From assembly GCA_021738535.1 (NCBI GenBank), contig JAIPBU010000014.1, positions 12,411 through 76,410 of the forward strand: DNA of 64,000 bases, given 5' to 3'. Of this stretch, positions 1-64,000 are shown piece after piece (the first letter of the stretch is position 1; every line of letters begins with the position of its first letter). This DNA is from Bacteroidales bacterium (GTDB lineage: Bacteria; Bacteroidota; Bacteroidia; Bacteroidales; VadinHA17). Below the pieces are notes generated by a model, which saw nothing but the letters and a program-made list of their open reading frames with translations, did not search any database and was not told where the DNA came from. The position numbers were made by a program, and so were the translations under genes.

Positions 1-1
1 A

Positions 2-328
2 CCAGATGATACTGATATATATGTATTTTCCCCGGAATACTATTTAGCTGCAAAATTCGAAGCACATAACGACAGGGGAGGTGACGACTTGAGACAAAGC
101 TATGATTTTGAAGATATTATTTATATATTTCATAATTACTCAGGTATATTAGATGATATTGAGAACGCTAATAATGATGTTAAAGAATATTTAATTGGTC
201 AATGTGAAACATTACTAAATAGTGATAACCTTATCGAAGGCATAGAGAGTGCATTACCATATGGATCAGATTCTGACAGTACTGAAAAAATAAAAAAACT
301 TATAAAAGTTATTTCTGAGATTGAATAA
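2..328 (+). CDS. C-terminal part of a probable nucleotidyltransferase-fold (AbiEii-like) protein; 5' end lies outside the window
   Basis: Frame is open from the window edge: PEYYLAAKFEAHNDRGGDDLRQSYDFEDIIYI, resembling the K..A...R....S.DF.D C-terminal motif of AbiEii-type proteins. Confidence 0.5.
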   Translation, partial: PDDTDIYVFSPEYYLAAKFEAHNDRGGDDLRQSYDFEDIIYIFHNYSGILDDIENANNDVKEYLIGQCETLLNSDNLIEGIESALPYGSDSDSTEKIKKLIKVISEIE

Positions 329-624
329 GAATATTTGATTTTTTCAAACCTCCACATGCGAACTATTTATTAAGTATACCCCTTAAACTCATTATCAATA
401 CACTTAATGTATCACAAACATTATGTTTGTAAAACATTATTATAATTGAATATGGCTGTGTTAGCGATACTCAAAACTGTACCACTTGTAACATTATATG
501 TAATAGCAGCGTATAATTAATTATAATTGTATTCTTTATGTTAATTTAGAATATATTATGTATTTTTATTTAGCTAAGGTTGTATAATTTTTATATAATT
601 TTACACTCTTAATAGATTTTAGTC

Positions 625-1092
625 ATGGAATGTGCAGCACCATATAAATCCGAAATTACAGAGACTTTCTTGAATATAAGAGATTTCTCCTATAAAGAGA
701 AAAAATCTCCTGTTCTTGAAGAAGGCAGGATAAATTCTTTTCTGGATTCATTAAATGATTTCAAAAATGATTTGAAAGAAAAAACATCAAAAATATTTGA
801 AATCAATGAAAGAATGGAAAAAATTACCTGGTTTAATGATTTGGATGAAGATTGTTTGATGAAACTGAATGATCTGATTTCTGCCGCTAAAGATTTAAGA
901 AGTTCCTTGGTAAGACAATATGTTTCCATGAATTTTATTAGGAAACAAGGAATGGCCAGGGAAGAAATTAAAGATTTTAAATATTCCATTGATGAACTAA
1001 AAGAATCTTATGAGGATTTAGAATCAGTTTTCTTCTTTTTACCGGAAATGCCTGAATTTCCGGAGACTACAAAAAAACTTTCTCTCATATAA
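625..1092 (+). CDS. Hypothetical helical protein, possible antitoxin partner of the next ORF
   Basis: 155-aa ORF whose TAA overlaps the ATG of the next ORF (TAATG coupling). Confidence 0.55.
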   Translation: MECAAPYKSEITETFLNIRDFSYKEKKSPVLEEGRINSFLDSLNDFKNDLKEKTSKIFEINERMEKITWFNDLDEDCLMKLNDLISAAKDLRSSLVRQYVSMNFIRKQGMAREEIKDFKYSIDELKESYEDLESVFFFLPEMPEFPETTKKLSLI

Positions 1093-1316
1093 TGGAAATT
1101 TATTGTCTTGAGGATTTTAAGACTGAATTCGAAAAATTAAAATCTAAAAAGTCATATAAAACTTTAGAGCAAGATATTATTGATTACTTTTTTGGTAAGT
1201 CAGCTGACCAACTTTGTTCAGGAATCAGATTGAATAATAGCGATAGTACTCCTTATATAAAAAAGAGATTAAAAGGGAGAGGTGGTTTTAACCAACCTTT
1301 AGTCTTTCGTCCTTAG
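1092..1316 (+). pseudogene. RelE/ParE-like toxin, apparently truncated by a heptamer repeat array
   Basis: F..EF..L..K..Y..L N-terminus and IKKRL..RGGF. The expected R(V/I)(Y/I)Y strand is replaced by NQPLVFRP*, encoded by the repeat at 1296-1327. Confidence 0.45.
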
Positions 1317-1327
1317 TCCTTCGTCAT
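1296..1327 (+). repeat. Heptamer array (tttagtc/tttcgtc/cttagtc/cttcgtc)
   Basis: cc tttagtc tttcgtc cttagtc cttcgtc at; same family as 4996-5260 and 35350-35383. Confidence 0.85.
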
Positions 1328-1464
1328 ACTTAACCTGCACCAAATAACCTCCCATGCATGAACCCCACTTGTATCTTCCGTACGTGTCTCTTCTTTCTCA
1401 AACCCCGTTCACCGTTAACCTTACCTTATAAACCCTATCAACTTTATCCTATACATATATTTTG

Positions 1465-1472
1465 TATATTTG
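1465..1472 (+). promoter_or_regulatory. Bacteroidota sigma-A -7 element
   Basis: tatatttg matches TAnnTTTG, ~35 nt before the ATPase start. Confidence 0.5.
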
Positions 1473-1506
1473 TACTAATTCATCAATAAAGTAACGAAAC
1501 AATACA

Positions 1507-2664
1507 ATGTATATAGAAAGAGAAATATCTGATAACCTTAAGGCTGCCATAACTCAGTTTCCTGTTGTTTTTCTTACAGGACCCAGACAATCAGGAAAAA
1601 CTACTTTACTAAAGCGTTTAATGTCAGATTATGATTATGTGAATCTTGAAGACCCTGATTTGAGAAGCTGGGCAATAAGCCAACCTGTTGATTTCTTACG
1701 TAATAATCCCTGGCCATTGATCATTGATGAAGCACAATATGCACCTGATCTGTTTTCTCATATTCAGCTTGTTGTTGATGATGAAAGCCAGACCGGTATG
1801 TTTATTCTATCTGGTTCTCAAAATTTTCTTATGATGGAAAGGATCAGTCAGACACTGGCAGGGCGAAGTGCAATTCTTACACTACTGCCTTTTTCAGCAG
1901 GAGAATTAAGTGACAAACTGAAAGGCATGACGACCAACGATTTAATAATAAAAGGATTTTATCCCAGGTTATTTGAAACTGTCAGTGACAGCTCCCTGTT
2001 CTACCGCAGTTATTTGAATACATATATAGAGAGGGATGTAAGGCAATTGTCAAATATTGGTAGTTTAAATGATTTTGCCCGCTTTATGAAGTTATGTGCC
2101 GGGCGCTGTGGTCAGCTGCTTAACATATCGTCATTGTCAACTGAAGCCGGACTGGCATATAACACCTGCAAATCGTGGTTATCCTATCTAAGCACAGGTC
2201 ATATTATTAAATTGCTGCAACCTTATTACAGGAATTTTAATAAGAAGATTGTTAAATCGCCGAAACTTTATTTCACAGATACAGGATTGCTTACTTATTT
2301 GTTGGGTATATCAAACTCAGATACCCTTGCTGTACACCCACTACGAGGGGCGGTGTTTGAGAACCTGGTTTATAGCGAGATTCTGAAAAGCATTACTAAC
2401 AAAGGAGATACCGGAAATATTTGGTACTGGCGTGATAACCATGGTACCGAGGTTGATTTCTTAATAGAAAATGGAGTCGATCTGTCTGCTATGGAGGTCA
2501 AGTCGGCCACAAATTTTCATGAAGAATACCTGCGTAACCTGATAATGTTCAGGAAATACAATCCATCAGTTTCAAAAGTGTTCCTTTTATATGATGGCAC
2601 CATAGAAAGAAAAGTAAAAGACGTTTCAATACTGAACTGGCGCAGCAAAGAATATTTACAGTAG
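1507..2664 (+). CDS. AAA_14 ATPase with DUF4143 domain
   Basis: Walker A GPRQSGKTT, Walker B IIDEAQ, SGSQ, LAGR, KSPKLYFTDTG, C-terminal EVDF...EVK. Confidence 0.9.
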   Translation: MYIEREISDNLKAAITQFPVVFLTGPRQSGKTTLLKRLMSDYDYVNLEDPDLRSWAISQPVDFLRNNPWPLIIDEAQYAPDLFSHIQLVVDDESQTGMFILSGSQNFLMMERISQTLAGRSAILTLLPFSAGELSDKLKGMTTNDLIIKGFYPRLFETVSDSSLFYRSYLNTYIERDVRQLSNIGSLNDFARFMKLCAGRCGQLLNISSLSTEAGLAYNTCKSWLSYLSTGHIIKLLQPYYRNFNKKIVKSPKLYFTDTGLLTYLLGISNSDTLAVHPLRGAVFENLVYSEILKSITNKGDTGNIWYWRDNHGTEVDFLIENGVDLSAMEVKSATNFHEEYLRNLIMFRKYNPSVSKVFLLYDGTIERKVKDVSILNWRSKEYLQ

Positions 2665-2726
2665 AGCACAGGCTGAAGTCCCTGCTCTGTCCTCCATAGC
2701 CCGCAGGGCGACGGAGGGCCCCTGGA

Positions 2727-2836
2727 CCGCCCTCCGACTCTGTCGGACGAAGTCCGCTACGTCGGACGGAGTCCGAAGCTTTCTCCGACCGCAGTAGTTT
2801 CAACGAAGGCGGTAGCGAAGGAGGGAGCCTCAGCCT
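2727..2836 (+). repeat. 110-bp nested palindromic (REP-like) element, copy 1
   Basis: Reverse complement of 58295-58404 with 2 mismatches. Confidence 0.95.
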
Positions 2837-2897
2837 CAGCCTTTAACTTTTTTTACTTTTTACTTTTGCCTTTTATCTTTTTCCTTCCTCCCCACTG

Positions 2898-2949
2898 CCT
2901 GGCCCCTCGCTAAATTTGCCCCCCGGGCAAATTATTAACGCTCGGTCCT
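2898..2949 (+). repeat. 52-bp palindromic dispersed element, copy 1
   Basis: Contains the aatttgccc/gggcaaatt hairpin; second copy at 61546-61652 carries a 55-bp insert. Confidence 0.9.
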
Positions 2950-3043
2950 CTTTTGTCTTTTGTCTTCTTCATAATTTTCCCCCCATAAATACCAAAACGT
3001 TCACTCATTATTGCTAAATTGCATCCGTATATAAAGCTGAAAC

Positions 3044-4990
3044 ATGATTCCCCACAACACGGTAGAACAAATACTCGATGCTGCACATATAGAGGATATT
3101 GTGCAGGAATTCGTCAATCTCAAAAAGAGGGGCGTCAACTACATCGGGCTGTGTCCTTTCCATAACGAAAAGACACCTTCGTTCACCGTGTCCCCGTCCA
3201 AGGGTATCTTTAAATGTTTTGGCTGCGGCAAGGGCGGCAACTCCGTTAACTTCATCATGGAGCATGAATCCCTCAGCTATCCCGAGGCCCTGCGCTACCT
3301 GGCAAAGAAGTATAATATCGAGATCGAAGAAAAGGAACTCACGGCTGAAGATATCGAGAAGAAGAACGAACGCGAAAGCATGCTGGTCCTTTCTTCCTAT
3401 GCCGCACGGGTCTTTGAAGAAAACCTTTTCGAAACCGAAGAAGGAAAATCGATCGGACTCTCATATTTCCGGGAGAGGGGATTCCGGCAGGAGACCCTCA
3501 AAAAGTTCAATATCGGCTACAGCATCGATAAGTGGGAATCCTTTACCAAAAAAGCTCAGACTGACGGCTACAAGATCGATTACCTTGTAATGACGGGATT
3601 GACAATTAAGAAAGAGGAAAAAACCTTCGACCGCTTCAGTGGCAGGGTCATGTTTCCCATTCATTCACTGTCGGGACAGGTACTGGGCTTTGGCGGACGC
3701 ACACTGAAGAAAGATACCAAGGCAGCCAAGTATCTTAACTCACCTGAGTCGGAGATCTATCATAAGAGTCGCATACTCTACGGCATCTACCACGCCCGCA
3801 AGTCAATCATGCAGGAGGATAAGTGTTTTATCGTTGAAGGTTATACCGATGTCTTATCTCTCCACGAGGCTGATGTTCAGAATGTTGTTGCTTCATCGGG
3901 GACTGCCCTGACGCGCGAACAGATACGGCTGATCAAACGATTCACATCCAACGTTTCAATTCTTTACGATGGCGATGAGGCAGGTATCAAGGCATCGCTC
4001 AGGGGAATAGACCTCGTTCTTGAAGAAGGGATGAACGTGAAAGTAACGGCCCTGCCTGATGGCGAGGACCCCGATTCATTTTCGAAGAAAAAAAGCAACA
4101 CCGAGTTCAGGGAGTATATCAACGAGAACGAAACCGACTTCATACGTTTCAAGACTAAGCTGCTGGTAAAAGAAGCCGAGGGAGACCCTGTAAAACGGGC
4201 AGGACTCATACGCGAGGTAGTACGGTCAATAGCTGTTATCCCGGAGATAATCACCCGCACAGTCTATATCCAGGAATGCAGTACACTGCTTAATGTAAGT
4301 GAGCAGGTCCTTTCTTCCGAGGTTGGCAAGCTAATGAGGCAGAAGGCTTTCAAGGACAGGAATCGTTATCCCGGTCCCGCCGACCTGCCCGAGGTCAGCA
4401 GGAAGAAAGCAGAAGCGGCTAAGCCTCCTGAGGGATCAGCTTTCTCGGAACGTGCACTTACCAGGCTTTTGCTGAAGTATGGCAGCGAGGAGTTTGAAAA
4501 GGTTGAGCACAAGGAAGAAGGTACGGAGGAAATAATCTCTGTGGCCCAGTATATTGTTAACGAGATAAAGGAAGACGAGCTTGAATTTTCTGAATCTGTT
4601 TACAAAAAGATCTTCGATGATTACTCGTTTCATATCAGTGAAGGGATATTTCCAGGCGACAAGTTTTTTGTCCTGCACCAGGATCCTGACATAAGCAGCA
4701 TCTCAGCCGACCTTTTATCAGAAAGCCACATTTTAAGCACGATCTGGACCCAGCACAATGCCTATGTAGAAACTGAAGAAGAAGTATTAAAGGAACTTGT
4801 GTCTGAGAGCGTGCTCAAGTTCAAAAGCGACAAGATACAGGGCATGCTGCGCGAGATCAAAAAGCAGATCAACGACTCAGAAGCAGCAAAGAACACCGAG
4901 ACCACCAACGACCTCCTCAAGCAGCACCAGGTCCTCTCCGCCATGCTCAAAGAAATCTCCAAACAACTCGGCAACCGAATAGTCCTGTAG
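3044..4990 (+). CDS. dnaG: DNA primase
   Basis: CPFH...CFGC zinc finger, GRVMFPI, KYLNSPE, TOPRIM VEGYTD and YDGDEAG, GEDPD. Confidence 0.97.
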   Translation: MIPHNTVEQILDAAHIEDIVQEFVNLKKRGVNYIGLCPFHNEKTPSFTVSPSKGIFKCFGCGKGGNSVNFIMEHESLSYPEALRYLAKKYNIEIEEKELTAEDIEKKNERESMLVLSSYAARVFEENLFETEEGKSIGLSYFRERGFRQETLKKFNIGYSIDKWESFTKKAQTDGYKIDYLVMTGLTIKKEEKTFDRFSGRVMFPIHSLSGQVLGFGGRTLKKDTKAAKYLNSPESEIYHKSRILYGIYHARKSIMQEDKCFIVEGYTDVLSLHEADVQNVVASSGTALTREQIRLIKRFTSNVSILYDGDEAGIKASLRGIDLVLEEGMNVKVTALPDGEDPDSFSKKKSNTEFREYINENETDFIRFKTKLLVKEAEGDPVKRAGLIREVVRSIAVIPEIITRTVYIQECSTLLNVSEQVLSSEVGKLMRQKAFKDRNRYPGPADLPEVSRKKAEAAKPPEGSAFSERALTRLLLKYGSEEFEKVEHKEEGTEEIISVAQYIVNEIKEDELEFSESVYKKIFDDYSFHISEGIFPGDKFFVLHQDPDISSISADLLSESHILSTIWTQHNAYVETEEEVLKELVSESVLKFKSDKIQGMLREIKKQINDSEAAKNTETTNDLLKQHQVLSAMLKEISKQLGNRIVL

Positions 4991-4995
4991 AAAAA

Positions 4996-5260
4996 ATGAC
5001 AAAAGACAAAGGACTAAGGACTAAAGGTATCCTTCAATTATTAACCCCGTTGGTCTTTTGTCCTTCGTCTTTTGCCTAAGTTTTAAACCCTTCGGTCTGG
5101 TAAAAACCCCGGGTTGCTCAGTCCCTTCGCAACAAATACGGCTCCACCGTATAAGCCTTTATCACAAAACCATGCTAGAAAGACCAATACCAATTATAAT
5201 CCAAAATTCCCTGCAATATTGTTCCCTCCCGTTCGCCTTTAGTCTTTTGTCTTTCGTCAT
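4996..5260. repeat. Inverted heptamer arms with no gene between them (gacaaaa/gactaag ... ttttgtc/tttcgtc)
   Basis: atgacaaaagacaaaggactaagg (4996) vs cctttagtcttttgtctttcgtcat (5236-5260); extra pyrimidine array at 5051-5077. Confidence 0.85.
5094..5153 (-). ncRNA. Candidate structured RNA/REP-like motif, copy A
   Basis: Minus strand: atacgg-tggag-ccgtat hairpin, then gttgc-GA-ag..ct-GA-gcaac, ccgggg...agacc; related copies at 8129-8200 and 58548-58630. Confidence 0.4.
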
Positions 5261-5304
5261 TAAATCTATTATCCCTACTTTTGTATACTCAATAACTTTA
5301 CATT

Positions 5305-6456
5305 ATGAAAATAATCTCCGTCGTCGGCGCCCGACCCAATTTCATGAAGATAGCCCCCTTTATCAGGGCAATTGAAGAATATAACTCATCAGGTCCTGAT
5401 GAAACGATCGAGCACACCCTCGTTCATACTGGTCAGCATTACGACGACCGTATGTCAAAGGCCTTTTTTAAGGCATTGAACATACCCGATGCAGATATCA
5501 ACCTAGGAATAGGCTCCGGCACACATGCTGAGCAGGTCGGTCAGACAATGATTGCTTTTGAGAAAGTGGTAAAGGATATCGAACCCGACTGGGTAGTTGT
5601 GGTGGGTGATGTAAACGCCACCCTTGCCTGCTCGGTAACGGCAAAGAAGGAGAATGTAAAGTGCTGCCATATAGAGGCAGGACTGAGGTCAGGTGATATG
5701 ACCATGCCCGAGGAGATCAATCGGCTTGTAACCGACAGGCTCTCGGATTTACTCCTTATACCCGACAAGCTCTCAGGAGAGAATTTAAAGAAAGAAGGTG
5801 CTTCAGAACGATCCGTTGTCTTTGTCGGCAACATCATGATCGACACTCTTGATGCAAACCTTGCTAAGGCCAAGGATATTAGTATAGAAGAAATAATCAA
5901 TAAGAATTACCTGATCGAATCAGCAGCACAGAAAAAGGTAGAAGATAATTTCGCTGTACTTACACTTCACAGACCATCAAATGTCGACGAAAAAGAAATT
6001 CTCACTCCAATAGTTAACTTCCTCTGCGATGAGGTAGCAGAAGACATGCCTTTGATCTGGACCGTTCATCCCCGTACACAGAAGCAGCTCAAGTTATTTG
6101 GATTATGGGAAAAGGTCACATCAGCGGAAAACATTATTCTTCTTCATCCGCTCAGTTACCATGAGATGTTACGATTAAATATGGATGCGAAGATCATGCT
6201 GACAGACAGTGGCGGCTTACAAGAGGAGTGTACTGTGCTGGGCACACCCTGCATCACCCTTCGATGGAACACCGAACGACCCATCACATTGCGACAGCAC
6301 GGTGGCGCATCGGTCATCGTAGGCAACAATATCAAACGCATCAGGGAAGAATACCAGAAAACGCTACTCCTTGACCGCACACCCACCAGGCCAAAGCTAT
6401 GGGACGGCCAAACAGCTCACCGCTGCCTCGATGCTATAATCTCATTTAATAAATAA
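5305..6456 (+). CDS. wecB: UDP-N-acetylglucosamine 2-epimerase (non-hydrolysing)
   Basis: GARPNFMK, HTGQHYD, HIEAGLRS, PEEINR, TLHRPSNVD, TDSGGLQEE, TERP. Confidence 0.95.
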   Translation: MKIISVVGARPNFMKIAPFIRAIEEYNSSGPDETIEHTLVHTGQHYDDRMSKAFFKALNIPDADINLGIGSGTHAEQVGQTMIAFEKVVKDIEPDWVVVVGDVNATLACSVTAKKENVKCCHIEAGLRSGDMTMPEEINRLVTDRLSDLLLIPDKLSGENLKKEGASERSVVFVGNIMIDTLDANLAKAKDISIEEIINKNYLIESAAQKKVEDNFAVLTLHRPSNVDEKEILTPIVNFLCDEVAEDMPLIWTVHPRTQKQLKLFGLWEKVTSAENIILLHPLSYHEMLRLNMDAKIMLTDSGGLQEECTVLGTPCITLRWNTERPITLRQHGGASVIVGNNIKRIREEYQKTLLLDRTPTRPKLWDGQTAHRCLDAIISFNK

Positions 6457-6501
6457 AAGTATGGGGGACAATGAGCATAGCATAACTGATCATATACTAC
6501 A

Positions 6502-6573
6502 CTATGCTACTTGTGCAAAACTTTTCCAGGGAGCAGTATCTTGCCATTTTGCAATATATGGTTTTGGGATCAT
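6502..6573 (-). pseudogene. Truncated AbiEii/AbiGii-type nucleotidyltransferase toxin (23 aa remain)
   Basis: MIPKPYIAKWQDTAPWKSFAQVA*, starting in an ATGA overlap with the antitoxin stop; resembles the MIP...I..W...APW....QVEQDL N-terminus of AbiEii-family toxins. Confidence 0.7.
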
Positions 6574-7364
6574 GATAAATCACTAGATAGTTCAACATTC
6601 TCATCAACCTTCCATTTACTATTTATTATTCCTGATAATTCTTTTTGTGGGCTTAAGGGTATTTGGTAAAAGCTACTCTTATTTAGAGATTTATAAAAAA
6701 CATTTATTAAATATTTATCGGCTAATAATTCTTCCATTAAATATCCTGTTCTTTGTATAGTACTTTTATAAGGATACCAGGATAATAGGTCTTTTATATC
6801 ATTTACTGTTAATTCTTCAATTAGTTCTTCCAATACAGTAAAGGTTCTATTCAAACCCCCTAATTTTCTATGATGATGCACAATGTCAACCATGGTTAAT
6901 GCAGGAGATGATACATTGAAATATCCAGCATCAGATTTCTTTTTTATAATATTTTTATTTGGCCAATTTGAAATATGAAAGAAATCAATAATAATATTTT
7001 TCCTGCTAACTTTTAAAACAGGGGGTAAATCTGTAATTATATAATTTTTCTGTATTTGCTGATGGCTTGCACCATGAAATTTAGCAGCCGAAAAAAGTGC
7101 CAGATAGTAATCCTTGTGAAGATATTTAAACAATTTATCTACATATAGTTCAATTGGCAATATGCCCAGTTTCTTATACCTTGGTGGCAATATTAGATAA
7201 AATTCTTTTCTAAGGTTTATTATCATCCCTTTTTCAACAAGTCTGGAGATCTCTCTTCTTAATGCGACCTCTGTTTTGTTTGACTTTTGTATAATTTCAT
7301 TCCAGGAGAATGAATATTCTTCATGGCTTAATAATTCATCTATAATTTCAGCTACATTCACCAT
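6570..7364 (-). CDS. Type IV toxin-antitoxin AbiEi-family antitoxin
   Basis: N-terminal wHTH, YYLALFSAAKFHGASHQQ, VSSPALTMVD, QRTGYL, terminal KWKV..N. Confidence 0.85.
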   Translation of the reverse strand: MVNVAEIIDELLSHEEYSFSWNEIIQKSNKTEVALRREISRLVEKGMIINLRKEFYLILPPRYKKLGILPIELYVDKLFKYLHKDYYLALFSAAKFHGASHQQIQKNYIITDLPPVLKVSRKNIIIDFFHISNWPNKNIIKKKSDAGYFNVSSPALTMVDIVHHHRKLGGLNRTFTVLEELIEELTVNDIKDLLSWYPYKSTIQRTGYLMEELLADKYLINVFYKSLNKSSFYQIPLSPQKELSGIINSKWKVDENVELSSDLS

Positions 7365-7372
7365 AGTATAAA

Positions 7373-7409
7373 TTCGATAACATTACCGTTTGTTGGTAAT
7401 AATATCGAA
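7373..7409. promoter_or_regulatory. Inverted repeat, probable AbiEi autoregulatory operator
   Basis: ttcgata-ac-attacc-N7-ggtaat-aa-tatcgaa immediately upstream of the antitoxin start. Confidence 0.55.
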
Positions 7410-7440
7410 AAGATACTAAATGAAATAATTATTCGTTTTA

Positions 7441-7543
7441 CTGTACCGGGCACACCCTTCTCCTGAACCGCACACCTACCAGGGCAAAGCGATGGGACGG
7501 CCAAACAGCCACCCGCTGCGTAGAAGCAATACTTAACTATTAG
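7441..7543 (+). pseudogene. Diverged duplicate of the wecB 3' end
   Basis: 7460-7543 encodes LLNRTPTRAKRWDGQTATRCVEAILNY*, vs WecB LLDRTPTRPKLWDGQTAHRCLDAIISFNK; 7441-7458 matches wecB ~6233-6250. Confidence 0.85.
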
Positions 7544-7547
7544 CTTT

Positions 7548-7590
7548 AAACTCATTCTCAACTCACTCAAACTCATTCTCAACGCTTTCT
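7548..7590 (+). repeat. 10/11-mer array (caactcattct/aaactcattc), copy 1
   Basis: aaactcattctcaactcactcaaactcattctcaac. Confidence 0.85.
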
Positions 7591-7620
7591 CTATTATCTC
7601 TCAAGCTTGCACCTATACTG

Positions 7621-7965
7621 CTATCTTCTCGCATGCTCAAGACAACCGGCACAAAGCCTTATCTCCGGTCTTATTTTCAATCTTTCGGTAGGTATATCGT
7701 TATGACATTTTATGCATACACCAAAGCTGTCATCATTCTTCATTTTGAGAATGTTTTCCAGCTGGGCCAGCCTGTTGCGGCTGTTCTGTATGCTGGCATC
7801 ATAGATACTTTTATTATTGATGGCATCCATTCGTGAGATCCGACCAATGGCACTGTCAGGCTCCACCGGCTGAGTAAACTCCTTTAGCTCCTCAATCTTT
7901 CTTTGCAGCTTCACCATCTCCTTCTTGATGATATCCACCAGTTCTTTTCTTTCTTTATCAGTCAT
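7621..7965 (-). CDS. TraR/DksA C4-type zinc finger protein
   Basis: PDSAIGRISRMDAINN, FGVCIKC...ERL..RP..RLCAGC. Confidence 0.9.
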   Translation of the reverse strand: MTDKERKELVDIIKKEMVKLQRKIEELKEFTQPVEPDSAIGRISRMDAINNKSIYDASIQNSRNRLAQLENILKMKNDDSFGVCIKCHNDIPTERLKIRPEIRLCAGCLEHARR

Positions 7966-8039
7966 TATCAATCTTAAAAACTCAAAAATACAATTTTAAG
8001 CAGACACTTCCCACCTACTATCATTCCATAAGCTCCCAT

Positions 8040-8091
8040 AAACTCATTCTCAACTCCCTCTCAACTCATTCAAACTCACTCTCAACTTTCT
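8040..8091 (+). repeat. 10/11-mer array, copy 2
   Basis: aaactcattctcaactccctctcaactcattcaaactcactctcaactttct. Confidence 0.85.
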
Positions 8092-8128
8092 ACTCGTCTG
8101 CTGCCGGTCTTTGCTTCCAGATAATTAA

Positions 8129-8200
8129 GGTCTGTCAGCAAATCCCGGGTTGTTCAGTCGTGCACTGCACTCCTTCACAACAAAACCGGCTCCACCGTTT
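8129..8200 (-). ncRNA. Candidate structured RNA/REP-like motif, copy B
   Basis: Minus strand: acgg-tggag-ccgg, gttgt-GA-ag-ga[gtgca g tgcac]ga-ct-GA-acaac, ccggg...cagacc; compensatory C-G to T-A change relative to copy A. Confidence 0.4.
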
Positions 8201-8232
8201 CCCAGCAGACAATCCCCTCCCACAAACAACCT

Positions 8233-8270
8233 AAAACTCATTCTCAACTCCCTCTCAACTCAATCAAACT
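8233..8270 (+). repeat. 10/11-mer array, copy 3, just 3' of the four-helix-bundle gene
   Basis: aaactcattctcaactccctctcaactcaatcaaact. Confidence 0.85.
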
Positions 8271-8290
8271 CCTGCCTGCCGGCAGGCAGG
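8271..8290. repeat. Perfect 20-bp palindrome cctgcctgccggcaggcagg
   Basis: Self-complementary; interrupts the array (caaact|palindrome|cattctaaact). Confidence 0.9.
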
Positions 8291-8294
8291 CATT

Positions 8295-8660
8295 CTAAAC
8301 TTTCCTATCCAACGCCTTCCTCAAATTACTCAGCATAAACGAAACAATATTCGCCTCTTTCCTGAACTCTTCAATATATTTATCTTTCAGGTATCCGAGG
8401 TCATTACTTAAAATCAACTGATTAATATTTTCCATTAGGCTTGAGTAAGCAATATTATAGAAATGTTTCTGGTCTTTCTTTGAAGCCCGGGAAGAGCCTT
8501 CTGCGATATTCGAGCAGACAGACATAGAGGATCTTCTCAGTTGGTTGGTAATTCCAAACTTTTCATCATCAGGAAATTCTTTGGTCACAGTATATACTCT
8601 GCGAGTATAAATTCTTGATTTCTTCCATACATCAAGCTTTTCAAAATTGAATGTGTACAT
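8295..8660 (-). CDS. Four helix bundle protein (TIGR02436/PF05635), copy 1
   Basis: FEKLDVWKKS...FPDDEKFGITNQLRRSSMSVCSNIAEGSSR...FYNIAYSSLME...DLGYL. Confidence 0.93.
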   Translation of the reverse strand: MYTFNFEKLDVWKKSRIYTRRVYTVTKEFPDDEKFGITNQLRRSSMSVCSNIAEGSSRASKKDQKHFYNIAYSSLMENINQLILSNDLGYLKDKYIEEFRKEANIVSFMLSNLRKALDRKV

Positions 8661-8737
8661 TTTGGTTAATTTTAATTAATACAGCGAGTTAACAACCTAA
8701 ATATATAAAGATTAATTCAAATATTAATCTCTCCTCA

Positions 8738-8789
8738 AAACTCATTCTCAACTCACTCTCAACTCATTCAAACTAATTCTCAACTTTCT
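8738..8789 (+). repeat. 10/11-mer array, copy 4, 5' of the four-helix-bundle gene
   Basis: aaactcattctcaactcactctcaactcattcaaactaattctcaactttct. Confidence 0.85.
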
Positions 8790-8847
8790 TAATGCAACCA
8801 ATCCCCCCATTTACCAGTCAAATAACTTGAAAAAAGCCTATAAAACA

Positions 8848-8884
8848 TTTGTATAGCACTTAAAATCGAGTAAATTTGTTACTC
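8848..8884 (+). promoter_or_regulatory. Bacteroidota sigma-A promoter overlapped by a palindromic operator
   Basis: TTTG (8848-51), 19 nt, TAAATTTG (8871-78); gagtaa-atttg-ttactc palindrome at 8868-8884. Confidence 0.7.
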
Positions 8885-8903
8885 AAAGACTTGATCGTAA
8901 CCT

Positions 8904-9446
8904 ATGATAAACTCCCTGATAACCTCACAAACCAGGATCAAGCTGCTGCTCAAGTTCTTCCTGAACAGCAATACCCGTGCACACCTGCGCGGACTCGAAT
9001 CCGAATTCGGGGAATCATCCAATGGTATACGGGTTGAGTTAAACAGGATGGAGGAAGCCGACCTTTTGAATTCTACCAGGGAAGGAAACAAGAAACTTTA
9101 CTACGCCAACAAAAAGCATCCCTTATTCAGCGATATACATAATATTATTATCAAGGAGACCGGCATCGACCGGGTTGTAAATAAGGTTATTGACCGCCTG
9201 GGCGACTTAAATTCTGTTTACCTGTGCGGAGATCTGGCAAAGGGATGCGACAGCAACATTATAGATCTCATATTAATTGGATCAGGCATCGATCGTGAAT
9301 ATCTAACACGGAAAGTAGAACAGGCCGAAAAGCTTGTTGGCCGCAAGGTCCGCTACATATTGTTGAACAACGACGAGGCAGACGACTATCTCCTGGCCTA
9401 CCCGCCCGGCGATTTGTTGCCATTGTGGAATAATAAAAAAAGCTGA
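8904..9446 (+). CDS. ArsR-like wHTH regulator with a nucleotidyltransferase-like C-terminal domain
   Basis: LITSQTRIKLLLKFFLN...HLRGLESEFGESSNGIRVELNR; G.LAKG.D...IDLILIG. Confidence 0.8.
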   Translation: MINSLITSQTRIKLLLKFFLNSNTRAHLRGLESEFGESSNGIRVELNRMEEADLLNSTREGNKKLYYANKKHPLFSDIHNIIIKETGIDRVVNKVIDRLGDLNSVYLCGDLAKGCDSNIIDLILIGSGIDREYLTRKVEQAEKLVGRKVRYILLNNDEADDYLLAYPPGDLLPLWNNKKS

Positions 9447-9447
9447 T

Positions 9448-10095
9448 ATGACAAAAAGAAATCACATATCAAGCTCAAATAGTCGGCAATCTGCAGTCCG
9501 CAGTCGGCAAGATAAGGAGATGAACTTAAACAACTCACCTCTCACCTCTCGTCCTGAGCGAGCCCAGGAGGCGAGTCGAAGGGCTCACCTCTCACCGCTT
9601 GATGCCCACTGGTATGCAATATATACCCGCGCCAGAACAGAAAAAAGATTGCACGACAGACTCCAATCCGAAGGCTACGAAGCATACCTGCCTCTTGTAA
9701 AGACCCTCCGCCAGTGGTCCGATCGCAAAAAGTGGGTAGAGGTGCCGTTGTTAAATTCGTATGTTTTCGTACTTACCCATCCGGAATATCTAAGAGATAT
9801 AATAACGCTGGAAGGAGCAGCCAGGTACATCAGTTTCGAAGGGAAGCCTGCTGCAATTCCTGAAAAACAGATAGACAATCTTCGATTACTGGTAAACAGC
9901 GAAGCAAATATTGAAGTAACCGGTGAACGATTATTACCCGGCGACCCCGTTGAAGTAACACACGGCTCCCTCCGCGGTCTCTGTGGTGAATTAATAAAGC
10001 TAGGAAACAAAAACAAGGTAGTGGTCCGTATCGACAGACTTGATCTTAACCTTGTTGTCAAAATACAAAAGGCGTTCCTGAAAAAGCTCAGGTAA
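9448..10095 (+). CDS. upxY: UpxY-family (NusG paralog) transcription antiterminator with a repeat-derived N-terminal extension
   Basis: WYAIYTRARTEK, YLPL...RQWSDRKKWVEVPL..SYVFV, KOW motif GDPVEVTHGSLRGL. Confidence 0.9.
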   Translation: MTKRNHISSSNSRQSAVRSRQDKEMNLNNSPLTSRPERAQEASRRAHLSPLDAHWYAIYTRARTEKRLHDRLQSEGYEAYLPLVKTLRQWSDRKKWVEVPLLNSYVFVLTHPEYLRDIITLEGAARYISFEGKPAAIPEKQIDNLRLLVNSEANIEVTGERLLPGDPVEVTHGSLRGLCGELIKLGNKNKVVVRIDRLDLNLVVKIQKAFLKKLR

Positions 10096-10187
10096 CGCCG
10101 CAAACATACATTAATAGGCCTACTCAGCTATTCCAATATATGTGACTGAGGGGGCTGTGCTATGGGCAATAGTAAGTAAGATTATTT

Positions 10188-10866
10188 ATGGATGATGTAG
10201 ATAAGTCAAAACCAAAACGTGTTGCAATAATGCAACCATATTTCTTTCCATACATAGGGTATTATCAACTTGTAGCAGCTGTTGATGTTTTCGTATTTTA
10301 TGATGACGTTAGTTTTATCAAAGGAGGATGGATAAACAGGAATAGGATTTTATCGAATAATAAAAACGGATATTTTACGCTACCATTACAAAAAAGCAGT
10401 TCAAATAGAAGGATAAATGAAATACTAAGTTTAGATTATAGTAATAATTTGGATAAGACAATAAAACAAACATATAGTAAAGCTCCATATTTTCATGATG
10501 TTTATCCATTATTAAGAAGCATTATTTTTTCGGAAGAAAACTCAATTTCAGAAATATCAAGACGGAGTATAACCAATGTGATAAAACACCTTGGATTAGA
10601 GAAGGAATTTCTCGTAAGCTCAGAGGCAAGGGTTTATCAAAAGATGCTAGAATAATTAAGATATGTGGAATATTGGATGCCGATGAATTTTTAAATTCTA
10701 AAGGCGGTAGAAAACTTTATTCCAAAAAAAGATTTTGCAAAAGAATCACTTTAAACTAAAATTCCTTGAGCCCAAAATGAAAAGATACAAGCAGTTTGAA
10801 AATAAATTTGAGATGGACCTGTCAATTATTGATATCTTGATGTTTAATGATGCTAAAATCCTTTAA
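10188..10866 (+). pseudogene. WbqC-family protein, frameshifted
   Basis: AIMQPYFFPYIGYYQL...GWINRNRI. Continues in shifted frames as KGLSKDARIIKIC...GGRKLYSK and LKFLEP...DLSIIDILMFN, stop at 10866. Confidence 0.85.
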
Positions 10867-11317
10867 ACCAATATATTCACATAATACTATTGATGAGGAA
10901 AGTCTTTGTAACTATCTTTACAATTCTGATGAACTATTTACGCCCAGACTATCTGATTTAGTAGAAATAATTGAATATTCAAAGAAGCTTTTTAAGTATG
11001 CTGATTTTTTCGAAGCAAAGGTAAAGGGTAATATTATTGGATTACTTGTAATTTACTTAAATAATGCAGAAGGCAGAAAAGGATACATTTCAACACTTTG
11101 TATATCTAAAGAATACCAGAGGAAGGGAATTGCTAAAGATCTGATTAATAAGGCAATTGAATATTCAAAAAGAATTTCTTTTAATGAAATACAACTTGAA
11201 GTGTACGCTTCTAATAATAATGCAATTGAATTTTATAAATATATTGGCTTTGAAAAGATTAAGGATCTGCATAATTCTCAAATAATGAGTTTATATTTGA
11301 ATAACACAAAAGAATAG
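10847..11317 (+). CDS. GNAT-family N-acetyltransferase
   Basis: YQRKGIAK motif A, LEV..SN..AI.FYK..GF. Confidence 0.88.
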   Translation: MMLKSFKPIYSHNTIDEESLCNYLYNSDELFTPRLSDLVEIIEYSKKLFKYADFFEAKVKGNIIGLLVIYLNNAEGRKGYISTLCISKEYQRKGIAKDLINKAIEYSKRISFNEIQLEVYASNNNAIEFYKYIGFEKIKDLHNSQIMSLYLNNTKE

Positions 11318-11321
11318 TAAA

Positions 11322-12134
11322 ATGGCAAAACTAAGTAGCTCATTTAGGATATATATCTATCAAATACTTTTTTTAACCATAGTTTTTTCAGGATGTACCA
11401 GCACAGAAAAGTTAACCTATCTCAACAACCTCCCCGAAACCTCCGAGACCCAATACTTCCCTGTAGATGTTCCGGATTACAAGATACAATACAGGGATAT
11501 TCTATACATTACAGCTAAAGCAATGACCCCTGAAGGTGCGATAGTTGGTTTATTACAAGATATATCAGGAGCCAGAAATCAGTATTTCAGAGATGAGGCA
11601 AGCCAGTACATAATGGGTTATAATGTTGATGAAGGCGGTTATATTTATCTCCCGGTAGTTGAAAAAGTGCAAGTTGCGGATAAAAGCATAGAAGAAGTTA
11701 GAATAATTCTGCAGGAGGAAGTTGATAAGGTTTTTAACAATGCCTATGTAGAAGTTAAGCTTTTAAGTTTCAAATTCACAGTTCTCGGTGAAGCAAATGC
11801 TCCGGGCACTTATGTTAATTACAATAACTATTTAACTGTTCTTGAAGCAGTAGGACGAGCAGGAGGGGTTAGCGATTATGGCCGGCGAGACAGAGTCCTT
11901 CTCATTCGCCCCACAGATGACGGCAGCAAAACCTATCGCATCAATCTTCAGGACAAAGATTTGCTGACGTCAGAAGCCTACTTCCTGCAACCAAACGATG
12001 TAGTTATCATAGAACCTGTCAAGCACAAGATATTCAACATGAACCTACCAACATTCAGTTTTGTACTGACATCAGTTACAAGTGCGATAACAACAACATT
12101 ACTACTAATTAATTTCTTTGGTAATTCAAACTAA
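11322..12134 (+). CDS. wza: Polysaccharide export lipoprotein
   Basis: Lipobox FSGC, G.I.LPVV.KV.VA, TVLGEANAPG, LEAVGRAGG, LQPNDVVII. Confidence 0.9.
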   Translation: MAKLSSSFRIYIYQILFLTIVFSGCTSTEKLTYLNNLPETSETQYFPVDVPDYKIQYRDILYITAKAMTPEGAIVGLLQDISGARNQYFRDEASQYIMGYNVDEGGYIYLPVVEKVQVADKSIEEVRIILQEEVDKVFNNAYVEVKLLSFKFTVLGEANAPGTYVNYNNYLTVLEAVGRAGGVSDYGRRDRVLLIRPTDDGSKTYRINLQDKDLLTSEAYFLQPNDVVIIEPVKHKIFNMNLPTFSFVLTSVTSAITTTLLLINFFGNSN

Positions 12135-12175
12135 GAGTACAGTGTTTAGAGTACAGTGTTTAGCGTATAGCGTTT
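12134..12175 (+). repeat. G-rich heptamer arm (agagtac/agtgttt/agcgtat)
   Basis: Six in-phase heptamers starting in the wza stop codon. Confidence 0.9.
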
Positions 12176-12223
12176 TTGGATATGGAATTTTATAATAATG
12201 TTTCTTAAGTCAATTTCAGCTAG

Positions 12224-12601
12224 GTGATTATTACCAGGTTTGAGGATTTAGAAATTTGGAAGTTGGCACGAGAACTTTATAAATTTGTTTTTAATATTAC
12301 TTTAAGAGAACCATTTTGCCGGGATTTTAAACTGCGGGATCAGATAAGAAGTTCTTCCGGTTCAATATCCGACAATATAGCCGAAGGTTTTGAACGCGGA
12401 GGAAACAAAGAATTTATACAATTCCTTTTTACCGCTAAAGGTTCCTGTGGAGAAACACGCAATCAGTCTTACAGAGCATATGACAGTGATTACATCACAC
12501 ATGATATACTTAATGAATTACTGGAGCGCACCGATAAGATATCACGAAAAATAGTAAGTTTGATAAAAAAGCTTAAATCCTCCTCAAACAGAGGAATTTA
12601 A
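12224..12601 (+). CDS. Four helix bundle protein, copy 2
   Basis: RFEDLEIWKLAREL...DQIRSSSGSISDNIAEGFERGGNKEFIQFL..AKGSCGETR. Confidence 0.93.
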   Translation: MIITRFEDLEIWKLARELYKFVFNITLREPFCRDFKLRDQIRSSSGSISDNIAEGFERGGNKEFIQFLFTAKGSCGETRNQSYRAYDSDYITHDILNELLERTDKISRKIVSLIKKLKSSSNRGI

Positions 12602-12630
12602 TTTGATTAATATTAAACCTATATTTATTA

Positions 12631-12676
12631 TACTCATTACGCATATAACGAAACTCTGAACGCTTTACGCTAAACG
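12631..12676 (+). repeat. C-rich heptamer arm, reverse complement of 12134-12175
   Basis: tactcat tacgcat ataacga aactctg aacgctt tacgcta aacg. Confidence 0.8.
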
Positions 12677-12687
12677 TAAATAATCCT

Positions 12688-15183
12688 ATGAACCAGAATA
12701 CAAGTAATATCCCCCAATCCCCTCCACAAAACCCCGGCTATCCCCCTCCCGGCTACCACCCCTATGCCTATGACCCTTCCCTGTTTAAGGAGGAAGAGGG
12801 CATCGACTTCAAACGCTACTTCGCTTTATTCCTGAACAACTGGTACTGGTTCGCCATAGCTTTGTTTATTGCTTTGAGCATTGCCTATGGAATCAACCGG
12901 TGGTCGGAAGAGATTTATACAGTTTCTGCTTCTTTGCTTATAGAGGATGATGAGTATTCAGGAGAACTGAGCAGTGCCGAAAGATTTATTCCGGGGAGTG
13001 AGATTTTTAGCAGTAGGCAGAATCTTCAAAACGAGATTGGGATACTTAAATCTTTTTCATTGAATTACAAGGTGATGAAGGAGTTACCTGAATTCTGGGT
13101 TACCTATATTGCTGTAGGAAGGAGGGGCATAGCAGAGAGCAGCCAATATGAGAATACGACTTTTAAAGTGTTTTTCGATTCTCTCGAACACCAAACAAGG
13201 GGTCGTAGGATTAATATTAAAATTACATCCGATGACGAATACATTATAAGTATAGGTGATACAATTAAGAAAGAGATGAGCTTTGGTGAACGCTATACTG
13301 ACAAAAGTAATGATTTCATTATAGTCAAACATAATGATTTTATATATAATGAAGATAAATCAAACAAATACTATTTCTGGTTCAATAGCCTGGAAAGCCT
13401 GGCAAATAAATACAGAAGTAAACTCAGTGTATCCGCGATTGAAGAAGAGGCAACTTTAGTAACATTGACAACCAGAGGTTCAAACAGTGAGCAAGAAGCT
13501 GACTATCTTAACACATTGATGGATGAATATATTGACAGAGGATTAGATATTAAGAATGCCACTGCAGACAGTACCATATTATTTATTAATAATCAGTTAG
13601 GTTTTATTACTGATTCATTGAGAAAGGCGGAAAACAATCTTGAGAATTTCAGACTTAATAACGAACTTATCGATCTTAGTTCTGAGGCTTCTTTGTTGCA
13701 GACCAGAATAGAAAGGTTTGAGAATGAAAAATACAGCATTGAGTTTGAGAAAGACTACTACCAATATTTACTTGAATATATTGATTCAAGAGATGAGTCA
13801 GGTGAAATAGTATCGCCTTCTCTTGTTGGCATTACAGATCCTACTCTTAGCAAATTGGTAAATGAGCTTGTAGAACTTCAACAGCAGAAGAAACAAGTAT
13901 CTTTTAGCCTCAGGGATGATCTCCCTGCGGTAAATCTTATAAATGAACAGATAGCTGATGCCCGGAAGATCCTTAAGGAGAATGTTGAAAACAGTCTCAG
14001 TAATGCTACAAAGATGCTTGATGATGCAAATGTAAGAATAGCAAGAGTTGAGTCAGAGATTCAGAAACTGCCGGGCACAGAAAGGAAACTTATTAATATT
14101 CAGCGCAAGTTTGATCTTAATAATACAATTTATAATTACCTTCTCGAGAAAAGAGCAGAGGCAGGAATTGCAAAAGCATCGAATGTATCGGACAATAAGA
14201 TAATTGATGAAGCAAAAGCGTTTAATTCTTCACGAATAAAGCCCAAAGAAAGACAGAATTATTTAGTGGCTCTTATTTTTGGGTTGTTTATTCCTGCAGG
14301 GTTAATGGTAATATTTGATCTTCTGAATAATAAAATAATAGATAGGAAAGACATTGAAAAGGCAACTGATATACCCATATTAGGTTTTATTGGACATAGT
14401 GATGCAAAAACTGAAATCCCGATTATTGACAATCCCGGATCAACCCTTTCTGAGTCTTTCAGGTCAATCCGTACAAGGTTAAAATATTTATCCAATAGTG
14501 GTGCTTCAAATGTGATTACTATTACCTCAACTGTCAGCGGCGAAGGCAAAACATTTATATCGATAAATATTGCTGCTATTATAGCTATGCTTGGGAAAAA
14601 GGTGCTATTAGTAGGTCTTGATCTTAGAAAGCCCAAACTTCATAGAATCCTTAATGCAGATAACAGTCTAGGTCTTACATCATATTTAGTTGATGAAGCT
14701 GATTATAAAGACATAGTATTTGAAACAAAAATTGAGAACTTGTTTTTTACACCATCAGGGTCGGTTCCTCCCAACCCGGCAGAATTAATTGAATCAGATA
14801 AGATGGTCAGTTTCTTTAAAAAAGTCAAAGAGGAGTATGATTATATAATTATTGATACACCTCCCGTTGCAATAGTTACTGACACCTTATTGCTTGCACC
14901 ATATGTTGATATTAATCTGTTTGTTGTCCGGCAGCGTTATTCATCGAAAAATACATTAGATCTTATTAACGATCTAAAAGAACAAGGGGAATTAAAGAGC
15001 TTGGCTCTACTAATAAACGATATTAGTCTCTCAGGATACTATGGATATGGTTTAAGATATGGGAATACTCTTGGATATAGAGGCTATTATTATGGATATA
15101 ACCTATATGGCGAATATGGATACAAGAGATATGGTTATGGGAATAAAGGACAAGATTATTACTCAAAACAGGAAGAGTGTTAG
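12688..15183 (+). CDS. wzc: Polysaccharide co-polymerase / tyrosine autokinase
   Basis: Two TM segments, coiled coil, ESFRSIRT, SGEGKT, DLRKP, DTPP, Tyr-rich C-terminal cluster. Confidence 0.93.
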   Translation: MNQNTSNIPQSPPQNPGYPPPGYHPYAYDPSLFKEEEGIDFKRYFALFLNNWYWFAIALFIALSIAYGINRWSEEIYTVSASLLIEDDEYSGELSSAERFIPGSEIFSSRQNLQNEIGILKSFSLNYKVMKELPEFWVTYIAVGRRGIAESSQYENTTFKVFFDSLEHQTRGRRINIKITSDDEYIISIGDTIKKEMSFGERYTDKSNDFIIVKHNDFIYNEDKSNKYYFWFNSLESLANKYRSKLSVSAIEEEATLVTLTTRGSNSEQEADYLNTLMDEYIDRGLDIKNATADSTILFINNQLGFITDSLRKAENNLENFRLNNELIDLSSEASLLQTRIERFENEKYSIEFEKDYYQYLLEYIDSRDESGEIVSPSLVGITDPTLSKLVNELVELQQQKKQVSFSLRDDLPAVNLINEQIADARKILKENVENSLSNATKMLDDANVRIARVESEIQKLPGTERKLINIQRKFDLNNTIYNYLLEKRAEAGIAKASNVSDNKIIDEAKAFNSSRIKPKERQNYLVALIFGLFIPAGLMVIFDLLNNKIIDRKDIEKATDIPILGFIGHSDAKTEIPIIDNPGSTLSESFRSIRTRLKYLSNSGASNVITITSTVSGEGKTFISINIAAIIAMLGKKVLLVGLDLRKPKLHRILNADNSLGLTSYLVDEADYKDIVFETKIENLFFTPSGSVPPNPAELIESDKMVSFFKKVKEEYDYIIIDTPPVAIVTDTLLLAPYVDINLFVVRQRYSSKNTLDLINDLKEQGELKSLALLINDISLSGYYGYGLRYGNTLGYRGYYYGYNLYGEYGYKRYGYGNKGQDYYSKQEEC

Positions 15184-15334
15184 ATAATAATAGGAATAAA
15201 TTAATAGTATAGTAGAATATAGTATGAAAAGCCTATCAGAAAACAATTTAATTAACCAGCTTCTTGATATCAAAACAACCCCTTTATTATCGTAATTATC
15301 TTTTTTAGAATATTGATAAATATAAAAATACGGA

Positions 15335-16450
15335 ATGAAAGATAAGCATAAAACTTATGTTACTTCCCCAGCACTTCCTGATTTAGATGAATTCATTCCA
15401 TTCCTTGAGAAGATTTGGCAAACTAAACAACTAACTAATAATGGCCCTTTTCACCAGCAATTGGAAAAGGAGATGGCTGATTATTTAGGGGTAAAGTATG
15501 TTTCTTTATTTGCAAATGGAACATTATCGTTGCTTACAGCTTTACAAGTCTTAAAAATTACCGGTGAAGTTATTACTACACCTTATAGTTTTGTAGCTAC
15601 AACCCACGCCTTATGGTGGAACAAAATTAAACCTGTTTTTGTAGATGTGGATCCAGTCTATGGCAACCTCGATCCGGAACGCATTGAGAAAGCGATTACT
15701 CCACAAACAACTGCTATACTGCCGGTTCATGTATATGGCAATCCTTGTAGAATGGAGCGCATACAGAAAATTGCTGATACGTACGGACTGAAAGTAATTT
15801 ACGACGCTGCTCATGCTTTTGGAAACAAATACAAAGGGCAGAGCATTTTAAACTGGGGCGATTTATCTACTTTGAGTTTTCATGCCACCAAGCCTTTTAC
15901 GACTATGGAGGGAGGGGCTATTATTTGTCATGATGAAAAAACCAAACAGCGGATTGATTATCTGAAAAACTTTGGTTTTGCCGATGAAGCAACAGTTATG
16001 GCTCCGGGAATTAACTCCAAAATGAATGAAATGCAGGCTGCTCTGGGATTGCTTCAACTTCAACATCATCAGGCTAATATTAAAAAACGGCAGCAAATAG
16101 CTGATATATACGATAATGAGTTAAATGATGTAAAAGGAATATTTTTGTTAGATCATCCAACGGAACTGGAGAATTATAATAACAGTTATTTCCCGATTTT
16201 TGTAGATGAAGAGAAATATGGGAGATCACGAGATGAGTTGTATTTCAGTTTAAAAAAAGAGGGTATTTATGGGAGAAGATATTTCTATCCACTGATTAGT
16301 GATTTTCCTCCATATCGAGGATTAGGATCACCCAAATCGGAAAATTTACCTAATGCTAAAAGATTAAGTAATCGAGTAATTTGTTTGCCGATATATTCGG
16401 GATTAGATAAAAAGGATATCAAACGAATTATTAATTTGATTAAAAAGTAG
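15335..16450 (+). CDS. DegT/DnrJ sugar aminotransferase (VioA-like)
   Basis: LTNNGP, TTPYSFVAT, PVHVYGNPC, YDAAHAFG, SFHATK, GRRYFYPL. Confidence 0.9.
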   Translation: MKDKHKTYVTSPALPDLDEFIPFLEKIWQTKQLTNNGPFHQQLEKEMADYLGVKYVSLFANGTLSLLTALQVLKITGEVITTPYSFVATTHALWWNKIKPVFVDVDPVYGNLDPERIEKAITPQTTAILPVHVYGNPCRMERIQKIADTYGLKVIYDAAHAFGNKYKGQSILNWGDLSTLSFHATKPFTTMEGGAIICHDEKTKQRIDYLKNFGFADEATVMAPGINSKMNEMQAALGLLQLQHHQANIKKRQQIADIYDNELNDVKGIFLLDHPTELENYNNSYFPIFVDEEKYGRSRDELYFSLKKEGIYGRRYFYPLISDFPPYRGLGSPKSENLPNAKRLSNRVICLPIYSGLDKKDIKRIINLIKK

Positions 16451-16452
16451 AA

Positions 16453-17178
16453 ATGAGATTATCAATAATGCAACCCTATTTTTTCCCTTATTTAGTATAC
16501 TTAGCGTTGATTAAGCATAGTGATTATTTTATTTTTTTTGATACACCACAATTTATCCGGCATGGTTGGATTGAAAGGAATAGAATTCTAAAGCCACAGG
16601 TGGGCTGGCAATATATTAAAGTTCCTCTTGAAAAACATAGTCGTGATACGAGTATTAAAGACATTAAAATCAAAAACCATCCAGATTGGAAAAGAAAAAT
16701 TATTGCACAATTAGAACACTATAAAAATAAGGCACCTTATTATAAGGAAACAATGGATTTGGTTAAACGAATATTAGGTTTTGAAACAAATTCAATAACA
16801 AAACTTGATGCTTTTGCTTTGGAAAAAATATTTGACTATTTGAAATTAGATTTTCAGTATGATATTTTTTCTGAAATGGGTTTGAAAATTAAGGAACCCG
16901 ATGAAGCTGATGAATGGGCCCTGAATATTTCCAAAGAGCTTAACGCAAAAGTGTATATTAATCCTCCCGGCGGAGAAAATTTTTTTGATAGGAGAAAGTA
17001 TGAAAGTGAAAATATTGAGTTGCAATTTTTGGAACTAAAACTGCAGCAATACGACCAAAAAAGGAGATATTTTGAATCCGGATTGTCGATTATTGATGTT
17101 ATGATGTTTAATTCACCACAAAAAATCAGAGATATGTTAAATAAAGTTGAATATAAAGAGAATAAATATGAGTTTTAA
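16453..17178 (+). CDS. WbqC-family protein
   Basis: IMQPYFFPY, GWIERNRI, YINPPGG, LSIIDVMMFN. Confidence 0.9.
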   Translation: MRLSIMQPYFFPYLVYLALIKHSDYFIFFDTPQFIRHGWIERNRILKPQVGWQYIKVPLEKHSRDTSIKDIKIKNHPDWKRKIIAQLEHYKNKAPYYKETMDLVKRILGFETNSITKLDAFALEKIFDYLKLDFQYDIFSEMGLKIKEPDEADEWALNISKELNAKVYINPPGGENFFDRRKYESENIELQFLELKLQQYDQKRRYFESGLSIIDVMMFNSPQKIRDMLNKVEYKENKYEF

Positions 17179-17401
17179 TATTGAGCACAATTATGAATTT
17201 TATTGTTTCTTGAAAGCAAATTTACCAGAGACATATAAAATCATATCAAAGCCATCTCCTAACTATTATTCTGAATGGTATTTTGATTATAAAATTCTTT
17301 TAAATGATAAAGTTATTGAAGAAATCAATGGTAACTTCAATGATTTCAAACAGGGAGAATTAGTAAAAAAAGCAAATGAAATTTTAAATACCTATAAATA
17401 A
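17168..17401 (+). CDS. Small hypothetical protein
   Basis: ATG overlaps the wbqC end; fills the operon gap. Confidence 0.55.
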   Translation: MSFNIEHNYEFYCFLKANLPETYKIISKPSPNYYSEWYFDYKILLNDKVIEEINGNFNDFKQGELVKKANEILNTYK

Positions 17402-17406
17402 AGGCT

Positions 17407-18339
17407 ATGTTAATTGGAAGTAAATTACCGCCTGTACATGTGGATAAAACCTATTTTAATTTTGGTCGTTCTGCATTTGCATATTTAATAGAAGAAATTA
17501 TAAAACCTAATAAAGTTTATTTACCTGCATTTACCTGTTGGTCACTAGTATCCACTATGCAAAAACGATTTAGCGATATCGAACTTGAATTCTATAATGT
17601 AGAAAAAGATTTAAAATGTAACTATCCAAAAACAATAGAAAAAGACGAAGTATTAGTATTTATACATTACTTCGGAAATGAAAACAAACAACCTCTTCCT
17701 AAAAAAAATGGAGGAGTCATTTTAGAGGATATTTCGCATGCATTAGCCTCAAAGATAGAATATCGGGGAGATTATATTTTTGGAAGTTTAAGAAAATCAA
17801 TGAAAGTAGCAGACGGAGGCATAATTATTAATCACTTTTTCAATCCCATTTATGAAAAAGGTAATAACCTTGATTCATGGTTAAGATATGAAGCTACCGA
17901 TTGGAAAGATATGAGGGAAGCTGAAAATATGATTGACAGGCATTGGAAGATAAGAGATATATCAAGTCAATCCTTGGAAGTTTTTCTTGCAACTAACCTA
18001 GATTTAGTTAAAAAACAAAGGTTCAACAATGAAAAATATCTTTATAACAATATTAAAATAGGAGAACCCCTGCTTAATTTTTCTGAAAACGAAGCACCTT
18101 TAGTGCATAATAGGATTATGAATACACAAGATGAAAGAGACCATATCAGAAAAGAACTTTCAAAAAAAGGAATATTTACTTCTATACATTGGCCAACGCA
18201 TGAAGTTGTAAGGAAATATTCAAATTCTTTTCCAGATGTTTTATGGTTGGAAAAACGCATTATATCAATCCCCGTATCGCAAGATTTCAATTTAAATGAT
18301 ATGGATTTTATTTCTAAAACCATAAATAACATAATCTAA
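17407..18339 (+). CDS. Divergent DegT-like PLP-dependent enzyme
   Basis: GRSA, LPAFTC, IHYFG, LEDISHAL, FGSLRK, IHWP, ISIPV. Confidence 0.7.
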   Translation: MLIGSKLPPVHVDKTYFNFGRSAFAYLIEEIIKPNKVYLPAFTCWSLVSTMQKRFSDIELEFYNVEKDLKCNYPKTIEKDEVLVFIHYFGNENKQPLPKKNGGVILEDISHALASKIEYRGDYIFGSLRKSMKVADGGIIINHFFNPIYEKGNNLDSWLRYEATDWKDMREAENMIDRHWKIRDISSQSLEVFLATNLDLVKKQRFNNEKYLYNNIKIGEPLLNFSENEAPLVHNRIMNTQDERDHIRKELSKKGIFTSIHWPTHEVVRKYSNSFPDVLWLEKRIISIPVSQDFNLNDMDFISKTINNII

Positions 18340-18345
18340 TATATA

Positions 18346-19038
18346 ATGCAAAAAAATTATTGGATAAATTTTTGGAAAGAACATGCAAAAAAATCAAAAG
18401 GCAAAAATAATCAGGTACAAGTATTAAGAACTATTCATAGGAATCCAATCGATACAACAACATGGGAAACAATATTAAAGTTTGTACTTTTTAATTTAGA
18501 TATTAAACATGAGGACATAGTTTTAGATTTATTTGGCGGGAACGGACTGTTTGCTGTTGAAATAGCTAAATACTGCAGACGAGTTGATATTGTGGATGTT
18601 TCTGAAGAATTACTTAATACTATTGATAGAGAAAAATATAATAACATAATAACCAAAGCATCAGATATCAGAAAAATTGCACTTTCTAAAAATGAGTATA
18701 ATAAAATTTTAATTTATGCAGGAATTCAGTATTTAACAAGGAAAGAAACAATAGAATTATTTTTGAAAGTATTTGAAGCATTACAAAAAGGTGGAATCTG
18801 TTATATCGGAGATATTCCAGATGAAAAAAGAATTTGGAATTTTTATAATAATACTGAAAGAGAAGCCTCATATTTTCAAAGTCTTTTAGATAACAGTCCA
18901 CAAATTGGAACTTGGTTTGATGATTTTTGGTTAGAAAAACTCACGAATTTTGTTGGCTTTTCTTCTTTTAGAAAAATTGACCAGAAAAAAGAAATGATCT
19001 ATTCACATTTTAGATTTGATGCTATCATTAAAAAATGA
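18346..19038 (+). CDS. Class I SAM-dependent methyltransferase
   Basis: VLDLFGGNG motif I, LQKGG, YIGDIPD. Confidence 0.82.
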   Translation: MQKNYWINFWKEHAKKSKGKNNQVQVLRTIHRNPIDTTTWETILKFVLFNLDIKHEDIVLDLFGGNGLFAVEIAKYCRRVDIVDVSEELLNTIDREKYNNIITKASDIRKIALSKNEYNKILIYAGIQYLTRKETIELFLKVFEALQKGGICYIGDIPDEKRIWNFYNNTEREASYFQSLLDNSPQIGTWFDDFWLEKLTNFVGFSSFRKIDQKKEMIYSHFRFDAIIKK

Positions 19039-19044
19039 ATCTCT

Positions 19045-19854
19045 ATGATAGACAAAATAATATATATAGGAGGAGTAGCAAGAAGCGGAACGAGTTGGTT
19101 GGGTCAAATATTTGATAGTTTACCATATGTTCGTTATAGATTTCAACCTTTGTTTTCTTATGAATTTAAAGATTGGGTAAACGAAAATTCAACTCACAAG
19201 GAGTTTCAATACTTCTTTAAACAATTATTTAAGGCTAATTCTGAATTTTTAACTCAAACTGATAAAAGGAGAAAAGGGGAGTACCCAAACTTCCAAAAAG
19301 ATAGCATACAAAATGTTCTGGCTTTTAAGGAAAACCGCTATCAAACTATTATAGAACCGATGTTGCGAAAAAATCAAGAGCTATTTTTTCTCGGCATTGT
19401 AAGAAATCCTTGCGGCGTATTAAATTCATGGATGCAAAATGAAAGGGAATTTCCTAAAAACTGTTCTCCATTAAGAGATTGGAGATTTGGCAATTGTAAA
19501 AATCTGGGAAATGAAGATTACTTTGGTTATTATAAATGGAAAGAAGTTGCCCATATGTACTTGGATTTAAAAGACAAATATCCAAGTCGGGTTTATATTG
19601 TAAGATTCGAAGATCTTGTAGAAGAACCCATTAAAAAAACCGATGAGTTACTCAATTTTTGTGGTTTTCGACTGGAAGATCAAACAGAAAAATTTATTTC
19701 AAATAGTACTTCTTCCAAGAATAATACAAGCTATTATTCAGTCTATAAAAATAAAAGAGTTAAGGATAAATGGAAAAGTGAATTAAACCAATATATAGCT
19801 TCAGAAATTATTGAAGACTTAAAGGATACTCGATTAGCTCAATTTTTATTATAG
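19045..19854 (+). CDS. Sulfotransferase
   Basis: 5'-PSB GVARSGTSWL, 3'-PB VRNP..V..S, RFEDLV..P. Confidence 0.88.
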   Translation: MIDKIIYIGGVARSGTSWLGQIFDSLPYVRYRFQPLFSYEFKDWVNENSTHKEFQYFFKQLFKANSEFLTQTDKRRKGEYPNFQKDSIQNVLAFKENRYQTIIEPMLRKNQELFFLGIVRNPCGVLNSWMQNEREFPKNCSPLRDWRFGNCKNLGNEDYFGYYKWKEVAHMYLDLKDKYPSRVYIVRFEDLVEEPIKKTDELLNFCGFRLEDQTEKFISNSTSSKNNTSYYSVYKNKRVKDKWKSELNQYIASEIIEDLKDTRLAQFLL

Positions 19855-19911
19855 TTAATTTAAGTTCTCGTTATCTTAAAAACAATCCAATATCTTGTTT
19901 AGATTATCATT

Positions 19912-21105
19912 ATGAAAAGAGATAACAATATATTATTTATTTCATCTGATATATATTCATTTAATCCTCTTATTAAAATTATTACAGAAGTTGCTAAAAA
20001 AAATGTTGAATTTATTGTTGTCTCAGATAATTTGCAGTATATCAAAATAAAGAAAATTTTTGCTCAATTTCCATATAATTATTACTATAATGATGATTTT
20101 ATAAAAAAACTAAATCGCTATAAAGTTATTGTATTTCTTGGTCTACTTAAGGAGCACGTATATTTGATTAACAAGATTAAAAAGGATATTAATGTATTAT
20201 GGATATTTATTGGCGCAGACGGCTTATATATTAATAAATTTAAAAATCGTTGGGAAACAAAAGAAACAAAAGACTTAATTAGTGAAACAAATTTTAAAAA
20301 CAGATTTATTCAAAAAATCAAGGATATATCTTCAGATACTCTATTATACGAATTGTATTATTGCTCACGAAACGGATATTTTACACTTAATCATGAAAAA
20401 TTGAAAGCAATAAAAAGAGTTGACTATATTGCTCCTGTTATTGAAGACGATTATTATATTTTAAAACGCTCGCTAAAAATCAAAGCGGAATTAATACCTT
20501 TCTCTATTGGTTCACTAAAAACTTTATTAAACGATGAAACCTTTAAAAATTCTGAAATAACAAGGCAAAACATCCTCCTAGGAAATTCTGCTGATCCAAC
20601 TAACAACCATATTAACATTTTTAATCTTCTTAACGAGACAGACTTCAATGGTAAGATTATTTGTCCATTAAGCTATGGTAATGAAAAGTACAGAGATATC
20701 ATTATTAGAAAAGGGAAACAGTACTTTGGAGATCAATTTTATCCTTTGCTCGAATTTATGCCCATCAAAGAATATCAGAAAATCATTAATTCCTGTAGCA
20801 TAATTGTAATGAATCATTTGCGCCAGCAAGCTATGGGTAATATTAATTCAGGATTATATCAGGGTAAAAAAGTATTTTTAAATGATAACAATTATACTCG
20901 TAACTTTTATGACCGTATCGGAGTTATAACCCACTCCATCCAGAAGGAATTAAAGAAATCCATACAGGATAATGATTTTGCAGAAAGAGACAGTGTCGTA
21001 ATAAATAATAGGATCCAACTTGAAAAACATTATTCACATGAAGCGGTGTTGAAAAAGACTGAAACTTTATTAAAAACAATTTCTAAGGGCTGTGAAAGAA
21101 AGTAA
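19912..21105 (+). CDS. TDP-Fuc4NAc transferase (WecF/GT56)-like glycosyltransferase
   Basis: ILLGNSADPTNNH, CPLSYG, MNHLRQQAMGN, GKKVFL. Confidence 0.8.
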   Translation: MKRDNNILFISSDIYSFNPLIKIITEVAKKNVEFIVVSDNLQYIKIKKIFAQFPYNYYYNDDFIKKLNRYKVIVFLGLLKEHVYLINKIKKDINVLWIFIGADGLYINKFKNRWETKETKDLISETNFKNRFIQKIKDISSDTLLYELYYCSRNGYFTLNHEKLKAIKRVDYIAPVIEDDYYILKRSLKIKAELIPFSIGSLKTLLNDETFKNSEITRQNILLGNSADPTNNHINIFNLLNETDFNGKIICPLSYGNEKYRDIIIRKGKQYFGDQFYPLLEFMPIKEYQKIINSCSIIVMNHLRQQAMGNINSGLYQGKKVFLNDNNYTRNFYDRIGVITHSIQKELKKSIQDNDFAERDSVVINNRIQLEKHYSHEAVLKKTETLLKTISKGCERK

Positions 21106-22564
21106 CCTAAAAGCTCTTTTTAAAGATTCCAGCATTTACGGAATTGGGAATGTCATTAAGAAAATGGTCGGTCTTTTGTTAGTTCCTTTTTATACACGTG
21201 CGCTTTCTCCTGAGCAATTTGGCATTTTGAATACTTTGGGGATTCTTGTTAGTATGATGGTTATTGTGGGAAATGCAGGTATGCTTGGAGCTACAAAGAG
21301 ATACTTTTTTAAGGCACCTTTTGGGGAAAGAGAGACTGTAATTGCTACAGGATTGATAATTTCCGTAGGTATAGTTTGTACTATGGTCTTATCTTTGTTA
21401 CCTTTTTCAACTACTATTTCACAACTCCTGTTTAATACAGATGTGCATTCGTTATTAATTATAATAACTTTAATGCTAGTAATAACAACCGTTTTAATAC
21501 GCTATAATGATCAGATATTTCGATTATATCGCCAACCCCAAAAGTATTTGTTCGTGATGAGTTTTCGGGCAATTATTAATCCTGCATTGGGAATTTTATT
21601 GGTAGTTGTTTTAAGTATGGGGGTACTAGGTGCACAACTTGCGTCACTTTTAGCCATAATTTCAGTTTTATTATTTAGTTTTTTCCTCTTCACCAAAAGT
21701 AAAATTCGCCTATCCTTTGATAAAAGATGGGCAAAAAAAATGCTTTTGTACGGGATACCATTCATTGGAGCCGGACTTGCACAATGGATTTACACATCTT
21801 CTGACCGGATTTTTCTGGCTCACTATGCCGATTATGATGACGTTGGCTATTATTCTATAGCTCAAACATTTGCCCAACCCATTCAACTCATTAATATGAC
21901 TTTAGCAATGAGTTTTAGTGTGTTAATGATGTCGAATTATGAATCAGAAACAGACATTAATAAACCAAAAACAAAAAAATTTCTGATTCAGACATGGAAA
22001 GCATACATTGTGATAGCGGCAAGTATCATGTTGTTTTTATCGGTTTTCGCAACCGATTTACTTAACTTTATCACTACTCCGGAATATTCACTTGGTGCCT
22101 TAGGCATACCATTTCATTGTATATCCATGATTCTTTATCAGAGCGGACAAACAACAGGTGGTGGGATGGCGATTAAGGAGAAAACAAAACCTTATATGTG
22201 GGCTATGTTTATAACCGCTGGTATAAATCTAGTACTTAATTTTATTTTTATTCCGCTTTATGGTTTTATAGGTGCTTTGGCATCAACAATGCTATCGCAG
22301 CTATTATATCTGATCATCATTTACAACTGGTCACAAAAATATTTTAAGGTAGACCATCAAGTAATAAGCATTAGTTTATTATTAATATTGTTTCTTATGA
22401 TTGGGGCTTTTTTCCCTTTTGCCCAGTTAAAATATAACATAGACATCTCTGTTTGGTATAAAATAGCAGTGTTTTTTCTTGTTTTACCTCTACCTTTTGT
22501 TTTTGGCCTGGTAAAATTTGAAACATTGAGAAGAATTTATTTATTGATTAAATCAAAAATTTGA
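21092..22564 (+). CDS. wzx: Polysaccharide flippase
   Basis: Multi-TM protein; LLVPFYTRALSPEQFG, SSDRIFL, VGYYS, NLVLNFIFIPLYG..GA. Confidence 0.88.
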   Translation: MKESNLKALFKDSSIYGIGNVIKKMVGLLLVPFYTRALSPEQFGILNTLGILVSMMVIVGNAGMLGATKRYFFKAPFGERETVIATGLIISVGIVCTMVLSLLPFSTTISQLLFNTDVHSLLIIITLMLVITTVLIRYNDQIFRLYRQPQKYLFVMSFRAIINPALGILLVVVLSMGVLGAQLASLLAIISVLLFSFFLFTKSKIRLSFDKRWAKKMLLYGIPFIGAGLAQWIYTSSDRIFLAHYADYDDVGYYSIAQTFAQPIQLINMTLAMSFSVLMMSNYESETDINKPKTKKFLIQTWKAYIVIAASIMLFLSVFATDLLNFITTPEYSLGALGIPFHCISMILYQSGQTTGGGMAIKEKTKPYMWAMFITAGINLVLNFIFIPLYGFIGALASTMLSQLLYLIIIYNWSQKYFKVDHQVISISLLLILFLMIGAFFPFAQLKYNIDISVWYKIAVFFLVLPLPFVFGLVKFETLRRIYLLIKSKI

Positions 22565-23020
22565 TCGAATTTACTTGAGCCATACTCGGTTTTCTTCATA
22601 CATCTCCATTATTTTAATGAAGGGCTATAGTGTGTGAAATAAATATAGTTTATCATTGATAGCTCTCCTGCACGAAGAGGAGAGGGTTATCCAATAACCT
22701 TAATTAAAAATTTAAATGGATAAATCTGAAGAAGTACATTATAATATGTAATAATACATTAGTGTCCGCTTAAAGCTTTATTGAATATTCTGAACCCCTT
22801 GGTAAACCTAGCTTACAGAGCAATTTATTTAAGAGACGAATTCAATTTAGAAATCGAAATATCTTTTTGTTTTATAAAAATGAAGCATTGATAATCAAAT
22901 TGTTGTAAAATTATTAATTGCTCATAGAAAATTTATCGGAAACTAGGGGTAATAATAATCCAAATCGCCAGACGCATATGGTTAAAGGAATGCTTTTAGG
23001 ACAAAAGAAGGCTTTTTAAT

Positions 23021-24247
23021 ATGAGGACAATTACGTATAATTACGAAGGGAAAAACGCGATTTTACTGATTAATTTAAAAGCTACGCTTGGGGGTGCAAC
23101 AAAAAGATATATAAATTTATTTAACTATATATCAAAAGAAAATAATAACTATTATCTAATAATTAATAAAGAACTTTACAGCAAGTTTTCAAACGCAAAT
23201 TTACTTGAGAATAATAAAAATATAATTATAATAAACCTAAGTAATACAAAAAGAACGAATAAACCATCAACCTCACGTAGTAATATAATTGGAAAATTAA
23301 AAAAAAGAAGAAAAATTAAATTATTAAGTCAAATAAAAAACTTCTTACTTCAATTTAATGTTTGGTTGTGCTTTGTCATGAGAATCTGGGCTATTTTAAA
23401 AGATTATAAATTTAAGAATATATATTCAATATATACAGGGGGAATTTGGATTTGGCCATTAAAATACTTTCATGATTTTAATTTAATACATAGCTATAAC
23501 GATTCTCTTTTATCGCATACAAGCAAAAATATTTTAATGTTTTTTAACTCCGAATATTGGGTGCTGAAGAATAGTGATAAAATTGATTTTCTATCTCAAG
23601 GCATAATTCCTAGATTGGAAAATAAAATAAGTGCCATTAAGAAAGAAAAAGTATTTATATCTCCCAATAGCTTTATAGATTATAATCTATATTTCCCAAA
23701 ATATCCAAAAGAAGATAGTGTATTATTTCTTTCAAGAATGGAGGCAGGAAAAAATCCAATTTTGTTTTTTGAAAGTGTCAAGATTTTTAGAAATCAATTT
23801 CCGGAATTTAATAATATTAAATTTTATATCATTGGTGGAGGTTTTTTAAGTTTGAAATTACGTCAACTTGTAAGTGAAGAAGAACTGATAAATGTTTTCT
23901 ATGAAGAAGAAGTTGTTAGACCATATGAATACTTAAGAAGTTCAAAGGTGTTTATTTCAATTCAAGAAATGGAAAACTATCCAAGCCAATCGTTAATTGA
24001 AGCTATGGCATGTGAAAATGCAATTATAGCTAGTGATGTAGGAGAGACTCACTTACTAGTTTCTGACGATGTTGGAATAAGAGTAGCTCTTAATGCTCAA
24101 GAAATAGCAAATGCTATTTATTATCTATTTAATAATTCTGTATTGCTTAGAGAGCAAGCGAAAAGCGCAAGGAAGAAAGTATTAAACACACATAATATTG
24201 ACAATTTTTTAAAACATTTTTATAAACTGTTTGACGAAACTCTATGA
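23021..24247 (+). CDS. Glycosyltransferase family 4
   Basis: LSRM...KNP, ENYPSQSLIEAMAC...IIASDVG. Confidence 0.85.
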   Translation: MRTITYNYEGKNAILLINLKATLGGATKRYINLFNYISKENNNYYLIINKELYSKFSNANLLENNKNIIIINLSNTKRTNKPSTSRSNIIGKLKKRRKIKLLSQIKNFLLQFNVWLCFVMRIWAILKDYKFKNIYSIYTGGIWIWPLKYFHDFNLIHSYNDSLLSHTSKNILMFFNSEYWVLKNSDKIDFLSQGIIPRLENKISAIKKEKVFISPNSFIDYNLYFPKYPKEDSVLFLSRMEAGKNPILFFESVKIFRNQFPEFNNIKFYIIGGGFLSLKLRQLVSEEELINVFYEEEVVRPYEYLRSSKVFISIQEMENYPSQSLIEAMACENAIIASDVGETHLLVSDDVGIRVALNAQEIANAIYYLFNNSVLLREQAKSARKKVLNTHNIDNFLKHFYKLFDETL

Positions 24248-24897
24248 AATCAGTTTTTAAAGAATTTGATCGGTTCTTATTTAAGAAATTTAACTCTCAA
24301 TACATTAAAATGCTTGAAGATGAATTATCTGAATGTGATTCTTTTCTCGATTTGGGTTGCGGGGAAAGATCTCCTTTAAGCAATACAAAAGTTAGGTTTA
24401 ATTATAGTGTTGGAGTTGATAGTTTTGAGCAATCACTAATAGAAAATCGTAAGAATAAGACCTATAATGAATATCTTAATCTGGATATTAAAGATATAGA
24501 GAAAAAATTTGAAGCTAATTCCTTTGATTGTATTGCGACCTTCGATGTAATTGAGCATATAAGTAAGTCGGATGGCTTAGAGCTAATTGATAAAATGACA
24601 AAGATTGCAAAAAAGAAAATAATAATATTTACACCTAACGGTTTTTTACCTCAAGAACCATTTGATGGTAATATTTATCAGGAGCATATTTCAGGTTGGG
24701 AAATTGAAGAAATGAAAGACCTGGGCTTCAGAGTATATGGCGTAAATGGATTTAAGATTTTTAGAAAAGGTTATAAAACGCAAATAAGATGGAAGCCAAT
24801 GTGGTTTTGGGAACGAATTTCTAAATTGTCGCAGATACTTTCTACAAGAAATCCCAAATGGGCTTTTCAAATTTTATGTATAAAGGATATCAGATAA
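24244..24897 (+). CDS. Class I SAM-dependent methyltransferase
   Basis: LDLGCG, SFD...FDVIEHI, IIFTPNG. Confidence 0.85.
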   Translation: MKSVFKEFDRFLFKKFNSQYIKMLEDELSECDSFLDLGCGERSPLSNTKVRFNYSVGVDSFEQSLIENRKNKTYNEYLNLDIKDIEKKFEANSFDCIATFDVIEHISKSDGLELIDKMTKIAKKKIIIFTPNGFLPQEPFDGNIYQEHISGWEIEEMKDLGFRVYGVNGFKIFRKGYKTQIRWKPMWFWERISKLSQILSTRNPKWAFQILCIKDIR

Positions 24898-24939
24898 AAG
24901 GCAATACAATTTCTTCTTTAAGCTAAAATATCACGTTTA

Positions 24940-26340
24940 ATGTTATTGTTTGCAGCAATTATAATTGTTTTTTTAATTTTTTCAATCAGATATCCTGATT
25001 TTATGTTTTGGCTGGCTGTAACTATTCTTCTAGATCCGGGAGGGTATGTGCAAACATATTTCACCAGAAGTGCTATTGGGGGCTTACAGTTATGGGATCT
25101 TCAGTTTGTTTTACTTATGATTCCTTTAATTTCACCAAAGATTAAGGTTTCTTTTTTTTTTAAGTTTAAAGATAACTGTTGGATGTTTTTTTTCCTTTTC
25201 TTTTATGCTCTTGTATATCATGTTTTTGTATATGGTTATTTAATGACAGATGCAAGCTTAAGTTCTTTACTGGCTTTTTTGCAATACGAACGCTTAACAA
25301 TTGTGGGCTTTGTTGCAATTTTGCCAGCGTATATATTTTTTAGAAGGAGTTATAGGCGATTAGTTAAATTCGCCCTTGTTACTTCAATTGCAGTAGCCTC
25401 TTTTTTTTTAATTCGCATATTTACGCAATTGCCTATTATTCCTGTTGTACAGTACTCAAGAGAGTTTTCAGGAGCTATGCGGATAATACTGGTAAGTTAT
25501 GGCTTTGCTTATTGGTTTATAGGCGTTTCGGTTGTTATTATGCTGTATAATATTCGAGTCGCTCATAAATCAGCTATATATTTTATTGGAATATCGATTG
25601 TCTTCGCAATTATTCTCACATTAACCCGTCGCTCTGTAATTAGCTTAATGTTTTTTGTTTTTGTTATATACTTTATTCGTCAGCGCTTTCATAATAAATT
25701 TCTTCTATCGGGTAAGCTGAATAAAGTTTTTATCTCTTTGCTAACGGTATTACTGTTTGTTTTTCTTGTAACTCCGCAATATATTGGTTACACTATACAG
25801 GGCTTAGAGAGTGTTGTTGTTTTGGCCGCAACTGGAGAATATGAAGGGGGTATGGAAGATGACAGATTAGCGCATGATATTCCACAACATCTGGCCCGTT
25901 TTAAAAGCTCTCCTATACTGGGTTATGGTTATGATGCTACATGGTATTCAAACAATGCTGAAGAAGGAGGTATAAGTGCCAACGATGTTCCTCTTACGGC
26001 AGCATTGGGAATGTACGGTATCTTGGGTTTAGTTATCTATTTGTTTTTTTATTTCAAACTCTTCAAAATAATGTATAAAACATATAGAATCTTGAAAGTA
26101 GGTTATTTCTCAGGTATAACGCACAAATATCCTGTATTATTTGTAATTTGCTTGACCTTATTAGTGAGTTTGATCAGCCGTTTCACTATCAATTTTATGG
26201 GCTATTTTAGCGATCTTATTCAAGGCGTACCAAGAGTAATCTTCATGTTATTCATTGGCTTTTTCCTCGCTTCTCGGGACATGATATATTCAGTATTACA
26301 AAAAAACAAAAAATCAATACCTAATTTTCAGCATGAATGA
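24940..26340 (+). CDS. wzy: Probable polysaccharide polymerase (Wzy/O-antigen ligase family)
   Basis: About 11 TM segments, LTLTRR, periplasmic loop with PILGYG, GILG. Confidence 0.7.
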   Translation: MLLFAAIIIVFLIFSIRYPDFMFWLAVTILLDPGGYVQTYFTRSAIGGLQLWDLQFVLLMIPLISPKIKVSFFFKFKDNCWMFFFLFFYALVYHVFVYGYLMTDASLSSLLAFLQYERLTIVGFVAILPAYIFFRRSYRRLVKFALVTSIAVASFFLIRIFTQLPIIPVVQYSREFSGAMRIILVSYGFAYWFIGVSVVIMLYNIRVAHKSAIYFIGISIVFAIILTLTRRSVISLMFFVFVIYFIRQRFHNKFLLSGKLNKVFISLLTVLLFVFLVTPQYIGYTIQGLESVVVLAATGEYEGGMEDDRLAHDIPQHLARFKSSPILGYGYDATWYSNNAEEGGISANDVPLTAALGMYGILGLVIYLFFYFKLFKIMYKTYRILKVGYFSGITHKYPVLFVICLTLLVSLISRFTINFMGYFSDLIQGVPRVIFMLFIGFFLASRDMIYSVLQKNKKSIPNFQHE

Positions 26341-27244
26341 TAAATCTGTATTTATAGTTATACTTAATTATAATCATTTGGAGGATCTACAAGAGACAAT
26401 ATACTCATTCTTAAAGCAGGATTATCCGAATTTACAAATTGTAGTATCGGATAATGGCTCATCTGATGGCAGCATTAATTGGTTAAAAGCAGAGCAACCG
26501 GGGATTGTAATATTAGAAAACGGTGAAAATTTAGGTTGGGCCGAAGGTAATAATGTAGGAATAAGGTATGCCCTGGGAAAAAAAGCAGATTATGTAGTAT
26601 TAGCTAATAACGATATATTTTTTGATAATAAGCGGCTAATAGCAGAACTAATATCTTATTATAAGAAATTTAATAAAGTTATAATAGGTCCTAAACAAAT
26701 TTATTATTATAACCCTACTTCTACTTTTACCGAGGGACGCATATTTATGAAAAATGAAATAGTAGATTTTAATAATTTACGCGTATTGTTCGACAAATCG
26801 CAGTTTCCCGAAAATTTCAATATAGTTGACTATGTTCCAGGTAGTTTTATGTTAATTCCTTCTGAGTTATTTCATAAAATTGGATTAATAGATTCTGACT
26901 ATTTTCTATATGGCGAGGATACTGATTTTTCTTTTCGTGCATGGCAAGTAGGATATGCCTCTGTTGTTGATAGAAATTTAATTATTAAGCACAAAGTTTC
27001 TGCTACTGCATCAGGTAGTTTAAGTAAAGTCAAAGTGTATTATCAGGCAAGAAACTCATGGTTCTTAATAAAGAAGCATTATGCATTAACAAATAATATT
27101 TTATTTTTCAAAAAAAATCTAATTATTAAGAGTATTAAACGATTAGTAAAATATGTGATTAAAGGCCGGATTAACTTAATGCACGCTTTTCTTATTGGCA
27201 CTTTACATGGTATTACTAGTAATGACAAAGGCAAATATTTTTAA
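26333..27244 (+). CDS. Glycosyltransferase family 2
   Basis: VILNYN, DNGSSDGS, ENLGWAEGNN, NND, YFLYGEDTD, YYQARN. Confidence 0.9.
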   Translation: MNDKSVFIVILNYNHLEDLQETIYSFLKQDYPNLQIVVSDNGSSDGSINWLKAEQPGIVILENGENLGWAEGNNVGIRYALGKKADYVVLANNDIFFDNKRLIAELISYYKKFNKVIIGPKQIYYYNPTSTFTEGRIFMKNEIVDFNNLRVLFDKSQFPENFNIVDYVPGSFMLIPSELFHKIGLIDSDYFLYGEDTDFSFRAWQVGYASVVDRNLIIKHKVSATASGSLSKVKVYYQARNSWFLIKKHYALTNNILFFKKNLIIKSIKRLVKYVIKGRINLMHAFLIGTLHGITSNDKGKYF

Positions 27245-27247
27245 TTT

Positions 27248-27513
27248 AAGAACCAGTTTATTTTTATTGGGGGGGGCTTCTAGTCAATGTAAAATTGTTT
27301 TCTTTGATGATCTAGAAAATAACCCTGAAAAAATAATGAGTAAGTAGTTGAATTTATAAAAGGGATTAATTCAAACGACATAAATAATGAAGATTTGACA
27401 GGGAGAGTTAACGCGGCGCGGTCATCTTATATGGATAATGAAACAAAAAGATTTATTGCTGAAGAGATGTTTCCTTTAATGAAAAATCAGGCAAAAGCTT
27501 TTCGTAGTTATTA
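27248..27513 (+). pseudogene. Eroded sulfotransferase remnant
   Basis: Fragments read NQFIF.IGGAS and KIVFFDDLENNPEKIMSK*, matching the PSB start and the xEDL..P motif. Confidence 0.45.
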
Positions 27514-27563
27514 AGAGTTATGGTATAAAGAAGCATTTAAATATTTAAAAAAGACATGTAGAA

Positions 27564-28346
27564 TTGAAAAAAATTATATTTATAGGAGGCACTAGTAGAT
27601 GTGGATCAACACTTTTAGATTTAATTTTAGCAAATGACCCCAAAGCTTTTTCTTTAGGAGAAATACATGCTCTATTTCATCCAACTAGAAAACATCATTT
27701 TGAAGAAATAGAAAAGCTTCAAAAAAATTCAATTTGGAACAAGATACTTGAAGAAGGTAAACGTAATCTCTATTCAAATTTAGTTAAGTATTTTCCTCAT
27801 ATAAATATTTTTATTGATTCCTCAAAAGACCCTTATTGGATTAACTATCATCAGCATAAAAACACCAATAAATGTATATTTAAAAATATTCTTATACATA
27901 AGACTCCGGAAGAATTAGCGAAGTCTTTTTATAAACGTAATTTAGGTGACAGATGGATTAGAGCATATATTTCCTATCATAGGAAATACTTTGCTTTAAT
28001 AGATAGTTTTATTTCCATCAAGTATAAAGATTTTGTGACTGATGATAGAGCACTAAAGGTGCTATGCAAGAGGCTAGGTTTGATGTATTTCGCCGACAAA
28101 AAAAAATATTGGGAGAGTCATCAGGAAACCTTCTTTGGGAGTAATTCGGTAAGAAGAAAAATAAATGAAACAGGTAAAGGTGTATACAGGAATGATATTA
28201 CATATGATAATGATATAGGAAAAGACTTAATTGAAAAATCGAAATTAGGTTTTAATAAGGCGAGAATAATTGCTGTTATTTTTTGGAAGAAAATATATAG
28301 GATATATAGATATCATATACCAAAAGATATCATTATACAACAATGA
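27564..28346 (+). CDS. Sulfotransferase
   Basis: IFIGGTSRCGSTLLDLIL, LGEI, IDSSK. Confidence 0.8.
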   Translation: MKKIIFIGGTSRCGSTLLDLILANDPKAFSLGEIHALFHPTRKHHFEEIEKLQKNSIWNKILEEGKRNLYSNLVKYFPHINIFIDSSKDPYWINYHQHKNTNKCIFKNILIHKTPEELAKSFYKRNLGDRWIRAYISYHRKYFALIDSFISIKYKDFVTDDRALKVLCKRLGLMYFADKKKYWESHQETFFGSNSVRRKINETGKGVYRNDITYDNDIGKDLIEKSKLGFNKARIIAVIFWKKIYRIYRYHIPKDIIIQQ

Positions 28347-29305
28347 TAAGTTTCATCATTATAGGTAGAAATGAGGAGAAGCACTTACCTAAATGTTTGA
28401 AAAGTGTTTTTGAAACAATAATCAAGAATTCACTTAGAAAATTTGAAGTTTTATATGTAGATTCACAATCTACGGATAATAGTACTGATGTAGTAAAAAA
28501 GTATCCTTTTGTTAAAATCATTCAACTGACAGGAGATGTCAATTCAGCGGTTGCCAGAAATGTAGGAGCCAAGGAGAGTAAAGGGAACGTATTATTTTTT
28601 ATTGATGGTGATATGGAAATTGTACCTTCTTTTTTAGAATTGGTGTATTCGGAGTCTGGAGGAATGAAATATAGTTTTGTTTCAGGGCAGTTTGTTGATA
28701 TCGAGAACGCGAATAGTAGCAATTACATTGGGAAAGCATATCATAAAATTGAAAAGAATTTTAAAAAGCAATACACAACCGGTGGATTATTTCTTATTTC
28801 AAAAAGAATTTGGGATTCTGTTGGAGGAATGAGAAACAAACTAAAAAGAAATCAGGATATAGATTTTGGTATTAGGTTGGCAGGGAATGGTGTGTTTCTA
28901 ATTCGGTTAAGTGATGTTCTGGCATACCACTATACAATTTCTTATCGTAATCCTAAAAGAATGTTTAAGCTTATCTACAGTGGAGATGACCTTTACAGAT
29001 GTGAATTGCTTAGAAATAATTTTCTAAACAAATATCAATGGAGATATTTCTTGAGAGAAAATTATACTATGATATTTCTTATCATAGCAACCATTCTCGC
29101 AGTAATAACTAATTTATACATTAGTTTATTTGGTTATCTCGCAATAATAATAATTAGAGTTATTACTAAAACTAATATAAGTTTTTGGAATAGAATTTTG
29201 GTTGGAATATATTATTTGGCAAGAGATTTATGTGTTTTTATGGGTATATTCTTTTTTTGGCCTCGTATACCTAAAAATATTACATACAAGTTTATGAAAT
29301 CTTAA
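28343..29305 (+). CDS. Glycosyltransferase family 2
   Basis: IIIGRNEE, YVDSQSTD, ARNVG, FIDGD; C-terminal TM segments. Confidence 0.88.
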   Translation: MISFIIIGRNEEKHLPKCLKSVFETIIKNSLRKFEVLYVDSQSTDNSTDVVKKYPFVKIIQLTGDVNSAVARNVGAKESKGNVLFFIDGDMEIVPSFLELVYSESGGMKYSFVSGQFVDIENANSSNYIGKAYHKIEKNFKKQYTTGGLFLISKRIWDSVGGMRNKLKRNQDIDFGIRLAGNGVFLIRLSDVLAYHYTISYRNPKRMFKLIYSGDDLYRCELLRNNFLNKYQWRYFLRENYTMIFLIIATILAVITNLYISLFGYLAIIIIRVITKTNISFWNRILVGIYYLARDLCVFMGIFFFWPRIPKNITYKFMKS

Positions 29306-29309
29306 TCTT

Positions 29310-30485
29310 GTGAAAAGAAGATATTATTTTGTTAAAAGACTTGCACCATGGATGCTTTCTGAGCTGTATGCTCTAGCTTGTAATACCGACTTTACTCTAT
29401 TTCTGTTCAGGGAACAAGAGAATAGGTACTCAAAAGAGCTAGCAAAATTGAATAAAAAAGGAGTTAAGATTATTACTCGACCTTTTTCCGGTTTTTCAAT
29501 CCAAAGGTTCATTTATGTAATATTTTTCTTTATTGGGCATATCAAACTTTTATGTGGGTTTAAAAATTTTGCTTTTTCAATTATAAGCGCAATTTGGTTT
29601 ACTCGGCTTGACTTATCTTTTTTTAAATATTCTAATATTTCAATTCATGCTCAGTTTGCTACTCAGTCAACAATAATTGCATATTTGATCAAACGGTACA
29701 AGAAAAATAGAATAACTTATTCATTTACTACTCACGCACATGATATATTTTTTAATAACAGATGGTTACCCGTCCTTGTCCATGATTCAGATTGTATGAT
29801 AACTATTTCCCAATACAATAAGAGTTATATAAGAGATTATTATAGAGTTGATAACAGTAAAATAATTGTTAACTATCTTGGTGTAGAAAGGACAAATAAT
29901 AGAAAAGCATTATCTTCATGTATTTCCTCACAAATTTGTTTTAAATTTGGTTTTATAAGTTGGTTGGTTAAAAAGAAAGGCTTACTCAACCTTTTAAGAA
30001 CTGTTAGCTTCTTAGTAAAAAGCGAAAATCGAAATTTCAAAATAATTGTTGCCGGTGAAGGTCCATTGGAAAGAGAAGCGAAGGAATTTGTTAATAATAA
30101 TTCACTAAACAAATATGTAGAATTTCTAGGTTCAGTTTATGGAGAAGGGAAACAACAATTTTTTAATACCATCGATGCCCTCGTTATGCCAAGCATAGAC
30201 ACTGGGATAGATAAAGACGGGATACCGGTTGTATTAATGGAAGCAATAAGTTACGGATTACCATTGGTATGTTCAGACATCTCGGGTTTACCAGAAATAT
30301 GTATTGATGGTTATAACGGAATTGTGTTTAATAACAATAACGTTAAAGAACTAGAAAGTGTACTGATTGGATTTATTACTAATCACTATGACTTATTAGA
30401 ATTCTCACGAAATGCAATAGTGCTTTCCAAAAGATTTGATAACAGTTATAATACCAATATTAAAATTGAACACATAGGGTGGTAG
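29310..30485 (+). CDS. Glycosyltransferase family 4 (WcaL-like)
   Basis: HAQFA, TTHAHDIF, KKG, GEGPL, DGIPVVLMEA, SGLPEI. Confidence 0.88.
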   Translation: MKRRYYFVKRLAPWMLSELYALACNTDFTLFLFREQENRYSKELAKLNKKGVKIITRPFSGFSIQRFIYVIFFFIGHIKLLCGFKNFAFSIISAIWFTRLDLSFFKYSNISIHAQFATQSTIIAYLIKRYKKNRITYSFTTHAHDIFFNNRWLPVLVHDSDCMITISQYNKSYIRDYYRVDNSKIIVNYLGVERTNNRKALSSCISSQICFKFGFISWLVKKKGLLNLLRTVSFLVKSENRNFKIIVAGEGPLEREAKEFVNNNSLNKYVEFLGSVYGEGKQQFFNTIDALVMPSIDTGIDKDGIPVVLMEAISYGLPLVCSDISGLPEICIDGYNGIVFNNNNVKELESVLIGFITNHYDLLEFSRNAIVLSKRFDNSYNTNIKIEHIGW

Positions 30486-31657
30486 TTAAGAATTCTATTG
30501 GGAATAGTGGTGTAATAATTATTGAAGGTCATGTTCAAGGTCTTGCAAATATGAGATCTTTAGCTTCAAAGGGGGTAGAGGTATATGTTGTTGCTACCAG
30601 TGATTGTATTGCACGTTATTCAAAGTATTGTTCTAAGTTCTTTAGGTGTCCTGAATATATTTCTGATGTATTTGTTGGTTTTCTTATAGATCTCGCAGAA
30701 AAAGAAAATATTAGGGGATGGTGCCTCTTGCCTTCCAATGATCATGCTGTATATAATATTTCGAAAAACAGAGAAAAATTATGCCAATATTATAAAGTAA
30801 TTACACCTGGTTTAAATATAATTGAAAACATATATAATAAAATATCATTAATTAAACTTGCCAATGAATGTGACGTTCCGGTTCCATGGACTCTTAATGG
30901 GCAGTTTCTAAAACTCAATAATAATAAAAAGTTTGAATATCCTTTAATATTAAAGGGGATATTTGGTTTATCTTTTTACAAAACAGTTGGAAAAAAAGCC
31001 ATATTAATCAACTCATTAAAAGAATTAAATACTTTAATTAATAGTTTTAATAAGAGTGGTACATGTTCTGATTATTATGTTCAGGAATTAATTCCTTTTT
31101 CAGGGAGAAATTATACAGTTTCATTCACTTCTTTTTCCATTGATGGTGAGATAAAATCATTCTGGATGGGAGTCAAAGTAAGGGAGCATCCAGCAAGATT
31201 TGGTACAGCAACATTTGCTGAAAGTATATTCAGTAACGAATGTTTATTACTTTCCAAGAGACTACTAAAGAAAATAGATTATACAGGAGTATGTGAAATT
31301 GAATATATCTTTGATGAAAGAATTAAACAGTATAAGCTTATTGAGATAAATGCAAGAACGTGGTTATGGGTTGATTTGGCAATACAATCTGGGATTGATT
31401 TTCCTATGTACATATATAATTATCTGAATAATATTGAACAAACATATACAACAGATTATAAGCTTGGAAATAAATGGAGAAATATTATAACAGATACAGG
31501 ATTTGCTATTTTAAATATTTTTAAAGGTAAAATTAATCTTAAAACCTATATTAAGCAGAATAGAGGCATAATATATGACACATTATTATGCAAGACTGAT
31601 ATTAAACCATTCTTTGCATATTTATTCTTTTTATTTAATTTCTGGCGAAAAAGATGA
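30479..31657 (+). CDS. ATP-grasp carboxylate-amine ligase
   Basis: RYSKY, LLPSND, YPLILK, VQELIP, EIEY..D...YKLIEINAR.W. Confidence 0.8.
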   Translation: MVVKNSIGNSGVIIIEGHVQGLANMRSLASKGVEVYVVATSDCIARYSKYCSKFFRCPEYISDVFVGFLIDLAEKENIRGWCLLPSNDHAVYNISKNREKLCQYYKVITPGLNIIENIYNKISLIKLANECDVPVPWTLNGQFLKLNNNKKFEYPLILKGIFGLSFYKTVGKKAILINSLKELNTLINSFNKSGTCSDYYVQELIPFSGRNYTVSFTSFSIDGEIKSFWMGVKVREHPARFGTATFAESIFSNECLLLSKRLLKKIDYTGVCEIEYIFDERIKQYKLIEINARTWLWVDLAIQSGIDFPMYIYNYLNNIEQTYTTDYKLGNKWRNIITDTGFAILNIFKGKINLKTYIKQNRGIIYDTLLCKTDIKPFFAYLFFLFNFWRKR

Positions 31658-32865
31658 GAATTCCATATTATTCTCCAAATTATTCCTTTTTTGATTTTAT
31701 AAAGTCATTTTTTATTACAAACGCTGAGGATAAGACAATTAAATATTTTCAGCAAATAACAGATAAAAAATACATACTTCTAACATCTTCATGCCGTACC
31801 GCATTATATTTGGCATATAGATCTATAAGCCCTGATATGAATATTGTTTCAACATCTCCTTTAACATGCAGAGCTGCAATTGATCCTATCATTGCTGCAG
31901 GTCATACTATTAGGTTTGTCGATATTAACACAGATGATCTGAATATAGATATTGCCAATGAGGATGTTTCAGAATTTGATATTGTACAAATAGCCCGGTT
32001 GGGAGGAATGCCACTTATTAATAAAGGGCTATTTGATTTTTGTAAGTCAAAAGGGGTGTTTGTTATTGAGGATTGTGCTCAATCTTTTATGACTTATGAA
32101 GATCGAACTTATACAGGTCAAATGGGTGATATATCTTGTTTTTCACTTATTAAGAATGCCTATGGTATTGGGGGAGGGGTATTTGCAACTGATAAGAAAG
32201 ATATTTTTATTAAAGCCAGAGCAATTCAGCATTCAATGAAGTCAATAAGCAAAAAAATAGTTTATTACAGATGTCTGAAGAATATTTTGGAAACATATCG
32301 TATGCGATCATATCTAATAGAAAAATTTTACATAATGCTAATAAATTATAAGAATAAAAAGCTATCAGAGAATAAGACATTTGACAAGTATTTATATAAA
32401 CCTGATATTTTGTTCTTTAATACGTTTATTGTGCAAAAAGGAAAATTCAAGAAACTGCATAAGAAAAGAAAAGCCATAGCCTTGAAAATTATAAAGGAAT
32501 TGAAGGGAAAGGGGTTATGTGATAACTATCAGAATTCAGATATCTATAATAGTTCATTTACGAAATTGTACGTTTATAGTACAGCTGTCAATACTAATTA
32601 TGTAAATGAAGCACTTAACAGGGAAGGTGTTGAATCAAAGCATCTTGAACATAAATACAAATCATATTATCAACAAAGCCTTATTAATATCCCAGTTTTT
32701 AATAGTACTGGAATAGACAAGTGCGTAAATTATTTGAAAGTTCATGATTCATTAATATCCTTACCCTTGAATGAAAACATGAATAATAAACATATACATA
32801 ATATTATAATGACGCTTAAGAAAATAATATATGATTATGAAGCCAATGAGCAATCGAGTTTGTAG
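31654..32865 (+). CDS. DegT/DnrJ-family aminotransferase
   Basis: SCRTAL, FVDIN, VIEDCAQS, GDISCFSLIK, GGG, ISLPL. Confidence 0.8.
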   Translation: MRIPYYSPNYSFFDFIKSFFITNAEDKTIKYFQQITDKKYILLTSSCRTALYLAYRSISPDMNIVSTSPLTCRAAIDPIIAAGHTIRFVDINTDDLNIDIANEDVSEFDIVQIARLGGMPLINKGLFDFCKSKGVFVIEDCAQSFMTYEDRTYTGQMGDISCFSLIKNAYGIGGGVFATDKKDIFIKARAIQHSMKSISKKIVYYRCLKNILETYRMRSYLIEKFYIMLINYKNKKLSENKTFDKYLYKPDILFFNTFIVQKGKFKKLHKKRKAIALKIIKELKGKGLCDNYQNSDIYNSSFTKLYVYSTAVNTNYVNEALNREGVESKHLEHKYKSYYQQSLINIPVFNSTGIDKCVNYLKVHDSLISLPLNENMNNKHIHNIIMTLKKIIYDYEANEQSSL

Positions 32866-33994
32866 CAGATGTATTATGGATACTAGTGTGCCAGGTATAG
32901 AATTCGATATTAGAGGAGAGTGCAATTATTGTAAATTGCATGATCGATTTGAAGAGCGTTATCCACTTACCGCAGAAGGGCAGAAAGAACTAAATCAGAT
33001 AATTAGAAAAATAAAAAAAAATGGCAGATCAAGAAAGTATGATTGTATTTTAGGTTTAAGCGGTGGCAGGGATAGTTGCTATATGCTGTCATGGGCAGTA
33101 AAAAAGGGATTAAGGCCACTGGCTGTTTTTTATGATTCAGGTTGGTATTCAAATCAATCAAAGGGAAACATTAGGAAGATAACAAAGAAGCTTTCCGTTG
33201 ATGTTGAAATTGTAACATGTGATCCTGAAGAATATAAGGATATACAAATAGCTTTCTTAAAAGGATCTACAAATGATATTGATGCTCCCGATGATCAAGC
33301 TATAATAGCAGTATTATTGAGGGCTGCTGCCAATTATAATATAAAATATATATTAAGTGGTCATTCATTCAGAACAGAAGGAAATACTCCTGTTACATGG
33401 AGTTATATGGATGGCAGGTATGTTAAAGATGTTCATAGGAGATTTGGCAGAAAAGAAATGAAGACTTACCCCTTGCTTACATTCAGGGAACTTGTTTATA
33501 ATATTGTGTTTAGAAGGATTAAATATGTTTATCCATTGGAGTATGTTTATTATGATAAACTTGAAGTGTCTGAGTTTTTAAAGAAAGAATTTGATTGGAT
33601 TTATTCAGGGGGGCATCATTTTGATTGCCAGTATATACATCTTATTACTAAGATCCTTAGGGAAAAATTCAACATTGATAAAAGAAAAGTTGAATATTCT
33701 GCTCTGATTCGCTCAGGCCAAATGAATAGAGAAGATGCGATATCTGTAATAGAATCTTATCCGGTACCTGAATCAACGGATGAAGTAAATTATAGTATTG
33801 AAAGGTTAAATATTTCTAAAAATGAATTAGATAAAATAATGAATTTACCTCCAAAAACGTTTTTGAATTACAGAACTTATTTCAGACTTATTAACAGGCT
33901 TGGATTTTTTATTGGGATTGCATGTAAATTAAGATTCCTTCCCATGAGTTTTTATGAGAAATATGTTAAAATGGCAAAAGCTTTGAAATCATAG
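32831..33994 (+). CDS. N-acetyl sugar amidotransferase (WbpG-like, PP-loop)
   Basis: CSRCIMD...CNYC, YDCILGLSGGRDS, GHSFRTEG, LIRSGQMNRE; true start may be 32837 or 32846. Confidence 0.88.
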   Translation: MIMKPMSNRVCSRCIMDTSVPGIEFDIRGECNYCKLHDRFEERYPLTAEGQKELNQIIRKIKKNGRSRKYDCILGLSGGRDSCYMLSWAVKKGLRPLAVFYDSGWYSNQSKGNIRKITKKLSVDVEIVTCDPEEYKDIQIAFLKGSTNDIDAPDDQAIIAVLLRAAANYNIKYILSGHSFRTEGNTPVTWSYMDGRYVKDVHRRFGRKEMKTYPLLTFRELVYNIVFRRIKYVYPLEYVYYDKLEVSEFLKKEFDWIYSGGHHFDCQYIHLITKILREKFNIDKRKVEYSALIRSGQMNREDAISVIESYPVPESTDEVNYSIERLNISKNELDKIMNLPPKTFLNYRTYFRLINRLGFFIGIACKLRFLPMSFYEKYVKMAKALKS

Positions 33995-35011
33995 ATGAAT
34001 AAAAAAATATGGTATGATATAATAAATCCGCCCCATGTTCATTTATTAACTCCAATAATAAATAAATTAACAAGTGTTGGTTATGAACCTGTTATTACAG
34101 TTAAAGATTTTGCAGAAACAGCTACCCTGTTCTCTTCAAAGGGGATGGATTATAAATTATTAGGATCATATTCAGGGAATAGCAAATCTTCTATAGTTGG
34201 CAGTAAATTGAAACGATATAAGGAATTATATAAGTTTCTGCCAGATATAAAATGCAGTATAGCATGTGGTCATGAAGCAGGGCATATTAGTTTTCTAAAG
34301 AGAAAACCATCTATATTGTTTCTTGATAATGATATTTCTCCTATTTGGCTATATAAACATTTTGTTTCCAGTATCTTTTGTCCATTCGTTATAAAGGATA
34401 TTTTAATAAAAAAGAGTCCTGATTTAAAAGAGAAGTTAATTTCGTATAATGGTTTTAAAGAAGACCTTTATCTTGCTAATTATTTTCCAGATCCCAATTT
34501 TTTAAAAGATTTGCCTTTCAATGACTTTGTTACTATCAGGCCTGAAAATTTAAAAGCAAATTATGTGAAAGGTAAGAAAGAAAGTATAGTGCCTGATCTA
34601 ATAAAAGAATTGAGTTTAAAAGGAGTTAATATTTTATTATTACCAAGATATAAATCAGATTATTATCTAGCCAGAAAATATGAAAATATATATATTCCTT
34701 CAGAGTCATTAAATGGGTTGGATGTTTGTTATTACTCTAAAGCTGTATTAACAGGAGCAGGAACTTTTGCAAGAGAAGCAGCTTTAATGGGCAAGCCAGC
34801 TGTTTCATTTTATGCAGGAGAGGTTTTTTTATCTGTAGATACGTATTTAATCAAGCAAGAAAAAATATTTTTTTCAAGGAATGTAGGTGAAATTGCAGAT
34901 TATATTACAAATTTAAGTGGAAATAGTGACGTTGATATTGATTTGACGAATAGCAAAGTAGTATTTAATGATATGATTGAGAAACTAAAAAATGTTATAT
35001 CAAACTTTTAA
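33995..35011 (+). CDS. DUF354-family GT-B-like protein
   Basis: KIWYDIINPPHV, YNGFKE, IRPE..A.Y, GAGTFAREAALMGKPAVSF. Confidence 0.8.
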   Translation: MNKKIWYDIINPPHVHLLTPIINKLTSVGYEPVITVKDFAETATLFSSKGMDYKLLGSYSGNSKSSIVGSKLKRYKELYKFLPDIKCSIACGHEAGHISFLKRKPSILFLDNDISPIWLYKHFVSSIFCPFVIKDILIKKSPDLKEKLISYNGFKEDLYLANYFPDPNFLKDLPFNDFVTIRPENLKANYVKGKKESIVPDLIKELSLKGVNILLLPRYKSDYYLARKYENIYIPSESLNGLDVCYYSKAVLTGAGTFAREAALMGKPAVSFYAGEVFLSVDTYLIKQEKIFFSRNVGEIADYITNLSGNSDVDIDLTNSKVVFNDMIEKLKNVISNF

Positions 35012-35025
35012 CTAAGATAAAATAG

Positions 35026-36042
35026 ATGCGAAAGGGATTCACATTAAACATATATAGATTATTATTAGAAACCCTGCAAATGCAGGGTATTTCATTTATG
35101 CAGGTTGGCGAATATTATGCAAACCAGAGAATCCGAAGTAATACGAACAGGTTTGTGATCTTGAGGCAGGATGTTGATAAATTACCTGGTAATTCTCTGG
35201 CATTTGCACAGATTCAGAGGAATATGGGGATCAGAAGTACTTTTTATTTCAGGGTAGTACCCGGGAGTTTTGATGAGGGGGTTATTGAGGAGATTGCAGG
35301 CTTAGGACATGAAATAGGGTATCACTATGAAGACATGAGTTTTGTGCCTCAAAGACAAAAGACGAAAGACAAAAGACTGAAGGAAGAGGAGATAGTAAAG
35401 CAAGGTATTGAGAGTTTTGAGAAAAATTTGGAAAGGTTCAGGGAGACAGTTCCAGTGAGGTCTATTTGTATGCATGGGAGTCCGATGAGTAGGTGGGATA
35501 GTAGATTGCTCTGGAAGTATTATGATTACAGGGAGTTTGGGGTGGATTTTGAGCCATACTTTGACTTAAATATGGAGTCTATGCTATACTTAACCGACAC
35601 TGGCAGGCGGTGGAACGGATCTGGCGTTTCCATTAGGGATAAGGCACAGAGCGCAGAGCACATAGCGCAGGATGTAGGACTGAGAGACAGAGAGATTGAG
35701 AGACGAAGAGAGAAGATACAAGTAGAACAAGGGAATGACAAAGATAACCTTGAACCTGGAACCTTGAACCTGGAACCGTTTGCGGACTGGAAAGTTAAGC
35801 CAGTGTCAGGTAGTCTGATGAATATGACAAAAAGATCTAAAGATTTTCAGGCTCATTACATTTTTAGGTCAACAAATGATATCATTCAAGCTGTAGAGCA
35901 AGGCCAGTTGCCGGATAGGATCATGATGACTTTTCATCCTCAGAGGTGGACGAATAAAACACTTCCATGGGTCAAGGAACTATTATGGCAGAATACGAAG
36001 AATGTTGCAAAATATTTTCTTATTAAATTCAGGAATAAATAG
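35026..36042 (+). CDS. Polysaccharide deacetylase-like protein with repeat-derived insertions
   Basis: FT...Y..LL, LRQDVD, GHEIGYHYE, ICMHGSP, YLTDTGRRW, FHPQRW. Confidence 0.75.
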   Translation: MRKGFTLNIYRLLLETLQMQGISFMQVGEYYANQRIRSNTNRFVILRQDVDKLPGNSLAFAQIQRNMGIRSTFYFRVVPGSFDEGVIEEIAGLGHEIGYHYEDMSFVPQRQKTKDKRLKEEEIVKQGIESFEKNLERFRETVPVRSICMHGSPMSRWDSRLLWKYYDYREFGVDFEPYFDLNMESMLYLTDTGRRWNGSGVSIRDKAQSAEHIAQDVGLRDREIERRREKIQVEQGNDKDNLEPGTLNLEPFADWKVKPVSGSLMNMTKRSKDFQAHYIFRSTNDIIQAVEQGQLPDRIMMTFHPQRWTNKTLPWVKELLWQNTKNVAKYFLIKFRNK

Positions 36043-36161
36043 TATCATTAATTTTTTAGTTTTCATTCTAGTTCACTTTATAGATACACAATAAATGAAT
36101 AAAAACAATTATCTATCCATACATTAGTAACAAGCACAAAATCAACATTTTAATATATTTT

Positions 36162-36189
36162 CTCATCGCTCACCTCTCCCCTCTCACTG
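36162..36189 (+). repeat. C-rich heptamer array (ctcatcg ctcacct ctcccct ctcactg)
   Basis: Same family as 9534-9597, 52581-52656 (reverse complement) and 54514-54572. Confidence 0.75.
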
Positions 36190-36397
36190 CTTTGAATTTT
36201 GTAGCATCGTAAGTTATTGACAGGTAGTTAGCTTACTGTCAAAAAACAATCCATGGTTGCACCTCTAAAAGATGCAACCTTTTTTATTATCTTACAGTCT
36301 TAATTTCACCTTGCTTTGCTATGCTTTCATGAATCTTAGGAAACATGTTAATTATGGCCGAGATAGGCATCAACATTTTCACCAAAACTCAACCGCT

Positions 36398-39300
36398 ATG
36401 GAAAGGCCTGTGGTAACCGGAAAAAGGAAAAAGTCTTATTCCTCATTCTTATTCAGGGCATTATTGATTTTCTCTATAATCTTAATGAGCTTCAAGGGAT
36501 ATGCTCAACCCTCATGGGATGCTGAACCAACATTGACGGAGATAAATGCATTAAATGGCATTTTAACCGTTGATTTTGATGTGAATTGTACAGTTTATTA
36601 TATTATAGACAGATATATTACTTTTCCTAAAGATCCTGCAACCATTAAAAATTTTTCTTCATTGCCTCCTGATGGTAATTCTGGAGGTTTTAGGGGTGGG
36701 GGATCTTTTACTTATACTGCAAGCGGTAGTGTTTCCCATCTTGCAGAACACTTTGTGCCTTTAGATATAAGGTCAGATGTACATACGCTACATATTGTTG
36801 CTGAAACCACACCAGGCAACTTTTCTGCAGTTGATACTATAAACTTTACAACTGATTACTGTCCAACAATTTCTCCTTTAACTGCATTGACAAGTACATC
36901 GAAATGTGTAAACAACCCAGCAACTAAAACATATAACTTTGTTGATCTTTCTCCACCAGAGAATGTACTAAAAGGTTGTGAATGGACTATTGATTGGGGA
37001 GATGGGTCAGCAGTGTATAATTATACATCTTCTGATAATGGTGATGTTCCTCCAAATCAATCTCACGATTTTGTTAATCATGATTCATGTTATTTTGAAG
37101 TCTTATTGACAGCGACCAATATTGAAGGTTGTGAGACAATCGGGGGGTTATCAAAAATTGAAACACCAATTCTTGCAGGACGGGATGATGATATGGATGG
37201 AAATGGAGAAATGCTTCTTGTTAATCTTGATAACGGAAGTCCTGATACAATCAAAGTTTGTGAAGGAACAGAAGCCTTTATTACATTACAGGATGCCGGA
37301 ACATGGGATTGTGATGAGACCTTTAAAACTTATCCCCCGGGTGAGATTAATGCTAATGACAGGGATCTCCAATTCGTTTATGGAATGCATCATCAGACCC
37401 AGGCAGTAGAAAATACCATAACTGGTGACATTTCAATAACTGGTAGTTATCCCGGAACCGCGAATACTACAAGTGGTCATGCCTCAGGCATCTATAATAT
37501 AGATACTGATGTTATGTCTCCAATCACTAACCCAAATACAAATAGCGACTTGATCCGTATACCACCAACAGCCCAATATGGGGAGTATATGCATGTATAT
37601 CTTAAAAATTGGAACAAGTGTAATCCGTATTCCGGCGATCCATGGGATGGTACTGCTGTTTGGGATTCTATTGTAATCTTTATTGAACAGGGACCTATTG
37701 CTGATGCAGGTAGTGATTTTTCAATTTGTGAGGATGAAACTGCTAATATGAATGGATCCATTCATTCCGCAGCAACCTCAGCAGAATGGACAACAACAGG
37801 TGATGGCTCTTTTACTAATGAGACAAGTCCGGATAATGCAGTTTACACACCTGGAGTTAATGATATTTCTGCAGGCTCTGTTGATCTGGTTTTACATGCT
37901 TATGGTATTGGATTATGTCCTGAGCATACAGATACGATGAGGTTAACATTAGATCCTCTTCCTGCGAAACCTACTATTTCAATTACAGTTGGAGCAAATG
38001 ATTTTTGCGATGATGATGCTACATCAATGACTCTTTCATCAACTGTCTCTCCTGATGGAACATATCGCTGGTATAAAGATGGAATATTTACGGGAGATGT
38101 TACTCAAGATATTGTGCTTAACGACTGGACCCAGAGCGGTGATTATACAGTTGAGGTATTTGGAACAACTGCTAATTCATGTCCAAGGGAGTCGGATCCT
38201 TTTACCGTTAACATTGGTCAACCTGCTACTGTAGACGCTGGACCAGCTACAGCGGAAACCTGTTCGGATACACCTTATAGTACTTCGGGTTCTTTCGGGG
38301 GAAGCGCTACATCTGTTACGTGGACTACTTCGGGTGATGGTAACTTTGATAATACCGGGAATCCTACAACAACTTATACTCCGGGTTCGGATGATATAGC
38401 TGCAGGGACAGTTACTCTTACCCTGACAACTAATAACCCTTCTGGGCCTTGTCCGGCTGTTTCGGATAATGTGGTTCTTACTGTTACAACTGCTCCTACA
38501 GCCTATGCGGGTGCTGATGCCTTTATTTGTGAAACAGAGAATTACCAGGTAACAGATGCTTCTGTTGCCAATGAAAACTCATTTTCATGGGCACTGACAT
38601 CAGGATCAGGTAGTATTAGCAATACATCAATAATTAATCCTACTTATAACCCAGCTGCAGCCGATGCTGGTACTACAGTGCAGATGAGACTGATCGCGAC
38701 CGGTAACGGTTCCTGTGCAGATGCAACCGATGATATACTGATATATGTCGATCCTGAACCAACTGCCTCTGTTGGTCCGGACCAGCAAATATGTGATGCC
38801 ACTACCGCAACTCTAAGTGGAAATACTCCTGTAAATAATGCAAGGGGAGAATGGGTCTATTCAAGTAACCTGGTGTTCCATGAGTCTTTCAGGGCTTCTG
38901 CAGATGGTGATATTGATGGAAGAAACTGGAATCTGAATGTAAGTGCTCTAAACATTATTGATCCCAATGATTATTGTGAGGTTAGATCAAATCATTTTGA
39001 GGCCCAAGACATAGATGGTGAGGGTGTCTGGGAAACAGAGGAAATTGATATATCCACTTCGGGAAATATAAGAATAAGTGTATCATTACCTAATAGCTAC
39101 AATTTAGATAACTCTGATTATATCAGATGTTTTTATATTTTGGATGGAGGTTCTGAAGTGTTATTGAATAATGGAGAGCATTTCAATGATTATTCTAGTG
39201 AATATGCTACAGCATCAGGACTATCTGGTAACACACTAAAGATTGTAATTAGATTTCAAAATGATGGTGGATCTGAAGAACACTGGTTCGATGATATTTT

Positions 39301-42300
39301 TGTATGGAAGGATGATGGAACAATAATACCATCAATTATTGATCCCGATGATCCCGGCACAACAGTTTCAGGTATAAACCAGGGAGTTAATGAATTCGAT
39401 TGGATAGTATATTCAGAATACGACGGTTGCGATCCCGCAACTGCTACTCTTACCATCACCAGGGATATCCAGCCTGATGCAGCTACAACAGGTGGACCCC
39501 AGGAAGATTGTGAAACAAATTCATTCACTCTTACCGGTAATGCTGCTACAGATGGCGGATCAGGTCTCTGGACTCATACTGCCGGTCCTGCAGGATACAC
39601 AATTACCGACAATACTGATCCGGGGACTACAGTAACAGGACTTGATTATGGCACCCATACTTTTACATGGACCATTTCCAGTGCCCTTGGTATCTGTTCA
39701 GATACCCAGGCAAGCATGGATATCACACGTAATGAGGATCCTGCTCCTACTATTGCAGCTGATGCAGGTCCGCATTGTTATAATTCATCCGTGCTTATTA
39801 CCGGAACACCCAACCTTGGAGTGACAGCAAGCTCTGTATCAACTCATACCTGGAGCGGATCAGGGGCTGCATATCTTAATTCAACATCGGTGCAGAATCC
39901 TACCTTTACGGCGCCTTCTGTATCAAGCCCGACGGATTTTGACCTTATTTACACTGTTACAGATGATAACGGATGTATAGGGGTTTCGGCTACATTCACA
40001 ATTTCTGTATACCCGCACGTGGAAAGCGCCAACATTGGCACCGATCAGAATATTTGTGCAAGCACAAGCACCAACGTACAGGTAGCTATTACAGGTGGCA
40101 TAGGTCCGTATACAGTTGAATATGATGTTACGGACTCCGGAGGAACAACTACCCTGACAGAGAATAATTATACTTCGGGTGATGATATTGCAACAGCCGT
40201 TCTTACTGAAAATACAACATATACCCTTGTATCAGTAACTGATGCAAACGGTTGTACAGCAACTAACCTTACAGGAAGTGCCGTAATTAATGTGGGGGTC
40301 CTGCCCGACAAGGCAACCCTGGCTCCCGTTGTAACACCAATATGTGAAGGAACAAATGCACGGTTGCAGATAGTGATAACCGACGGAGTGCCGCCCTTTG
40401 ATGTTACCATAGATAATGGTGTTGGTACTTTTTCAGTACCGGGATTCTCTTATACCTATGACCTGGGTGCTATCGCAGCCGGCTCACATGATTATAACAT
40501 AACAGGAATAGTCGACGATTGTGGCAATTCATTTGGTGACCTGGGATCAACTGCAACAGTAGTTGTTAACAGTAATCCTGATCTTAGTGACGTGTCAACA
40601 ACTATTTGCAGTGATGAGCAAAGTTCTGTTAACCTGGCAATAGATAATGCAGGTGCATTCGGAATATTATCCACTACCTATAACATTACCAATATTGCTA
40701 ATAATGGCCTGTCCCCATCAAACGGAAGTCCGGGTACAGGAACGGGATTGCCTTCAAGCGAGATTGCTGATGATGCATGGACAAATAAAACTGCTGCCAA
40801 TGTGGGTGTAGTTTATACAATAGTACCGGTGAGTGACAAAGGATGTACAGGCATTGCCGAAGACATAACTCTTACAGTTCAGCCGGAGCCTGACCTTAAT
40901 GTATCTGATGTATCAGTTTGCAGTGATGCCCCGACAGGCATAACACTTACAGATGCAGATGGCATAGCCACTTCGTTTAATATAACTTCGATCAACCAGG
41001 GAGGACTTACAGCTTCGGCAGGAGCACCTGCTACAGGCACTGGCTTTGCAGCTGGAGAGATCTCTGATGATGCCTATACCAACCTTACGGGAGCAGATGT
41101 TGATGTAACATATACAGTTGTACCTGTGAGCACCAATGGTTGTGAAGGAGATCCTGAAGTGATTACTCTCACTGTAAAGCCCGAACCGGTAATTACGGCC
41201 GGACAAAACCCGGCTGCATGTTCAGGCAATGCACTTGATTATCAAATCCTGCTCGATAATTTCACTAACCCTGGTGATAATGTAACATTTACCTGGGGTG
41301 CTCCTACATTGAATCCTGTCGACCCGGGATTTACAGGAGGCACGGCCAGGGTGGCACAGTCAGCAGCAAATATTACAGATACATTTACAAATACAACAGG
41401 AGCCATCGGAACAGCGACCTATACTGTAACACCATATTACAACGGTTGCGAGGGCGATCCCATGGATATTGTTGTACAGGTGGGCCCAGAACCGGTTCTC
41501 GATCCCAACCTGGATAAATTTGCCTGCAGCGATACACCAATCGCATTAACATTGCAGGAAGAAACAGGATCTGTAACACCTTCACGTTACAATATTATAA
41601 GTGTTACGGTCGATCCTGATCTTACAGCAGGCGGAAGCAATGCTGCCATACCGGAAGCCAATGCAAACGCTTCTTATCTTGAGAACGACCATTATACTAA
41701 TACATCAGGATCTAACCAGGATGTGGTATACCGTGTGCAACCGATACTCGATCCCGATTGCTTCGGTGACCCGGTTGATATAATAGTTACCATAAGACCT
41801 GAACCGGTTATCCAGCCTGTGCAGGTAAAGACAGTTTGTAGCGGCGTAGCGGTTAATAAGGAAATATTATTACTGCCCGTAAACACACCCGCAGGAACAA
41901 CATTCGACTGGCCACAGCCTACTATGTCGGATGGTTCTACACAGGGAACAGCAGGAGTTGGTGTTGCTGCCGATCCGGCAGGGACATTCCATATAACCGA
42001 TGTGCTTTCAAACTTCACCGGTGCGGATATTACAGCAACATATTATGTTACACCAACAAGTGCCAACGGATGTGTTGGTGAGGAAGTAGCTGTTGAAATA
42101 ACGGTGCAGTCGCAGCCGGTTACTTCAGTTATTACGGGTGAGTCAACCCTCTGCGTAGGTGCCGAAAACGAAGTATACTCGGTGGACAATACTCCGGGGT
42201 CATCATATAGCTGGACAGTTCCGGCTAATATGACTGTAGTTTTTGATGACAATGTAAATTTCATAATTGTTGATGCAACTGCTGCCGGAAGCGATAATGT

Positions 42301-45300
42301 TGAGGTTGTTGAAACAAATATTGACGGTTGTGTGGGTCTTCCCGAAGTATTACCAGTGACGGTATCCAACTATGCCACGGCAGAAACGGTCAGCGGACCG
42401 GATGTAGTCTGTAAGGGTGAAACAAATGTGGCTTATTCAGTGCCTGACAATGTAGGTTCAACTTACCAGTGGTACGTGCCCGCAGGTGTAACAGTAACAT
42501 CTGACCCGGCAGCCCATGAGATCTTTGTTGATTTTAACCTTGATTCAGGCGGCGACATATCCGTCGTTGAAACAAACTCCTCGGGATGTACAACTGTTCA
42601 TGATCCCATTACCGTAACCGTTAATTCTATTAACGCAGGTAGCATTGGAAGCGACCAGGCAGTTTGTTCCGGAGTTGATCCTGCTGCTTTTATAAGTAAT
42701 ACAGATGCTTCAGGTGATGGAACAGTAACCTACCAGTGGCAGGAGAGTACAGATAATGTTAATTTCACCGATATAGGTGGTGCAACCAATTCTACTTTTG
42801 ACGAAGGGATTATCGCCCAGACTAAATATTATAAGCGTATTGCTACCAGTTCACTCGGTGGAAAAGATTGTTCTGCAGAAAGTAACGTCGTTGCAATATA
42901 CCTCAACGAGGTTGATCCGGGACAGGTAGGAAGTGACCAGACTATATGTGAAGGCGATTTTGCCGCCGGTCTGACCAGTATTACCAACGGAAGCGGCAGC
43001 GGAGCAATTACTTACCAGTGGCAGGACAGCCCTGATAATATTACATTCACCGATATACCGGGTGAAACATTCTCTGCACTGTCGCCGGGATCACTGACCG
43101 CGGACAGGTACTACAAGAGAATTACAATAAGCACATTGCTTGGCACTCCATGCGAAGCCGAAAGTAATGTTGTTACTGTCACAGTAAACAACTTTGACCC
43201 TGGCAGCATTAGTGCCGCTCAGACAATATGTGAAGGGGATACCCCTGTTGCATTTACCAGCGTAAGCCCAACAGGTGACGGGGCATTCAGTTACCAGTGG
43301 AGGCAGTCGACTGATGGTGTGACTTATACCGATATAGGCGGAGCTCTTAATGAAACCTATGCCCCCGGTGCCCTTACACAGGATACATGGTATAAGAGAA
43401 TTGTTACATCAAGTCTTAACGGTACAGACTGTATCGAAGAAACAGTCCCTGTTAAGGTTACTGTAATTAACTTTAACCCCGGAAGTATATCAACAGACCA
43501 GACTATTTGTGAAGGCGGAACACCGGCTGCATTGAACAGCGTGGCACCGTCAGGAGATGGTGCATTTACCTACCAGTGGCAGGAGAGTATCGACGGTAGT
43601 GCCTATACAGACATAATCGGCGAAACAGGCGCCACGTTTAATCCACCTGCTCTAGCACAGGACACCTGGTATAAGCGTATTGTAACTGCAAGCCTTAATG
43701 GTACAGATTGCGATGATGAGACTAATGCTGTTAAGATTACGGTCAATAATTTTGATCCGGGAAGTATATCCGCGGACCAGACCATTTGCGAAGGAACAGC
43801 ACCGGCGGCACTGACGAGTGTTACTCCGACAGGAGACGGTACATTCACTTACCAGTGGATGAGCAGTATCGACGGTACAAACTTCAACAATATAACAGGT
43901 GCTACTGCAGAAACTTACGGTCCGCCGGCATTAACCCAGGATACCTGGTATAAACGCGCAGTGACATCTACACTTAATGGTGTGAATTGTACTGAAGAAA
44001 CCAATGTTGTAGAGATAACAGTAAACAATTTCAACCCCGGTAGCATAAGTGCAGACCAGACAATATGCGAAGGAGCTAATGCAAATCCGTTTACAAGTGT
44101 TACACCCACAGGTGATTTTGCAACTGTAGGATATCAGTGGTATGAGAGTACAGACGGCACCACGTTCAACCCAATAGGCGGAGCAACAGCCGAAACTTAT
44201 GATCCGGGTGCACTTACTGTTGACACATGGTATAAGAGAGAAGTAACAGCCACACTTAACGGAGTTCCTTGTATTGAAGAGACAAATACTGTTAAGGTGA
44301 CTGTTATAAACTTTGATCCTGGAAGTATTGATGCTGACCAGACTATATGTGAAGGAAGTAATGCGAATTCACTTACAAGTGTTTCACCTACTGGAGACGG
44401 ATCGTTTACTTACCAGTGGTATGAAAGTGCAGACGGCAGTACATTCACACCTCTTGCAGGAGTAACCGGCGAGACATATAACCCCGGAGCTCTTACAGCT
44501 GATACATGGTATAAGAGGGAAGTAACTGCCACGCTTAATGGTCATACCTGTACTGAAGAAACAAACGTAGTCAGGATAACAGTAAACAATTTCGATCCGG
44601 GAAGCATTAGCGCTGACCAGACTATCTGTGAAGGCGATACACCTGTTGCACTGACGAGTGTTGATGCATCAGGAGACGGTGCGTTTGGCTATCAGTGGCA
44701 GATCAGTACCAATGGCTCGACATATTCAGACATTGGAGGAGCAACAGCAGCTACTTATGCACCGGGAGCACTTACCCAGGATACATGGTATAAGCGGATT
44801 GTAACTTCAAGTCTTAACGGAACAGATTGTATCGAAGAGACTGCGCCGGTCAAGATTACGGTTATCAATTTCACTCCTGGCAGTATATCAAGCGACCAGA
44901 CCATTTGTGAAGGCAGTACACCTAACCCGCTTACATCAGTCAGCCCGTCAGGCGACGGCACATTCACTTACCAGTGGCAGGAAAGCGCTGATGGTATTGC
45001 CTATAGTGATATTGGTGGAGAGACAGGAGTGACTTTCTCACCACCTGCACTGACAGCAGACACATGGTATAAGCGTATCGTAACTTCAAGTCTCAATGGC
45101 ACAGATTGCGATGATGAGACCAATGCTGTTAAGATAACTGTGAATAATATGACTCCAGGAGTAATAGGTACCGATGAGACTATTTGTGAGGGAGATGTGC
45201 CTACACCACTAACGGTTACTACAGCAGCCACTGCAGATGGTACTATAACCTACCAGTGGCAAAGCAGTACTGATGGTACTAACTTCTTTAATATAACAGG

Positions 45301-48300
45301 AGCAACGAGTGATACATATTCATCACCTGCAATAACAGCAGACACCTGGTATAAGAGATCTGTAACATCTAGTCTGAACGGTGTACTTTGCACAGAAGAA
45401 ACAAATGTTGTACAGGTAACTGTAAACAACTTCGATCCGGGCAGTATTAGTGAAGACCAGACCATATGCGAAGGAGCCAATGCGAATCCGTTTACAAGTG
45501 TTACACCTACAGGAGATTTCACATCTGTAGCATATCAGTGGTATAGCAGTACGGACGGCAGCACTTTCAACCCGATAGGTGGAGCAACAACTGAAACCTA
45601 TGATCCGGGTGCACTTACTGTTGACACATGGTATAAGAGAGAAGTTACAGCCACACTTAACGGAGTTCCTTGTATTGAAGAGACAAATACGGTTAAGGTG
45701 ACTGTTATAAACTTCGATCCGGGTAGTATTAATGCTGATCAGACCATCTGCGAAGGAAGCAATGCTAATTCATTATCAAGTGTTGCACCTACCGGCGACG
45801 GGTCATTTACTTACCAGTGGTACGAAAGTGCAGACGGTAGTACATTCACACCTCTTGCAGGAGTAACCGGCGAGACATATAACCCCGGAGCTCTTACAGC
45901 AGATACATGGTATAAGAGGGAAGTAACTGCCACGCTTAATGGTCATACCTGTACTGAAGAAACAAACGTAGTCAGGGTCACAGTAAACAACTTTGATCCG
46001 GGAAGCATTAGCGCTGACCAGACTATCTGTGAAGGCGATACACCTGTTGCACTGACGAGTGTTGATGCATCAGGAGACGGTGCGTTTGGCTATCAGTGGC
46101 AGATCAGTACCAATGGCTCAACATATTCAGACATTGGAGGAGCAACAGCAGCTACCTATGCACCGGGAGCACTTACCCAGGATACATGGTATAAAAGGAT
46201 TGTAACATCAAGTCTTAATGGTACTGACTGTATCGAAGAAACAGCATCGGTTAAGATTACAGTTATCAATTTCACGCCTGGCAGTATATCCAGTGCCCAG
46301 ACAATTTGTGAAGGAGGTACACCTAACCCACTTACATCAGTAAGCCCGTCAGGCGACGGTACATTCACTTACCAGTGGCAGGAGAGTGCTGATGGTATTG
46401 CCTATAGTAATATTGGTGGAGAGACAGGAGAGACATTCTCACCACCGTCACTCACAGTTGATACATGGTATAAGCGTATCGTAACTTCAAGCCTCAATGG
46501 CATAGATTGCGATGATGAGACCAATGCAGTTAAGATTACGGTGAATAATATGACTCCTGGAGTAATAGAAGCTGACCAGACTATATGCGAAGGAAGTGTA
46601 CCGGCAGATATTACAGTCAATACAGCAGCCACTGCAGATGGTACTATAACATACCAGTGGCAAAGCAGTACTGATGGTACTAACTTCTTTAATATAACAG
46701 GAGCAACGAGTGATACATATTCACCGCCTGCTCTTACAGCAGATACATGGTACAAGAGGGTTGTTAATTCATCTCTGAACGGAGTGATATGTACAGAGGA
46801 GACAAATGCAGTTAAGGTGACAGTTAACAATTTCGATCCCGGTAGTATTGATGCAGATCAGACCATATGCGAAGGAGCTAATGCGAATCCATTTACGAGT
46901 GTTACACCTACTGGTGATTTTGCATCTGTAGCCTATCAATGGTATGAGAGTACAGACGGCAGCACGTTCAACCCGATAGGTGGAGCAACAAATGAAACCT
47001 ATGATCCGGGTGCACTTACTGTTGATACCTGGTATAAGAGAGAAGTAACAGCCACCCTTAACGGAGTTCCTTGTATTGAAGAGACAAATACAGTTAAGGT
47101 GACTGTTATTAACTTCGATCCTGGTAGCATATCAGCTGACCAGACTATATGCGAAGGATCAAATGCGAATTCTCTCACAAGTGTTTCTCCAACCGGAGAC
47201 GGATCGTTCAGTTACCAGTGGTCCAGCAGTACCGATGGAACTAACTTCAACCCGGTTGCGGGTGCGATATATGAAACATATAACCCGGGAGCTCTTACAG
47301 TCGATACCTGGTACAAGAGAGCCGTTACAGCAAGTCTTAACGGTACGGATTGTACCGAGGAGACAAACACTGTTAAGATAACGGTTATTAATTTCAATGA
47401 AGGCAGTATAGGCTCCGATCAGACTATTTGCGAAGCAGCTACCCCGGCAGCACTTACAAGTACTACTCCTACAGGTGACGGAACATTCACGTACCAGTGG
47501 CAGGAGAGTACCAACGGGGTTAATTATACTGATATAGTCGGAGCAAACGGTGAAACATATGCACCGGGAGCACTGACCCAGGACACATGGTATAAGAGGA
47601 TAGTAACGGCCAGTGAAAGTGGTACCGATTGCATAGTTGAGAATACTCCCGTAAAGATCACGGTAATCAACTTCCTGCCCGGAAGTATTGCCTCTGATCA
47701 GACCATCTGTGAAGGTGATACTCCAAATCCGCTTACAGCGATTAATCCAAATGGCGACGGTACATTTACTTACCAGTGGCAGTCCAGTACCGATGGCTCT
47801 AACTTCAGCAATATCACCGGTGAGACAGGTGCTACTTATACACCACCGGCTCTTACCCAGGATACCTGGTATAAGCGAATCGTAACTGCAAGCCTTAATG
47901 GAACGGATTGCACAGAAGAGACTAATGTAGTTAGGATAACAGTTAATAATTTCGATCCGGGTGTAATTGGGTCTGATGAGACAATATGCGAAGGAGGTAC
48001 ACCGGCAGGATTGACCTCAACAATACCGGCCTCAGGTGATGGTGCATTTACCTACCAGTGGCTGCAGAGTACTGACGGAACAAACTTCTCAACTGTCAGT
48101 GGCGCTACAACAGATGCGTATAATCCACCAGCTCTTACCCAGGACAGATGGTATAAGCTGGAAGTGACATCAACACTCAATGCAATAGGATGCACAGAGG
48201 AGACCAATACTGTTAAGATCATGGTCAATAACCTTGATCCCGGTAGTATTGATGCAGACCAGACTATATGCGAAGGGGATACACCTGCTGAGATTACAAG

Positions 48301-51300
48301 TGTTACACCAACGGGTGACTTTAGTTCTGTTTCATATCGCTGGTTTGAGAGCACTGACGGAAGTACATTCAGCCTGGTGGCAGGGGAGACCACTGAGACA
48401 TTGTCGCCTCCCGCACTGACCCAGGATACATGGTATAAGAGAGAGGTATCAGCAAGCCTGAATGGAGTTGATTGTATAGAAGAGACAAACACTGTTAAGG
48501 TAACAGTTATCAACTTCGATCCGGGTTCAATTGATGCTGATCAGACTATATGCGACGGAAGCGCGGCAACTGTATTTACAAGTGTCACGCCTACAGGCGA
48601 TGGCAGCTTCACCTACCAGTGGCAGTCAAGCACTGACGGTGTTACATTCACTGACATTCCGGGAGCCAATTTCGAAACATATAATGCAGGAATACTGACG
48701 CAGGATACCTACTTCAAGCGTCTGGTTACAGCTAATCTTAACGGTCAAACCTGTACAGAGGAAACCAATGTAATAACTGTTACCGTTGTGAACTTTGACC
48801 CGGGTTCAATAGGATCCGACCAGACAATATGTGAAGGTGAAGTGCCTGCAGCACTGACCAGTGTGACTCCGACAGGAGACGGAGCCTTTGGTTACCAGTG
48901 GAAGGAGAGTACAGACGGGTTCACATTCACGGATATAGGTGGCGCAACCGGTGAGACATATACACCACCTGCCCTTTTGCAGGATCACTGGTATAAGCGC
49001 GTGGTAACAGCCAGTCTTAACGGAACGGATTGTACTGCAGAGACCAATACGGTGAAAGTGACGGTTAATAACCTGAATCCGGGAACAATAGGAACGAATA
49101 AGTCCATCTGTTTCGGTGACGATCCGGTTGGGTTCATAAGCCTTGCCCCTGCATCAGGAGATGGTGCGATAACTTACCAGTGGCAGATAAGTACCGATAA
49201 TGTTACATTCACTGATATAGGAGGAGCAACGGGAGTTACCTATGATGAGGGAGCACTGGTACAAACTACATATTATAAGCGTATAGCAATAAGCACACTT
49301 AACGGTGTTGATTGTACCGCGGAAAGTAATGTTATAACGGTAACCGTCAACCCGCTGCCAGTGGCTGATATGAGCGGTGATGCTGCCATATGCCCGGGAA
49401 CGGCGACAGATATTTTTGTTAACGTTACTACAGGAACAGGTCCATACCTGCTGACCATCAATAATGGTGTTGGCGTGGTAAGTAATTACACCAGCGGCGA
49501 CCCGATACCGGTTGTACCGATGTCGGCCCCGGTAACATACGAACTGCAATCGATTATCGATGCCAACGGATGTGAAGTGACTGCACCCCATACCAATATA
49601 ACAGGAAGCGCTACTATTACCTTCCTTGAGACGGTTAGTATAGATGTGCAGCCTGTCAGCCAGGAGATATGTGAGAATAATAATGTCACTTTCTCTGTGA
49701 CAGCTACCGGTGAGACACCCTACAGTTACCAGTGGTATGAGAACGGCAGCCCGATGGCGGGTGAGACAGGATCAACACTGAGCCTGACAGCTGTTCCTGC
49801 ATCAATGAGCGGCAACCAGTACTTTGTCGACGTAACAGGTGGTTGCGGTAATACGGTACGCTCAGACCTGGCAATACTGACAGTTAATACAGAAACTAAC
49901 ATAACGGTTCAGCCGTCAGACACTACTATTTGTGAATTCTCAGCCACGGCCTACGGCGTGACTGCAACAGGTTCAGGACTTACTTACCAGTGGCAGGGAC
50001 AGGCTCCTTCAGAGTCGTCTTTCACTGACCTGGTTGGCTCAGGAACCTTTATAGGAGTTAACACAAGTAACCTGCAGGTATACGGAGCCGACAGGACTAT
50101 GTCAGGATACCGTTTCAGGGTAGTAGTCGGAGGTACCTGTTCTGCAGATCTCACATCGGGAGAAGCAGTGCTTACAGTTAATACAGCACCTGAGATTGTT
50201 TCGAATCCTTCTGATACAACAGTATGTGAAGGCTTTGGTGGCATGTTCGTTGTAGAAGCTGCCGGCGATTCACTTGAGTACCAGTGGTACGTTAACAACG
50301 GAGGAGGCTTTGTAGCACTCAGCGATGATGCGAACCATACCGGCTCAGATGATGATACCTTGTATGTTACCAATGTAGGTCAATCAATGAACGGCTGGCT
50401 CTACAGGGCCGTTGTCAGTGGAGTTTGCAGTCCTGATGCATACAGCAGCTTTGCAGTGCTGGCAGTTGAGCCACTGCCTGTCGTAACGCAGCAGCCTCTG
50501 GCGCAGGAGATCTGCGAAGGACTGGGAGCTACCTTCCTGGCTTATGCCACCGGAACAGGTGTTAGCTACCAGTGGCAGTATGATGACGGAGGCGGATGGA
50601 TTGATCTTAGTGACGGAGGAATCTATACCGGTACACAGACACAGCAGCTGAGGATAGACGGTGCACCCGTTTCAGCATCAGGTACAATCAGGGTAGAAGT
50701 TGTGACTGATTGCCAGACTATATATTCGGATGAAGTGTTGTTTACGGTTAACGACAACCCGGTAGTAGACTTCAGCGGAATAGACCCGGTACTTGCATGC
50801 GGAGGCGTTGATACCCAGCTGGACGGAAATCCCACCGGCGGTTCAGGAACTTTCACGACACATAGCTGGACTGGACAGGTTGGTCCGCTCGACGACTTTA
50901 CGAGGCAGGATCCTGTTTTCAACACAACAATGCCGGGAACGTACAACCTGACATATACAGTAACCGATAACAACGGTTGTATGGGATCAGATAACCTTAG
51001 TGTTGAGGTTGAGAAGCCGACGGCTGCGTTCACACCATCACCAACCAGCGGATGTACACCACTTGATATAACGATGACCGACGGATCAAGCGGAGCGGTG
51101 AATTACAGCTGGGACTTTGGTGACGGCAGTGCGATTGACAATACTGCAGGAAATGTTACCCACCAGTATACAAATACTACGCAATCAGTATATTATTATG
51201 ATGTTAAGCTCGAGGTTGAGTCTGCCAATGGTTGTCTCGACAGTATGATAAGAGGAATAACCGTTTACCCGGAGATAGATGCTGACTTTGAGTTCAGCGA

Positions 51301-52570
51301 GGACACTATCTGTTCAGGAGAAATGGTATACCTTAACTCACTGCCGGGAGCTTACCAGTATTACTGGGAGTATGGCGACAGCCAGTCAGAGTACGGTGCT
51401 AATGTGACATCACACATGTTTGTTAACACAGGCACTGCACCAGCGACTTATACAGTAAGGCTGACTACAACGTCATTCTACGGATGTACCGACTTTGTAG
51501 AGAAGGATATTGTTGTGTATCCTGTTCCGACGCCATTGTTCACTGCCAGCCCGGCATCACAGACATGGCCCGCTGCAACGGTTGACTTTACCAACAATAC
51601 GAATACCGGAAGCTGGGATTACCTGTGGCGCTTTGGTGACGGTACTACATCCACGCTGGAGAACCCGACACATGAGTATACTGCTCCAGGCGATTACAAG
51701 GTATGGCTGATAGTTAGCAATGCTTTCTGTTCAGACAGCATAGACCGCAATGTGAGCGTACTGCCCACACCGCCCGTAGCTGCCTTTGATAGTGTACCAC
51801 CTGCCTGCGGACCATATACTGTGACAATGACCAATAACTCAGAGTATGGAGAGACTTACCTCTGGGAGTTTGGTGACGGAGGCATATCAACAGCAGAGAA
51901 TCCTACCTATACCTATTACGAATCAGGTATATTCAGGATCACCCTGACGGTTACCGGTCCAGGCGGAACGGATGTTGAGTCGAAACTTGTTGAGGTATGG
52001 GCCACACCAAGGGCATACTTCGAGGTAGCACCCGACTTCGTATACGTTGGAGATGAGCGGGTACGTTGCTTCAACCTCAGCGAGGGAGCATCAAGCTTCA
52101 TCTGGGAGTTTGGTGACGGGGACACATCGCAGATGCGCGATCCGTATCACAAGTACATGGAGGAAGGTGTATTTGACATTACCCTGCATGCCTACAGTGA
52201 TAACGGTTGTTACGACACCTACACCCTGTCGCCGGCCGTGACGGTTGAACCGGCAGGAGAGATCACCTTTGCGAATGTGTTCAGGCCCAATAAGGAAGGT
52301 CCGCTCGGAGACGACGTTGACAACCTGTCGAGCGACCAGATAGACCAGATGTTCTTCCCGCCCGTGAAGGAGCAGGTAAGCGAGTACAAGCTGCAGATCT
52401 TCAGCAGGGCCGGCGTACTGCTCTTCCAGAGCAACAGCATCAACAAAGGCTGGGACGGCTACTACAAAGGGCGCCTGGTAATGCAGGGAGTGTATGTCTG
52501 GTATGTTGAAGGTAAGTATGCGAATGGTAAGCCGTTTAAGAAGACAGGAGACATAACCCTACTCCACTAG
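36398..52570 (+). CDS. Giant (~5390 aa) T9SS type-B-sorted surface protein with Ig-like repeats and PKD domains
   Basis: Signal peptide ...LLIFSIILMSFKGYA|Q; 24 tandem DQTICEG repeats; several WDFGDG PKD domains; C-terminal F.N.F.PN...IF.R.G...GWDG...GVYVW gliding-motility-type CTD. The ORF is open from 36272. Confidence 0.9.
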   Translation: MERPVVTGKRKKSYSSFLFRALLIFSIILMSFKGYAQPSWDAEPTLTEINALNGILTVDFDVNCTVYYIIDRYITFPKDPATIKNFSSLPPDGNSGGFRGGGSFTYTASGSVSHLAEHFVPLDIRSDVHTLHIVAETTPGNFSAVDTINFTTDYCPTISPLTALTSTSKCVNNPATKTYNFVDLSPPENVLKGCEWTIDWGDGSAVYNYTSSDNGDVPPNQSHDFVNHDSCYFEVLLTATNIEGCETIGGLSKIETPILAGRDDDMDGNGEMLLVNLDNGSPDTIKVCEGTEAFITLQDAGTWDCDETFKTYPPGEINANDRDLQFVYGMHHQTQAVENTITGDISITGSYPGTANTTSGHASGIYNIDTDVMSPITNPNTNSDLIRIPPTAQYGEYMHVYLKNWNKCNPYSGDPWDGTAVWDSIVIFIEQGPIADAGSDFSICEDETANMNGSIHSAATSAEWTTTGDGSFTNETSPDNAVYTPGVNDISAGSVDLVLHAYGIGLCPEHTDTMRLTLDPLPAKPTISITVGANDFCDDDATSMTLSSTVSPDGTYRWYKDGIFTGDVTQDIVLNDWTQSGDYTVEVFGTTANSCPRESDPFTVNIGQPATVDAGPATAETCSDTPYSTSGSFGGSATSVTWTTSGDGNFDNTGNPTTTYTPGSDDIAAGTVTLTLTTNNPSGPCPAVSDNVVLTVTTAPTAYAGADAFICETENYQVTDASVANENSFSWALTSGSGSISNTSIINPTYNPAAADAGTTVQMRLIATGNGSCADATDDILIYVDPEPTASVGPDQQICDATTATLSGNTPVNNARGEWVYSSNLVFHESFRASADGDIDGRNWNLNVSALNIIDPNDYCEVRSNHFEAQDIDGEGVWETEEIDISTSGNIRISVSLPNSYNLDNSDYIRCFYILDGGSEVLLNNGEHFNDYSSEYATASGLSGNTLKIVIRFQNDGGSEEHWFDDIFVWKDDGTIIPSIIDPDDPGTTVSGINQGVNEFDWIVYSEYDGCDPATATLTITRDIQPDAATTGGPQEDCETNSFTLTGNAATDGGSGLWTHTAGPAGYTITDNTDPGTTVTGLDYGTHTFTWTISSALGICSDTQASMDITRNEDPAPTIAADAGPHCYNSSVLITGTPNLGVTASSVSTHTWSGSGAAYLNSTSVQNPTFTAPSVSSPTDFDLIYTVTDDNGCIGVSATFTISVYPHVESANIGTDQNICASTSTNVQVAITGGIGPYTVEYDVTDSGGTTTLTENNYTSGDDIATAVLTENTTYTLVSVTDANGCTATNLTGSAVINVGVLPDKATLAPVVTPICEGTNARLQIVITDGVPPFDVTIDNGVGTFSVPGFSYTYDLGAIAAGSHDYNITGIVDDCGNSFGDLGSTATVVVNSNPDLSDVSTTICSDEQSSVNLAIDNAGAFGILSTTYNITNIANNGLSPSNGSPGTGTGLPSSEIADDAWTNKTAANVGVVYTIVPVSDKGCTGIAEDITLTVQPEPDLNVSDVSVCSDAPTGITLTDADGIATSFNITSINQGGLTASAGAPATGTGFAAGEISDDAYTNLTGADVDVTYTVVPVSTNGCEGDPEVITLTVKPEPVITAGQNPAACSGNALDYQILLDNFTNPGDNVTFTWGAPTLNPVDPGFTGGTARVAQSAANITDTFTNTTGAIGTATYTVTPYYNGCEGDPMDIVVQVGPEPVLDPNLDKFACSDTPIALTLQEETGSVTPSRYNIISVTVDPDLTAGGSNAAIPEANANASYLENDHYTNTSGSNQDVVYRVQPILDPDCFGDPVDIIVTIRPEPVIQPVQVKTVCSGVAVNKEILLLPVNTPAGTTFDWPQPTMSDGSTQGTAGVGVAADPAGTFHITDVLSNFTGADITATYYVTPTSANGCVGEEVAVEITVQSQPVTSVITGESTLCVGAENEVYSVDNTPGSSYSWTVPANMTVVFDDNVNFIIVDATAAGSDNVEVVETNIDGCVGLPEVLPVTVSNYATAETVSGPDVVCKGETNVAYSVPDNVGSTYQWYVPAGVTVTSDPAAHEIFVDFNLDSGGDISVVETNSSGCTTVHDPITVTVNSINAGSIGSDQAVCSGVDPAAFISNTDASGDGTVTYQWQESTDNVNFTDIGGATNSTFDEGIIAQTKYYKRIATSSLGGKDCSAESNVVAIYLNEVDPGQVGSDQTICEGDFAAGLTSITNGSGSGAITYQWQDSPDNITFTDIPGETFSALSPGSLTADRYYKRITISTLLGTPCEAESNVVTVTVNNFDPGSISAAQTICEGDTPVAFTSVSPTGDGAFSYQWRQSTDGVTYTDIGGALNETYAPGALTQDTWYKRIVTSSLNGTDCIEETVPVKVTVINFNPGSISTDQTICEGGTPAALNSVAPSGDGAFTYQWQESIDGSAYTDIIGETGATFNPPALAQDTWYKRIVTASLNGTDCDDETNAVKITVNNFDPGSISADQTICEGTAPAALTSVTPTGDGTFTYQWMSSIDGTNFNNITGATAETYGPPALTQDTWYKRAVTSTLNGVNCTEETNVVEITVNNFNPGSISADQTICEGANANPFTSVTPTGDFATVGYQWYESTDGTTFNPIGGATAETYDPGALTVDTWYKREVTATLNGVPCIEETNTVKVTVINFDPGSIDADQTICEGSNANSLTSVSPTGDGSFTYQWYESADGSTFTPLAGVTGETYNPGALTADTWYKREVTATLNGHTCTEETNVVRITVNNFDPGSISADQTICEGDTPVALTSVDASGDGAFGYQWQISTNGSTYSDIGGATAATYAPGALTQDTWYKRIVTSSLNGTDCIEETAPVKITVINFTPGSISSDQTICEGSTPNPLTSVSPSGDGTFTYQWQESADGIAYSDIGGETGVTFSPPALTADTWYKRIVTSSLNGTDCDDETNAVKITVNNMTPGVIGTDETICEGDVPTPLTVTTAATADGTITYQWQSSTDGTNFFNITGATSDTYSSPAITADTWYKRSVTSSLNGVLCTEETNVVQVTVNNFDPGSISEDQTICEGANANPFTSVTPTGDFTSVAYQWYSSTDGSTFNPIGGATTETYDPGALTVDTWYKREVTATLNGVPCIEETNTVKVTVINFDPGSINADQTICEGSNANSLSSVAPTGDGSFTYQWYESADGSTFTPLAGVTGETYNPGALTADTWYKREVTATLNGHTCTEETNVVRVTVNNFDPGSISADQTICEGDTPVALTSVDASGDGAFGYQWQISTNGSTYSDIGGATAATYAPGALTQDTWYKRIVTSSLNGTDCIEETASVKITVINFTPGSISSAQTICEGGTPNPLTSVSPSGDGTFTYQWQESADGIAYSNIGGETGETFSPPSLTVDTWYKRIVTSSLNGIDCDDETNAVKITVNNMTPGVIEADQTICEGSVPADITVNTAATADGTITYQWQSSTDGTNFFNITGATSDTYSPPALTADTWYKRVVNSSLNGVICTEETNAVKVTVNNFDPGSIDADQTICEGANANPFTSVTPTGDFASVAYQWYESTDGSTFNPIGGATNETYDPGALTVDTWYKREVTATLNGVPCIEETNTVKVTVINFDPGSISADQTICEGSNANSLTSVSPTGDGSFSYQWSSSTDGTNFNPVAGAIYETYNPGALTVDTWYKRAVTASLNGTDCTEETNTVKITVINFNEGSIGSDQTICEAATPAALTSTTPTGDGTFTYQWQESTNGVNYTDIVGANGETYAPGALTQDTWYKRIVTASESGTDCIVENTPVKITVINFLPGSIASDQTICEGDTPNPLTAINPNGDGTFTYQWQSSTDGSNFSNITGETGATYTPPALTQDTWYKRIVTASLNGTDCTEETNVVRITVNNFDPGVIGSDETICEGGTPAGLTSTIPASGDGAFTYQWLQSTDGTNFSTVSGATTDAYNPPALTQDRWYKLEVTSTLNAIGCTEETNTVKIMVNNLDPGSIDADQTICEGDTPAEITSVTPTGDFSSVSYRWFESTDGSTFSLVAGETTETLSPPALTQDTWYKREVSASLNGVDCIEETNTVKVTVINFDPGSIDADQTICDGSAATVFTSVTPTGDGSFTYQWQSSTDGVTFTDIPGANFETYNAGILTQDTYFKRLVTANLNGQTCTEETNVITVTVVNFDPGSIGSDQTICEGEVPAALTSVTPTGDGAFGYQWKESTDGFTFTDIGGATGETYTPPALLQDHWYKRVVTASLNGTDCTAETNTVKVTVNNLNPGTIGTNKSICFGDDPVGFISLAPASGDGAITYQWQISTDNVTFTDIGGATGVTYDEGALVQTTYYKRIAISTLNGVDCTAESNVITVTVNPLPVADMSGDAAICPGTATDIFVNVTTGTGPYLLTINNGVGVVSNYTSGDPIPVVPMSAPVTYELQSIIDANGCEVTAPHTNITGSATITFLETVSIDVQPVSQEICENNNVTFSVTATGETPYSYQWYENGSPMAGETGSTLSLTAVPASMSGNQYFVDVTGGCGNTVRSDLAILTVNTETNITVQPSDTTICEFSATAYGVTATGSGLTYQWQGQAPSESSFTDLVGSGTFIGVNTSNLQVYGADRTMSGYRFRVVVGGTCSADLTSGEAVLTVNTAPEIVSNPSDTTVCEGFGGMFVVEAAGDSLEYQWYVNNGGGFVALSDDANHTGSDDDTLYVTNVGQSMNGWLYRAVVSGVCSPDAYSSFAVLAVEPLPVVTQQPLAQEICEGLGATFLAYATGTGVSYQWQYDDGGGWIDLSDGGIYTGTQTQQLRIDGAPVSASGTIRVEVVTDCQTIYSDEVLFTVNDNPVVDFSGIDPVLACGGVDTQLDGNPTGGSGTFTTHSWTGQVGPLDDFTRQDPVFNTTMPGTYNLTYTVTDNNGCMGSDNLSVEVEKPTAAFTPSPTSGCTPLDITMTDGSSGAVNYSWDFGDGSAIDNTAGNVTHQYTNTTQSVYYYDVKLEVESANGCLDSMIRGITVYPEIDADFEFSEDTICSGEMVYLNSLPGAYQYYWEYGDSQSEYGANVTSHMFVNTGTAPATYTVRLTTTSFYGCTDFVEKDIVVYPVPTPLFTASPASQTWPAATVDFTNNTNTGSWDYLWRFGDGTTSTLENPTHEYTAPGDYKVWLIVSNAFCSDSIDRNVSVLPTPPVAAFDSVPPACGPYTVTMTNNSEYGETYLWEFGDGGISTAENPTYTYYESGIFRITLTVTGPGGTDVESKLVEVWATPRAYFEVAPDFVYVGDERVRCFNLSEGASSFIWEFGDGDTSQMRDPYHKYMEEGVFDITLHAYSDNGCYDTYTLSPAVTVEPAGEITFANVFRPNKEGPLGDDVDNLSSDQIDQMFFPPVKEQVSEYKLQIFSRAGVLLFQSNSINKGWDGYYKGRLVMQGVYVWYVEGKYANGKPFKKTGDITLLH
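42623..49350 (+). repeat. 24 tandem ~279-285-bp intragenic repeats with a 1401-bp five-unit higher-order period
   Basis: 44581 onward is near-identical to 45982 onward; unit types recur every five units. Confidence 0.92.
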
Positions 52571-52580
52571 CCTGCAATGA

Positions 52581-52656
52581 AGAGGAGAGAGGTGAGAGCG
52601 GAGAGGAGAGTGAGCGGTGAGCGAAGAGCGATGAGAGGGGAGATGTGAGAAAGTGA
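52581..52656 (+). repeat. G-rich heptamer arm (agaggtg/agcggtg/agcgatg)
   Basis: Begins 11 nt after the giant-gene stop; reverse complement of the ctcacct family. Confidence 0.85.
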
Positions 52657-52662
52657 AAATTC

Positions 52663-52693
52663 AAAAGAGCTGCCAATAGTTTGGTGGCTCTTT
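52663..52693. terminator. Probable bidirectional intrinsic terminator
   Basis: aaaagagctgccaa-tagt-ttggtggctcttt between convergent genes. Confidence 0.75.
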
Positions 52694-52710
52694 ATCTTTT
52701 GACGAAGGTC

Positions 52711-53904
52711 TCAATAGAGGAATCCAAACAGCCAGAGGGGAATTCGGTTGTGTGTTCCGAATTCAATATTATCGGCCACTATATATGCATCCGGTAAAGA
52801 TGAGATCTGTTTATTTTTCTTATTTTTACCACCTATTTCCAATGTATATCTTTCATCTAAAAGGAGGTCACCCTGCTCTACGTATTCAACCTTGTTATTA
52901 TACTTAAGTTGATTGATTAGGAATGTTTCTCTTAAGGTTCCCTTTTGAAGAGTACCTGGTGACAGTGCATACATAATATTTGTATTCTCCATATAAATTT
53001 TATCGGGTTTCTGAAGTCTTGTGATTCCCTCCGCATCCCTGTAAATACTATTGATTAATCTGGCTTCCTGAAGGTAAACCAGATATGACAGAAGAGTTAC
53101 TCTGCTTATGCCCGCTCGTTCACTGAGTTTGCTGATATTGGGAATAAACGGGACGGATTCAGCTATTATCCTGATAAGTTTCCTGATTTTAGGAATGTGA
53201 CTGTTTTCGACTCCCCTTAAATTGGGTAGCTCTATCTCAAGAATCATATTGACAAGCTCTTCGATACGTTGATGATACAAAGCCTTTACCTCATTGAAGA
53301 AAGGATAATATCCATACTGCAGATATTTTTCGAAATGCTGTAAAGGTTTAATTTTTCCAAGAATATCACCTGAAATCTCAATGTGATTATTTAATATATC
53401 ATCTATCGAATAGATACTGAAATTTTTTCCTGTTGTCATACCAAGAAACTCCCTGAATGATAGTCCCTGCATTTCATATACTATGGCGCGTCTGCTTAGG
53501 TCGGCTCTTGAGTTGAGTATCTCGAGAAGTGAAGAACCTGTAAAAACGATATGCAGACCAGGGTAATCATCATAAAGGTTTTTTATTTCCTGAGCCCAAC
53601 CGGGATATTTATGGACCTCATCCAAAAAAAGGTGTTTCCCGCCTCTTTTAACAAAATGGTCGGTTAGAGAAGTGAGACTGTTTTTTGCAAACCACAGGTT
53701 GTCAAGAGATACATACAGTGCTGTTTCATCATTGAGATGGTTTTCCTTTAAATACTGCAGCATGATAGTGGTTTTTCCGACACCTCTTGCCCCTTTTATT
53801 CCGTAGAGCCTGTATTCCCAATGGATAGCATCCATACTACTTCGAATAAAGGTGGTGTCGGTTACAAGCAGCCTATTACGATATTTTTCAAAAAGTAAGT
53901 CCAT
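52711..53904 (-). CDS. AAA_14-family ATPase
   Basis: GARGVGKTT, FLDEVHKY, TGSS, DLSRR, KPDKIY..N, EIGGK. Confidence 0.9.
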   Translation of the reverse strand: MDLLFEKYRNRLLVTDTTFIRSSMDAIHWEYRLYGIKGARGVGKTTIMLQYLKENHLNDETALYVSLDNLWFAKNSLTSLTDHFVKRGGKHLFLDEVHKYPGWAQEIKNLYDDYPGLHIVFTGSSLLEILNSRADLSRRAIVYEMQGLSFREFLGMTTGKNFSIYSIDDILNNHIEISGDILGKIKPLQHFEKYLQYGYYPFFNEVKALYHQRIEELVNMILEIELPNLRGVENSHIPKIRKLIRIIAESVPFIPNISKLSERAGISRVTLLSYLVYLQEARLINSIYRDAEGITRLQKPDKIYMENTNIMYALSPGTLQKGTLRETFLINQLKYNNKVEYVEQGDLLLDERYTLEIGGKNKKNKQISSLPDAYIVADNIEFGTHNRIPLWLFGFLY

Positions 53905-53942
53905 GTTCAGTTAGAAATAGTCATACTACACAAAAATACAAA

Positions 53943-54026
53943 TGTTTAATCAATTAAACAATAAAACCATTAACATGTTTAATTTAAATAACATAATATG
54001 TAGTTATATGTTTAGTTGAATGAACA
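53943..54026. promoter_or_regulatory. Three 18-bp palindromic operator-like sites spaced 33 bp apart
   Basis: tgtttaatcaattaaaca (53943), tgtttaatttaaataaca (53976), tgtttagttgaatgaaca (54009). Confidence 0.6.
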
Positions 54027-54031
54027 TATAG

Positions 54032-54301
54032 CTACAGCGAAAGAGGCGATGAGAGTAAGATCGTTTCAAACTCTTCTCCGAGAGAATCGCTTTGTTTTAG
54101 TACAAACATTTTGATGTATCGTCGCTTTGCCCAGCCTTCTGCTAATGCACCGGTACCACCTCGTGAGGAACGGCGAATCTGATCGGTTAAGGAATACCTC
54201 TCTTCATTAGGAAACATCTTGGAGATCTCAAATATCTCCATTGCTAATTTATACGCTTTCTGATATACAATCAGTTCACGGAAACTTCCAATTTTACTCA
54301 T
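54032..54301 (-). pseudogene. Four helix bundle protein, copy 3, C-terminally truncated
   Basis: SFRELIVYQKAYKLAMEIF...FPNEERYSLTDQIRRSSR...AEGWAKRRY; last helix replaced by repeat-encoded LLSSPLSL. Confidence 0.85.
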
Positions 54302-54462
54302 TTTTATATATTTTAGAAATGCAGCTCAATAAATATACAAATAAAGAGCCACTTCTCAGCAGCTCCTAAAATTTGACTATCACCCTGATGCTCCCCGGAA
54401 ATGGTTTACATGTTGTGTTACGTAAAATGCGTAACGCAATTAACGTAATATTAATAAAGAAA

Positions 54463-54485
54463 AAGCCCGCATTCTTTGCAGGCTT
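54463..54485 (-). terminator. Intrinsic terminator downstream of the small-peptide gene
   Basis: aagcccgca-ttctt-tgcaggctt preceded by an A-run on the + strand (U-tract on minus). Confidence 0.55.
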
Positions 54486-54513
54486 AAATATGCATATCGT
54501 AAAATATCATTTA

Positions 54514-54572
54514 TCTCTTACTCACCTCTCACAACTCTTTTCTCTCCTCTCTCTTCTCACCTCTCACCTCTT
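54514..54572 (+). repeat. C-rich heptamer arm (ctcacct)
   Basis: ctcacctctcac...ctcacctctcacctc; reverse complement of 52581-52656 and 54033-54060. Confidence 0.85.
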
Positions 54573-54576
54573 GTCC

Positions 54577-54750
54577 CTATCCAAAAGGATCGTTCCCAAA
54601 CGGACTCGCAAACGGCTCATCCTTAGAATCCCCCTTACTCCCTCTCGGATTTGGGTTATCCGGGATAGTAGTCATCATCACCAGGCTGATAGAACTGTCA
54701 AGTTCAATCTTTTTTATGGTAGGTTTTATGTACTTTTTTCTACGTTCCAT
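54577..54750 (-). CDS. 57-aa small protein with a YxxP leader-like motif (absent from the ORF track)
   Basis: MERRKKYIKPTIKKIELDSSISLVMMTTIPDNPNPRGSKGDSKDEPFASPFGNDPFG*; co-oriented with the upstream T9SS gene and followed by a terminator. Confidence 0.7.
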   Translation of the reverse strand: MERRKKYIKPTIKKIELDSSISLVMMTTIPDNPNPRGSKGDSKDEPFASPFGNDPFG

Positions 54751-54783
54751 TCTGGGTGCTAAGATAGTTATTATTATTTAATT

Positions 54784-54827
54784 GTCAAGCAGTCAAGTGG
54801 TCAAGCAGTCAAGCGGTCGAGTAGTCA
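54784..54827 (+). repeat. Octamer arm (gtcaagca/gtcaagcg/gtcgagta)
   Basis: Five in-phase octamers plus a partial unit that supplies the TGA stop of four-helix-bundle copy 4. Confidence 0.9.
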
Positions 54828-55193
54828 TTTTGATTTAACGCATTTAAGAAGGTAGCTTCTCAGTAAACCTATTCCGTTCATCAGGCGTTGAGCTTTGTTT
54901 CTTCTTTTTGCTGCAATCTCTGATGTAACATAATTCCGGTCTTCCGCAATATAATACATGCTTTTAACCTCCGCTGCAGATCCCTTTGACACATTCAAGA
55001 AATACAAGAACTCTTTATCACTATCCCTGCCAAAACCTTCCGCTATATTATTCTGAGTTGACAGGCCCGCATCAGTTATCTGGTTCCTAAAAACAAAATC
55101 CTTACAATGCCTGAAATCAGAATATATATCATTTACAAGATCCCTGGCCATTTTCCAGATCTCAAGATCTTCAAAATCTCTGACTCTCGTCAT
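54825..55193 (-). CDS. Four helix bundle protein, copy 4
   Basis: FEDLEIWKMARDL...RNQITDAGLSTQNNIAEGFGRDSDKEFLYFLNVSKGSAAEVKS. Confidence 0.93.
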   Translation of the reverse strand: MTRVRDFEDLEIWKMARDLVNDIYSDFRHCKDFVFRNQITDAGLSTQNNIAEGFGRDSDKEFLYFLNVSKGSAAEVKSMYYIAEDRNYVTSEIAAKRRNKAQRLMNGIGLLRSYLLKCVKSK

Positions 55194-55263
55194 TCACTCC
55201 ACATTTTTTCTAAACAGCAATTTATTATAAACCTTTTAATCCATTTATCCTGTTACCTAAGTC

Positions 55264-55318
55264 TGCCTGACCGCTCAACCGCTCGACCGCTCGACTGCCA
55301 GACCCCCAAACTTCCTAC
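55264..55318 (+). repeat. Octamer arm (cgctcgac), reverse complement of 54784-54827
   Basis: tgcctgac cgctcaac cgctcgac cgctcgac tgccagac ccccaaac; overlaps the stop of the upstream T9SS gene. Confidence 0.88.
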
Positions 55319-58083
55319 CTATGCGACAGTTTCTGCACCGTTCTGCGCGTTCCGTTCGTTATCTCGATAATATATATCCCTTGTTGATTATTGAATGGTA
55401 GCTGAATTGTTTCACCAGTGTACATTTCTTGTTCCGGGTGCTTTGAAACCAATCTTCCCGTAAGGTCATAAACATTAACAGTAGCCTTTCCACTCCATTC
55501 ATCAGACATATTCTGGATATTCAGCTGACCTGAAAATGTGTACATGTTAAAGTCATTATCTTCAGCAATATCATCAAAACCTGTAGCCATTCCTCCGATA
55601 GTAATAAGGAACCTGTCATCAAAAGTACCCTTGTCCGAGGTGAAGTTATAATCGGGCACTGCTTTGAGGTCTACGGTATAATTATTCTGGTAAGTATCTG
55701 TCAGGTAGATATCATAATTCTCAACGCCCTGTATCTCAGTGGCTGAAATTGTATAATTACCCTGCTCCATAGCTTTGAATCCGAGCGATATTTCTTTTTC
55801 AGCATCAGGGAAATTTATACCGTTTATAGAATATTTCTCATTTCCTATATAAGAATAGATCTGGGGATAAACGAGGCTTTTTGACAGTATTTTTGAAGCA
55901 TCATATTTGGAATCAAATTCATCGCTAGCATTATAATCAAATCTTACTACCATTTCATCAGTGTTGCCGGCTGCGTTAACAGCTTCCAGTCTTACAAGAG
56001 GGATAATAGACTTACCTTTATACCTGGCCTGTGTTCCGTGGACATTAACATTGGCACCTGTAAAGTCTATAGATTCACCATTATTAATTGTCCTCACAAA
56101 AAATCCCTGGAGGGGAGGTATTATGTTTGATCCACCATTGGTTGACACCTCATTGACATACGATGCAATAGTGTTTTCCGTAGTCATGTATATGGCATTA
56201 CGAACATTCTCTCCATCAGAGAATGTGACCTCATCCCAGTCGATTGAGCAGGAGAGGGAATTCCCCAGTAGGTTTAAGCCATATAAGCTGTTGGGATCAG
56301 ATCCTCCTGATGAGTTTTGTAATGTAACCTCTCCAAGGTTACGGGACAAAGCGTCTGCAGGATATTCAATAGTTATATCAGTGCTGTGATAGAAATTATA
56401 CCCCCTGGCAAATTCAAGAGTAGGCCATGAATCAGCTGGGACCTCTTTACTTCCATCCCATCCATCATGCCAGTGCCAGCCTTCGTTTACTGAAGTTGAT
56501 ACCCTGGAGTCATCATATCTTAAAAGGTTATTTGGTTCAATATCAGTAATAACACTCTTATTCATAGTACCATTTGGGGCAGCAATATAATGCCACATAT
56601 TGCCCGGGGAGGTTCCTCCTTTAAGAAATAATTCTATTGTAAGGTCTCCTGAGCCCGAATATGCAGTAGAATTTGTTAGTATTACGGAGTATATATCATT
56701 TTCATCTGACTCAAATATTACATTCCCTGAATTACTTAATGTTCCTGCAGTAAGTTGAGCGCCGGGTTCAATTATAAGATATTTATCAGTGTTAACAGTG
56801 ACAGTTGAAGAGACATCTGGATAGTTTGTAGCAACTTTAGGGATTATAACATCGCCGGTACCGGTCGGAGGAGTAACACCATCCTCCCAGTTGCCTGATG
56901 TTGACCAGCCTGTACCGCTTGCGCCTGTCCACCTGCTGTATTGTACTTCATAGGCTCCAATGTCGGCTGTATGAATACGTGGTTCTCCATCATAATCGGA
57001 TGAAGGAGCATCAGTGTCAGATCCTGCATCACGACAGGGAGAGATAAATGCTATTGACCAGTCGTCAGAGGCAGGATCTGTAAAATTTGGTCCATCAGAG
57101 GCTGAATTGGAGGAATTTAAATCAAAGCAATTTGTATATGTCGATGAATAGCTACCTTCTATAGCACAGTTAATAAAGTCCGAACTAGATACTGGTTGAC
57201 TAAAGTAAGAAATTGAGCTTGAGCTGTTACCCCATACTATGCAATTTCTAAATGAAGGTCTTAAACTGTTATCATTATCATAAAATCTTATGTCGTTGCC
57301 AATATTATTTGTTGCATCATTACTAATAATAGTTGAATTTACAACTACAACATCATAAGTATTATTTCCTAAAAAGATACCTCCTCCACCTCCACTACCT
57401 GTAGCTTCATTATTATTGATTATACAATTCCTGATAACTGAATTAACTTCTTCCCAACAATATATTCCACCACCACCAGTAATGGCAGTATTATTGGAGA
57501 TTATGCAATTATCAATTGTCGGATTGTGTGTCTTATTTACAAAAATCCCTCCACCCCATCCTGCAGTATTATTGGATATTTCACAATTACTAATGGTTAC
57601 ATCACTAAAATCTATATGAATCCCTCCACCGTATCTGTCTGGATTATCAGTGCTGTTTCCATCAACGTTACCGTATTCAATTTTGCAATGATCAAAGATT
57701 GATGAGCTTGCAGAGCCCATATTTTGAAAAGATATATGTCCCCAATGATCATTTCCGCTTGCTTTTGTAAATGTTATCTCATTTGATAATGATGCATCAG
57801 CAGTGATTCTTCCCGTTCCGGTAATGATCAGATCAGAAGTAGTTTGAGTAAAAACAATGGTTGTGTTTGCGCCAATTGTTAAATGGCCTCCATCATCAAT
57901 TGTAAGATCTTCATTGCCTCCACTTTGTCCAATATATATTGTAGTTGTAGCCTCACTGGAATTCCAGGATACACTACTGCTAATTGTACCATAATAAGGA
58001 TCACCACTGGTTCCGCTACCACTCTGTCCATAGGATACTATCCCAACAGAAAATAATAAAACAAGGATATATATCTTCTTCAT
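55315..58083 (-). CDS. T9SS type-A-sorted surface protein with a right-handed beta-helix region
   Basis: Signal peptide MKKIYILVLLFSVGIVSYG|Q; N.A..GGGI repeats; SPCRDAG..D...R...DIGAYE; CTD VYDLTGR...GIYII...KL. Confidence 0.85.
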   Translation of the reverse strand: MKKIYILVLLFSVGIVSYGQSGSGTSGDPYYGTISSSVSWNSSEATTTIYIGQSGGNEDLTIDDGGHLTIGANTTIVFTQTTSDLIITGTGRITADASLSNEITFTKASGNDHWGHISFQNMGSASSSIFDHCKIEYGNVDGNSTDNPDRYGGGIHIDFSDVTISNCEISNNTAGWGGGIFVNKTHNPTIDNCIISNNTAITGGGGIYCWEEVNSVIRNCIINNNEATGSGGGGGIFLGNNTYDVVVVNSTIISNDATNNIGNDIRFYDNDNSLRPSFRNCIVWGNSSSSISYFSQPVSSSDFINCAIEGSYSSTYTNCFDLNSSNSASDGPNFTDPASDDWSIAFISPCRDAGSDTDAPSSDYDGEPRIHTADIGAYEVQYSRWTGASGTGWSTSGNWEDGVTPPTGTGDVIIPKVATNYPDVSSTVTVNTDKYLIIEPGAQLTAGTLSNSGNVIFESDENDIYSVILTNSTAYSGSGDLTIELFLKGGTSPGNMWHYIAAPNGTMNKSVITDIEPNNLLRYDDSRVSTSVNEGWHWHDGWDGSKEVPADSWPTLEFARGYNFYHSTDITIEYPADALSRNLGEVTLQNSSGGSDPNSLYGLNLLGNSLSCSIDWDEVTFSDGENVRNAIYMTTENTIASYVNEVSTNGGSNIIPPLQGFFVRTINNGESIDFTGANVNVHGTQARYKGKSIIPLVRLEAVNAAGNTDEMVVRFDYNASDEFDSKYDASKILSKSLVYPQIYSYIGNEKYSINGINFPDAEKEISLGFKAMEQGNYTISATEIQGVENYDIYLTDTYQNNYTVDLKAVPDYNFTSDKGTFDDRFLITIGGMATGFDDIAEDNDFNMYTFSGQLNIQNMSDEWSGKATVNVYDLTGRLVSKHPEQEMYTGETIQLPFNNQQGIYIIEITNGTRRTVQKLSHR

Positions 58084-58294
58084 CACTTCAGGTTTTAATT
58101 TAATAGGCTTTAGGTGCAAGCTTAAAGACTATTGATTCACTGAATAGGTTGCACATAAAGCTGTTCTATATGCAGGTATACATTTTACCTAATATAGTCT
58201 TAAACAAATGTAGGTGAAATTGGTTAAAAATCAAATGAAAATTTGATGGAACGCTGATTAGGAGGGATGAACTTTGATAATAGTTGGTGAAATT

Positions 58295-58404
58295 AGGCTG
58301 AGGCTCCCTCCTTCGCTACCGCCTTCGTTGAAACTACGGTGGTCGGAGAAAGCTTCGGACTCCGTCCGACGTAGCGGACTTCGTCCGACAGAGTCGGAGG
58401 GCGG
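58295..58404 (-). repeat. 110-bp nested palindromic element, copy 2, within an (a/g)aggct hexamer array
   Basis: Reverse complement of 2727-2836; followed by aaggct x3. Confidence 0.95.
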
Positions 58405-58547
58405 AGAAGGCTAAGGCTAAGGCTAAGGAAGGGGGTCTTGCTCATAGAGAATCAACTTATTCTTTGAATCAGGCGTTAATGGCAGCACAGAAGCAGGGCC
58501 GGTATGCCGAAGCGGGTACTTTTGTAGAAATTTTAATCTTTAATGAG

Positions 58548-58630
58548 GTTGCGTAGGCATACTTGTTGCGAGGGCTAAAGCCCGAGCAATTGGGCTTTTT
58601 ACCAAAATATCTTTCTCTGGTAAAAAGACC
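58548..58630 (+). ncRNA. Candidate structured motif, copy C
   Basis: ttgttgc-GA-gggc taaa gccc-GA-gcaat...gg.tttttacca...tggtaaaaa.acc. Confidence 0.3.
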
Positions 58631-58707
58631 TCGGCCCTGCGTCCTTTCTTTTCCTTCCTTTTTTTTAACCAGCAGGATCTTATAAATCTGGCAGAAATAG
58701 AAGGAAT

Positions 58708-58852
58708 GACTAAGCGAAGAATGACTAAGCGACTAAGGGACCAAAAGACGAAGCGACAGTTTAATACAAAAAATCGCCTGTCTCTTAGTCACTGCGTCTC
58801 TTAGTCACTGCGTCTCTTAGTCGCTGCGTCTCCAGGTCTCTCAGTCTCTGCG
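58708..58852. repeat. Inverted octamer arms with no gene between them (gactaagc ... tcttagtc/actgcgtc)
   Basis: Left arm 58708-58759 ends gacag; 18-nt spacer; right arm starts ctgtc at 58778 and continues with eight in-phase octamers. Confidence 0.9.
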
Positions 58853-58970
58853 GAAGGTTAGTTTTTATAGGCGGAAGAGGAGGTGCAAGAATCACCGTTT
58901 CTGTCATTTTCGTAAATTTGTATAGTGTGTGATAAGGAGGGAAGAAGAAAATTATTTAAAAGTGGCGCTT

Positions 58971-59714
58971 ATGAAAAACCGTATAATAATCCTGGTGATA
59001 ATAATAATGATTCCTTCTTTTGCAAGCGCACAACTATGGAAACTGAGAAGGTATGAGATTACAGCAGGGATTGGAACAACACAGTTTTTTGGTGATATAG
59101 GTGGGTTTTCGAAAGGAGAGAACCTGCTGGGATTTAAAGATATTACGATAAAACAAACCCGCTTTAATGTTAATGCAGGTTTTAAATACAGAGTCCATGA
59201 ACGTATTTCATTGAAACTGAATATGGCAATGGGAAATTTCCATTCCACCGATGAAAGGGGTAGTAATATAGAACGTGGATTCGATTCCAGAACATTATTC
59301 TTTGAACCTTCATTTATTGGAGAATTCTATATTCTGAAAAACAGAGGTGAAGAGAGCTATCTTCTTATGAAGAACGGGGAAAACTCATCACTGGATCTTT
59401 TATCTCTGATCGACATATACTTCTTCGGGGGCTTTGGCGGATTGTCGTATTCGGTTAAACCCAACGACCTGCTGGAGCCAAGAATGACCAAAGAAAAGGG
59501 CTTTACACCTGTAATACCTGCAGGAGTGGGAGCAAACTTTATCTTCTCGGGGGAGTATAACTTTGGGGTGGAATTCACCGGCAGATACACCTTCTCTGAC
59601 CATATAGATGGTTATACCTCCGAGTACAGCAAGTCAAATGATCTGTATTATTTCCTGGTCTTTACTTTCACCTATAAGCTCAAAACAGGCGATAACGGAT
59701 GGCCGAAGTTCTGA
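58971..59714 (+). CDS. Outer-membrane beta-barrel protein (DUF6089/porin-like)
   Basis: Signal peptide ending ASA|Q, G...FFGDIGG, alternating beta-strands, RYTFSD..DG...NDLYYF; TAAATTTG promoter element at 58913. Confidence 0.75.
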   Translation: MKNRIIILVIIIMIPSFASAQLWKLRRYEITAGIGTTQFFGDIGGFSKGENLLGFKDITIKQTRFNVNAGFKYRVHERISLKLNMAMGNFHSTDERGSNIERGFDSRTLFFEPSFIGEFYILKNRGEESYLLMKNGENSSLDLLSLIDIYFFGGFGGLSYSVKPNDLLEPRMTKEKGFTPVIPAGVGANFIFSGEYNFGVEFTGRYTFSDHIDGYTSEYSKSNDLYYFLVFTFTYKLKTGDNGWPKF

Positions 59715-59731
59715 GGCATGCTGGCGCAAGC

Positions 59732-59815
59732 GTAACTGGGCGATATTCGATCGCCGTAATTTACCGTGCTTGCGCACGGTGTAACTTGCCTCTCGCGGAG
59801 CTCGAGGCGTAATTT
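59732..59815 (+). repeat. Mini-array: gtaaYt repeats separated by three different hairpins
   Basis: gtaaYt at 59732, 59756, 59781 and 59809; spacer stems ggcgat/atcgcc, accgtgc/gcacggt, gcctc/gaggc. Confidence 0.8.
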
Positions 59816-59870
59816 AACCCATAAGGCGGGCTGTTATAGGAAGAATATATAGAGCAGAAAAAAATAAATA

Positions 59871-60962
59871 TTAATTCAGATGTTTATCAATGGTGGTTTT
59901 AATCGCGTAATTGTCTTTTTCCCAGCAGATTCTACCAAGAATAATTGCTGGATTAATACTATATTTTTTACTAAAACTGATTATTTGTTGATCATCCAGA
60001 TTGGTTAGGGAATCAAGCTCGTTCCATTGACTTTGGGATATAAGGTTAGTTTGTGCAAATTCATCGGCTTCTTTTTCGATATTAATTGTTTTAGAAGCGA
60101 CTTTGGATTCAAGGTCAATGAACTCAATCGTCTTGTCTTTATTTAAATGTTTAAATATATGACCGAGTTCATGAAATATAGTGAAAGCAAAATTATCAAT
60201 CCTTTTATGTCTGAGCGTTAAGGCTATTGCCGGATTACTTGAGGTCCAAAATGAATATCCATCAATAGGTGTTTTTTCAAATTTTTTTAAGAAAATTAGT
60301 TTTATACCATGTTTTGCTAAAACATTCTTGGTTTTACTCCTTACATTAATGTTTTCATAAAATATGTTATGTAGTTCATCTTTTAATTGCAGAAAATTTT
60401 TCGGGTTAAAGTCAGAGACATTTTCCTTTTCTGCCTGCCATGAAGCAAGTTTAGTCCAACCATAAACATTGACCTTGTTTATTTGTAGCTTTTCTGATTT
60501 CCTGAAGAATGCTGCAGACTTATATTTAGCAAAGTCATTAACAATATCGTCTATGGAGTTTGCTCTATATATCTGCTTAATATTATCTATATCTTTTACT
60601 ATATCATCTGATAGTACACCTTCTTTGCGATAGAATTTTACCGGAACATATTGCTTAATTATCTTCCAATATTCATGGTTTTGAGCCTTAATAATATTTC
60701 TTTCCTTAATTCGGGCAAGGTCAATCTCATACTGAGTTTGGTAATTCATCCAGAAATCCGCCGGAATATCCAGTGCTTTTTCTAATAATATGGAAATATC
60801 TGCAGTTATTGACCTTTTCCCTTTGAGGATCTCATTTAGCATAGTAGGTTTCATACTAATTTCAAAAGCGAAATCTCTCTGTTTAATTCCTCTTTCTGCC
60901 AGTTCATCCCGTAAAACCATGCCCGGGTGGATTGCTTTATGTGGTATTATATTTTGACTCAT
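59871..60962 (-). CDS. higA: HigA-family antitoxin fused to an ImmA/IrrE metallopeptidase domain
   Basis: HPGMVLRDEL...Xre HTH...FWMNYQ; IDNFAFTIFHELGH; E.EAD. Confidence 0.88.
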   Translation of the reverse strand: MSQNIIPHKAIHPGMVLRDELAERGIKQRDFAFEISMKPTMLNEILKGKRSITADISILLEKALDIPADFWMNYQTQYEIDLARIKERNIIKAQNHEYWKIIKQYVPVKFYRKEGVLSDDIVKDIDNIKQIYRANSIDDIVNDFAKYKSAAFFRKSEKLQINKVNVYGWTKLASWQAEKENVSDFNPKNFLQLKDELHNIFYENINVRSKTKNVLAKHGIKLIFLKKFEKTPIDGYSFWTSSNPAIALTLRHKRIDNFAFTIFHELGHIFKHLNKDKTIEFIDLESKVASKTINIEKEADEFAQTNLISQSQWNELDSLTNLDDQQIISFSKKYSINPAIILGRICWEKDNYAIKTTIDKHLN

Positions 60963-60975
60963 AGTAGATAGTTCT

Positions 60976-61299
60976 TTATTTCTTATAGTGATTACTTAAA
61001 TCTAACAAAGAACAAATGGTAATAATGTTTGGACTTTCTCCTTCGATGGATGTTTTGAACTCAAGCCTGTATTGATCATTAACCCAAACGGCTTCAATAT
61101 CCTTTAATTTACCGCATTTTTTTTCATAGTGTAGACTCTTGATTTGATATAAGGTCTCTATGTTTGGAGCTGCCTTTAAAATATTAACAGTTTTGATGTA
61201 TTGCTTAACAACCTGCGGTTGGAAACTATATTTCTTTTTTTTGGCTTTCCCAACCGTAAATAGTTCAAGTAGATAATCTTTTTTAAAAACAACCCTCAT
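60976..61299 (-). CDS. higB: HigB-family (RelE/ParE) toxin
   Basis: L...KSLHYEK..G......VWVNDQYRLEF...LSNHY; toxin-first gene order. Confidence 0.85.
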   Translation of the reverse strand: MRVVFKKDYLLELFTVGKAKKKKYSFQPQVVKQYIKTVNILKAAPNIETLYQIKSLHYEKKCGKLKDIEAVWVNDQYRLEFKTSIEGESPNIITICSLLDLSNHYKK

Positions 61300-61312
61300 T
61301 AGAATTACTATG

Positions 61313-61354
61313 CAAATATATCAAAATTTAAATAAATTCACTAATAAAGTGAAT
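61313..61354 (-). promoter_or_regulatory. higBA promoter -7 element and palindromic operator
   Basis: TATATTTG on the minus strand (61313-20); attcact-aataa-agtgaat palindrome at 61336-61354. Confidence 0.65.
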
Positions 61355-61545
61355 AAAAATACTAAAGCCAAGTCAGTTTACCTCACAAGAAGATTTTATA
61401 TTAACAATATTAATTGATATAATTCAAAATTATTATTGTATTGCATCCCGAATATACAACAAATTGATGATAAATCTATGAAAGAATGAATATAGCTATA
61501 TAGTTAAAATTAGAAGTAACTCTCAGTCGCTAAGCCACCCCGCTA

Positions 61546-61652
61546 CCTGGCCCCTCGCTAAATTTGCCCACCGGGCAAATTGCTCGCTCCCACCAGCCAC
61601 AATCACAAGCCGCTCGCGAGCTCACTTCGTTCGGTTATTAACGCTCGGTCCT
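61546..61652 (+). repeat. 52-bp palindromic element, copy 2, with a 55-bp insert, embedded in an octamer array
   Basis: Matches 2898-2949 except for one substitution and the insert at 61582-61636. Confidence 0.9.
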
Positions 61653-61657
61653 GTCTC

Positions 61658-63073
61658 TCAGTCTCTGAGTCCCTTAGTCTCTGCGTCGCTGCGTCCCAGA
61701 TCGGATTCTATGATCTCAACAAGCTTCTCAACAGCTTCTTCCTGTGGGACGTTCTTGAGTACTGCCTGTTTGCCCTTGTAGATATGTACCTTGCCGTTGG
61801 CGCCGCCGATGTAGCCGTAATCAGCGTCTGCCATCTCGCCGGGTCCGTTCACTATGCAGCCCATGATGGCTATCTTGAGTCCTTTCAGGTGGGAGGTGGC
61901 TTTTTTGACTTCTGCAACGGCTGCAGAGAGATCAAATTTTGTTCTTCCGCATGTGGGGCAGGAAATATAGTCGTTGCGGGTCATCTTTATGCGGGCTGCC
62001 TGGAGGATGCCGTCTTGTATAGACTGCACCTTTTGGGCGGGGATGTTGGGGGCGTCTATCCGGAGGTCTGTGGCCTGGCGGGTAATTAGCTCGATAGATG
62101 AGTCTACTGTTGCCTGGATGGTTAGCTTTTCTAGATCGTTGGTGGGGTAGTTGAGGTGAAGGGGTTTAGGGGGTTGAGTGGTTGAGGAGTTTAGGGGTTT
62201 AGGGGTTGAGTGGTTTAGGGGTTTAGGGGTTGAGAGTGAGTTGAGAATGAGTTGGGCGACGGGGATTTCGTTTTCGGGGGGTTCGGAGAGGGAGACGCGG
62301 ATGGTGTCGCCGATGCCTTCGCGCAGGAGGGCGCCGATGCCGAGGGCGGAGCGGATGCGGCCGTCCTCGCCTTCGCCGGCCTCGGTGACTCCCAGGTGGA
62401 GCGGGTAGGCGTAACCTTCCTCCTGCATCATCCTGACAAGCAGCTTTGTGGCTTCTATCATGATGAGGCTGTTGGATGATTTCATGGACAGCACGAGCCT
62501 GTGAAAATTCTCTGAGGCCATGATCCTGATGAACTCCATGGCTGAGACGGCCATGCCCTCCGGGGTGTTGCCGTAGCGGGTCATGATACGGTCGGACAGC
62601 GAGCCGTGGTTGACGCCTATGCGTATGGCCGTGCCGTTAGCGATGCACTTATTGACCAGGGGCAGGATGCGTGCATGTACGCGTTCCAGTTCCTCGTTGT
62701 ACTCCTTTTCAGTCATATCTACCCTGCTGAAGGTGGCACGTTTGTCTACGTAGTTACCGGGGTTGATGCGCACCTTGGCGACGATGCCTGCAGCAAACTC
62801 GGCTACGGCGGGATTGAAATGCACATCGGCGATAAGGGGAGTGTCGAAGCCCGCCTTCCATACTTCCTTTTTTATGATAGCCAGGGCCTCGGCCTCGCGG
62901 ATGCCCTGGGTTGTGAGCCGGACCATGTCGGCGCCGGCCTCGATTATACGTATGACCTGGTCCACGCTGTCTTTTACGTTGAGCGTATCAGTGTTGGTCA
63001 TTGACTGGAGTCGGACCGGAGCATCGCCGCCGAGAGTTAGTTTGCCGATATTTACCTGGTTTGATGTGTACAT
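61658..63073 (-). CDS. ispG: (E)-4-hydroxy-3-methylbut-2-enyl-diphosphate synthase
   Basis: VRLQSMTNT, ADVHF, RINPGN, RIGVNHGSLS, PLHLGVTEAG, GIGDTIRVSL, CPTCGRT, MGCIVNGPGE. Confidence 0.96.
   Translation of the reverse strand: MYTSNQVNIGKLTLGGDAPVRLQSMTNTDTLNVKDSVDQVIRIIEAGADMVRLTTQGIREAEALAIIKKEVWKAGFDTPLIADVHFNPAVAEFAAGIVAKVRINPGNYVDKRATFSRVDMTEKEYNEELERVHARILPLVNKCIANGTAIRIGVNHGSLSDRIMTRYGNTPEGMAVSAMEFIRIMASENFHRLVLSMKSSNSLIMIEATKLLVRMMQEEGYAYPLHLGVTEAGEGEDGRIRSALGIGALLREGIGDTIRVSLSEPPENEIPVAQLILNSLSTPKPLNHSTPKPLNSSTTQPPKPLHLNYPTNDLEKLTIQATVDSSIELITRQATDLRIDAPNIPAQKVQSIQDGILQAARIKMTRNDYISCPTCGRTKFDLSAAVAEVKKATSHLKGLKIAIMGCIVNGPGEMADADYGYIGGANGKVHIYKGKQAVLKNVPQEEAVEKLVEIIESDLGRSDAETKGLRD
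62161..62254 (+). repeat. Telomere-like octamer array (ggggttta/ggggttga) plus 11-mer units, in-frame inside ispG
   Basis: Encodes QLILNSLSTPKPLNHSTPKPLNSSTTQPPKPL. Confidence 0.9.
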
Positions 63074-63077
63074 GGGC

Positions 63078-63989
63078 TCAGCTTGTTAGATCGCGGAACA
63101 CCTCTTCGAGGCTTTGTTCTTTTATCTGCATTGACAGGACGGTAAAGCCGTTATCCACTGCAAAGCGGAATATTTTTGGGCGTATATCCTCATAAGCAGG
63201 AGTTTCAAGCAGCAAGGTATTCCCATCGAGGTGACGGATACCGATTATACCCTCAACGTTCTGAAGCATTAGCTCGTCGACCCGTATATCGAACTCGACC
63301 AGGACAGTGGCTGTTTCTTTGGTGGCACGGGAGAAGATACTCTCTTTATCCTCATCGGCCCGGATAGAACCTTTATCAATGATAATGATACGATCGCATA
63401 CAGCTTCGACCTCCTGCATGATATGAGTAGAGAGCATAACAGTTTTTTCCTTACCGGCCCGGGAGATGAGGTTTCTTATTTCGACTATCTGGTTGGGATC
63501 GAGTCCGCTCGTTGGTTCATCCAGTATAAGCACCCCCGGGTCATGTATAAGGGCCTGTGCGAGTCCGACCCGCTGTCGGTATCCTTTAGACAGGGCGCCT
63601 ATGTGTTTATGTTGTTCCGGTCCGAGACCTGTTTGATTGATAATATCGTTTATTCTTTTGTTTGTCTGTTTACCCAGTTTATACAGGCCGGCTATATACC
63701 CGAGGTATTCTTTGACGTACATTTCGGGGTAGAGGGGGTTGTTTTCCGGGAGGTATCCTATTTGTTTTCTTACATCGATGGGTTGTTCAGCCACGTTGAT
63801 ATTGTTTACCAGTGCGTGTCCGTGGTCGGGAGCTATATACCCGGTGATTATGCGCATCATGGTTGATTTACCTGCGCCGTTGGGGCCGAGGAAGCCGACA
63901 ATTTCGCCGGTATTAACGCTGAAGGACACGTTATCGAGGGCTTTTTGGGGGCCGTAGAGTTTGGTGACGGTGTTTACTGTTATGGACAT
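63078..63989 (-). CDS. gldA: Gliding-motility-associated ABC transporter ATP-binding protein
   Basis: GPNGAGKST, GYLPENNPLY, LSKGYRQRVGLAQA, LDEPTSGLDP, SLEEVFR.LT. Confidence 0.8.
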   Translation of the reverse strand: MSITVNTVTKLYGPQKALDNVSFSVNTGEIVGFLGPNGAGKSTMMRIITGYIAPDHGHALVNNINVAEQPIDVRKQIGYLPENNPLYPEMYVKEYLGYIAGLYKLGKQTNKRINDIINQTGLGPEQHKHIGALSKGYRQRVGLAQALIHDPGVLILDEPTSGLDPNQIVEIRNLISRAGKEKTVMLSTHIMQEVEAVCDRIIIIDKGSIRADEDKESIFSRATKETATVLVEFDIRVDELMLQNVEGIIGIRHLDGNTLLLETPAYEDIRPKIFRFAVDNGFTVLSMQIKEQSLEEVFRDLTS

Positions 63990-64000
63990 GATGCAAAAGT

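Follow-up and report, generated by a model that had tools for sequence, protein, structure and literature searches.

Genes of the PF05635 (TIGR02436) four-helix-bundle family were found to be carried in compact cassettes, in which the gene and its flanking arms of short tandem repeats form a unit that is copied to unrelated sites, is present in some species and absent from others, and is spread across phyla. The two arms are complementary far more often than the flanks of control genes, and their repeat unit is cassette-specific. We read these units as intervening-sequence-type selfish cassettes outside rRNA, whose arms would pair in read-through RNA and be cut by RNase III, and give this reading a probability of roughly 55%.

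The window, that is, the whole 64,000-nucleotide stretch of DNA analysed, belongs to Bacteroidales bacterium GCA_021738535.1 (hereafter G000). A whole-genome scan of G000 returned four PF05635 matches, all inside the window, and the four TIGR02436-type genes of the original prediction were thereby recovered as three full genes and one truncated gene. PF05635/TIGR02436 was assigned by Pfam and NCBIfam to the genes of cassettes 1, 2, and 4 (Table 1), and the three full genes scored 122, 108.9, and 95 bits against a curated cut-off of 33.8. The cassette 3 gene (58.1 bits) was classed as truncated because its profile match ends at HMM position 73 and the gene then runs into repeat sequence; its 3' end enters a purine-rich remnant arm at 54035-54060. 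Short-unit arrays lie on both sides of all four genes, inverted in copies 2 to 4 and direct in copy 1, in agreement with what had been predicted for each. The inverted arm alignment scored 34 for cassette 4 and 29.5, just below the cut of 30, for cassette 2, a weak case. The two arrays assigned to cassette 3 enclose 1.9 kb, an ATPase gene included, and the AGAGGTG array is probably the distal part of its 3' arm, with the ATPase gene lying between. A GC palindrome (8271-8290) precedes the downstream array of cassette 1, and arrays of the same 10/11-mer type and orientation as those of cassette 1 flank the DksA/TraR-type gene at 7549-7591 and 8041-8087 (TRF and sequence). The units are unrelated between the cassettes of the window, as predicted, yet CTCACCT and AACTCATTCTC arrays recur elsewhere in both the window and the genome. 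The 5' arm of cassette 2 begins 1 nt past the wza stop codon, and 11 nt separate the end of its 3' arm from the wzc start. Domain matches confirmed the operon neighbours that had been proposed, namely wza (Poly_export and SLBB) and wzc (Wzz, GNVR, and AAA_31) for cassette 2 and a gene with a T9SS tail (55315-58119) for cassette 4; the 57-aa peptide beside the T9SS-gene cassette had no family match.

Table 1. Positions of cassette genes, arms, and associated features in the window.
Feature	Position	Strand	Description and evidence
DksA/TraR-type zinc-finger gene (7621-7971) with flanking arrays	7549..8087	-	
Cassette 1 downstream array	8234..8270	-	direct, matching orientation of upstream array; sequence, blastn to L003 and L007
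Cassette 1 gene	8295..8660	-	PF05635/TIGR02436 four-helix-bundle protein, 121 aa
Cassette 1 upstream (5') array	8739..8785	-	AACTCATTCTC-type 10/11-mers, sense strand G-rich; TRF and sequence
Cassette 2 5' arm	12134..12175	+	7/14-mer units AGAGTAC/AGTGTTT/AGCGTAT; TRF, 14-mer x3
Cassette 2 gene	12224..12601	+	PF05635, 125 aa
Cassette 2 3' arm	~12631..12676	+	degenerate 7-mer complement, weak; by eye, no TRF call
AGAGGTG array	52581..52650	-	inverted complement of 54521-54571; TRF
AAA_14/DUF4143 ATPase gene inside degenerate cassette 3	52711..53904	-	profile match
Cassette 3 gene	54032..54301	-	truncated PF05635, HMM positions 1-73 of 106
Cassette 3 5' arm	54521..54571	-	plus-strand CTCACCT, hence sense strand G-rich; TRF, sequence
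Cassette 4 3' arm	54784..54827	-	plus-strand 8-mers GTCAAGCR, overlapping stop codon; TRF, sequence
Cassette 4 gene	54825..55193	-	PF05635, 122 aa
Cassette 4 5' arm	55263..55304	-	plus-strand 8-mers CGCTCGAC/CGCTCAAC; TRF, sequence

Comparison of flanks with those of control genes, the check proposed with the original prediction, was performed in two sets of genomes. Arms were called at an inverted-flank alignment score of at least 30, and the control threshold was the 95th percentile of the controls, so that about 5% of these lie above it. Among relatives, 42 of the 55 PF05635 genes exceeded the threshold compared with 7 of the 136 control genes, two of the seven being PDDEXK_3 cassettes. In the many-phyla set the counts were 52 of 74 and 8 of 195, two of the eight high-scoring controls being further PF05635 genes, and a high score was obtained for 10 of the 17 PF05635 genes from outside Bacteroidota. 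When loci from many phyla were pooled, complementary arms (score of at least 30) were present in 106 of the 137 cassettes and fell below the cut-off in 31; the pooled medians were 35.5 nt for arm length, 82% for arm identity, 4.4 unit copies per arm, and 514 bp for outer length (gene plus arms). The period was 7 in 97 and 8 in 78 of the 209 array-bearing flanks. Within the pool of all 137, the best partner of the 5' arm was its own 3' arm in 64 cases, and the latter ranked in the top three in 93. The median arm score was 38.5 within a cassette and 17.5 between cassettes; a MITE or TIR transposon was rejected on this difference, copies in a genome having no common terminal repeat. Up to 17 family matches occur per genome among the relatives searched, and one PF05635 subfamily pattern alone corresponds to at least 591 confirmed loci.

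The encoded proteins are under purifying selection, with dN/dS of 0.04-0.23 in the six usable pairs of nine tried. The cassette 1 protein was matched by phmmer to PDB 2gsc chain A (XCC0516) with an E-value of 2.1e-20 over residues 6-120, and passages of PMC4990558 and PMC10053308 describe 2gsc, a solved PF05635 member, as a homopentamer. It is highly improbable that the protein serves as an Avd-like reverse transcriptase accessory, with the repeats arising by templated, telomerase-like or DGR-like synthesis. Such a role would fit the fold held in common with Avd, the weak bAvd/Avd matches, the description of PF05635 as Avd-like in a passage of PMC10053308, and the mirror orientation of short G-rich units at both ends. 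However, the absence of a reverse transcriptase from the window, noted in the original prediction, extends to the whole of G000 (94.7% complete), in which no RVT_1 match was obtained by a search that worked on control genomes; no template/variable repeat pair was seen, and each cassette would need a separate template. Identity with DGR Avd was rejected on the same genome-wide RVT_1 result and on the Avd models, which scored 18.2 bits against a cut-off of 80 and 19.8 against 40.

Where the neighbouring genes are co-directional, the cassette is co-oriented with them in 87 cases and anti-oriented in 7, which generalises the co-orientation first proposed for the window. The median distance is 7 nt from the upstream stop codon to the start of the 5' arm, and 17.5 nt from the end of the 3' arm to the next ATG. 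On the sense strand the 5' arm has more G than C in 97 and less in 7 of the 106 armed cassettes; solo arrays between co-directional genes had no polarity (69 vs 87). The Bacteroidota -7 motif, the sole promoter motif tested, was not enriched (12 of 116 on the sense strand, 14 on the antisense).

Arrays were also counted genome-wide, an array being defined as a tandem repeat of period 5-12 with at least 2.8 copies and the expectation being taken from a block shuffle. G000 contains 529 arrays, most of them solo, compared with 68 in the block shuffle, and 350 of the 529 lie mostly within non-coding DNA, which makes up 9.5% of the genome. An array lies within 150 nt of one end of 452 of the 2714 crude genes and at both ends of only 36; GH130, amidase, aminotransferase, CinA, and DinB-type genes are among those flanked, and in the loci examined, stretches far from PF05635 genes still carry about 0.26 arrays/kb. 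Genes of the unrelated PDDEXK_3 family (PF13366) have arms of a similar kind. The arms are thus not specific to the PF05635 protein, and the earlier suggestion that a mechanism linked to it generates the repeats is weakened by the PDDEXK_3 arms, by the arrays beside ordinary metabolic genes, and by the missing RVT_1. The abundance of arrays, their concentration in non-coding DNA, their occurrence beside ordinary genes and far from the family, and the fact that arms occupy the entire spacer up to the neighbouring genes would all fit a functionless by-product, in which arrays grow in any non-coding gap in these lineages and gene conversion makes the two gaps around a small insert alike. We regard this as distinctly unlikely: same-locus controls rarely have complementary flanks (7/136 and 8/195), the arms move with the gene to unrelated sites, the 97:7 polarity follows gene direction while solo arrays have none, and an empty site described below is array-free.

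Several observations define the cassette as a discrete movable unit, and the mobile-cassette part of the original prediction is supported. Two sites of one genome (L003 and L007) share 563 bp of blastn homology from arm to arm; homologies of 516 bp (L057 and L059) and 550 bp (L008 and L016) are set in unrelated flanks, and between copies at unrelated sites the homology ends at the outer arm ends. An empty wza-wzc junction, which had been proposed as a check, was found in a relative (G013), where the spacer is 52 nt and contains no array, compared with the roughly 550-bp cassette that occupies this junction in the window; in a metagenome relative, 592 different letters replace 12119-12683. Two sister species carry a PDDEXK_3 cassette in opposite orientations while its arms are unmoved, so DNA-level recombination does use the arms as substrates.

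This inversion and the joint copying of gene and arms speak for a tentative alternative, possible but unlikely, in which the arms serve a mobile DNA unit as its functional ends (hairpins, cruciforms, or portable homology arms), the pentameric four-helix-bundle protein, bound to its own repeat units, promotes recombination or repeat homogenisation, and RNA pairing is incidental. The purifying selection on the protein, the homopentamer described for 2gsc in passages of PMC4990558 and PMC10053308, the median of 4.4 unit copies per arm, and solo arrays of the same or similar units, which could be landing sites, are in line with it, as is a lack of G-U bias in the arm mismatches. Units also change in step with the protein (AGTCGGC in L023, L031, and L046, AGTAGGC in L050, and AGTTGGC in L036), although shared descent predicts this too. 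Against it, PDDEXK_3 cargo has like arms without the PF05635 protein, no recombinase was found, no arrays flank the Y1 transposase genes of G000, and a DNA-level element alone leaves the 87:7 co-orientation and the sense-strand G/C polarity unexplained.

For the intervening-sequence reading, RNA folds were predicted for cassettes 2 and 4. The sense RNA of cassette 4 is predicted to form a panhandle of about 40 bp between the arms (z = -4.57), and that of cassette 2 to pair its ends (z = -2.09), the arm pairing being present in both the MFE and centroid structures. In the pooled arms, no G-U excess was detected among mismatches (167 sense G-U, 173 antisense-only G-U, 411 transversions), so nothing marks selection on the RNA stem over DNA-level similarity. 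The mRNA-level part of the original prediction is supported as to the predicted panhandle and the Coxiella-like architecture, and lacks an RNA-specific G-U signature. Copy 1 of the window, with direct arrays and an intact gene, counts against the stem reading, as do the 31 cassettes below the arm cut-off, the many similar arrays beside ordinary genes of G000, and the inverted PDDEXK_3 cassette.

In order, a cassette comprises a 5' arm built of tandem 7-8-nt units, whose sense strand is G-rich; about 50 nt of A/T-rich spacer; the PF05635 ORF; a second spacer, of about 30 nt; and a 3' arm, the reverse complement of the first. It is co-oriented with the two host genes between which it lies, takes up their spacer from a few bases past the upstream stop codon to roughly 18 nt short of the next start, and would be transcribed by read-through. 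The arms would then pair into a 25-60-bp stem, which, by analogy with ORF-bearing 23S rRNA intervening sequences, is probably cut by RNase III, whose gene (rnc) is encoded in G000. Cleavage would free the cassette RNA and leave both host messages intact, and we propose that insertion into operons is tolerated for this reason. The G-rich 5' arm may keep a Rho loading site from being exposed until the 3' arm is made. Likeness of the arms and their cassette specificity could be maintained at the DNA level by slippage within arrays and by gene conversion or recombination between arms.

Few small proteins of unknown function are commoner in Bacteroidota and Cyanobacteria than those of PF05635, and the PF05635 genes now have a defined context: a bounded movable cassette, putatively co-transcribed, with self-complementary, cassette-specific arms. 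The 23S rRNA intervening-sequence concept is thereby extended to operons (capsule loci here, cas operons on cyanobacterial plasmids), the frequent breaks of draft assemblies beside PF05635 genes are explained, and the role of the protein and the purpose of the repeats become questions approachable by experiment. The cassettes also offer a possible origin or use for intergenic heptamer arrays that have long been known and unexplained.

The cassettes resemble the ORF-bearing 23S rRNA elements of the Coxiella, Leptospira, and Xanthomonas type in size (about 0.4-0.5 kb), in the PF05635 ORF within the loop, in complementary ends forming a long stem (by predicted fold in cassettes 2 and 4, not in copy 1), and in a sporadic distribution that suggests horizontal spread. 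They differ in lying between protein genes rather than in rRNA, in reaching up to 17 family matches per genome among the relatives searched, and in having stems of tandem 7-8-mers that are cassette-specific and polar; no Rfam match was obtained in the window, nor in 20 loci from outside Bacteroidota. According to passages of PMC4990558, the Coxiella element has a 28-bp terminal stem cut by RNase III in vitro, an ORF of the PF05635 family, and upstream tandem heptamers whose number varies between strains, and in its authors' judgement this ORF is probably untranslated and decaying. The reported decay differs from the purifying selection on the cassette ORFs described here and counts against the stem reading.

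Resemblance to other repeat systems is partial. As in REP/RAYT systems (REPINs), in which a lone small gene lies between inverted short repeats and related repeats are scattered intergenically, a single small gene is flanked by inverted repeats with relatives elsewhere in the same genome; unlike them, the arms are tandem arrays rather than single palindromes, the unit varies per cassette, and a four-helix bundle or PDDEXK_3 protein is carried in place of a Y1 transposase. Identity with REP/RAYT was rejected on this cargo (PF05635 or PF13366) and on the Y1_Tnp genes of G000, which are without such arrays. Integron attC is a single 3' site with conserved core motifs and requires the IntI integrase; the cassettes share with integron cassettes promoter-less, small, co-oriented ORFs, tight packing, and foldable imperfect inverted repeats, and differ in having two tandem-unit arms with no sequence common between cassettes.

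A broader and quite improbable speculation is that PF05635 and PDDEXK_3 cassettes represent, as its autonomous members, an extensive and unrecognised class of prokaryotic selfish elements, intervening sequences that occupy operons and rRNA alike. Their pentameric cargo would recognise its own 7-8-nt repeat, homogenise the arms, and seed the hundreds of solo arrays in intergenic DNA, much as RAYTs are thought to spread REPs, and the G/C polarity would be an adaptation that keeps the insert transcriptionally silent for its host. The solo arrays would include the STRR heptamers of heterocystous cyanobacteria, which to our knowledge comprise a few genome-wide unit families with no linked gene; the cassette arrays are likewise intergenic tandem 7-mers in many copies, but are linked to a gene. 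Among PF05635 genes on plasmids of Anabaena, Nostoc, and Picosynechococcus, such arrays were present as inverted arms in three of the six loci examined.

The entire assembly of the window's own genome, G000 (3.43 Mb in 61 contigs, 94.7% complete), was scanned in six frames and returned four PF05635 matches, all of them within the window. The short-unit arrays that the original prediction listed around these four copies were recovered with TRF and by direct reading of the sequence, and the neighbours it named (wza, wzc, and a T9SS-tailed gene) were identified by Pfam. The arms of copy 4 are clean, inverted 8-mers. In copy 2, which lies between wza and wzc, the 5' arm is clear and the 3' arm is degenerate, with no TRF call for the latter; the inverted-flank score of this copy (alignment of the 5' flank with the reverse complement of the 3' flank) was 29.5. 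The AGAGGTG/CTCACCT arrays of copy 3 enclose 1.9 kb that includes an AAA_14/DUF4143 ATPase gene, which is located inside this degenerate cassette, between what are probably two parts of its 3' arm. Copy 1 is accompanied by four arrays of one 10/11-mer in a single orientation, direct as had been predicted, and these AACTCATTCTC arrays also bracket a DksA/TraR-type gene. Coordinates are collected in the table.

Features of the window and of other loci (positions refer to the window unless a locus or contig is named)
Feature	Position	Strand	Basis or remark
PF05635/TIGR02436 gene, copy 1	8295-8660	-	Pfam, NCBIfam
PF05635/TIGR02436 gene, copy 2	12224-12601	+	Pfam, NCBIfam
PF05635 match, copy 3	54032-54301	-	HMM positions 1-73 of 106 only; continues into repeat sequence
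PF05635/TIGR02436 gene, copy 4	54825-55193	-	Pfam, NCBIfam
DksA/TraR-type zinc-finger gene	7621-7971	-	between AACTCATTCTC arrays (7549-8087) like those of cassette 1
PDDEXK_3 (PF13366) cassettes	L007:1742-2122, L012:1339-1716, L157-L186		inverted short-unit arms
AAA_14/DUF4143 ATPase gene	52711-53904		inside cassette 3
NusG/UpxY-like gene	9448-10095		head of polysaccharide locus
AGTCGGC and CTCACCT arrays	9481-9600		
Several unlike arrays in series	35351-35777		upstream of adhesin-like gene
Adhesin-like gene	36272-52570		5432 aa
Inverted TCTCACC/AGAGGTG arrays	36161-36187, 52581-52650		around adhesin-like gene
Inverted 8-mer arrays GACTAAGC and GTCTCTTAGTCACTGC	58704-58850		upstream of PorG-like gene
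HTH and Peptidase_M78 gene	59871-60962		
HigB-like toxin gene	60976-61299		
ORF called GcpE/IspG	61658-63073	-	
Arrays including AGGGGTTG x9	61653-61739, 62160-62254		within GcpE/IspG ORF
Five unlike arrays in series	L153:144-369 (G000:C23:22343-22568)		

What distinguishes PF05635 genes is complementarity between the left and right flanks of the same gene. Sixty loci around PF05635 matches were collected from 40 relatives belonging to the same genus, family, and order, and other genes of the same loci served as controls in the flank-score tests. Scores above the 95th percentile of the controls were obtained for 42/55 PF05635 genes versus 7/136 controls (Mann-Whitney p 1e-17), and two of these seven controls are PDDEXK_3 cassettes. 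A wider sample of 80 loci was generated by a pattern scan using one genome per species, and comprised Bacteroidota, Planctomycetota, Nitrospirota, SAR324, Gammaproteobacteria, KSB1, CPR groups, Clostridia, and one archaeal MAG. Here the threshold was exceeded by 52/74 PF05635 genes versus 8/195 controls, two of the latter being further PF05635 genes; the non-Bacteroidota loci alone gave 10/17. The predicted excess of complementary arms over control genes was found in both samples, and the pairing of four-helix-bundle genes with short-unit array flanks is real and generalises across phyla. On cyanobacterial plasmids, inverted short-unit arms were present at three of six PF05635 loci, and two of the six were within cas operons. 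These two, cas6/4HB/cas4-cas1 in Anabaena sp. 90 (L189) and cmr2/4HB/cmr3 in Picosynechococcus (L190), both have G-rich/C-rich arms of heptamer type. In draft genomes, many PF05635 genes were close to a contig end, at a distance of a few hundred bases or less (e.g. L014, L015, L017, L018, and L036). Such positions are consistent with assembly breaks inside the repeat arms, so that draft copy numbers are likely underestimates.

Cassette anatomy was determined using a pooled set of 137 PF05635 cassettes with enough flank, 106 of which had arms scoring at least 30. Arm length had a median of 35.5 nt and identity between arms a median of 82%. TRF called an array in 209 of 274 flanks (period 7 in 97, period 8 in 78), and both arms had the same period in 71/85 cassettes. 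When the 5' arm was ranked against all 137 cassettes, its own 3' arm was the best partner in 64 and was within the top three in 93, as anticipated for units that are shared within a cassette and differ between cassettes. The outer length was 514 bp (median), with the 5' arm starting a median of 7 nt past the stop codon of a same-strand ORF upstream, and the 3' arm ending a median of 17.5 nt ahead of the next ATG. Between co-directional neighbours, 87 cassettes were co-oriented and 7 anti-oriented. In the sense orientation, G outnumbered C in the 5' arm of 97 cassettes and C outnumbered G in 7. Solo arrays located between two co-directional G000 genes were without this polarity (69 vs 87). The Bacteroidota -7 promoter motif is TAnnTTTG, and this one motif was not enriched upstream of the cassettes. 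No motif was common to all 5' spacers of the 137 cassettes; a conserved spacer motif was rejected, given that TCGCTG was limited to 8 places and T[CT]GCTG to 11/137 cassettes, and these are subfamily-specific.

The original prediction of an IVS-like or mobile cassette is supported with respect to the cassette and its mobility, based on arm-bounded homology and an array-free junction in a relative. Homology between copies at unrelated places ends at the outer arm ends. It extends over 563 bp between L003 and L007, which are on two contigs of one genome, and is arm-bounded between L057 and L059 (516 bp) and between L008 and L016 (550 bp). An empty wza-wzc junction, which was to be sought in relatives, was found in G013, a complete genome syntenic with the window, in which a spacer of 52 nt without any array occupies the junction that holds cassette 2 in the window. 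In G013, copy 4 has an orthologue whose arms have drifted, and a PDDEXK_3 cassette is present instead of the ATPase gene and truncated copy 3, at a site that appears to be an insertion hot spot for small genes. Contigs of related populations had cassette 2 replaced by 592 other letters, one 3' arm replaced, and indels of 7-10 nt in arrays; the joints 8014>8866 and 8071>8235 were excluded from the empty sites on account of their short sides (30 and 27 letters). Cassettes with related proteins also had related units (AGTCGGC, AGTAGGC, and AGTTGGC), and in each the opposite arm held the corresponding complement; both arms hence change in concert. The PF05635 proteins are under purifying selection, with dN/dS of 0.04-0.23 in the 6 pairs that were usable out of 9 (one pair was misaligned owing to unequal lengths and two were saturated). 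A tblastn search of phage records gave no match.

Arms are not specific to the four-helix-bundle gene. In the same relatives, inverted short-unit arms were found around 15 of 26 small PDDEXK_3 (PF13366) genes with enough flank, making PDDEXK_3 a second cargo family, and these arms were without G/C polarity (7 vs 7). One PDDEXK_3 cassette is flipped in one of the sister species G006 and G007 relative to the other, with no change in the orientation of its arms or flanks, which is the product expected from recombination between inverted arms. The array-bracketed DksA/TraR-type gene may represent a third cargo type; its homologues are on short contigs of genomes G014 and G015, with 78-84% nucleotide identity.

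Arrays with periods of 5-12 numbered 529 in G000, compared to 68 in a block shuffle, and 7-mers and 8-mers were the commonest units. According to a crude gene model, 350 of the 529 were mostly in the non-coding 9.5% of the genome, and an array was close to one end of 452/2714 genes and to both ends of 36. Because ordinary genes (GH130, sodium:solute symporter, amidase, aminotransferase, CinA, and DinB-type polymerase) are also array-flanked, and most of the 343 intergenic arrays are solo (an inverted partner nearby in 27 and a direct partner in 31, null 3 each), arrays as such are a genome-wide feature and not a mark of the PF05635 family. The suggestion that repeats are made by a mechanism linked to the protein is weakened by these genes and by the PDDEXK_3 arms. 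Array density near PF05635 genes was 6-10 fold higher per base than far from them, with a small excess per non-coding base; density was therefore unused as evidence, and only flank complementarity was relied on. The 343 intergenic arrays include 141 distinct canonical units, and in some intergenic regions five unlike arrays stand in series, as at locus L153 (AAGACTA, AAGGCT, ATTGTCA, CACTTCGT, and CTTTTAT).

The level at which the arms act was approached through RNA folding and arm mismatches. In the folds predicted for the sense RNAs of cassettes 4 and 2, MFE and centroid alike, the arms pair to close a panhandle (z -4.57 and -2.09), and an rnc gene is present in G000. In PMC4990558, the Coxiella 23S IVS is described as having a 28-bp terminal stem cleaved by RNase III in vitro, an enclosed ORF of the PF05635 family, and tandem heptamers whose copy number varies between strains; it has the same build as the PF05635 cassettes. 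Comparison of sense and antisense duplex energies over 230-nt flanks (39 vs 22, p 0.049) involved duplexes that were too long and noisy, and was replaced by counts of arm mismatch types. Mismatches that would form G-U in sense versus those that would do so only in antisense numbered 100 vs 76 in 50 cassettes and 167 vs 173 in 106 cassettes. These counts contain no RNA-strand signal, and transversions were frequent (411). Both the missing sense G-U excess and the transversions count against the view that the arms matter in RNA only, and it is probably at the DNA level that the arms are kept similar. Action of RNase III on cassette RNA is inferred from the family's known rRNA elements, from the co-orientation, and from the finding that the single promoter motif examined was not enriched.

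Several known element types were considered. Rfam gave no match in the window, and its matches in 20 loci from outside Bacteroidota were limited to one tRNA and three small RNAs; with no rRNA present in either, a strict rRNA IVS was ruled out. A DGR was ruled out because no RVT_1 reverse transcriptase was found in the 94.7% complete G000 assembly and Avd models scored far under their cut-offs, and a MITE with shared terminal repeats because arms differ between cassettes. REP/RAYT elements, with Y1 transposases as array makers, were rejected since the Y1 genes of G000 are not array-flanked. In the open-access papers searched, no description of tandem-repeat arms around the PF05635 family was found, the Coxiella IVS heptamers aside, and the FopS sRNAs of Bacteroides, considered as a possible link, were not co-mentioned with the family.

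Further arrays were observed in the window. The adhesin-like gene lies between inverted TCTCACC/AGAGGTG arrays 16 kb apart, and several unlike arrays are in series upstream of it. The inverted 8-mer arrays upstream of the PorG-like gene are 22 nt apart and enclose no gene, making an empty repeat hairpin, and similar empty pairs are present on contigs C14, C3, C31, and C57 of G000. The AGTCGGC and CTCACCT arrays are in the leader or a mis-called 5' end of the NusG/UpxY-like gene, and AGTCGGC is also the arm unit of the relatives' PF05635 cassettes L023 and L031. In an array-rich stretch, the HigB-like toxin gene adjoins the HTH and Peptidase_M78 gene as a toxin-antitoxin-type pair. The ORF called GcpE/IspG, which contains the AGGGGTTG arrays, is ~110 aa longer than the span of the Pfam model.

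Follow-up and report, generated by a model that had tools for sequence, protein, structure and literature searches.

A four-helix-bundle gene of the PF05635 family, enclosed by inverted arrays of short tandem repeats, was found between the capsule genes wza and wzc of a Bacteroidales bacterium, and comparison with other loci revealed that such arm–gene–arm units form a large class in operons of Bacteroidota that also occurs on cyanobacterial plasmids. The two arms of a unit co-evolve and travel with the gene that they enclose, and the layout defines a type of operon-embedded gene cassette that is widespread but has been little described. For the cassette between wza and wzc, we give about an even chance to the reading that it is of the intervening sequence (IVS) type known from rRNA, with a functional PF05635 gene carried in the loop of a stem that would fold out of the operon transcript.

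The cassette lies in a window of 64,000 nucleotides, the whole stretch of DNA that was analyzed (contig JAIPBU010000014.1; Table 1). Tandem Repeats Finder (TRF) delimited the left arm as a period-14 array, with two heptamers to the period (3.0 copies, 89% matches, score 63), that starts at 12134; the wza stop codon TAA occupies 12132–12134, and the array therefore begins on its last A, as the first-pass annotation had placed it. The right arm is made of the heptamers CATTACG, CATATAA, CGAAACT, CTGAACG, CTTTACG and CTAAACG, and repeat-like sequence stops at about 12677, 10–11 nt short of the wzc ATG at 12688, in agreement with the 11 nt given earlier. The GTG start of the enclosed gene aligns with the ATG of the orthologue at metagenome locus L077.

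Table 1 Features of the window (positions are those of the 64,000-nt stretch)
Feature	Position	Strand	Description
NusG/UpxY-like gene, head of capsule locus	9448–10095		Pfam search
wza-type polysaccharide export gene	11322–12134	+	270 aa; Pfam Poly_export (E = 5.4e-11), SLBB_2 (E = 3.9e-10)
Left (5′) arm	12134–12175	+	Six heptamers GTNNAGN, that is, three 14-nt units; G/T-rich, few C
Leader, left arm to start codon	12176–12223	+	First ~10 nt (12177–12185) prolong the closing stem
Four-helix-bundle gene, PF05635/TIGR02436	12224–12601	+	125 aa; GTG start
Trailer, stop codon to right arm	12602–12631	+	A/T-rich; 12619–12627 pairs with leader 12177–12185 (MFE)
Right (3′) arm	~12632–12677	+	C/A-rich degenerate heptamers; imperfect inverted complement of left arm
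wzc-type chain-length/tyrosine-kinase gene	12688–15183	+	831 aa; Pfam Wzz, GNVR, AAA_31
Third PF05635 copy (L036)	7549–8785	−	Gene 8295–8660 (−)
Heptamer arrays around truncated PF05635 and ATPase genes	52581–52650 and 54521–54571		AGAGGTG and CTCACCT, inverted
ATPase gene beside truncated PF05635 gene	52711–53904	−	
Truncated fourth PF05635 gene	54032–54301	−	89 aa; within region 52581–54571
Second armed cassette	54784–55304	−	PF05635 gene 54825–55193 (−) between inverted 8-mer arrays
Arrays of second cassette	54784–54827 and 55263–55304		First array GTCAAGCR; TRF

The encoded protein belongs to the four-helix-bundle family, matching Pfam PF05635 (23S_rRNA_IVP) with E = 1.9e-31 and 108.9 bits (cut-off 33.8) over profile positions 1–105 of 106, and NCBIfam TIGR02436 ('four helix bundle protein') with E = 8.6e-31 and 106.4 bits (cut-off 24). 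At the level of sequence similarity, PDB entry 2gsc_A was matched by the window protein with E = 1.2e-7 and by the family profile with E = 3.2e-29. XCC0516, a member of this family, is a four-helix-bundle subunit that assembles into a pentameric ring. The family was first met inside ribosomal RNA spacers and, to our knowledge, the rRNA intervening sequence is the sole context in which it has been studied so far; few small families of unknown function are as common in Bacteroidota. It occurred in 112 of the 151 genomes sampled from that phylum, often in many copies, and Bacteroides thetaiotaomicron, used as a control, also has members. The window gene and its L077 orthologue gave a dN/dS of 0.059, and values in three pairs with unsaturated dS were 0.059, 0.084 and 0.163; substitution patterns thus indicate a protein under purifying selection, and probably a functional one. 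Three of the window's four-helix-bundle proteins matched no defence-system family in PADLOC.

The arms of the wza–wzc cassette were 94% complementary over 17 nt (12158–12174 with 12659–12675) and, in another register, 78% complementary over 23 nt (12144–12166 with 12653–12675). Their duplex energy was −33.4 kcal/mol compared to −23.9 ± 3.6 kcal/mol for 500 dinucleotide shuffles, 4 of which were as good (z = −2.6), so the arms pair better than shuffled controls, one of the comparisons on which the first-pass annotation had staked its reading. Folding of 12120–12700 gave −122.3 compared to −110.2 ± 6.5 for shuffles (z = −1.86; 5 of 100 as good). In the MFE structure, 12134–12185 paired with 12619–12671 through 36 long-range pairs in an imperfect stem, with a mean probability of 0.49 for a left-arm base to pair with the right arm; this predicted fold would bring the wza stop close to the wzc start, as had been proposed. 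The spacer thus contains short tandem repeats forming a predicted hairpin between genes of an operon, which characterizes STRR-type repeats. By local alignment, the arms scored 29, whereas the 99th percentile for 3,385 control open reading frames (ORFs) from the same genome was 26. The signal is moderate for this single cassette and very strong across the family.

Family-wide, flank complementarity was scored by local alignment instead of 6-mer sharing, which was dropped because it was too noisy in A/T-rich DNA. With 'armed' defined as a score above the 99th percentile of the 3,385 control ORFs, all taken from the window's genome, 55 of the 80 PF05635 loci that could be scored, drawn from relatives and metagenomes, were armed compared to 27 of the 3,385 controls (Fisher P = 4e-80), while about 30% of PF05635 loci had no detectable arms. 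Armed loci also made up 17 of 30 sampled across Bacteroidota and three of six on Nostoc/Anabaena plasmids. Among the 55 armed loci, the median score of an arm against its own partner was 41 and that across loci 17, and merely 1.1% of cross pairs reached the self score. Even at the same wza–wzc site, the window's left arm scored 14–16 against the right arms of L073, L084, L087 and L088, each of which was self-complementary at 31–41. The units vary from locus to locus, and complementarity is kept within each pair.

Arm sequences also followed the protein. At non-orthologous sites, eight of nine pairs with protein identity of at least 80% shared at least five arm 8-mers, compared to about 9% of pairs with identity below 40%. 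Two copies in genome G007 were 93% identical, their homology stopping exactly at the outer array edge, and no target duplication was present at these paralogue borders. Since close paralogues at unrelated sites have arms in common, arm–gene–arm behaves as one unit, in line with its earlier description as a cassette.

At the capsule site itself, wza and wzc are usually adjacent, as first assumed: they lay side by side in 27 of 29 loci of related genomes, with no match to the window's four-helix-bundle protein in any of the 29, and the spacer was about 50 nt in G013, the nearest genome, whose Wza is 74% identical. Among 80 metagenome wza–wzc loci, 43 had spacers of at most 151 nt and 18 had a PF05635 gene inside the spacer. 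These genes were of two types, 33–37% and 50–85% identical to the window's, and in L064 one cassette type had been replaced by the other, the arrival of the type-B gene with type-B arms having displaced the left arm and most of the type-A gene. Of the clean insertion described in the first-pass annotation, the cassette itself proved real; a single clean event did not hold, the site being a hot spot with two types and, in L064, a replacement. No relative was close enough to fix the exact ends of an empty site or a target duplication, because the spacers of the closest gene-less ones, G013 and L136, were too diverged or of another cassette type.

Four further loci (L061, L065, L068 and L071) held a G/T-rich array followed directly by its complementary array, with the gene absent, and formed hairpins with z-scores of −3.5, −2.0, −4.7 and −4.8, respectively; they share a clade with the occupied L077 (SH-aLRT 97). 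Arrays persisting unchanged in gene-less relatives had been named as evidence against an insertion. Arrays do persist, and the objection holds in part, yet their unit sequences differ from those of the window, and they are therefore not unchanged. Together with gene-less inverted array pairs in the window's genome, these hairpins could mean that the array hairpin is a resident, STRR-type spacer feature that stabilizes or processes the transcript, in whose loop the four-helix-bundle gene was captured. Such a history would parallel the 7-nt tandem-repeat (7-bp STRR) hairpins between cyanobacterial hupS and hupL, as described in PMC2670836, and the known IVSs, each of which takes the place of the loop in a pre-existing rRNA helix (PMC4990558). 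We consider capture unlikely, as paralogues at unrelated sites share arms with homology ending at the outer array edge, and the type-B gene of L064 came with its own arms. L136, which corresponds to an L072-type cassette minus 454 nt with one unit of each arm left, fits gene loss from such a cassette no less well than the opposite course.

The gene-less wza–wzc hairpins match STRR in being 7-nt tandem-repeat hairpins in an operon spacer, and PF05635 genes on Nostoc/Anabaena plasmids sit inside such arrays. STRR hairpins are, however, described without a gene (PMC2670836) and occur in filamentous cyanobacteria, whereas the organism studied here is a Bacteroidales bacterium; a literature search covering few subscription journals returned no paper tying STRR to four-helix-bundle genes. 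Close relatives differ in the state of the spacer, which may be plain, may have a hairpin alone or may contain either cassette type, and this state could therefore set the ratio of wza to wzc expression.

Cassettes were mostly co-oriented with their neighbours and poor in TAnnTTTG, the Bacteroidetes promoter motif. Both neighbours were co-oriented at 59 of 86 PF05635 loci compared to 206 of 395 controls (P = 0.006), the other 27 loci lacking co-orientation on at least one side, and in occupied wza–wzc spacers the gene lay on the wza strand in 18 of 18. The motif occurred within 120 nt upstream of 6 of 113 PF05635 loci compared to 554 of 2,479 controls (P = 2e-6), and a motif scan of the leader 12176–12223 found none. 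Arms were G-first in 49 of the 55 armed loci, a polarity that does not change between the two strands of an inverted repeat and therefore cannot reveal which strand is transcribed. Transition mismatches in the arms were sense-compatible in 63 cases and antisense-compatible in 66, showing no G–U bias for a sense transcript, and duplex energies were alike for sense and antisense (19 versus 13 of 32; Wilcoxon P = 0.36). Both tests are neutral and thus favour neither RNA-level nor DNA-level selection.

Phase-variation switches are known for promoters of Bacteroides capsule loci. The present locus is headed by a NusG/UpxY-like gene and has inverted repeats around a short segment, and the arms might accordingly be recombination sites of an invertible segment whose flipping alters read-through into wzc. 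This reading, very improbable to us, was rejected: the orientation was constant in all occupied spacers, contigs from four sequencing runs (which can miss rare forms) contained no strand-changing joint, and arm sequences are unrelated and different at every locus, so that there is no common recombinase site. The same layout, moreover, recurs in thiolase operons, in spacers of tRNA genes and in the interval separating cas6 from cas4.

In the IVS-type reading, which we prefer, the cassette would have no promoter of its own and would be transcribed within the capsule operon. The G/U-rich 5′ arm would pair with the C/A-rich 3′ arm in the transcript (12134–12185 with 12619–12671), looping out the four-helix-bundle message and putting the 3′ end of wza beside the 5′ end of wzc. 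By analogy with the Coxiella 23S rRNA IVS, the arm duplex is a likely substrate of RNase III, whose gene is present in the window's genome, and cutting would divide the operon RNA into wza, four-helix-bundle and wzc parts at little cost to the host genes. As pure conjecture, having the G/U arm first may hide the C-rich, Rho-attracting arm until its partner has been made. As for the protein, our best guess is binding to the repeat arms of its own cassette.

ORF-bearing 23S rRNA IVSs are found in helix 45 of Coxiella burnetii, in Leptospira and in others (as cited in PMC4990558). According to that report, the Coxiella IVS has an ORF of the PF05635 family, a terminal stem of 28 bp that RNase III cuts and a 5′ arm of tandem heptamers whose copy number varies among strains. 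The wza–wzc cassette shares the heptamers in the 5′ arm and, with 23S rRNA IVSs as a group, an S23p (PF05635) ORF in the loop, terminal inverted repeats closing the stem and, presumably, transcription within the host transcript. It differs in lying between protein-coding genes, not in helix 25 or 45 of 23S rRNA (an Rfam scan of the window gave no family at gathering score and no rRNA), and in having repeat arrays for both arms. The Coxiella ORF is reported to be in decay and probably not translated, in contrast to the purifying selection seen here, and RNase III cutting, demonstrated there (PMC4990558), would be expected for the cassette.

A literature search of main texts that covered few subscription journals returned no paper on repeat-armed four-helix-bundle cassettes in protein-coding operons, and the gene-less hairpins, the cassette replacement, the G-first polarity and the link between PF05635 and 7/8-mer array density are new observations. 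A gene-in-stem module in ordinary operons would turn an rRNA curiosity into a general class of operon-embedded elements, give intercistronic repeat hairpins a concrete, testable role and provide a way into two old questions, the purpose of IVS ORFs and the origin of STRR-type repeats. Should the arms truly shield the insert at the level of RNA, they would offer a natural design for inserting genes into operons without polar effects.

Since PF05635 resembles Avd of phage BPP-1, an accessory protein of diversity-generating retroelements with a related small four-helix-bundle fold (PMC10053308), the gene could also be a leftover avd. This was rejected as extremely improbable: the window's genome (94.7% complete) had zero RVT_1 reverse transcriptase matches, the flanks are inverted short arrays with no template/variable direct repeats, and a PDB search with a profile built from 15 family members failed to recover Avd at E values up to 1.

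The window has three further PF05635 genes, one of them in a second armed cassette of the same kind, whose arm duplex reached −52.9 compared to −25.9 ± 3.9 in shuffles, none of 500 being as good. The third copy is flanked by a direct, not inverted, 11-mer array (AACTCATTCTC at 7549, 8041, 8230 and 8739; inverted score 16, direct score 66) and has a GC palindrome after its stop codon. Gene-less arrays of this 11-mer family occur elsewhere in the genome (C23:82600, C2:12800 and C42:97600), as do those of the AGAGGTG family (C50:40000 and C14:55400), whereas the arm units of the wza–wzc cassette are unique within it. Period-7/8 arrays had a density of 7.8–10.8 per 100 kb in four genomes with 4–17 PF05635 matches and of 3.5, 0 and 1.2 per 100 kb in three without, a comparison of seven genomes of one genus (198–400 kb sampled per genome, the window's genome whole) that may reflect one evolutionary event, because the PF05635-free genomes have higher G+C (0.43–0.44 versus 0.40–0.41) and possibly form a single sub-lineage.

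In a REPtron, a RAYT gene for a Y1 (IS200-like) transposase lies between inverted REPs. The arrays could likewise act as DNA, the four-helix-bundle protein and its cognate arrays forming a REP/RAYT-like self-propagating system in which the arms are hairpin or cruciform ends for spread or maintenance, gene-less 7/8-mer arrays are non-autonomous offspring and operon RNA effects are incidental. Joint travel of arms and gene, arm mismatches without G–U bias, gene-less arrays of cassette-arm families and the density contrast all suit this possibility, and the cassettes resemble REPtrons in having a small gene bordered by inverted repeat copies that are also scattered gene-less in the genome, with array density going with gene presence. 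We nevertheless find it doubtful: no nuclease or recombinase activity is known for a four-helix bundle of 120 aa, the gene between the arms is PF05635 only and not a Y1 transposase, no target duplication borders the G007 paralogues, the window's own arm units lack gene-less copies, and the density contrast may be a single event. The window's genome, moreover, contains 388 strong arrays, built from many unrelated units, against four PF05635 genes, and REPtrons have one unit family per genome and single palindromes instead of tandem arrays.

More broadly, PF05635 proteins and short tandem-repeat arrays might be two halves of one self-propagating system. Each subfamily would have a repeat unit of its own, recognized either as RNA or as single-stranded DNA, the arm–gene–arm cassette would be the autonomous form, hundreds of gene-less 7/8-mer arrays and hairpins of Bacteroidota and the long-puzzling cyanobacterial STRR would be its non-autonomous descendants, and rRNA intervening sequences would be a special case in which the landing site was an rRNA helix. 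Taken jointly, these propositions are speculative and, in our estimate, probably not all correct.

Contigs assembled from sequencing runs provided a last view of the wza–wzc cassette. None from four runs skipped it, which for contigs does not imply that skipping forms are absent. The RNA-library data are short contigs that are unable to show RNA ends, and two 151-nt contigs abutting at 12625/12626 were not read as an RNA end. One contig from the RNA library of another study contained two additional heptamers (14 nt) after 12650, and in a DNA contig from the lake-sample run X2, 75 other letters stood in place of 12611–12683.

The wza-type and wzc-type genes of the window are separated by a 553-nt spacer that holds a single ORF, encoding a four-helix-bundle protein of family PF05635 flanked by complementary tandem-repeat arms. 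The protein matched the solved pentameric XCC0516 (2gsc) with E 1.2e-7 (with the family profile, E 3.2e-29). The first-pass annotation had described a heptamer arm, a four-helix-bundle gene and an inverted arm between wza and wzc, and this was right in every detail. In the comparison with shuffled controls that it proposed, the real arms pair better, with a duplex energy of −33.4 kcal/mol compared to −23.9 ± 3.6 for shuffles, of which 4 of 500 were equal or better. In the minimum-energy fold of 12120–12700, positions 12134–12185 pair with 12619–12671, and the arms have at least two pairing registers, 14 nt apart. Strain-level variation reaches the arms: an RNA-library contig from another study carries two additional heptamers after 12650, and in a DNA contig from a sister sample 75 other letters stand in place of the right arm, with the gene and wzc still ~90% identical. 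The protein itself is kept, with dN/dS values of 0.059 between the window and L077 (dS 1.39, near saturation), 0.084 between L073 and L070 and 0.163 between L084 and L087 (L-numbers denote loci from related genomes and metagenome contigs); remaining pairs were saturated.

Cassette, neighboring genes and repeat arrays in the window
Feature	Position	Strand	Details
wza-type gene	stop TAA 12132–12134	+	sequence, ORF and profile analysis
wzc-type gene	ATG at 12688	+	sequence, ORF and profile analysis
Four-helix-bundle gene	12224–12601	+	PF05635 (23S rRNA intervening-sequence protein) E 1.9e-31; TIGR02436 'four helix bundle protein'
5′ arm	12134–12175		six GTNNAGN heptamers; TRF score 63
3′ arm	~12632–12677		C/A-rich degenerate array, inverted complement of 5′ arm
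Second PF05635 gene	54825–55193	−	inverted 8-mer arms far stronger; 0 of 500 shuffles equal
Truncated PF05635 gene and ATPase gene	52711–54301		both enclosed by inverted heptamer arrays
PF05635 gene with 11-mer arrays	7549–8785		arrays direct, not inverted
DksA/TraR-like zinc-finger ORF	~7640–7970	−
Region with TCGCTGT before a PF05635 start codon	8661–8720		L036; also L033, L041, L045, L146, L153, L161, L173, L174; different PF05635 subfamilies
Surface-protein ORF	36272–52570		5432 aa
Array upstream of surface-protein ORF	36161–36187		TCTCACC
Array downstream of surface-protein ORF	52581–52650		AGAGGTG
Gene-less inverted 8-mer array pair	58704–58757 / 58780–58850
NusG/UpxY-like gene	9448–10095		head of capsule locus
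WbqC-like ORF	10188–10655		profile positions 1–139 of 218 only
Short ORF	10735–10866		next to WbqC-like ORF

For arm scoring, the 200 nt upstream of a gene were locally aligned with the reverse-complemented 200 nt on its downstream side. The best alignment gave the score, and a locus was called armed above the 99th percentile of 3385 control ORFs from the window's genome. Among loci from 40 related genomes, extra copies from three of them and metagenome contigs, 55 of 80 scorable PF05635 loci were armed, compared to 27 of the 3385 controls (Fisher p 4e-80). Even sampling across the phylum gave 17 of 30, with shorter arms visible by eye in several more, and on plasmids of Nostoc, Anabaena and Calothrix three of six four-helix-bundle genes were armed, one of them between cas6 and cas4. 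Median arm length was 35 nt and the commonest period 7. The upstream arm was richer in G than in C ('G-first') in 49 of the 55 armed loci. Whichever strand of an inverted repeat is read, this order is identical; the polarity belongs to the element and not to gene direction. A variant layout (L033, L038, L048, L054, L073, L089, L144, L146 and L192) has G-rich arrays on both sides of the gene, the second of them followed by a short loop and a C-rich array. Either G-rich arm could be the partner of the lone C-rich arm, which would close a local hairpin in one case and a stem around the gene in the other; the layout is a possible switch. L048 (G029:C126:4840-7901) carries its cassette, with CAATGAW-type arms, between two tRNA-like sequences in a putative tRNA spacer.

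Arm units vary by locus and paired arms co-evolve, even at one orthologous site. Across the armed loci, left arms scored a median of 41 against their own right arms and 17, the background level, against those of other loci; 1.1% of cross-locus pairs matched the self score. L073, L084, L087 and L088 have homologous genes (50–64% identical) in the same wza–wzc spacer, and the window left arm scored 14–16 against their right arms, while each is self-complementary at 31–41. The arms demonstrably travel with the gene. Arm sharing between unrelated sites grew with protein identity, at least five arm 8-mers being common to eight of nine gene pairs at 80% identity or more and to ~9% of pairs below 40%. 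In the related genome G007, two copies with 93% identical proteins lie between different genes, and their homology starts and stops at the outer edges of the TGGAATAn arrays; no target duplication was visible at these borders.

As the first-pass annotation had assumed, wza and wzc are normally adjacent, lying side by side without a four-helix-bundle gene in 27 of 29 loci of related genomes. A search with Wza gave 80 metagenome loci. A PF05635 gene occupied the spacer in 18, the spacer measured at most 151 nt in 43, two held other genes and 17 ended too early to judge. All 18 genes were on the wza strand; that the cassette is an invertible switch is unlikely. Occupying genes were either type A (50–85% identical to the window's, with GTNNAGN-like arms) or type B (33–37% identical, with GCNNAGN-like arms). 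Spacer states were intermingled in a Wza tree built by a quick method, in which L064 (type B) was sister to L069 (type A; support 98) and L077 (type A) grouped with gene-less L065, L068 and L071 (support 97). L064 contains a whole type-B cassette, after which come the final ~20 nt of a type-A gene with the arrays that lie downstream of that gene (identical to L073 at 95 of 107 positions); this is a cassette replacement. The type-A gene of L067 is interrupted by two small GIY-YIG elements. These ~285-nt copies (L067:4017-4300 and L067:4398-4690) each code for a small GIY-YIG-like protein and have perfect 13-nt inverted ends (GCCCTGTGAAATA); a similar gene with inverted flanks of its own occurs at C23:1810-2124 of the window's genome. 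PF05635 genes also cluster, with five of the eight listed in G013 within 200 kb around its wza (C1 1.34–1.54 Mb) and five on a single 104-kb contig of G007 (contigs C9 and C8 concerned). One shared site is upstream of a gene whose product starts like a sugar-nucleotidyltransferase.

The first-pass annotation had counted arrays retained in gene-less relatives against a cassette. Such arrays do occur: L061, L065, L068 and L071 have a G/T-rich array followed immediately by a complementary one, with hairpin z scores of −3.5, −2.0, −4.7 and −4.8; of 200 shuffles for each, 0, 11, 0 and 0, respectively, folded equally well. The cassette reading stands because the arms demonstrably move with the genes. 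These sites do show that an array hairpin can persist, or pre-exist, without a gene. L136 corresponds to an L072-type cassette that lacks 454 nt, and the one unit left of each arm forms a 7-bp hairpin; G013, L074 and L076 have plain spacers without structure.

Among studied elements, ORF-bearing 23S rRNA intervening sequences are the nearest relatives of the cassette. The Coxiella example has a PF05635-family ORF within a loop closed by a 28-bp terminal stem; RNase III cuts this stem, and the 5′ arm holds tandem heptamers (PMC4990558). By analogy, the cassette would be a passenger of the operon transcript, folded out by its own arms, and the paired arms would probably be cut by RNase III, as in Coxiella. 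The window's genome has an RNase III gene. Both neighbors were on the gene's strand at 59 of 86 PF05635 loci compared to 206 of 395 controls (p 0.006). TAnnTTTG, the Bacteroidetes −7 promoter motif, preceded 6 of 113 cassette genes and 554 of 2479 controls. A conserved motif, TCGCTGT, was present 7–30 nt before the start at 9 of 113 PF05635 loci, compared to 8 of the 3385 control ORFs (p 5e-10). Two tests for RNA-level selection on the arms were both neutral, so a role at the DNA level is possible. Gene-less arrays with the unit families of two window cassettes recur elsewhere in the genome, and the density of period-7/8 arrays was three to ten times higher in four PF05635 genomes than in three of the same genus without the family; the latter may be a single sub-lineage. 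Together, these favor a deeper gene–repeat link. A remnant of a diversity-generating retroelement was excluded because the window's genome has no reverse transcriptase match. None of the papers retrieved by our literature search described repeat-armed four-helix-bundle cassettes within protein-coding operons. Intervening-sequence ORFs are already known, as are 7-bp STRR (short tandemly repeated repetitive) hairpins inside cyanobacterial operons, which are unexplained (PMC2670836).

All four PF05635 genes of the genome are inside the window, within 47 kb. At 7549–8785, the 11-mer array (AACTCATTCTC) occurs in four same-strand copies bounding three segments, namely the zinc-finger ORF, a 140-nt non-coding piece and the PF05635 gene; the arrangement resembles several small cassettes in a row, with direct repeats between them. 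At two unrelated places, L103:3747-6089 and in the window, a truncated or weak PF05635 gene adjoins a gene for an AAA-type ATPase (436 and 397 aa), both lying within a common arm pair or spacer. The complementary heptamer arrays on both sides of the surface-protein ORF are in the opposite, 'C-first' order, and the downstream one also belongs to the arm pair that encloses the truncated gene. The genome has 388 strong short-period arrays, dominated by periods 7 (138) and 8 (129). Gene-less array hairpins, made of inverted 8-mer arrays just 23–50 nt apart, occur in the window and at C14:45808/45887, C23:94712/94781 and C57:81550/81652. Near the head of the capsule locus, the partial profile coverage of the WbqC-like ORF and the short ORF beside it suggest that this gene (10188–10866) may be split or frameshifted.
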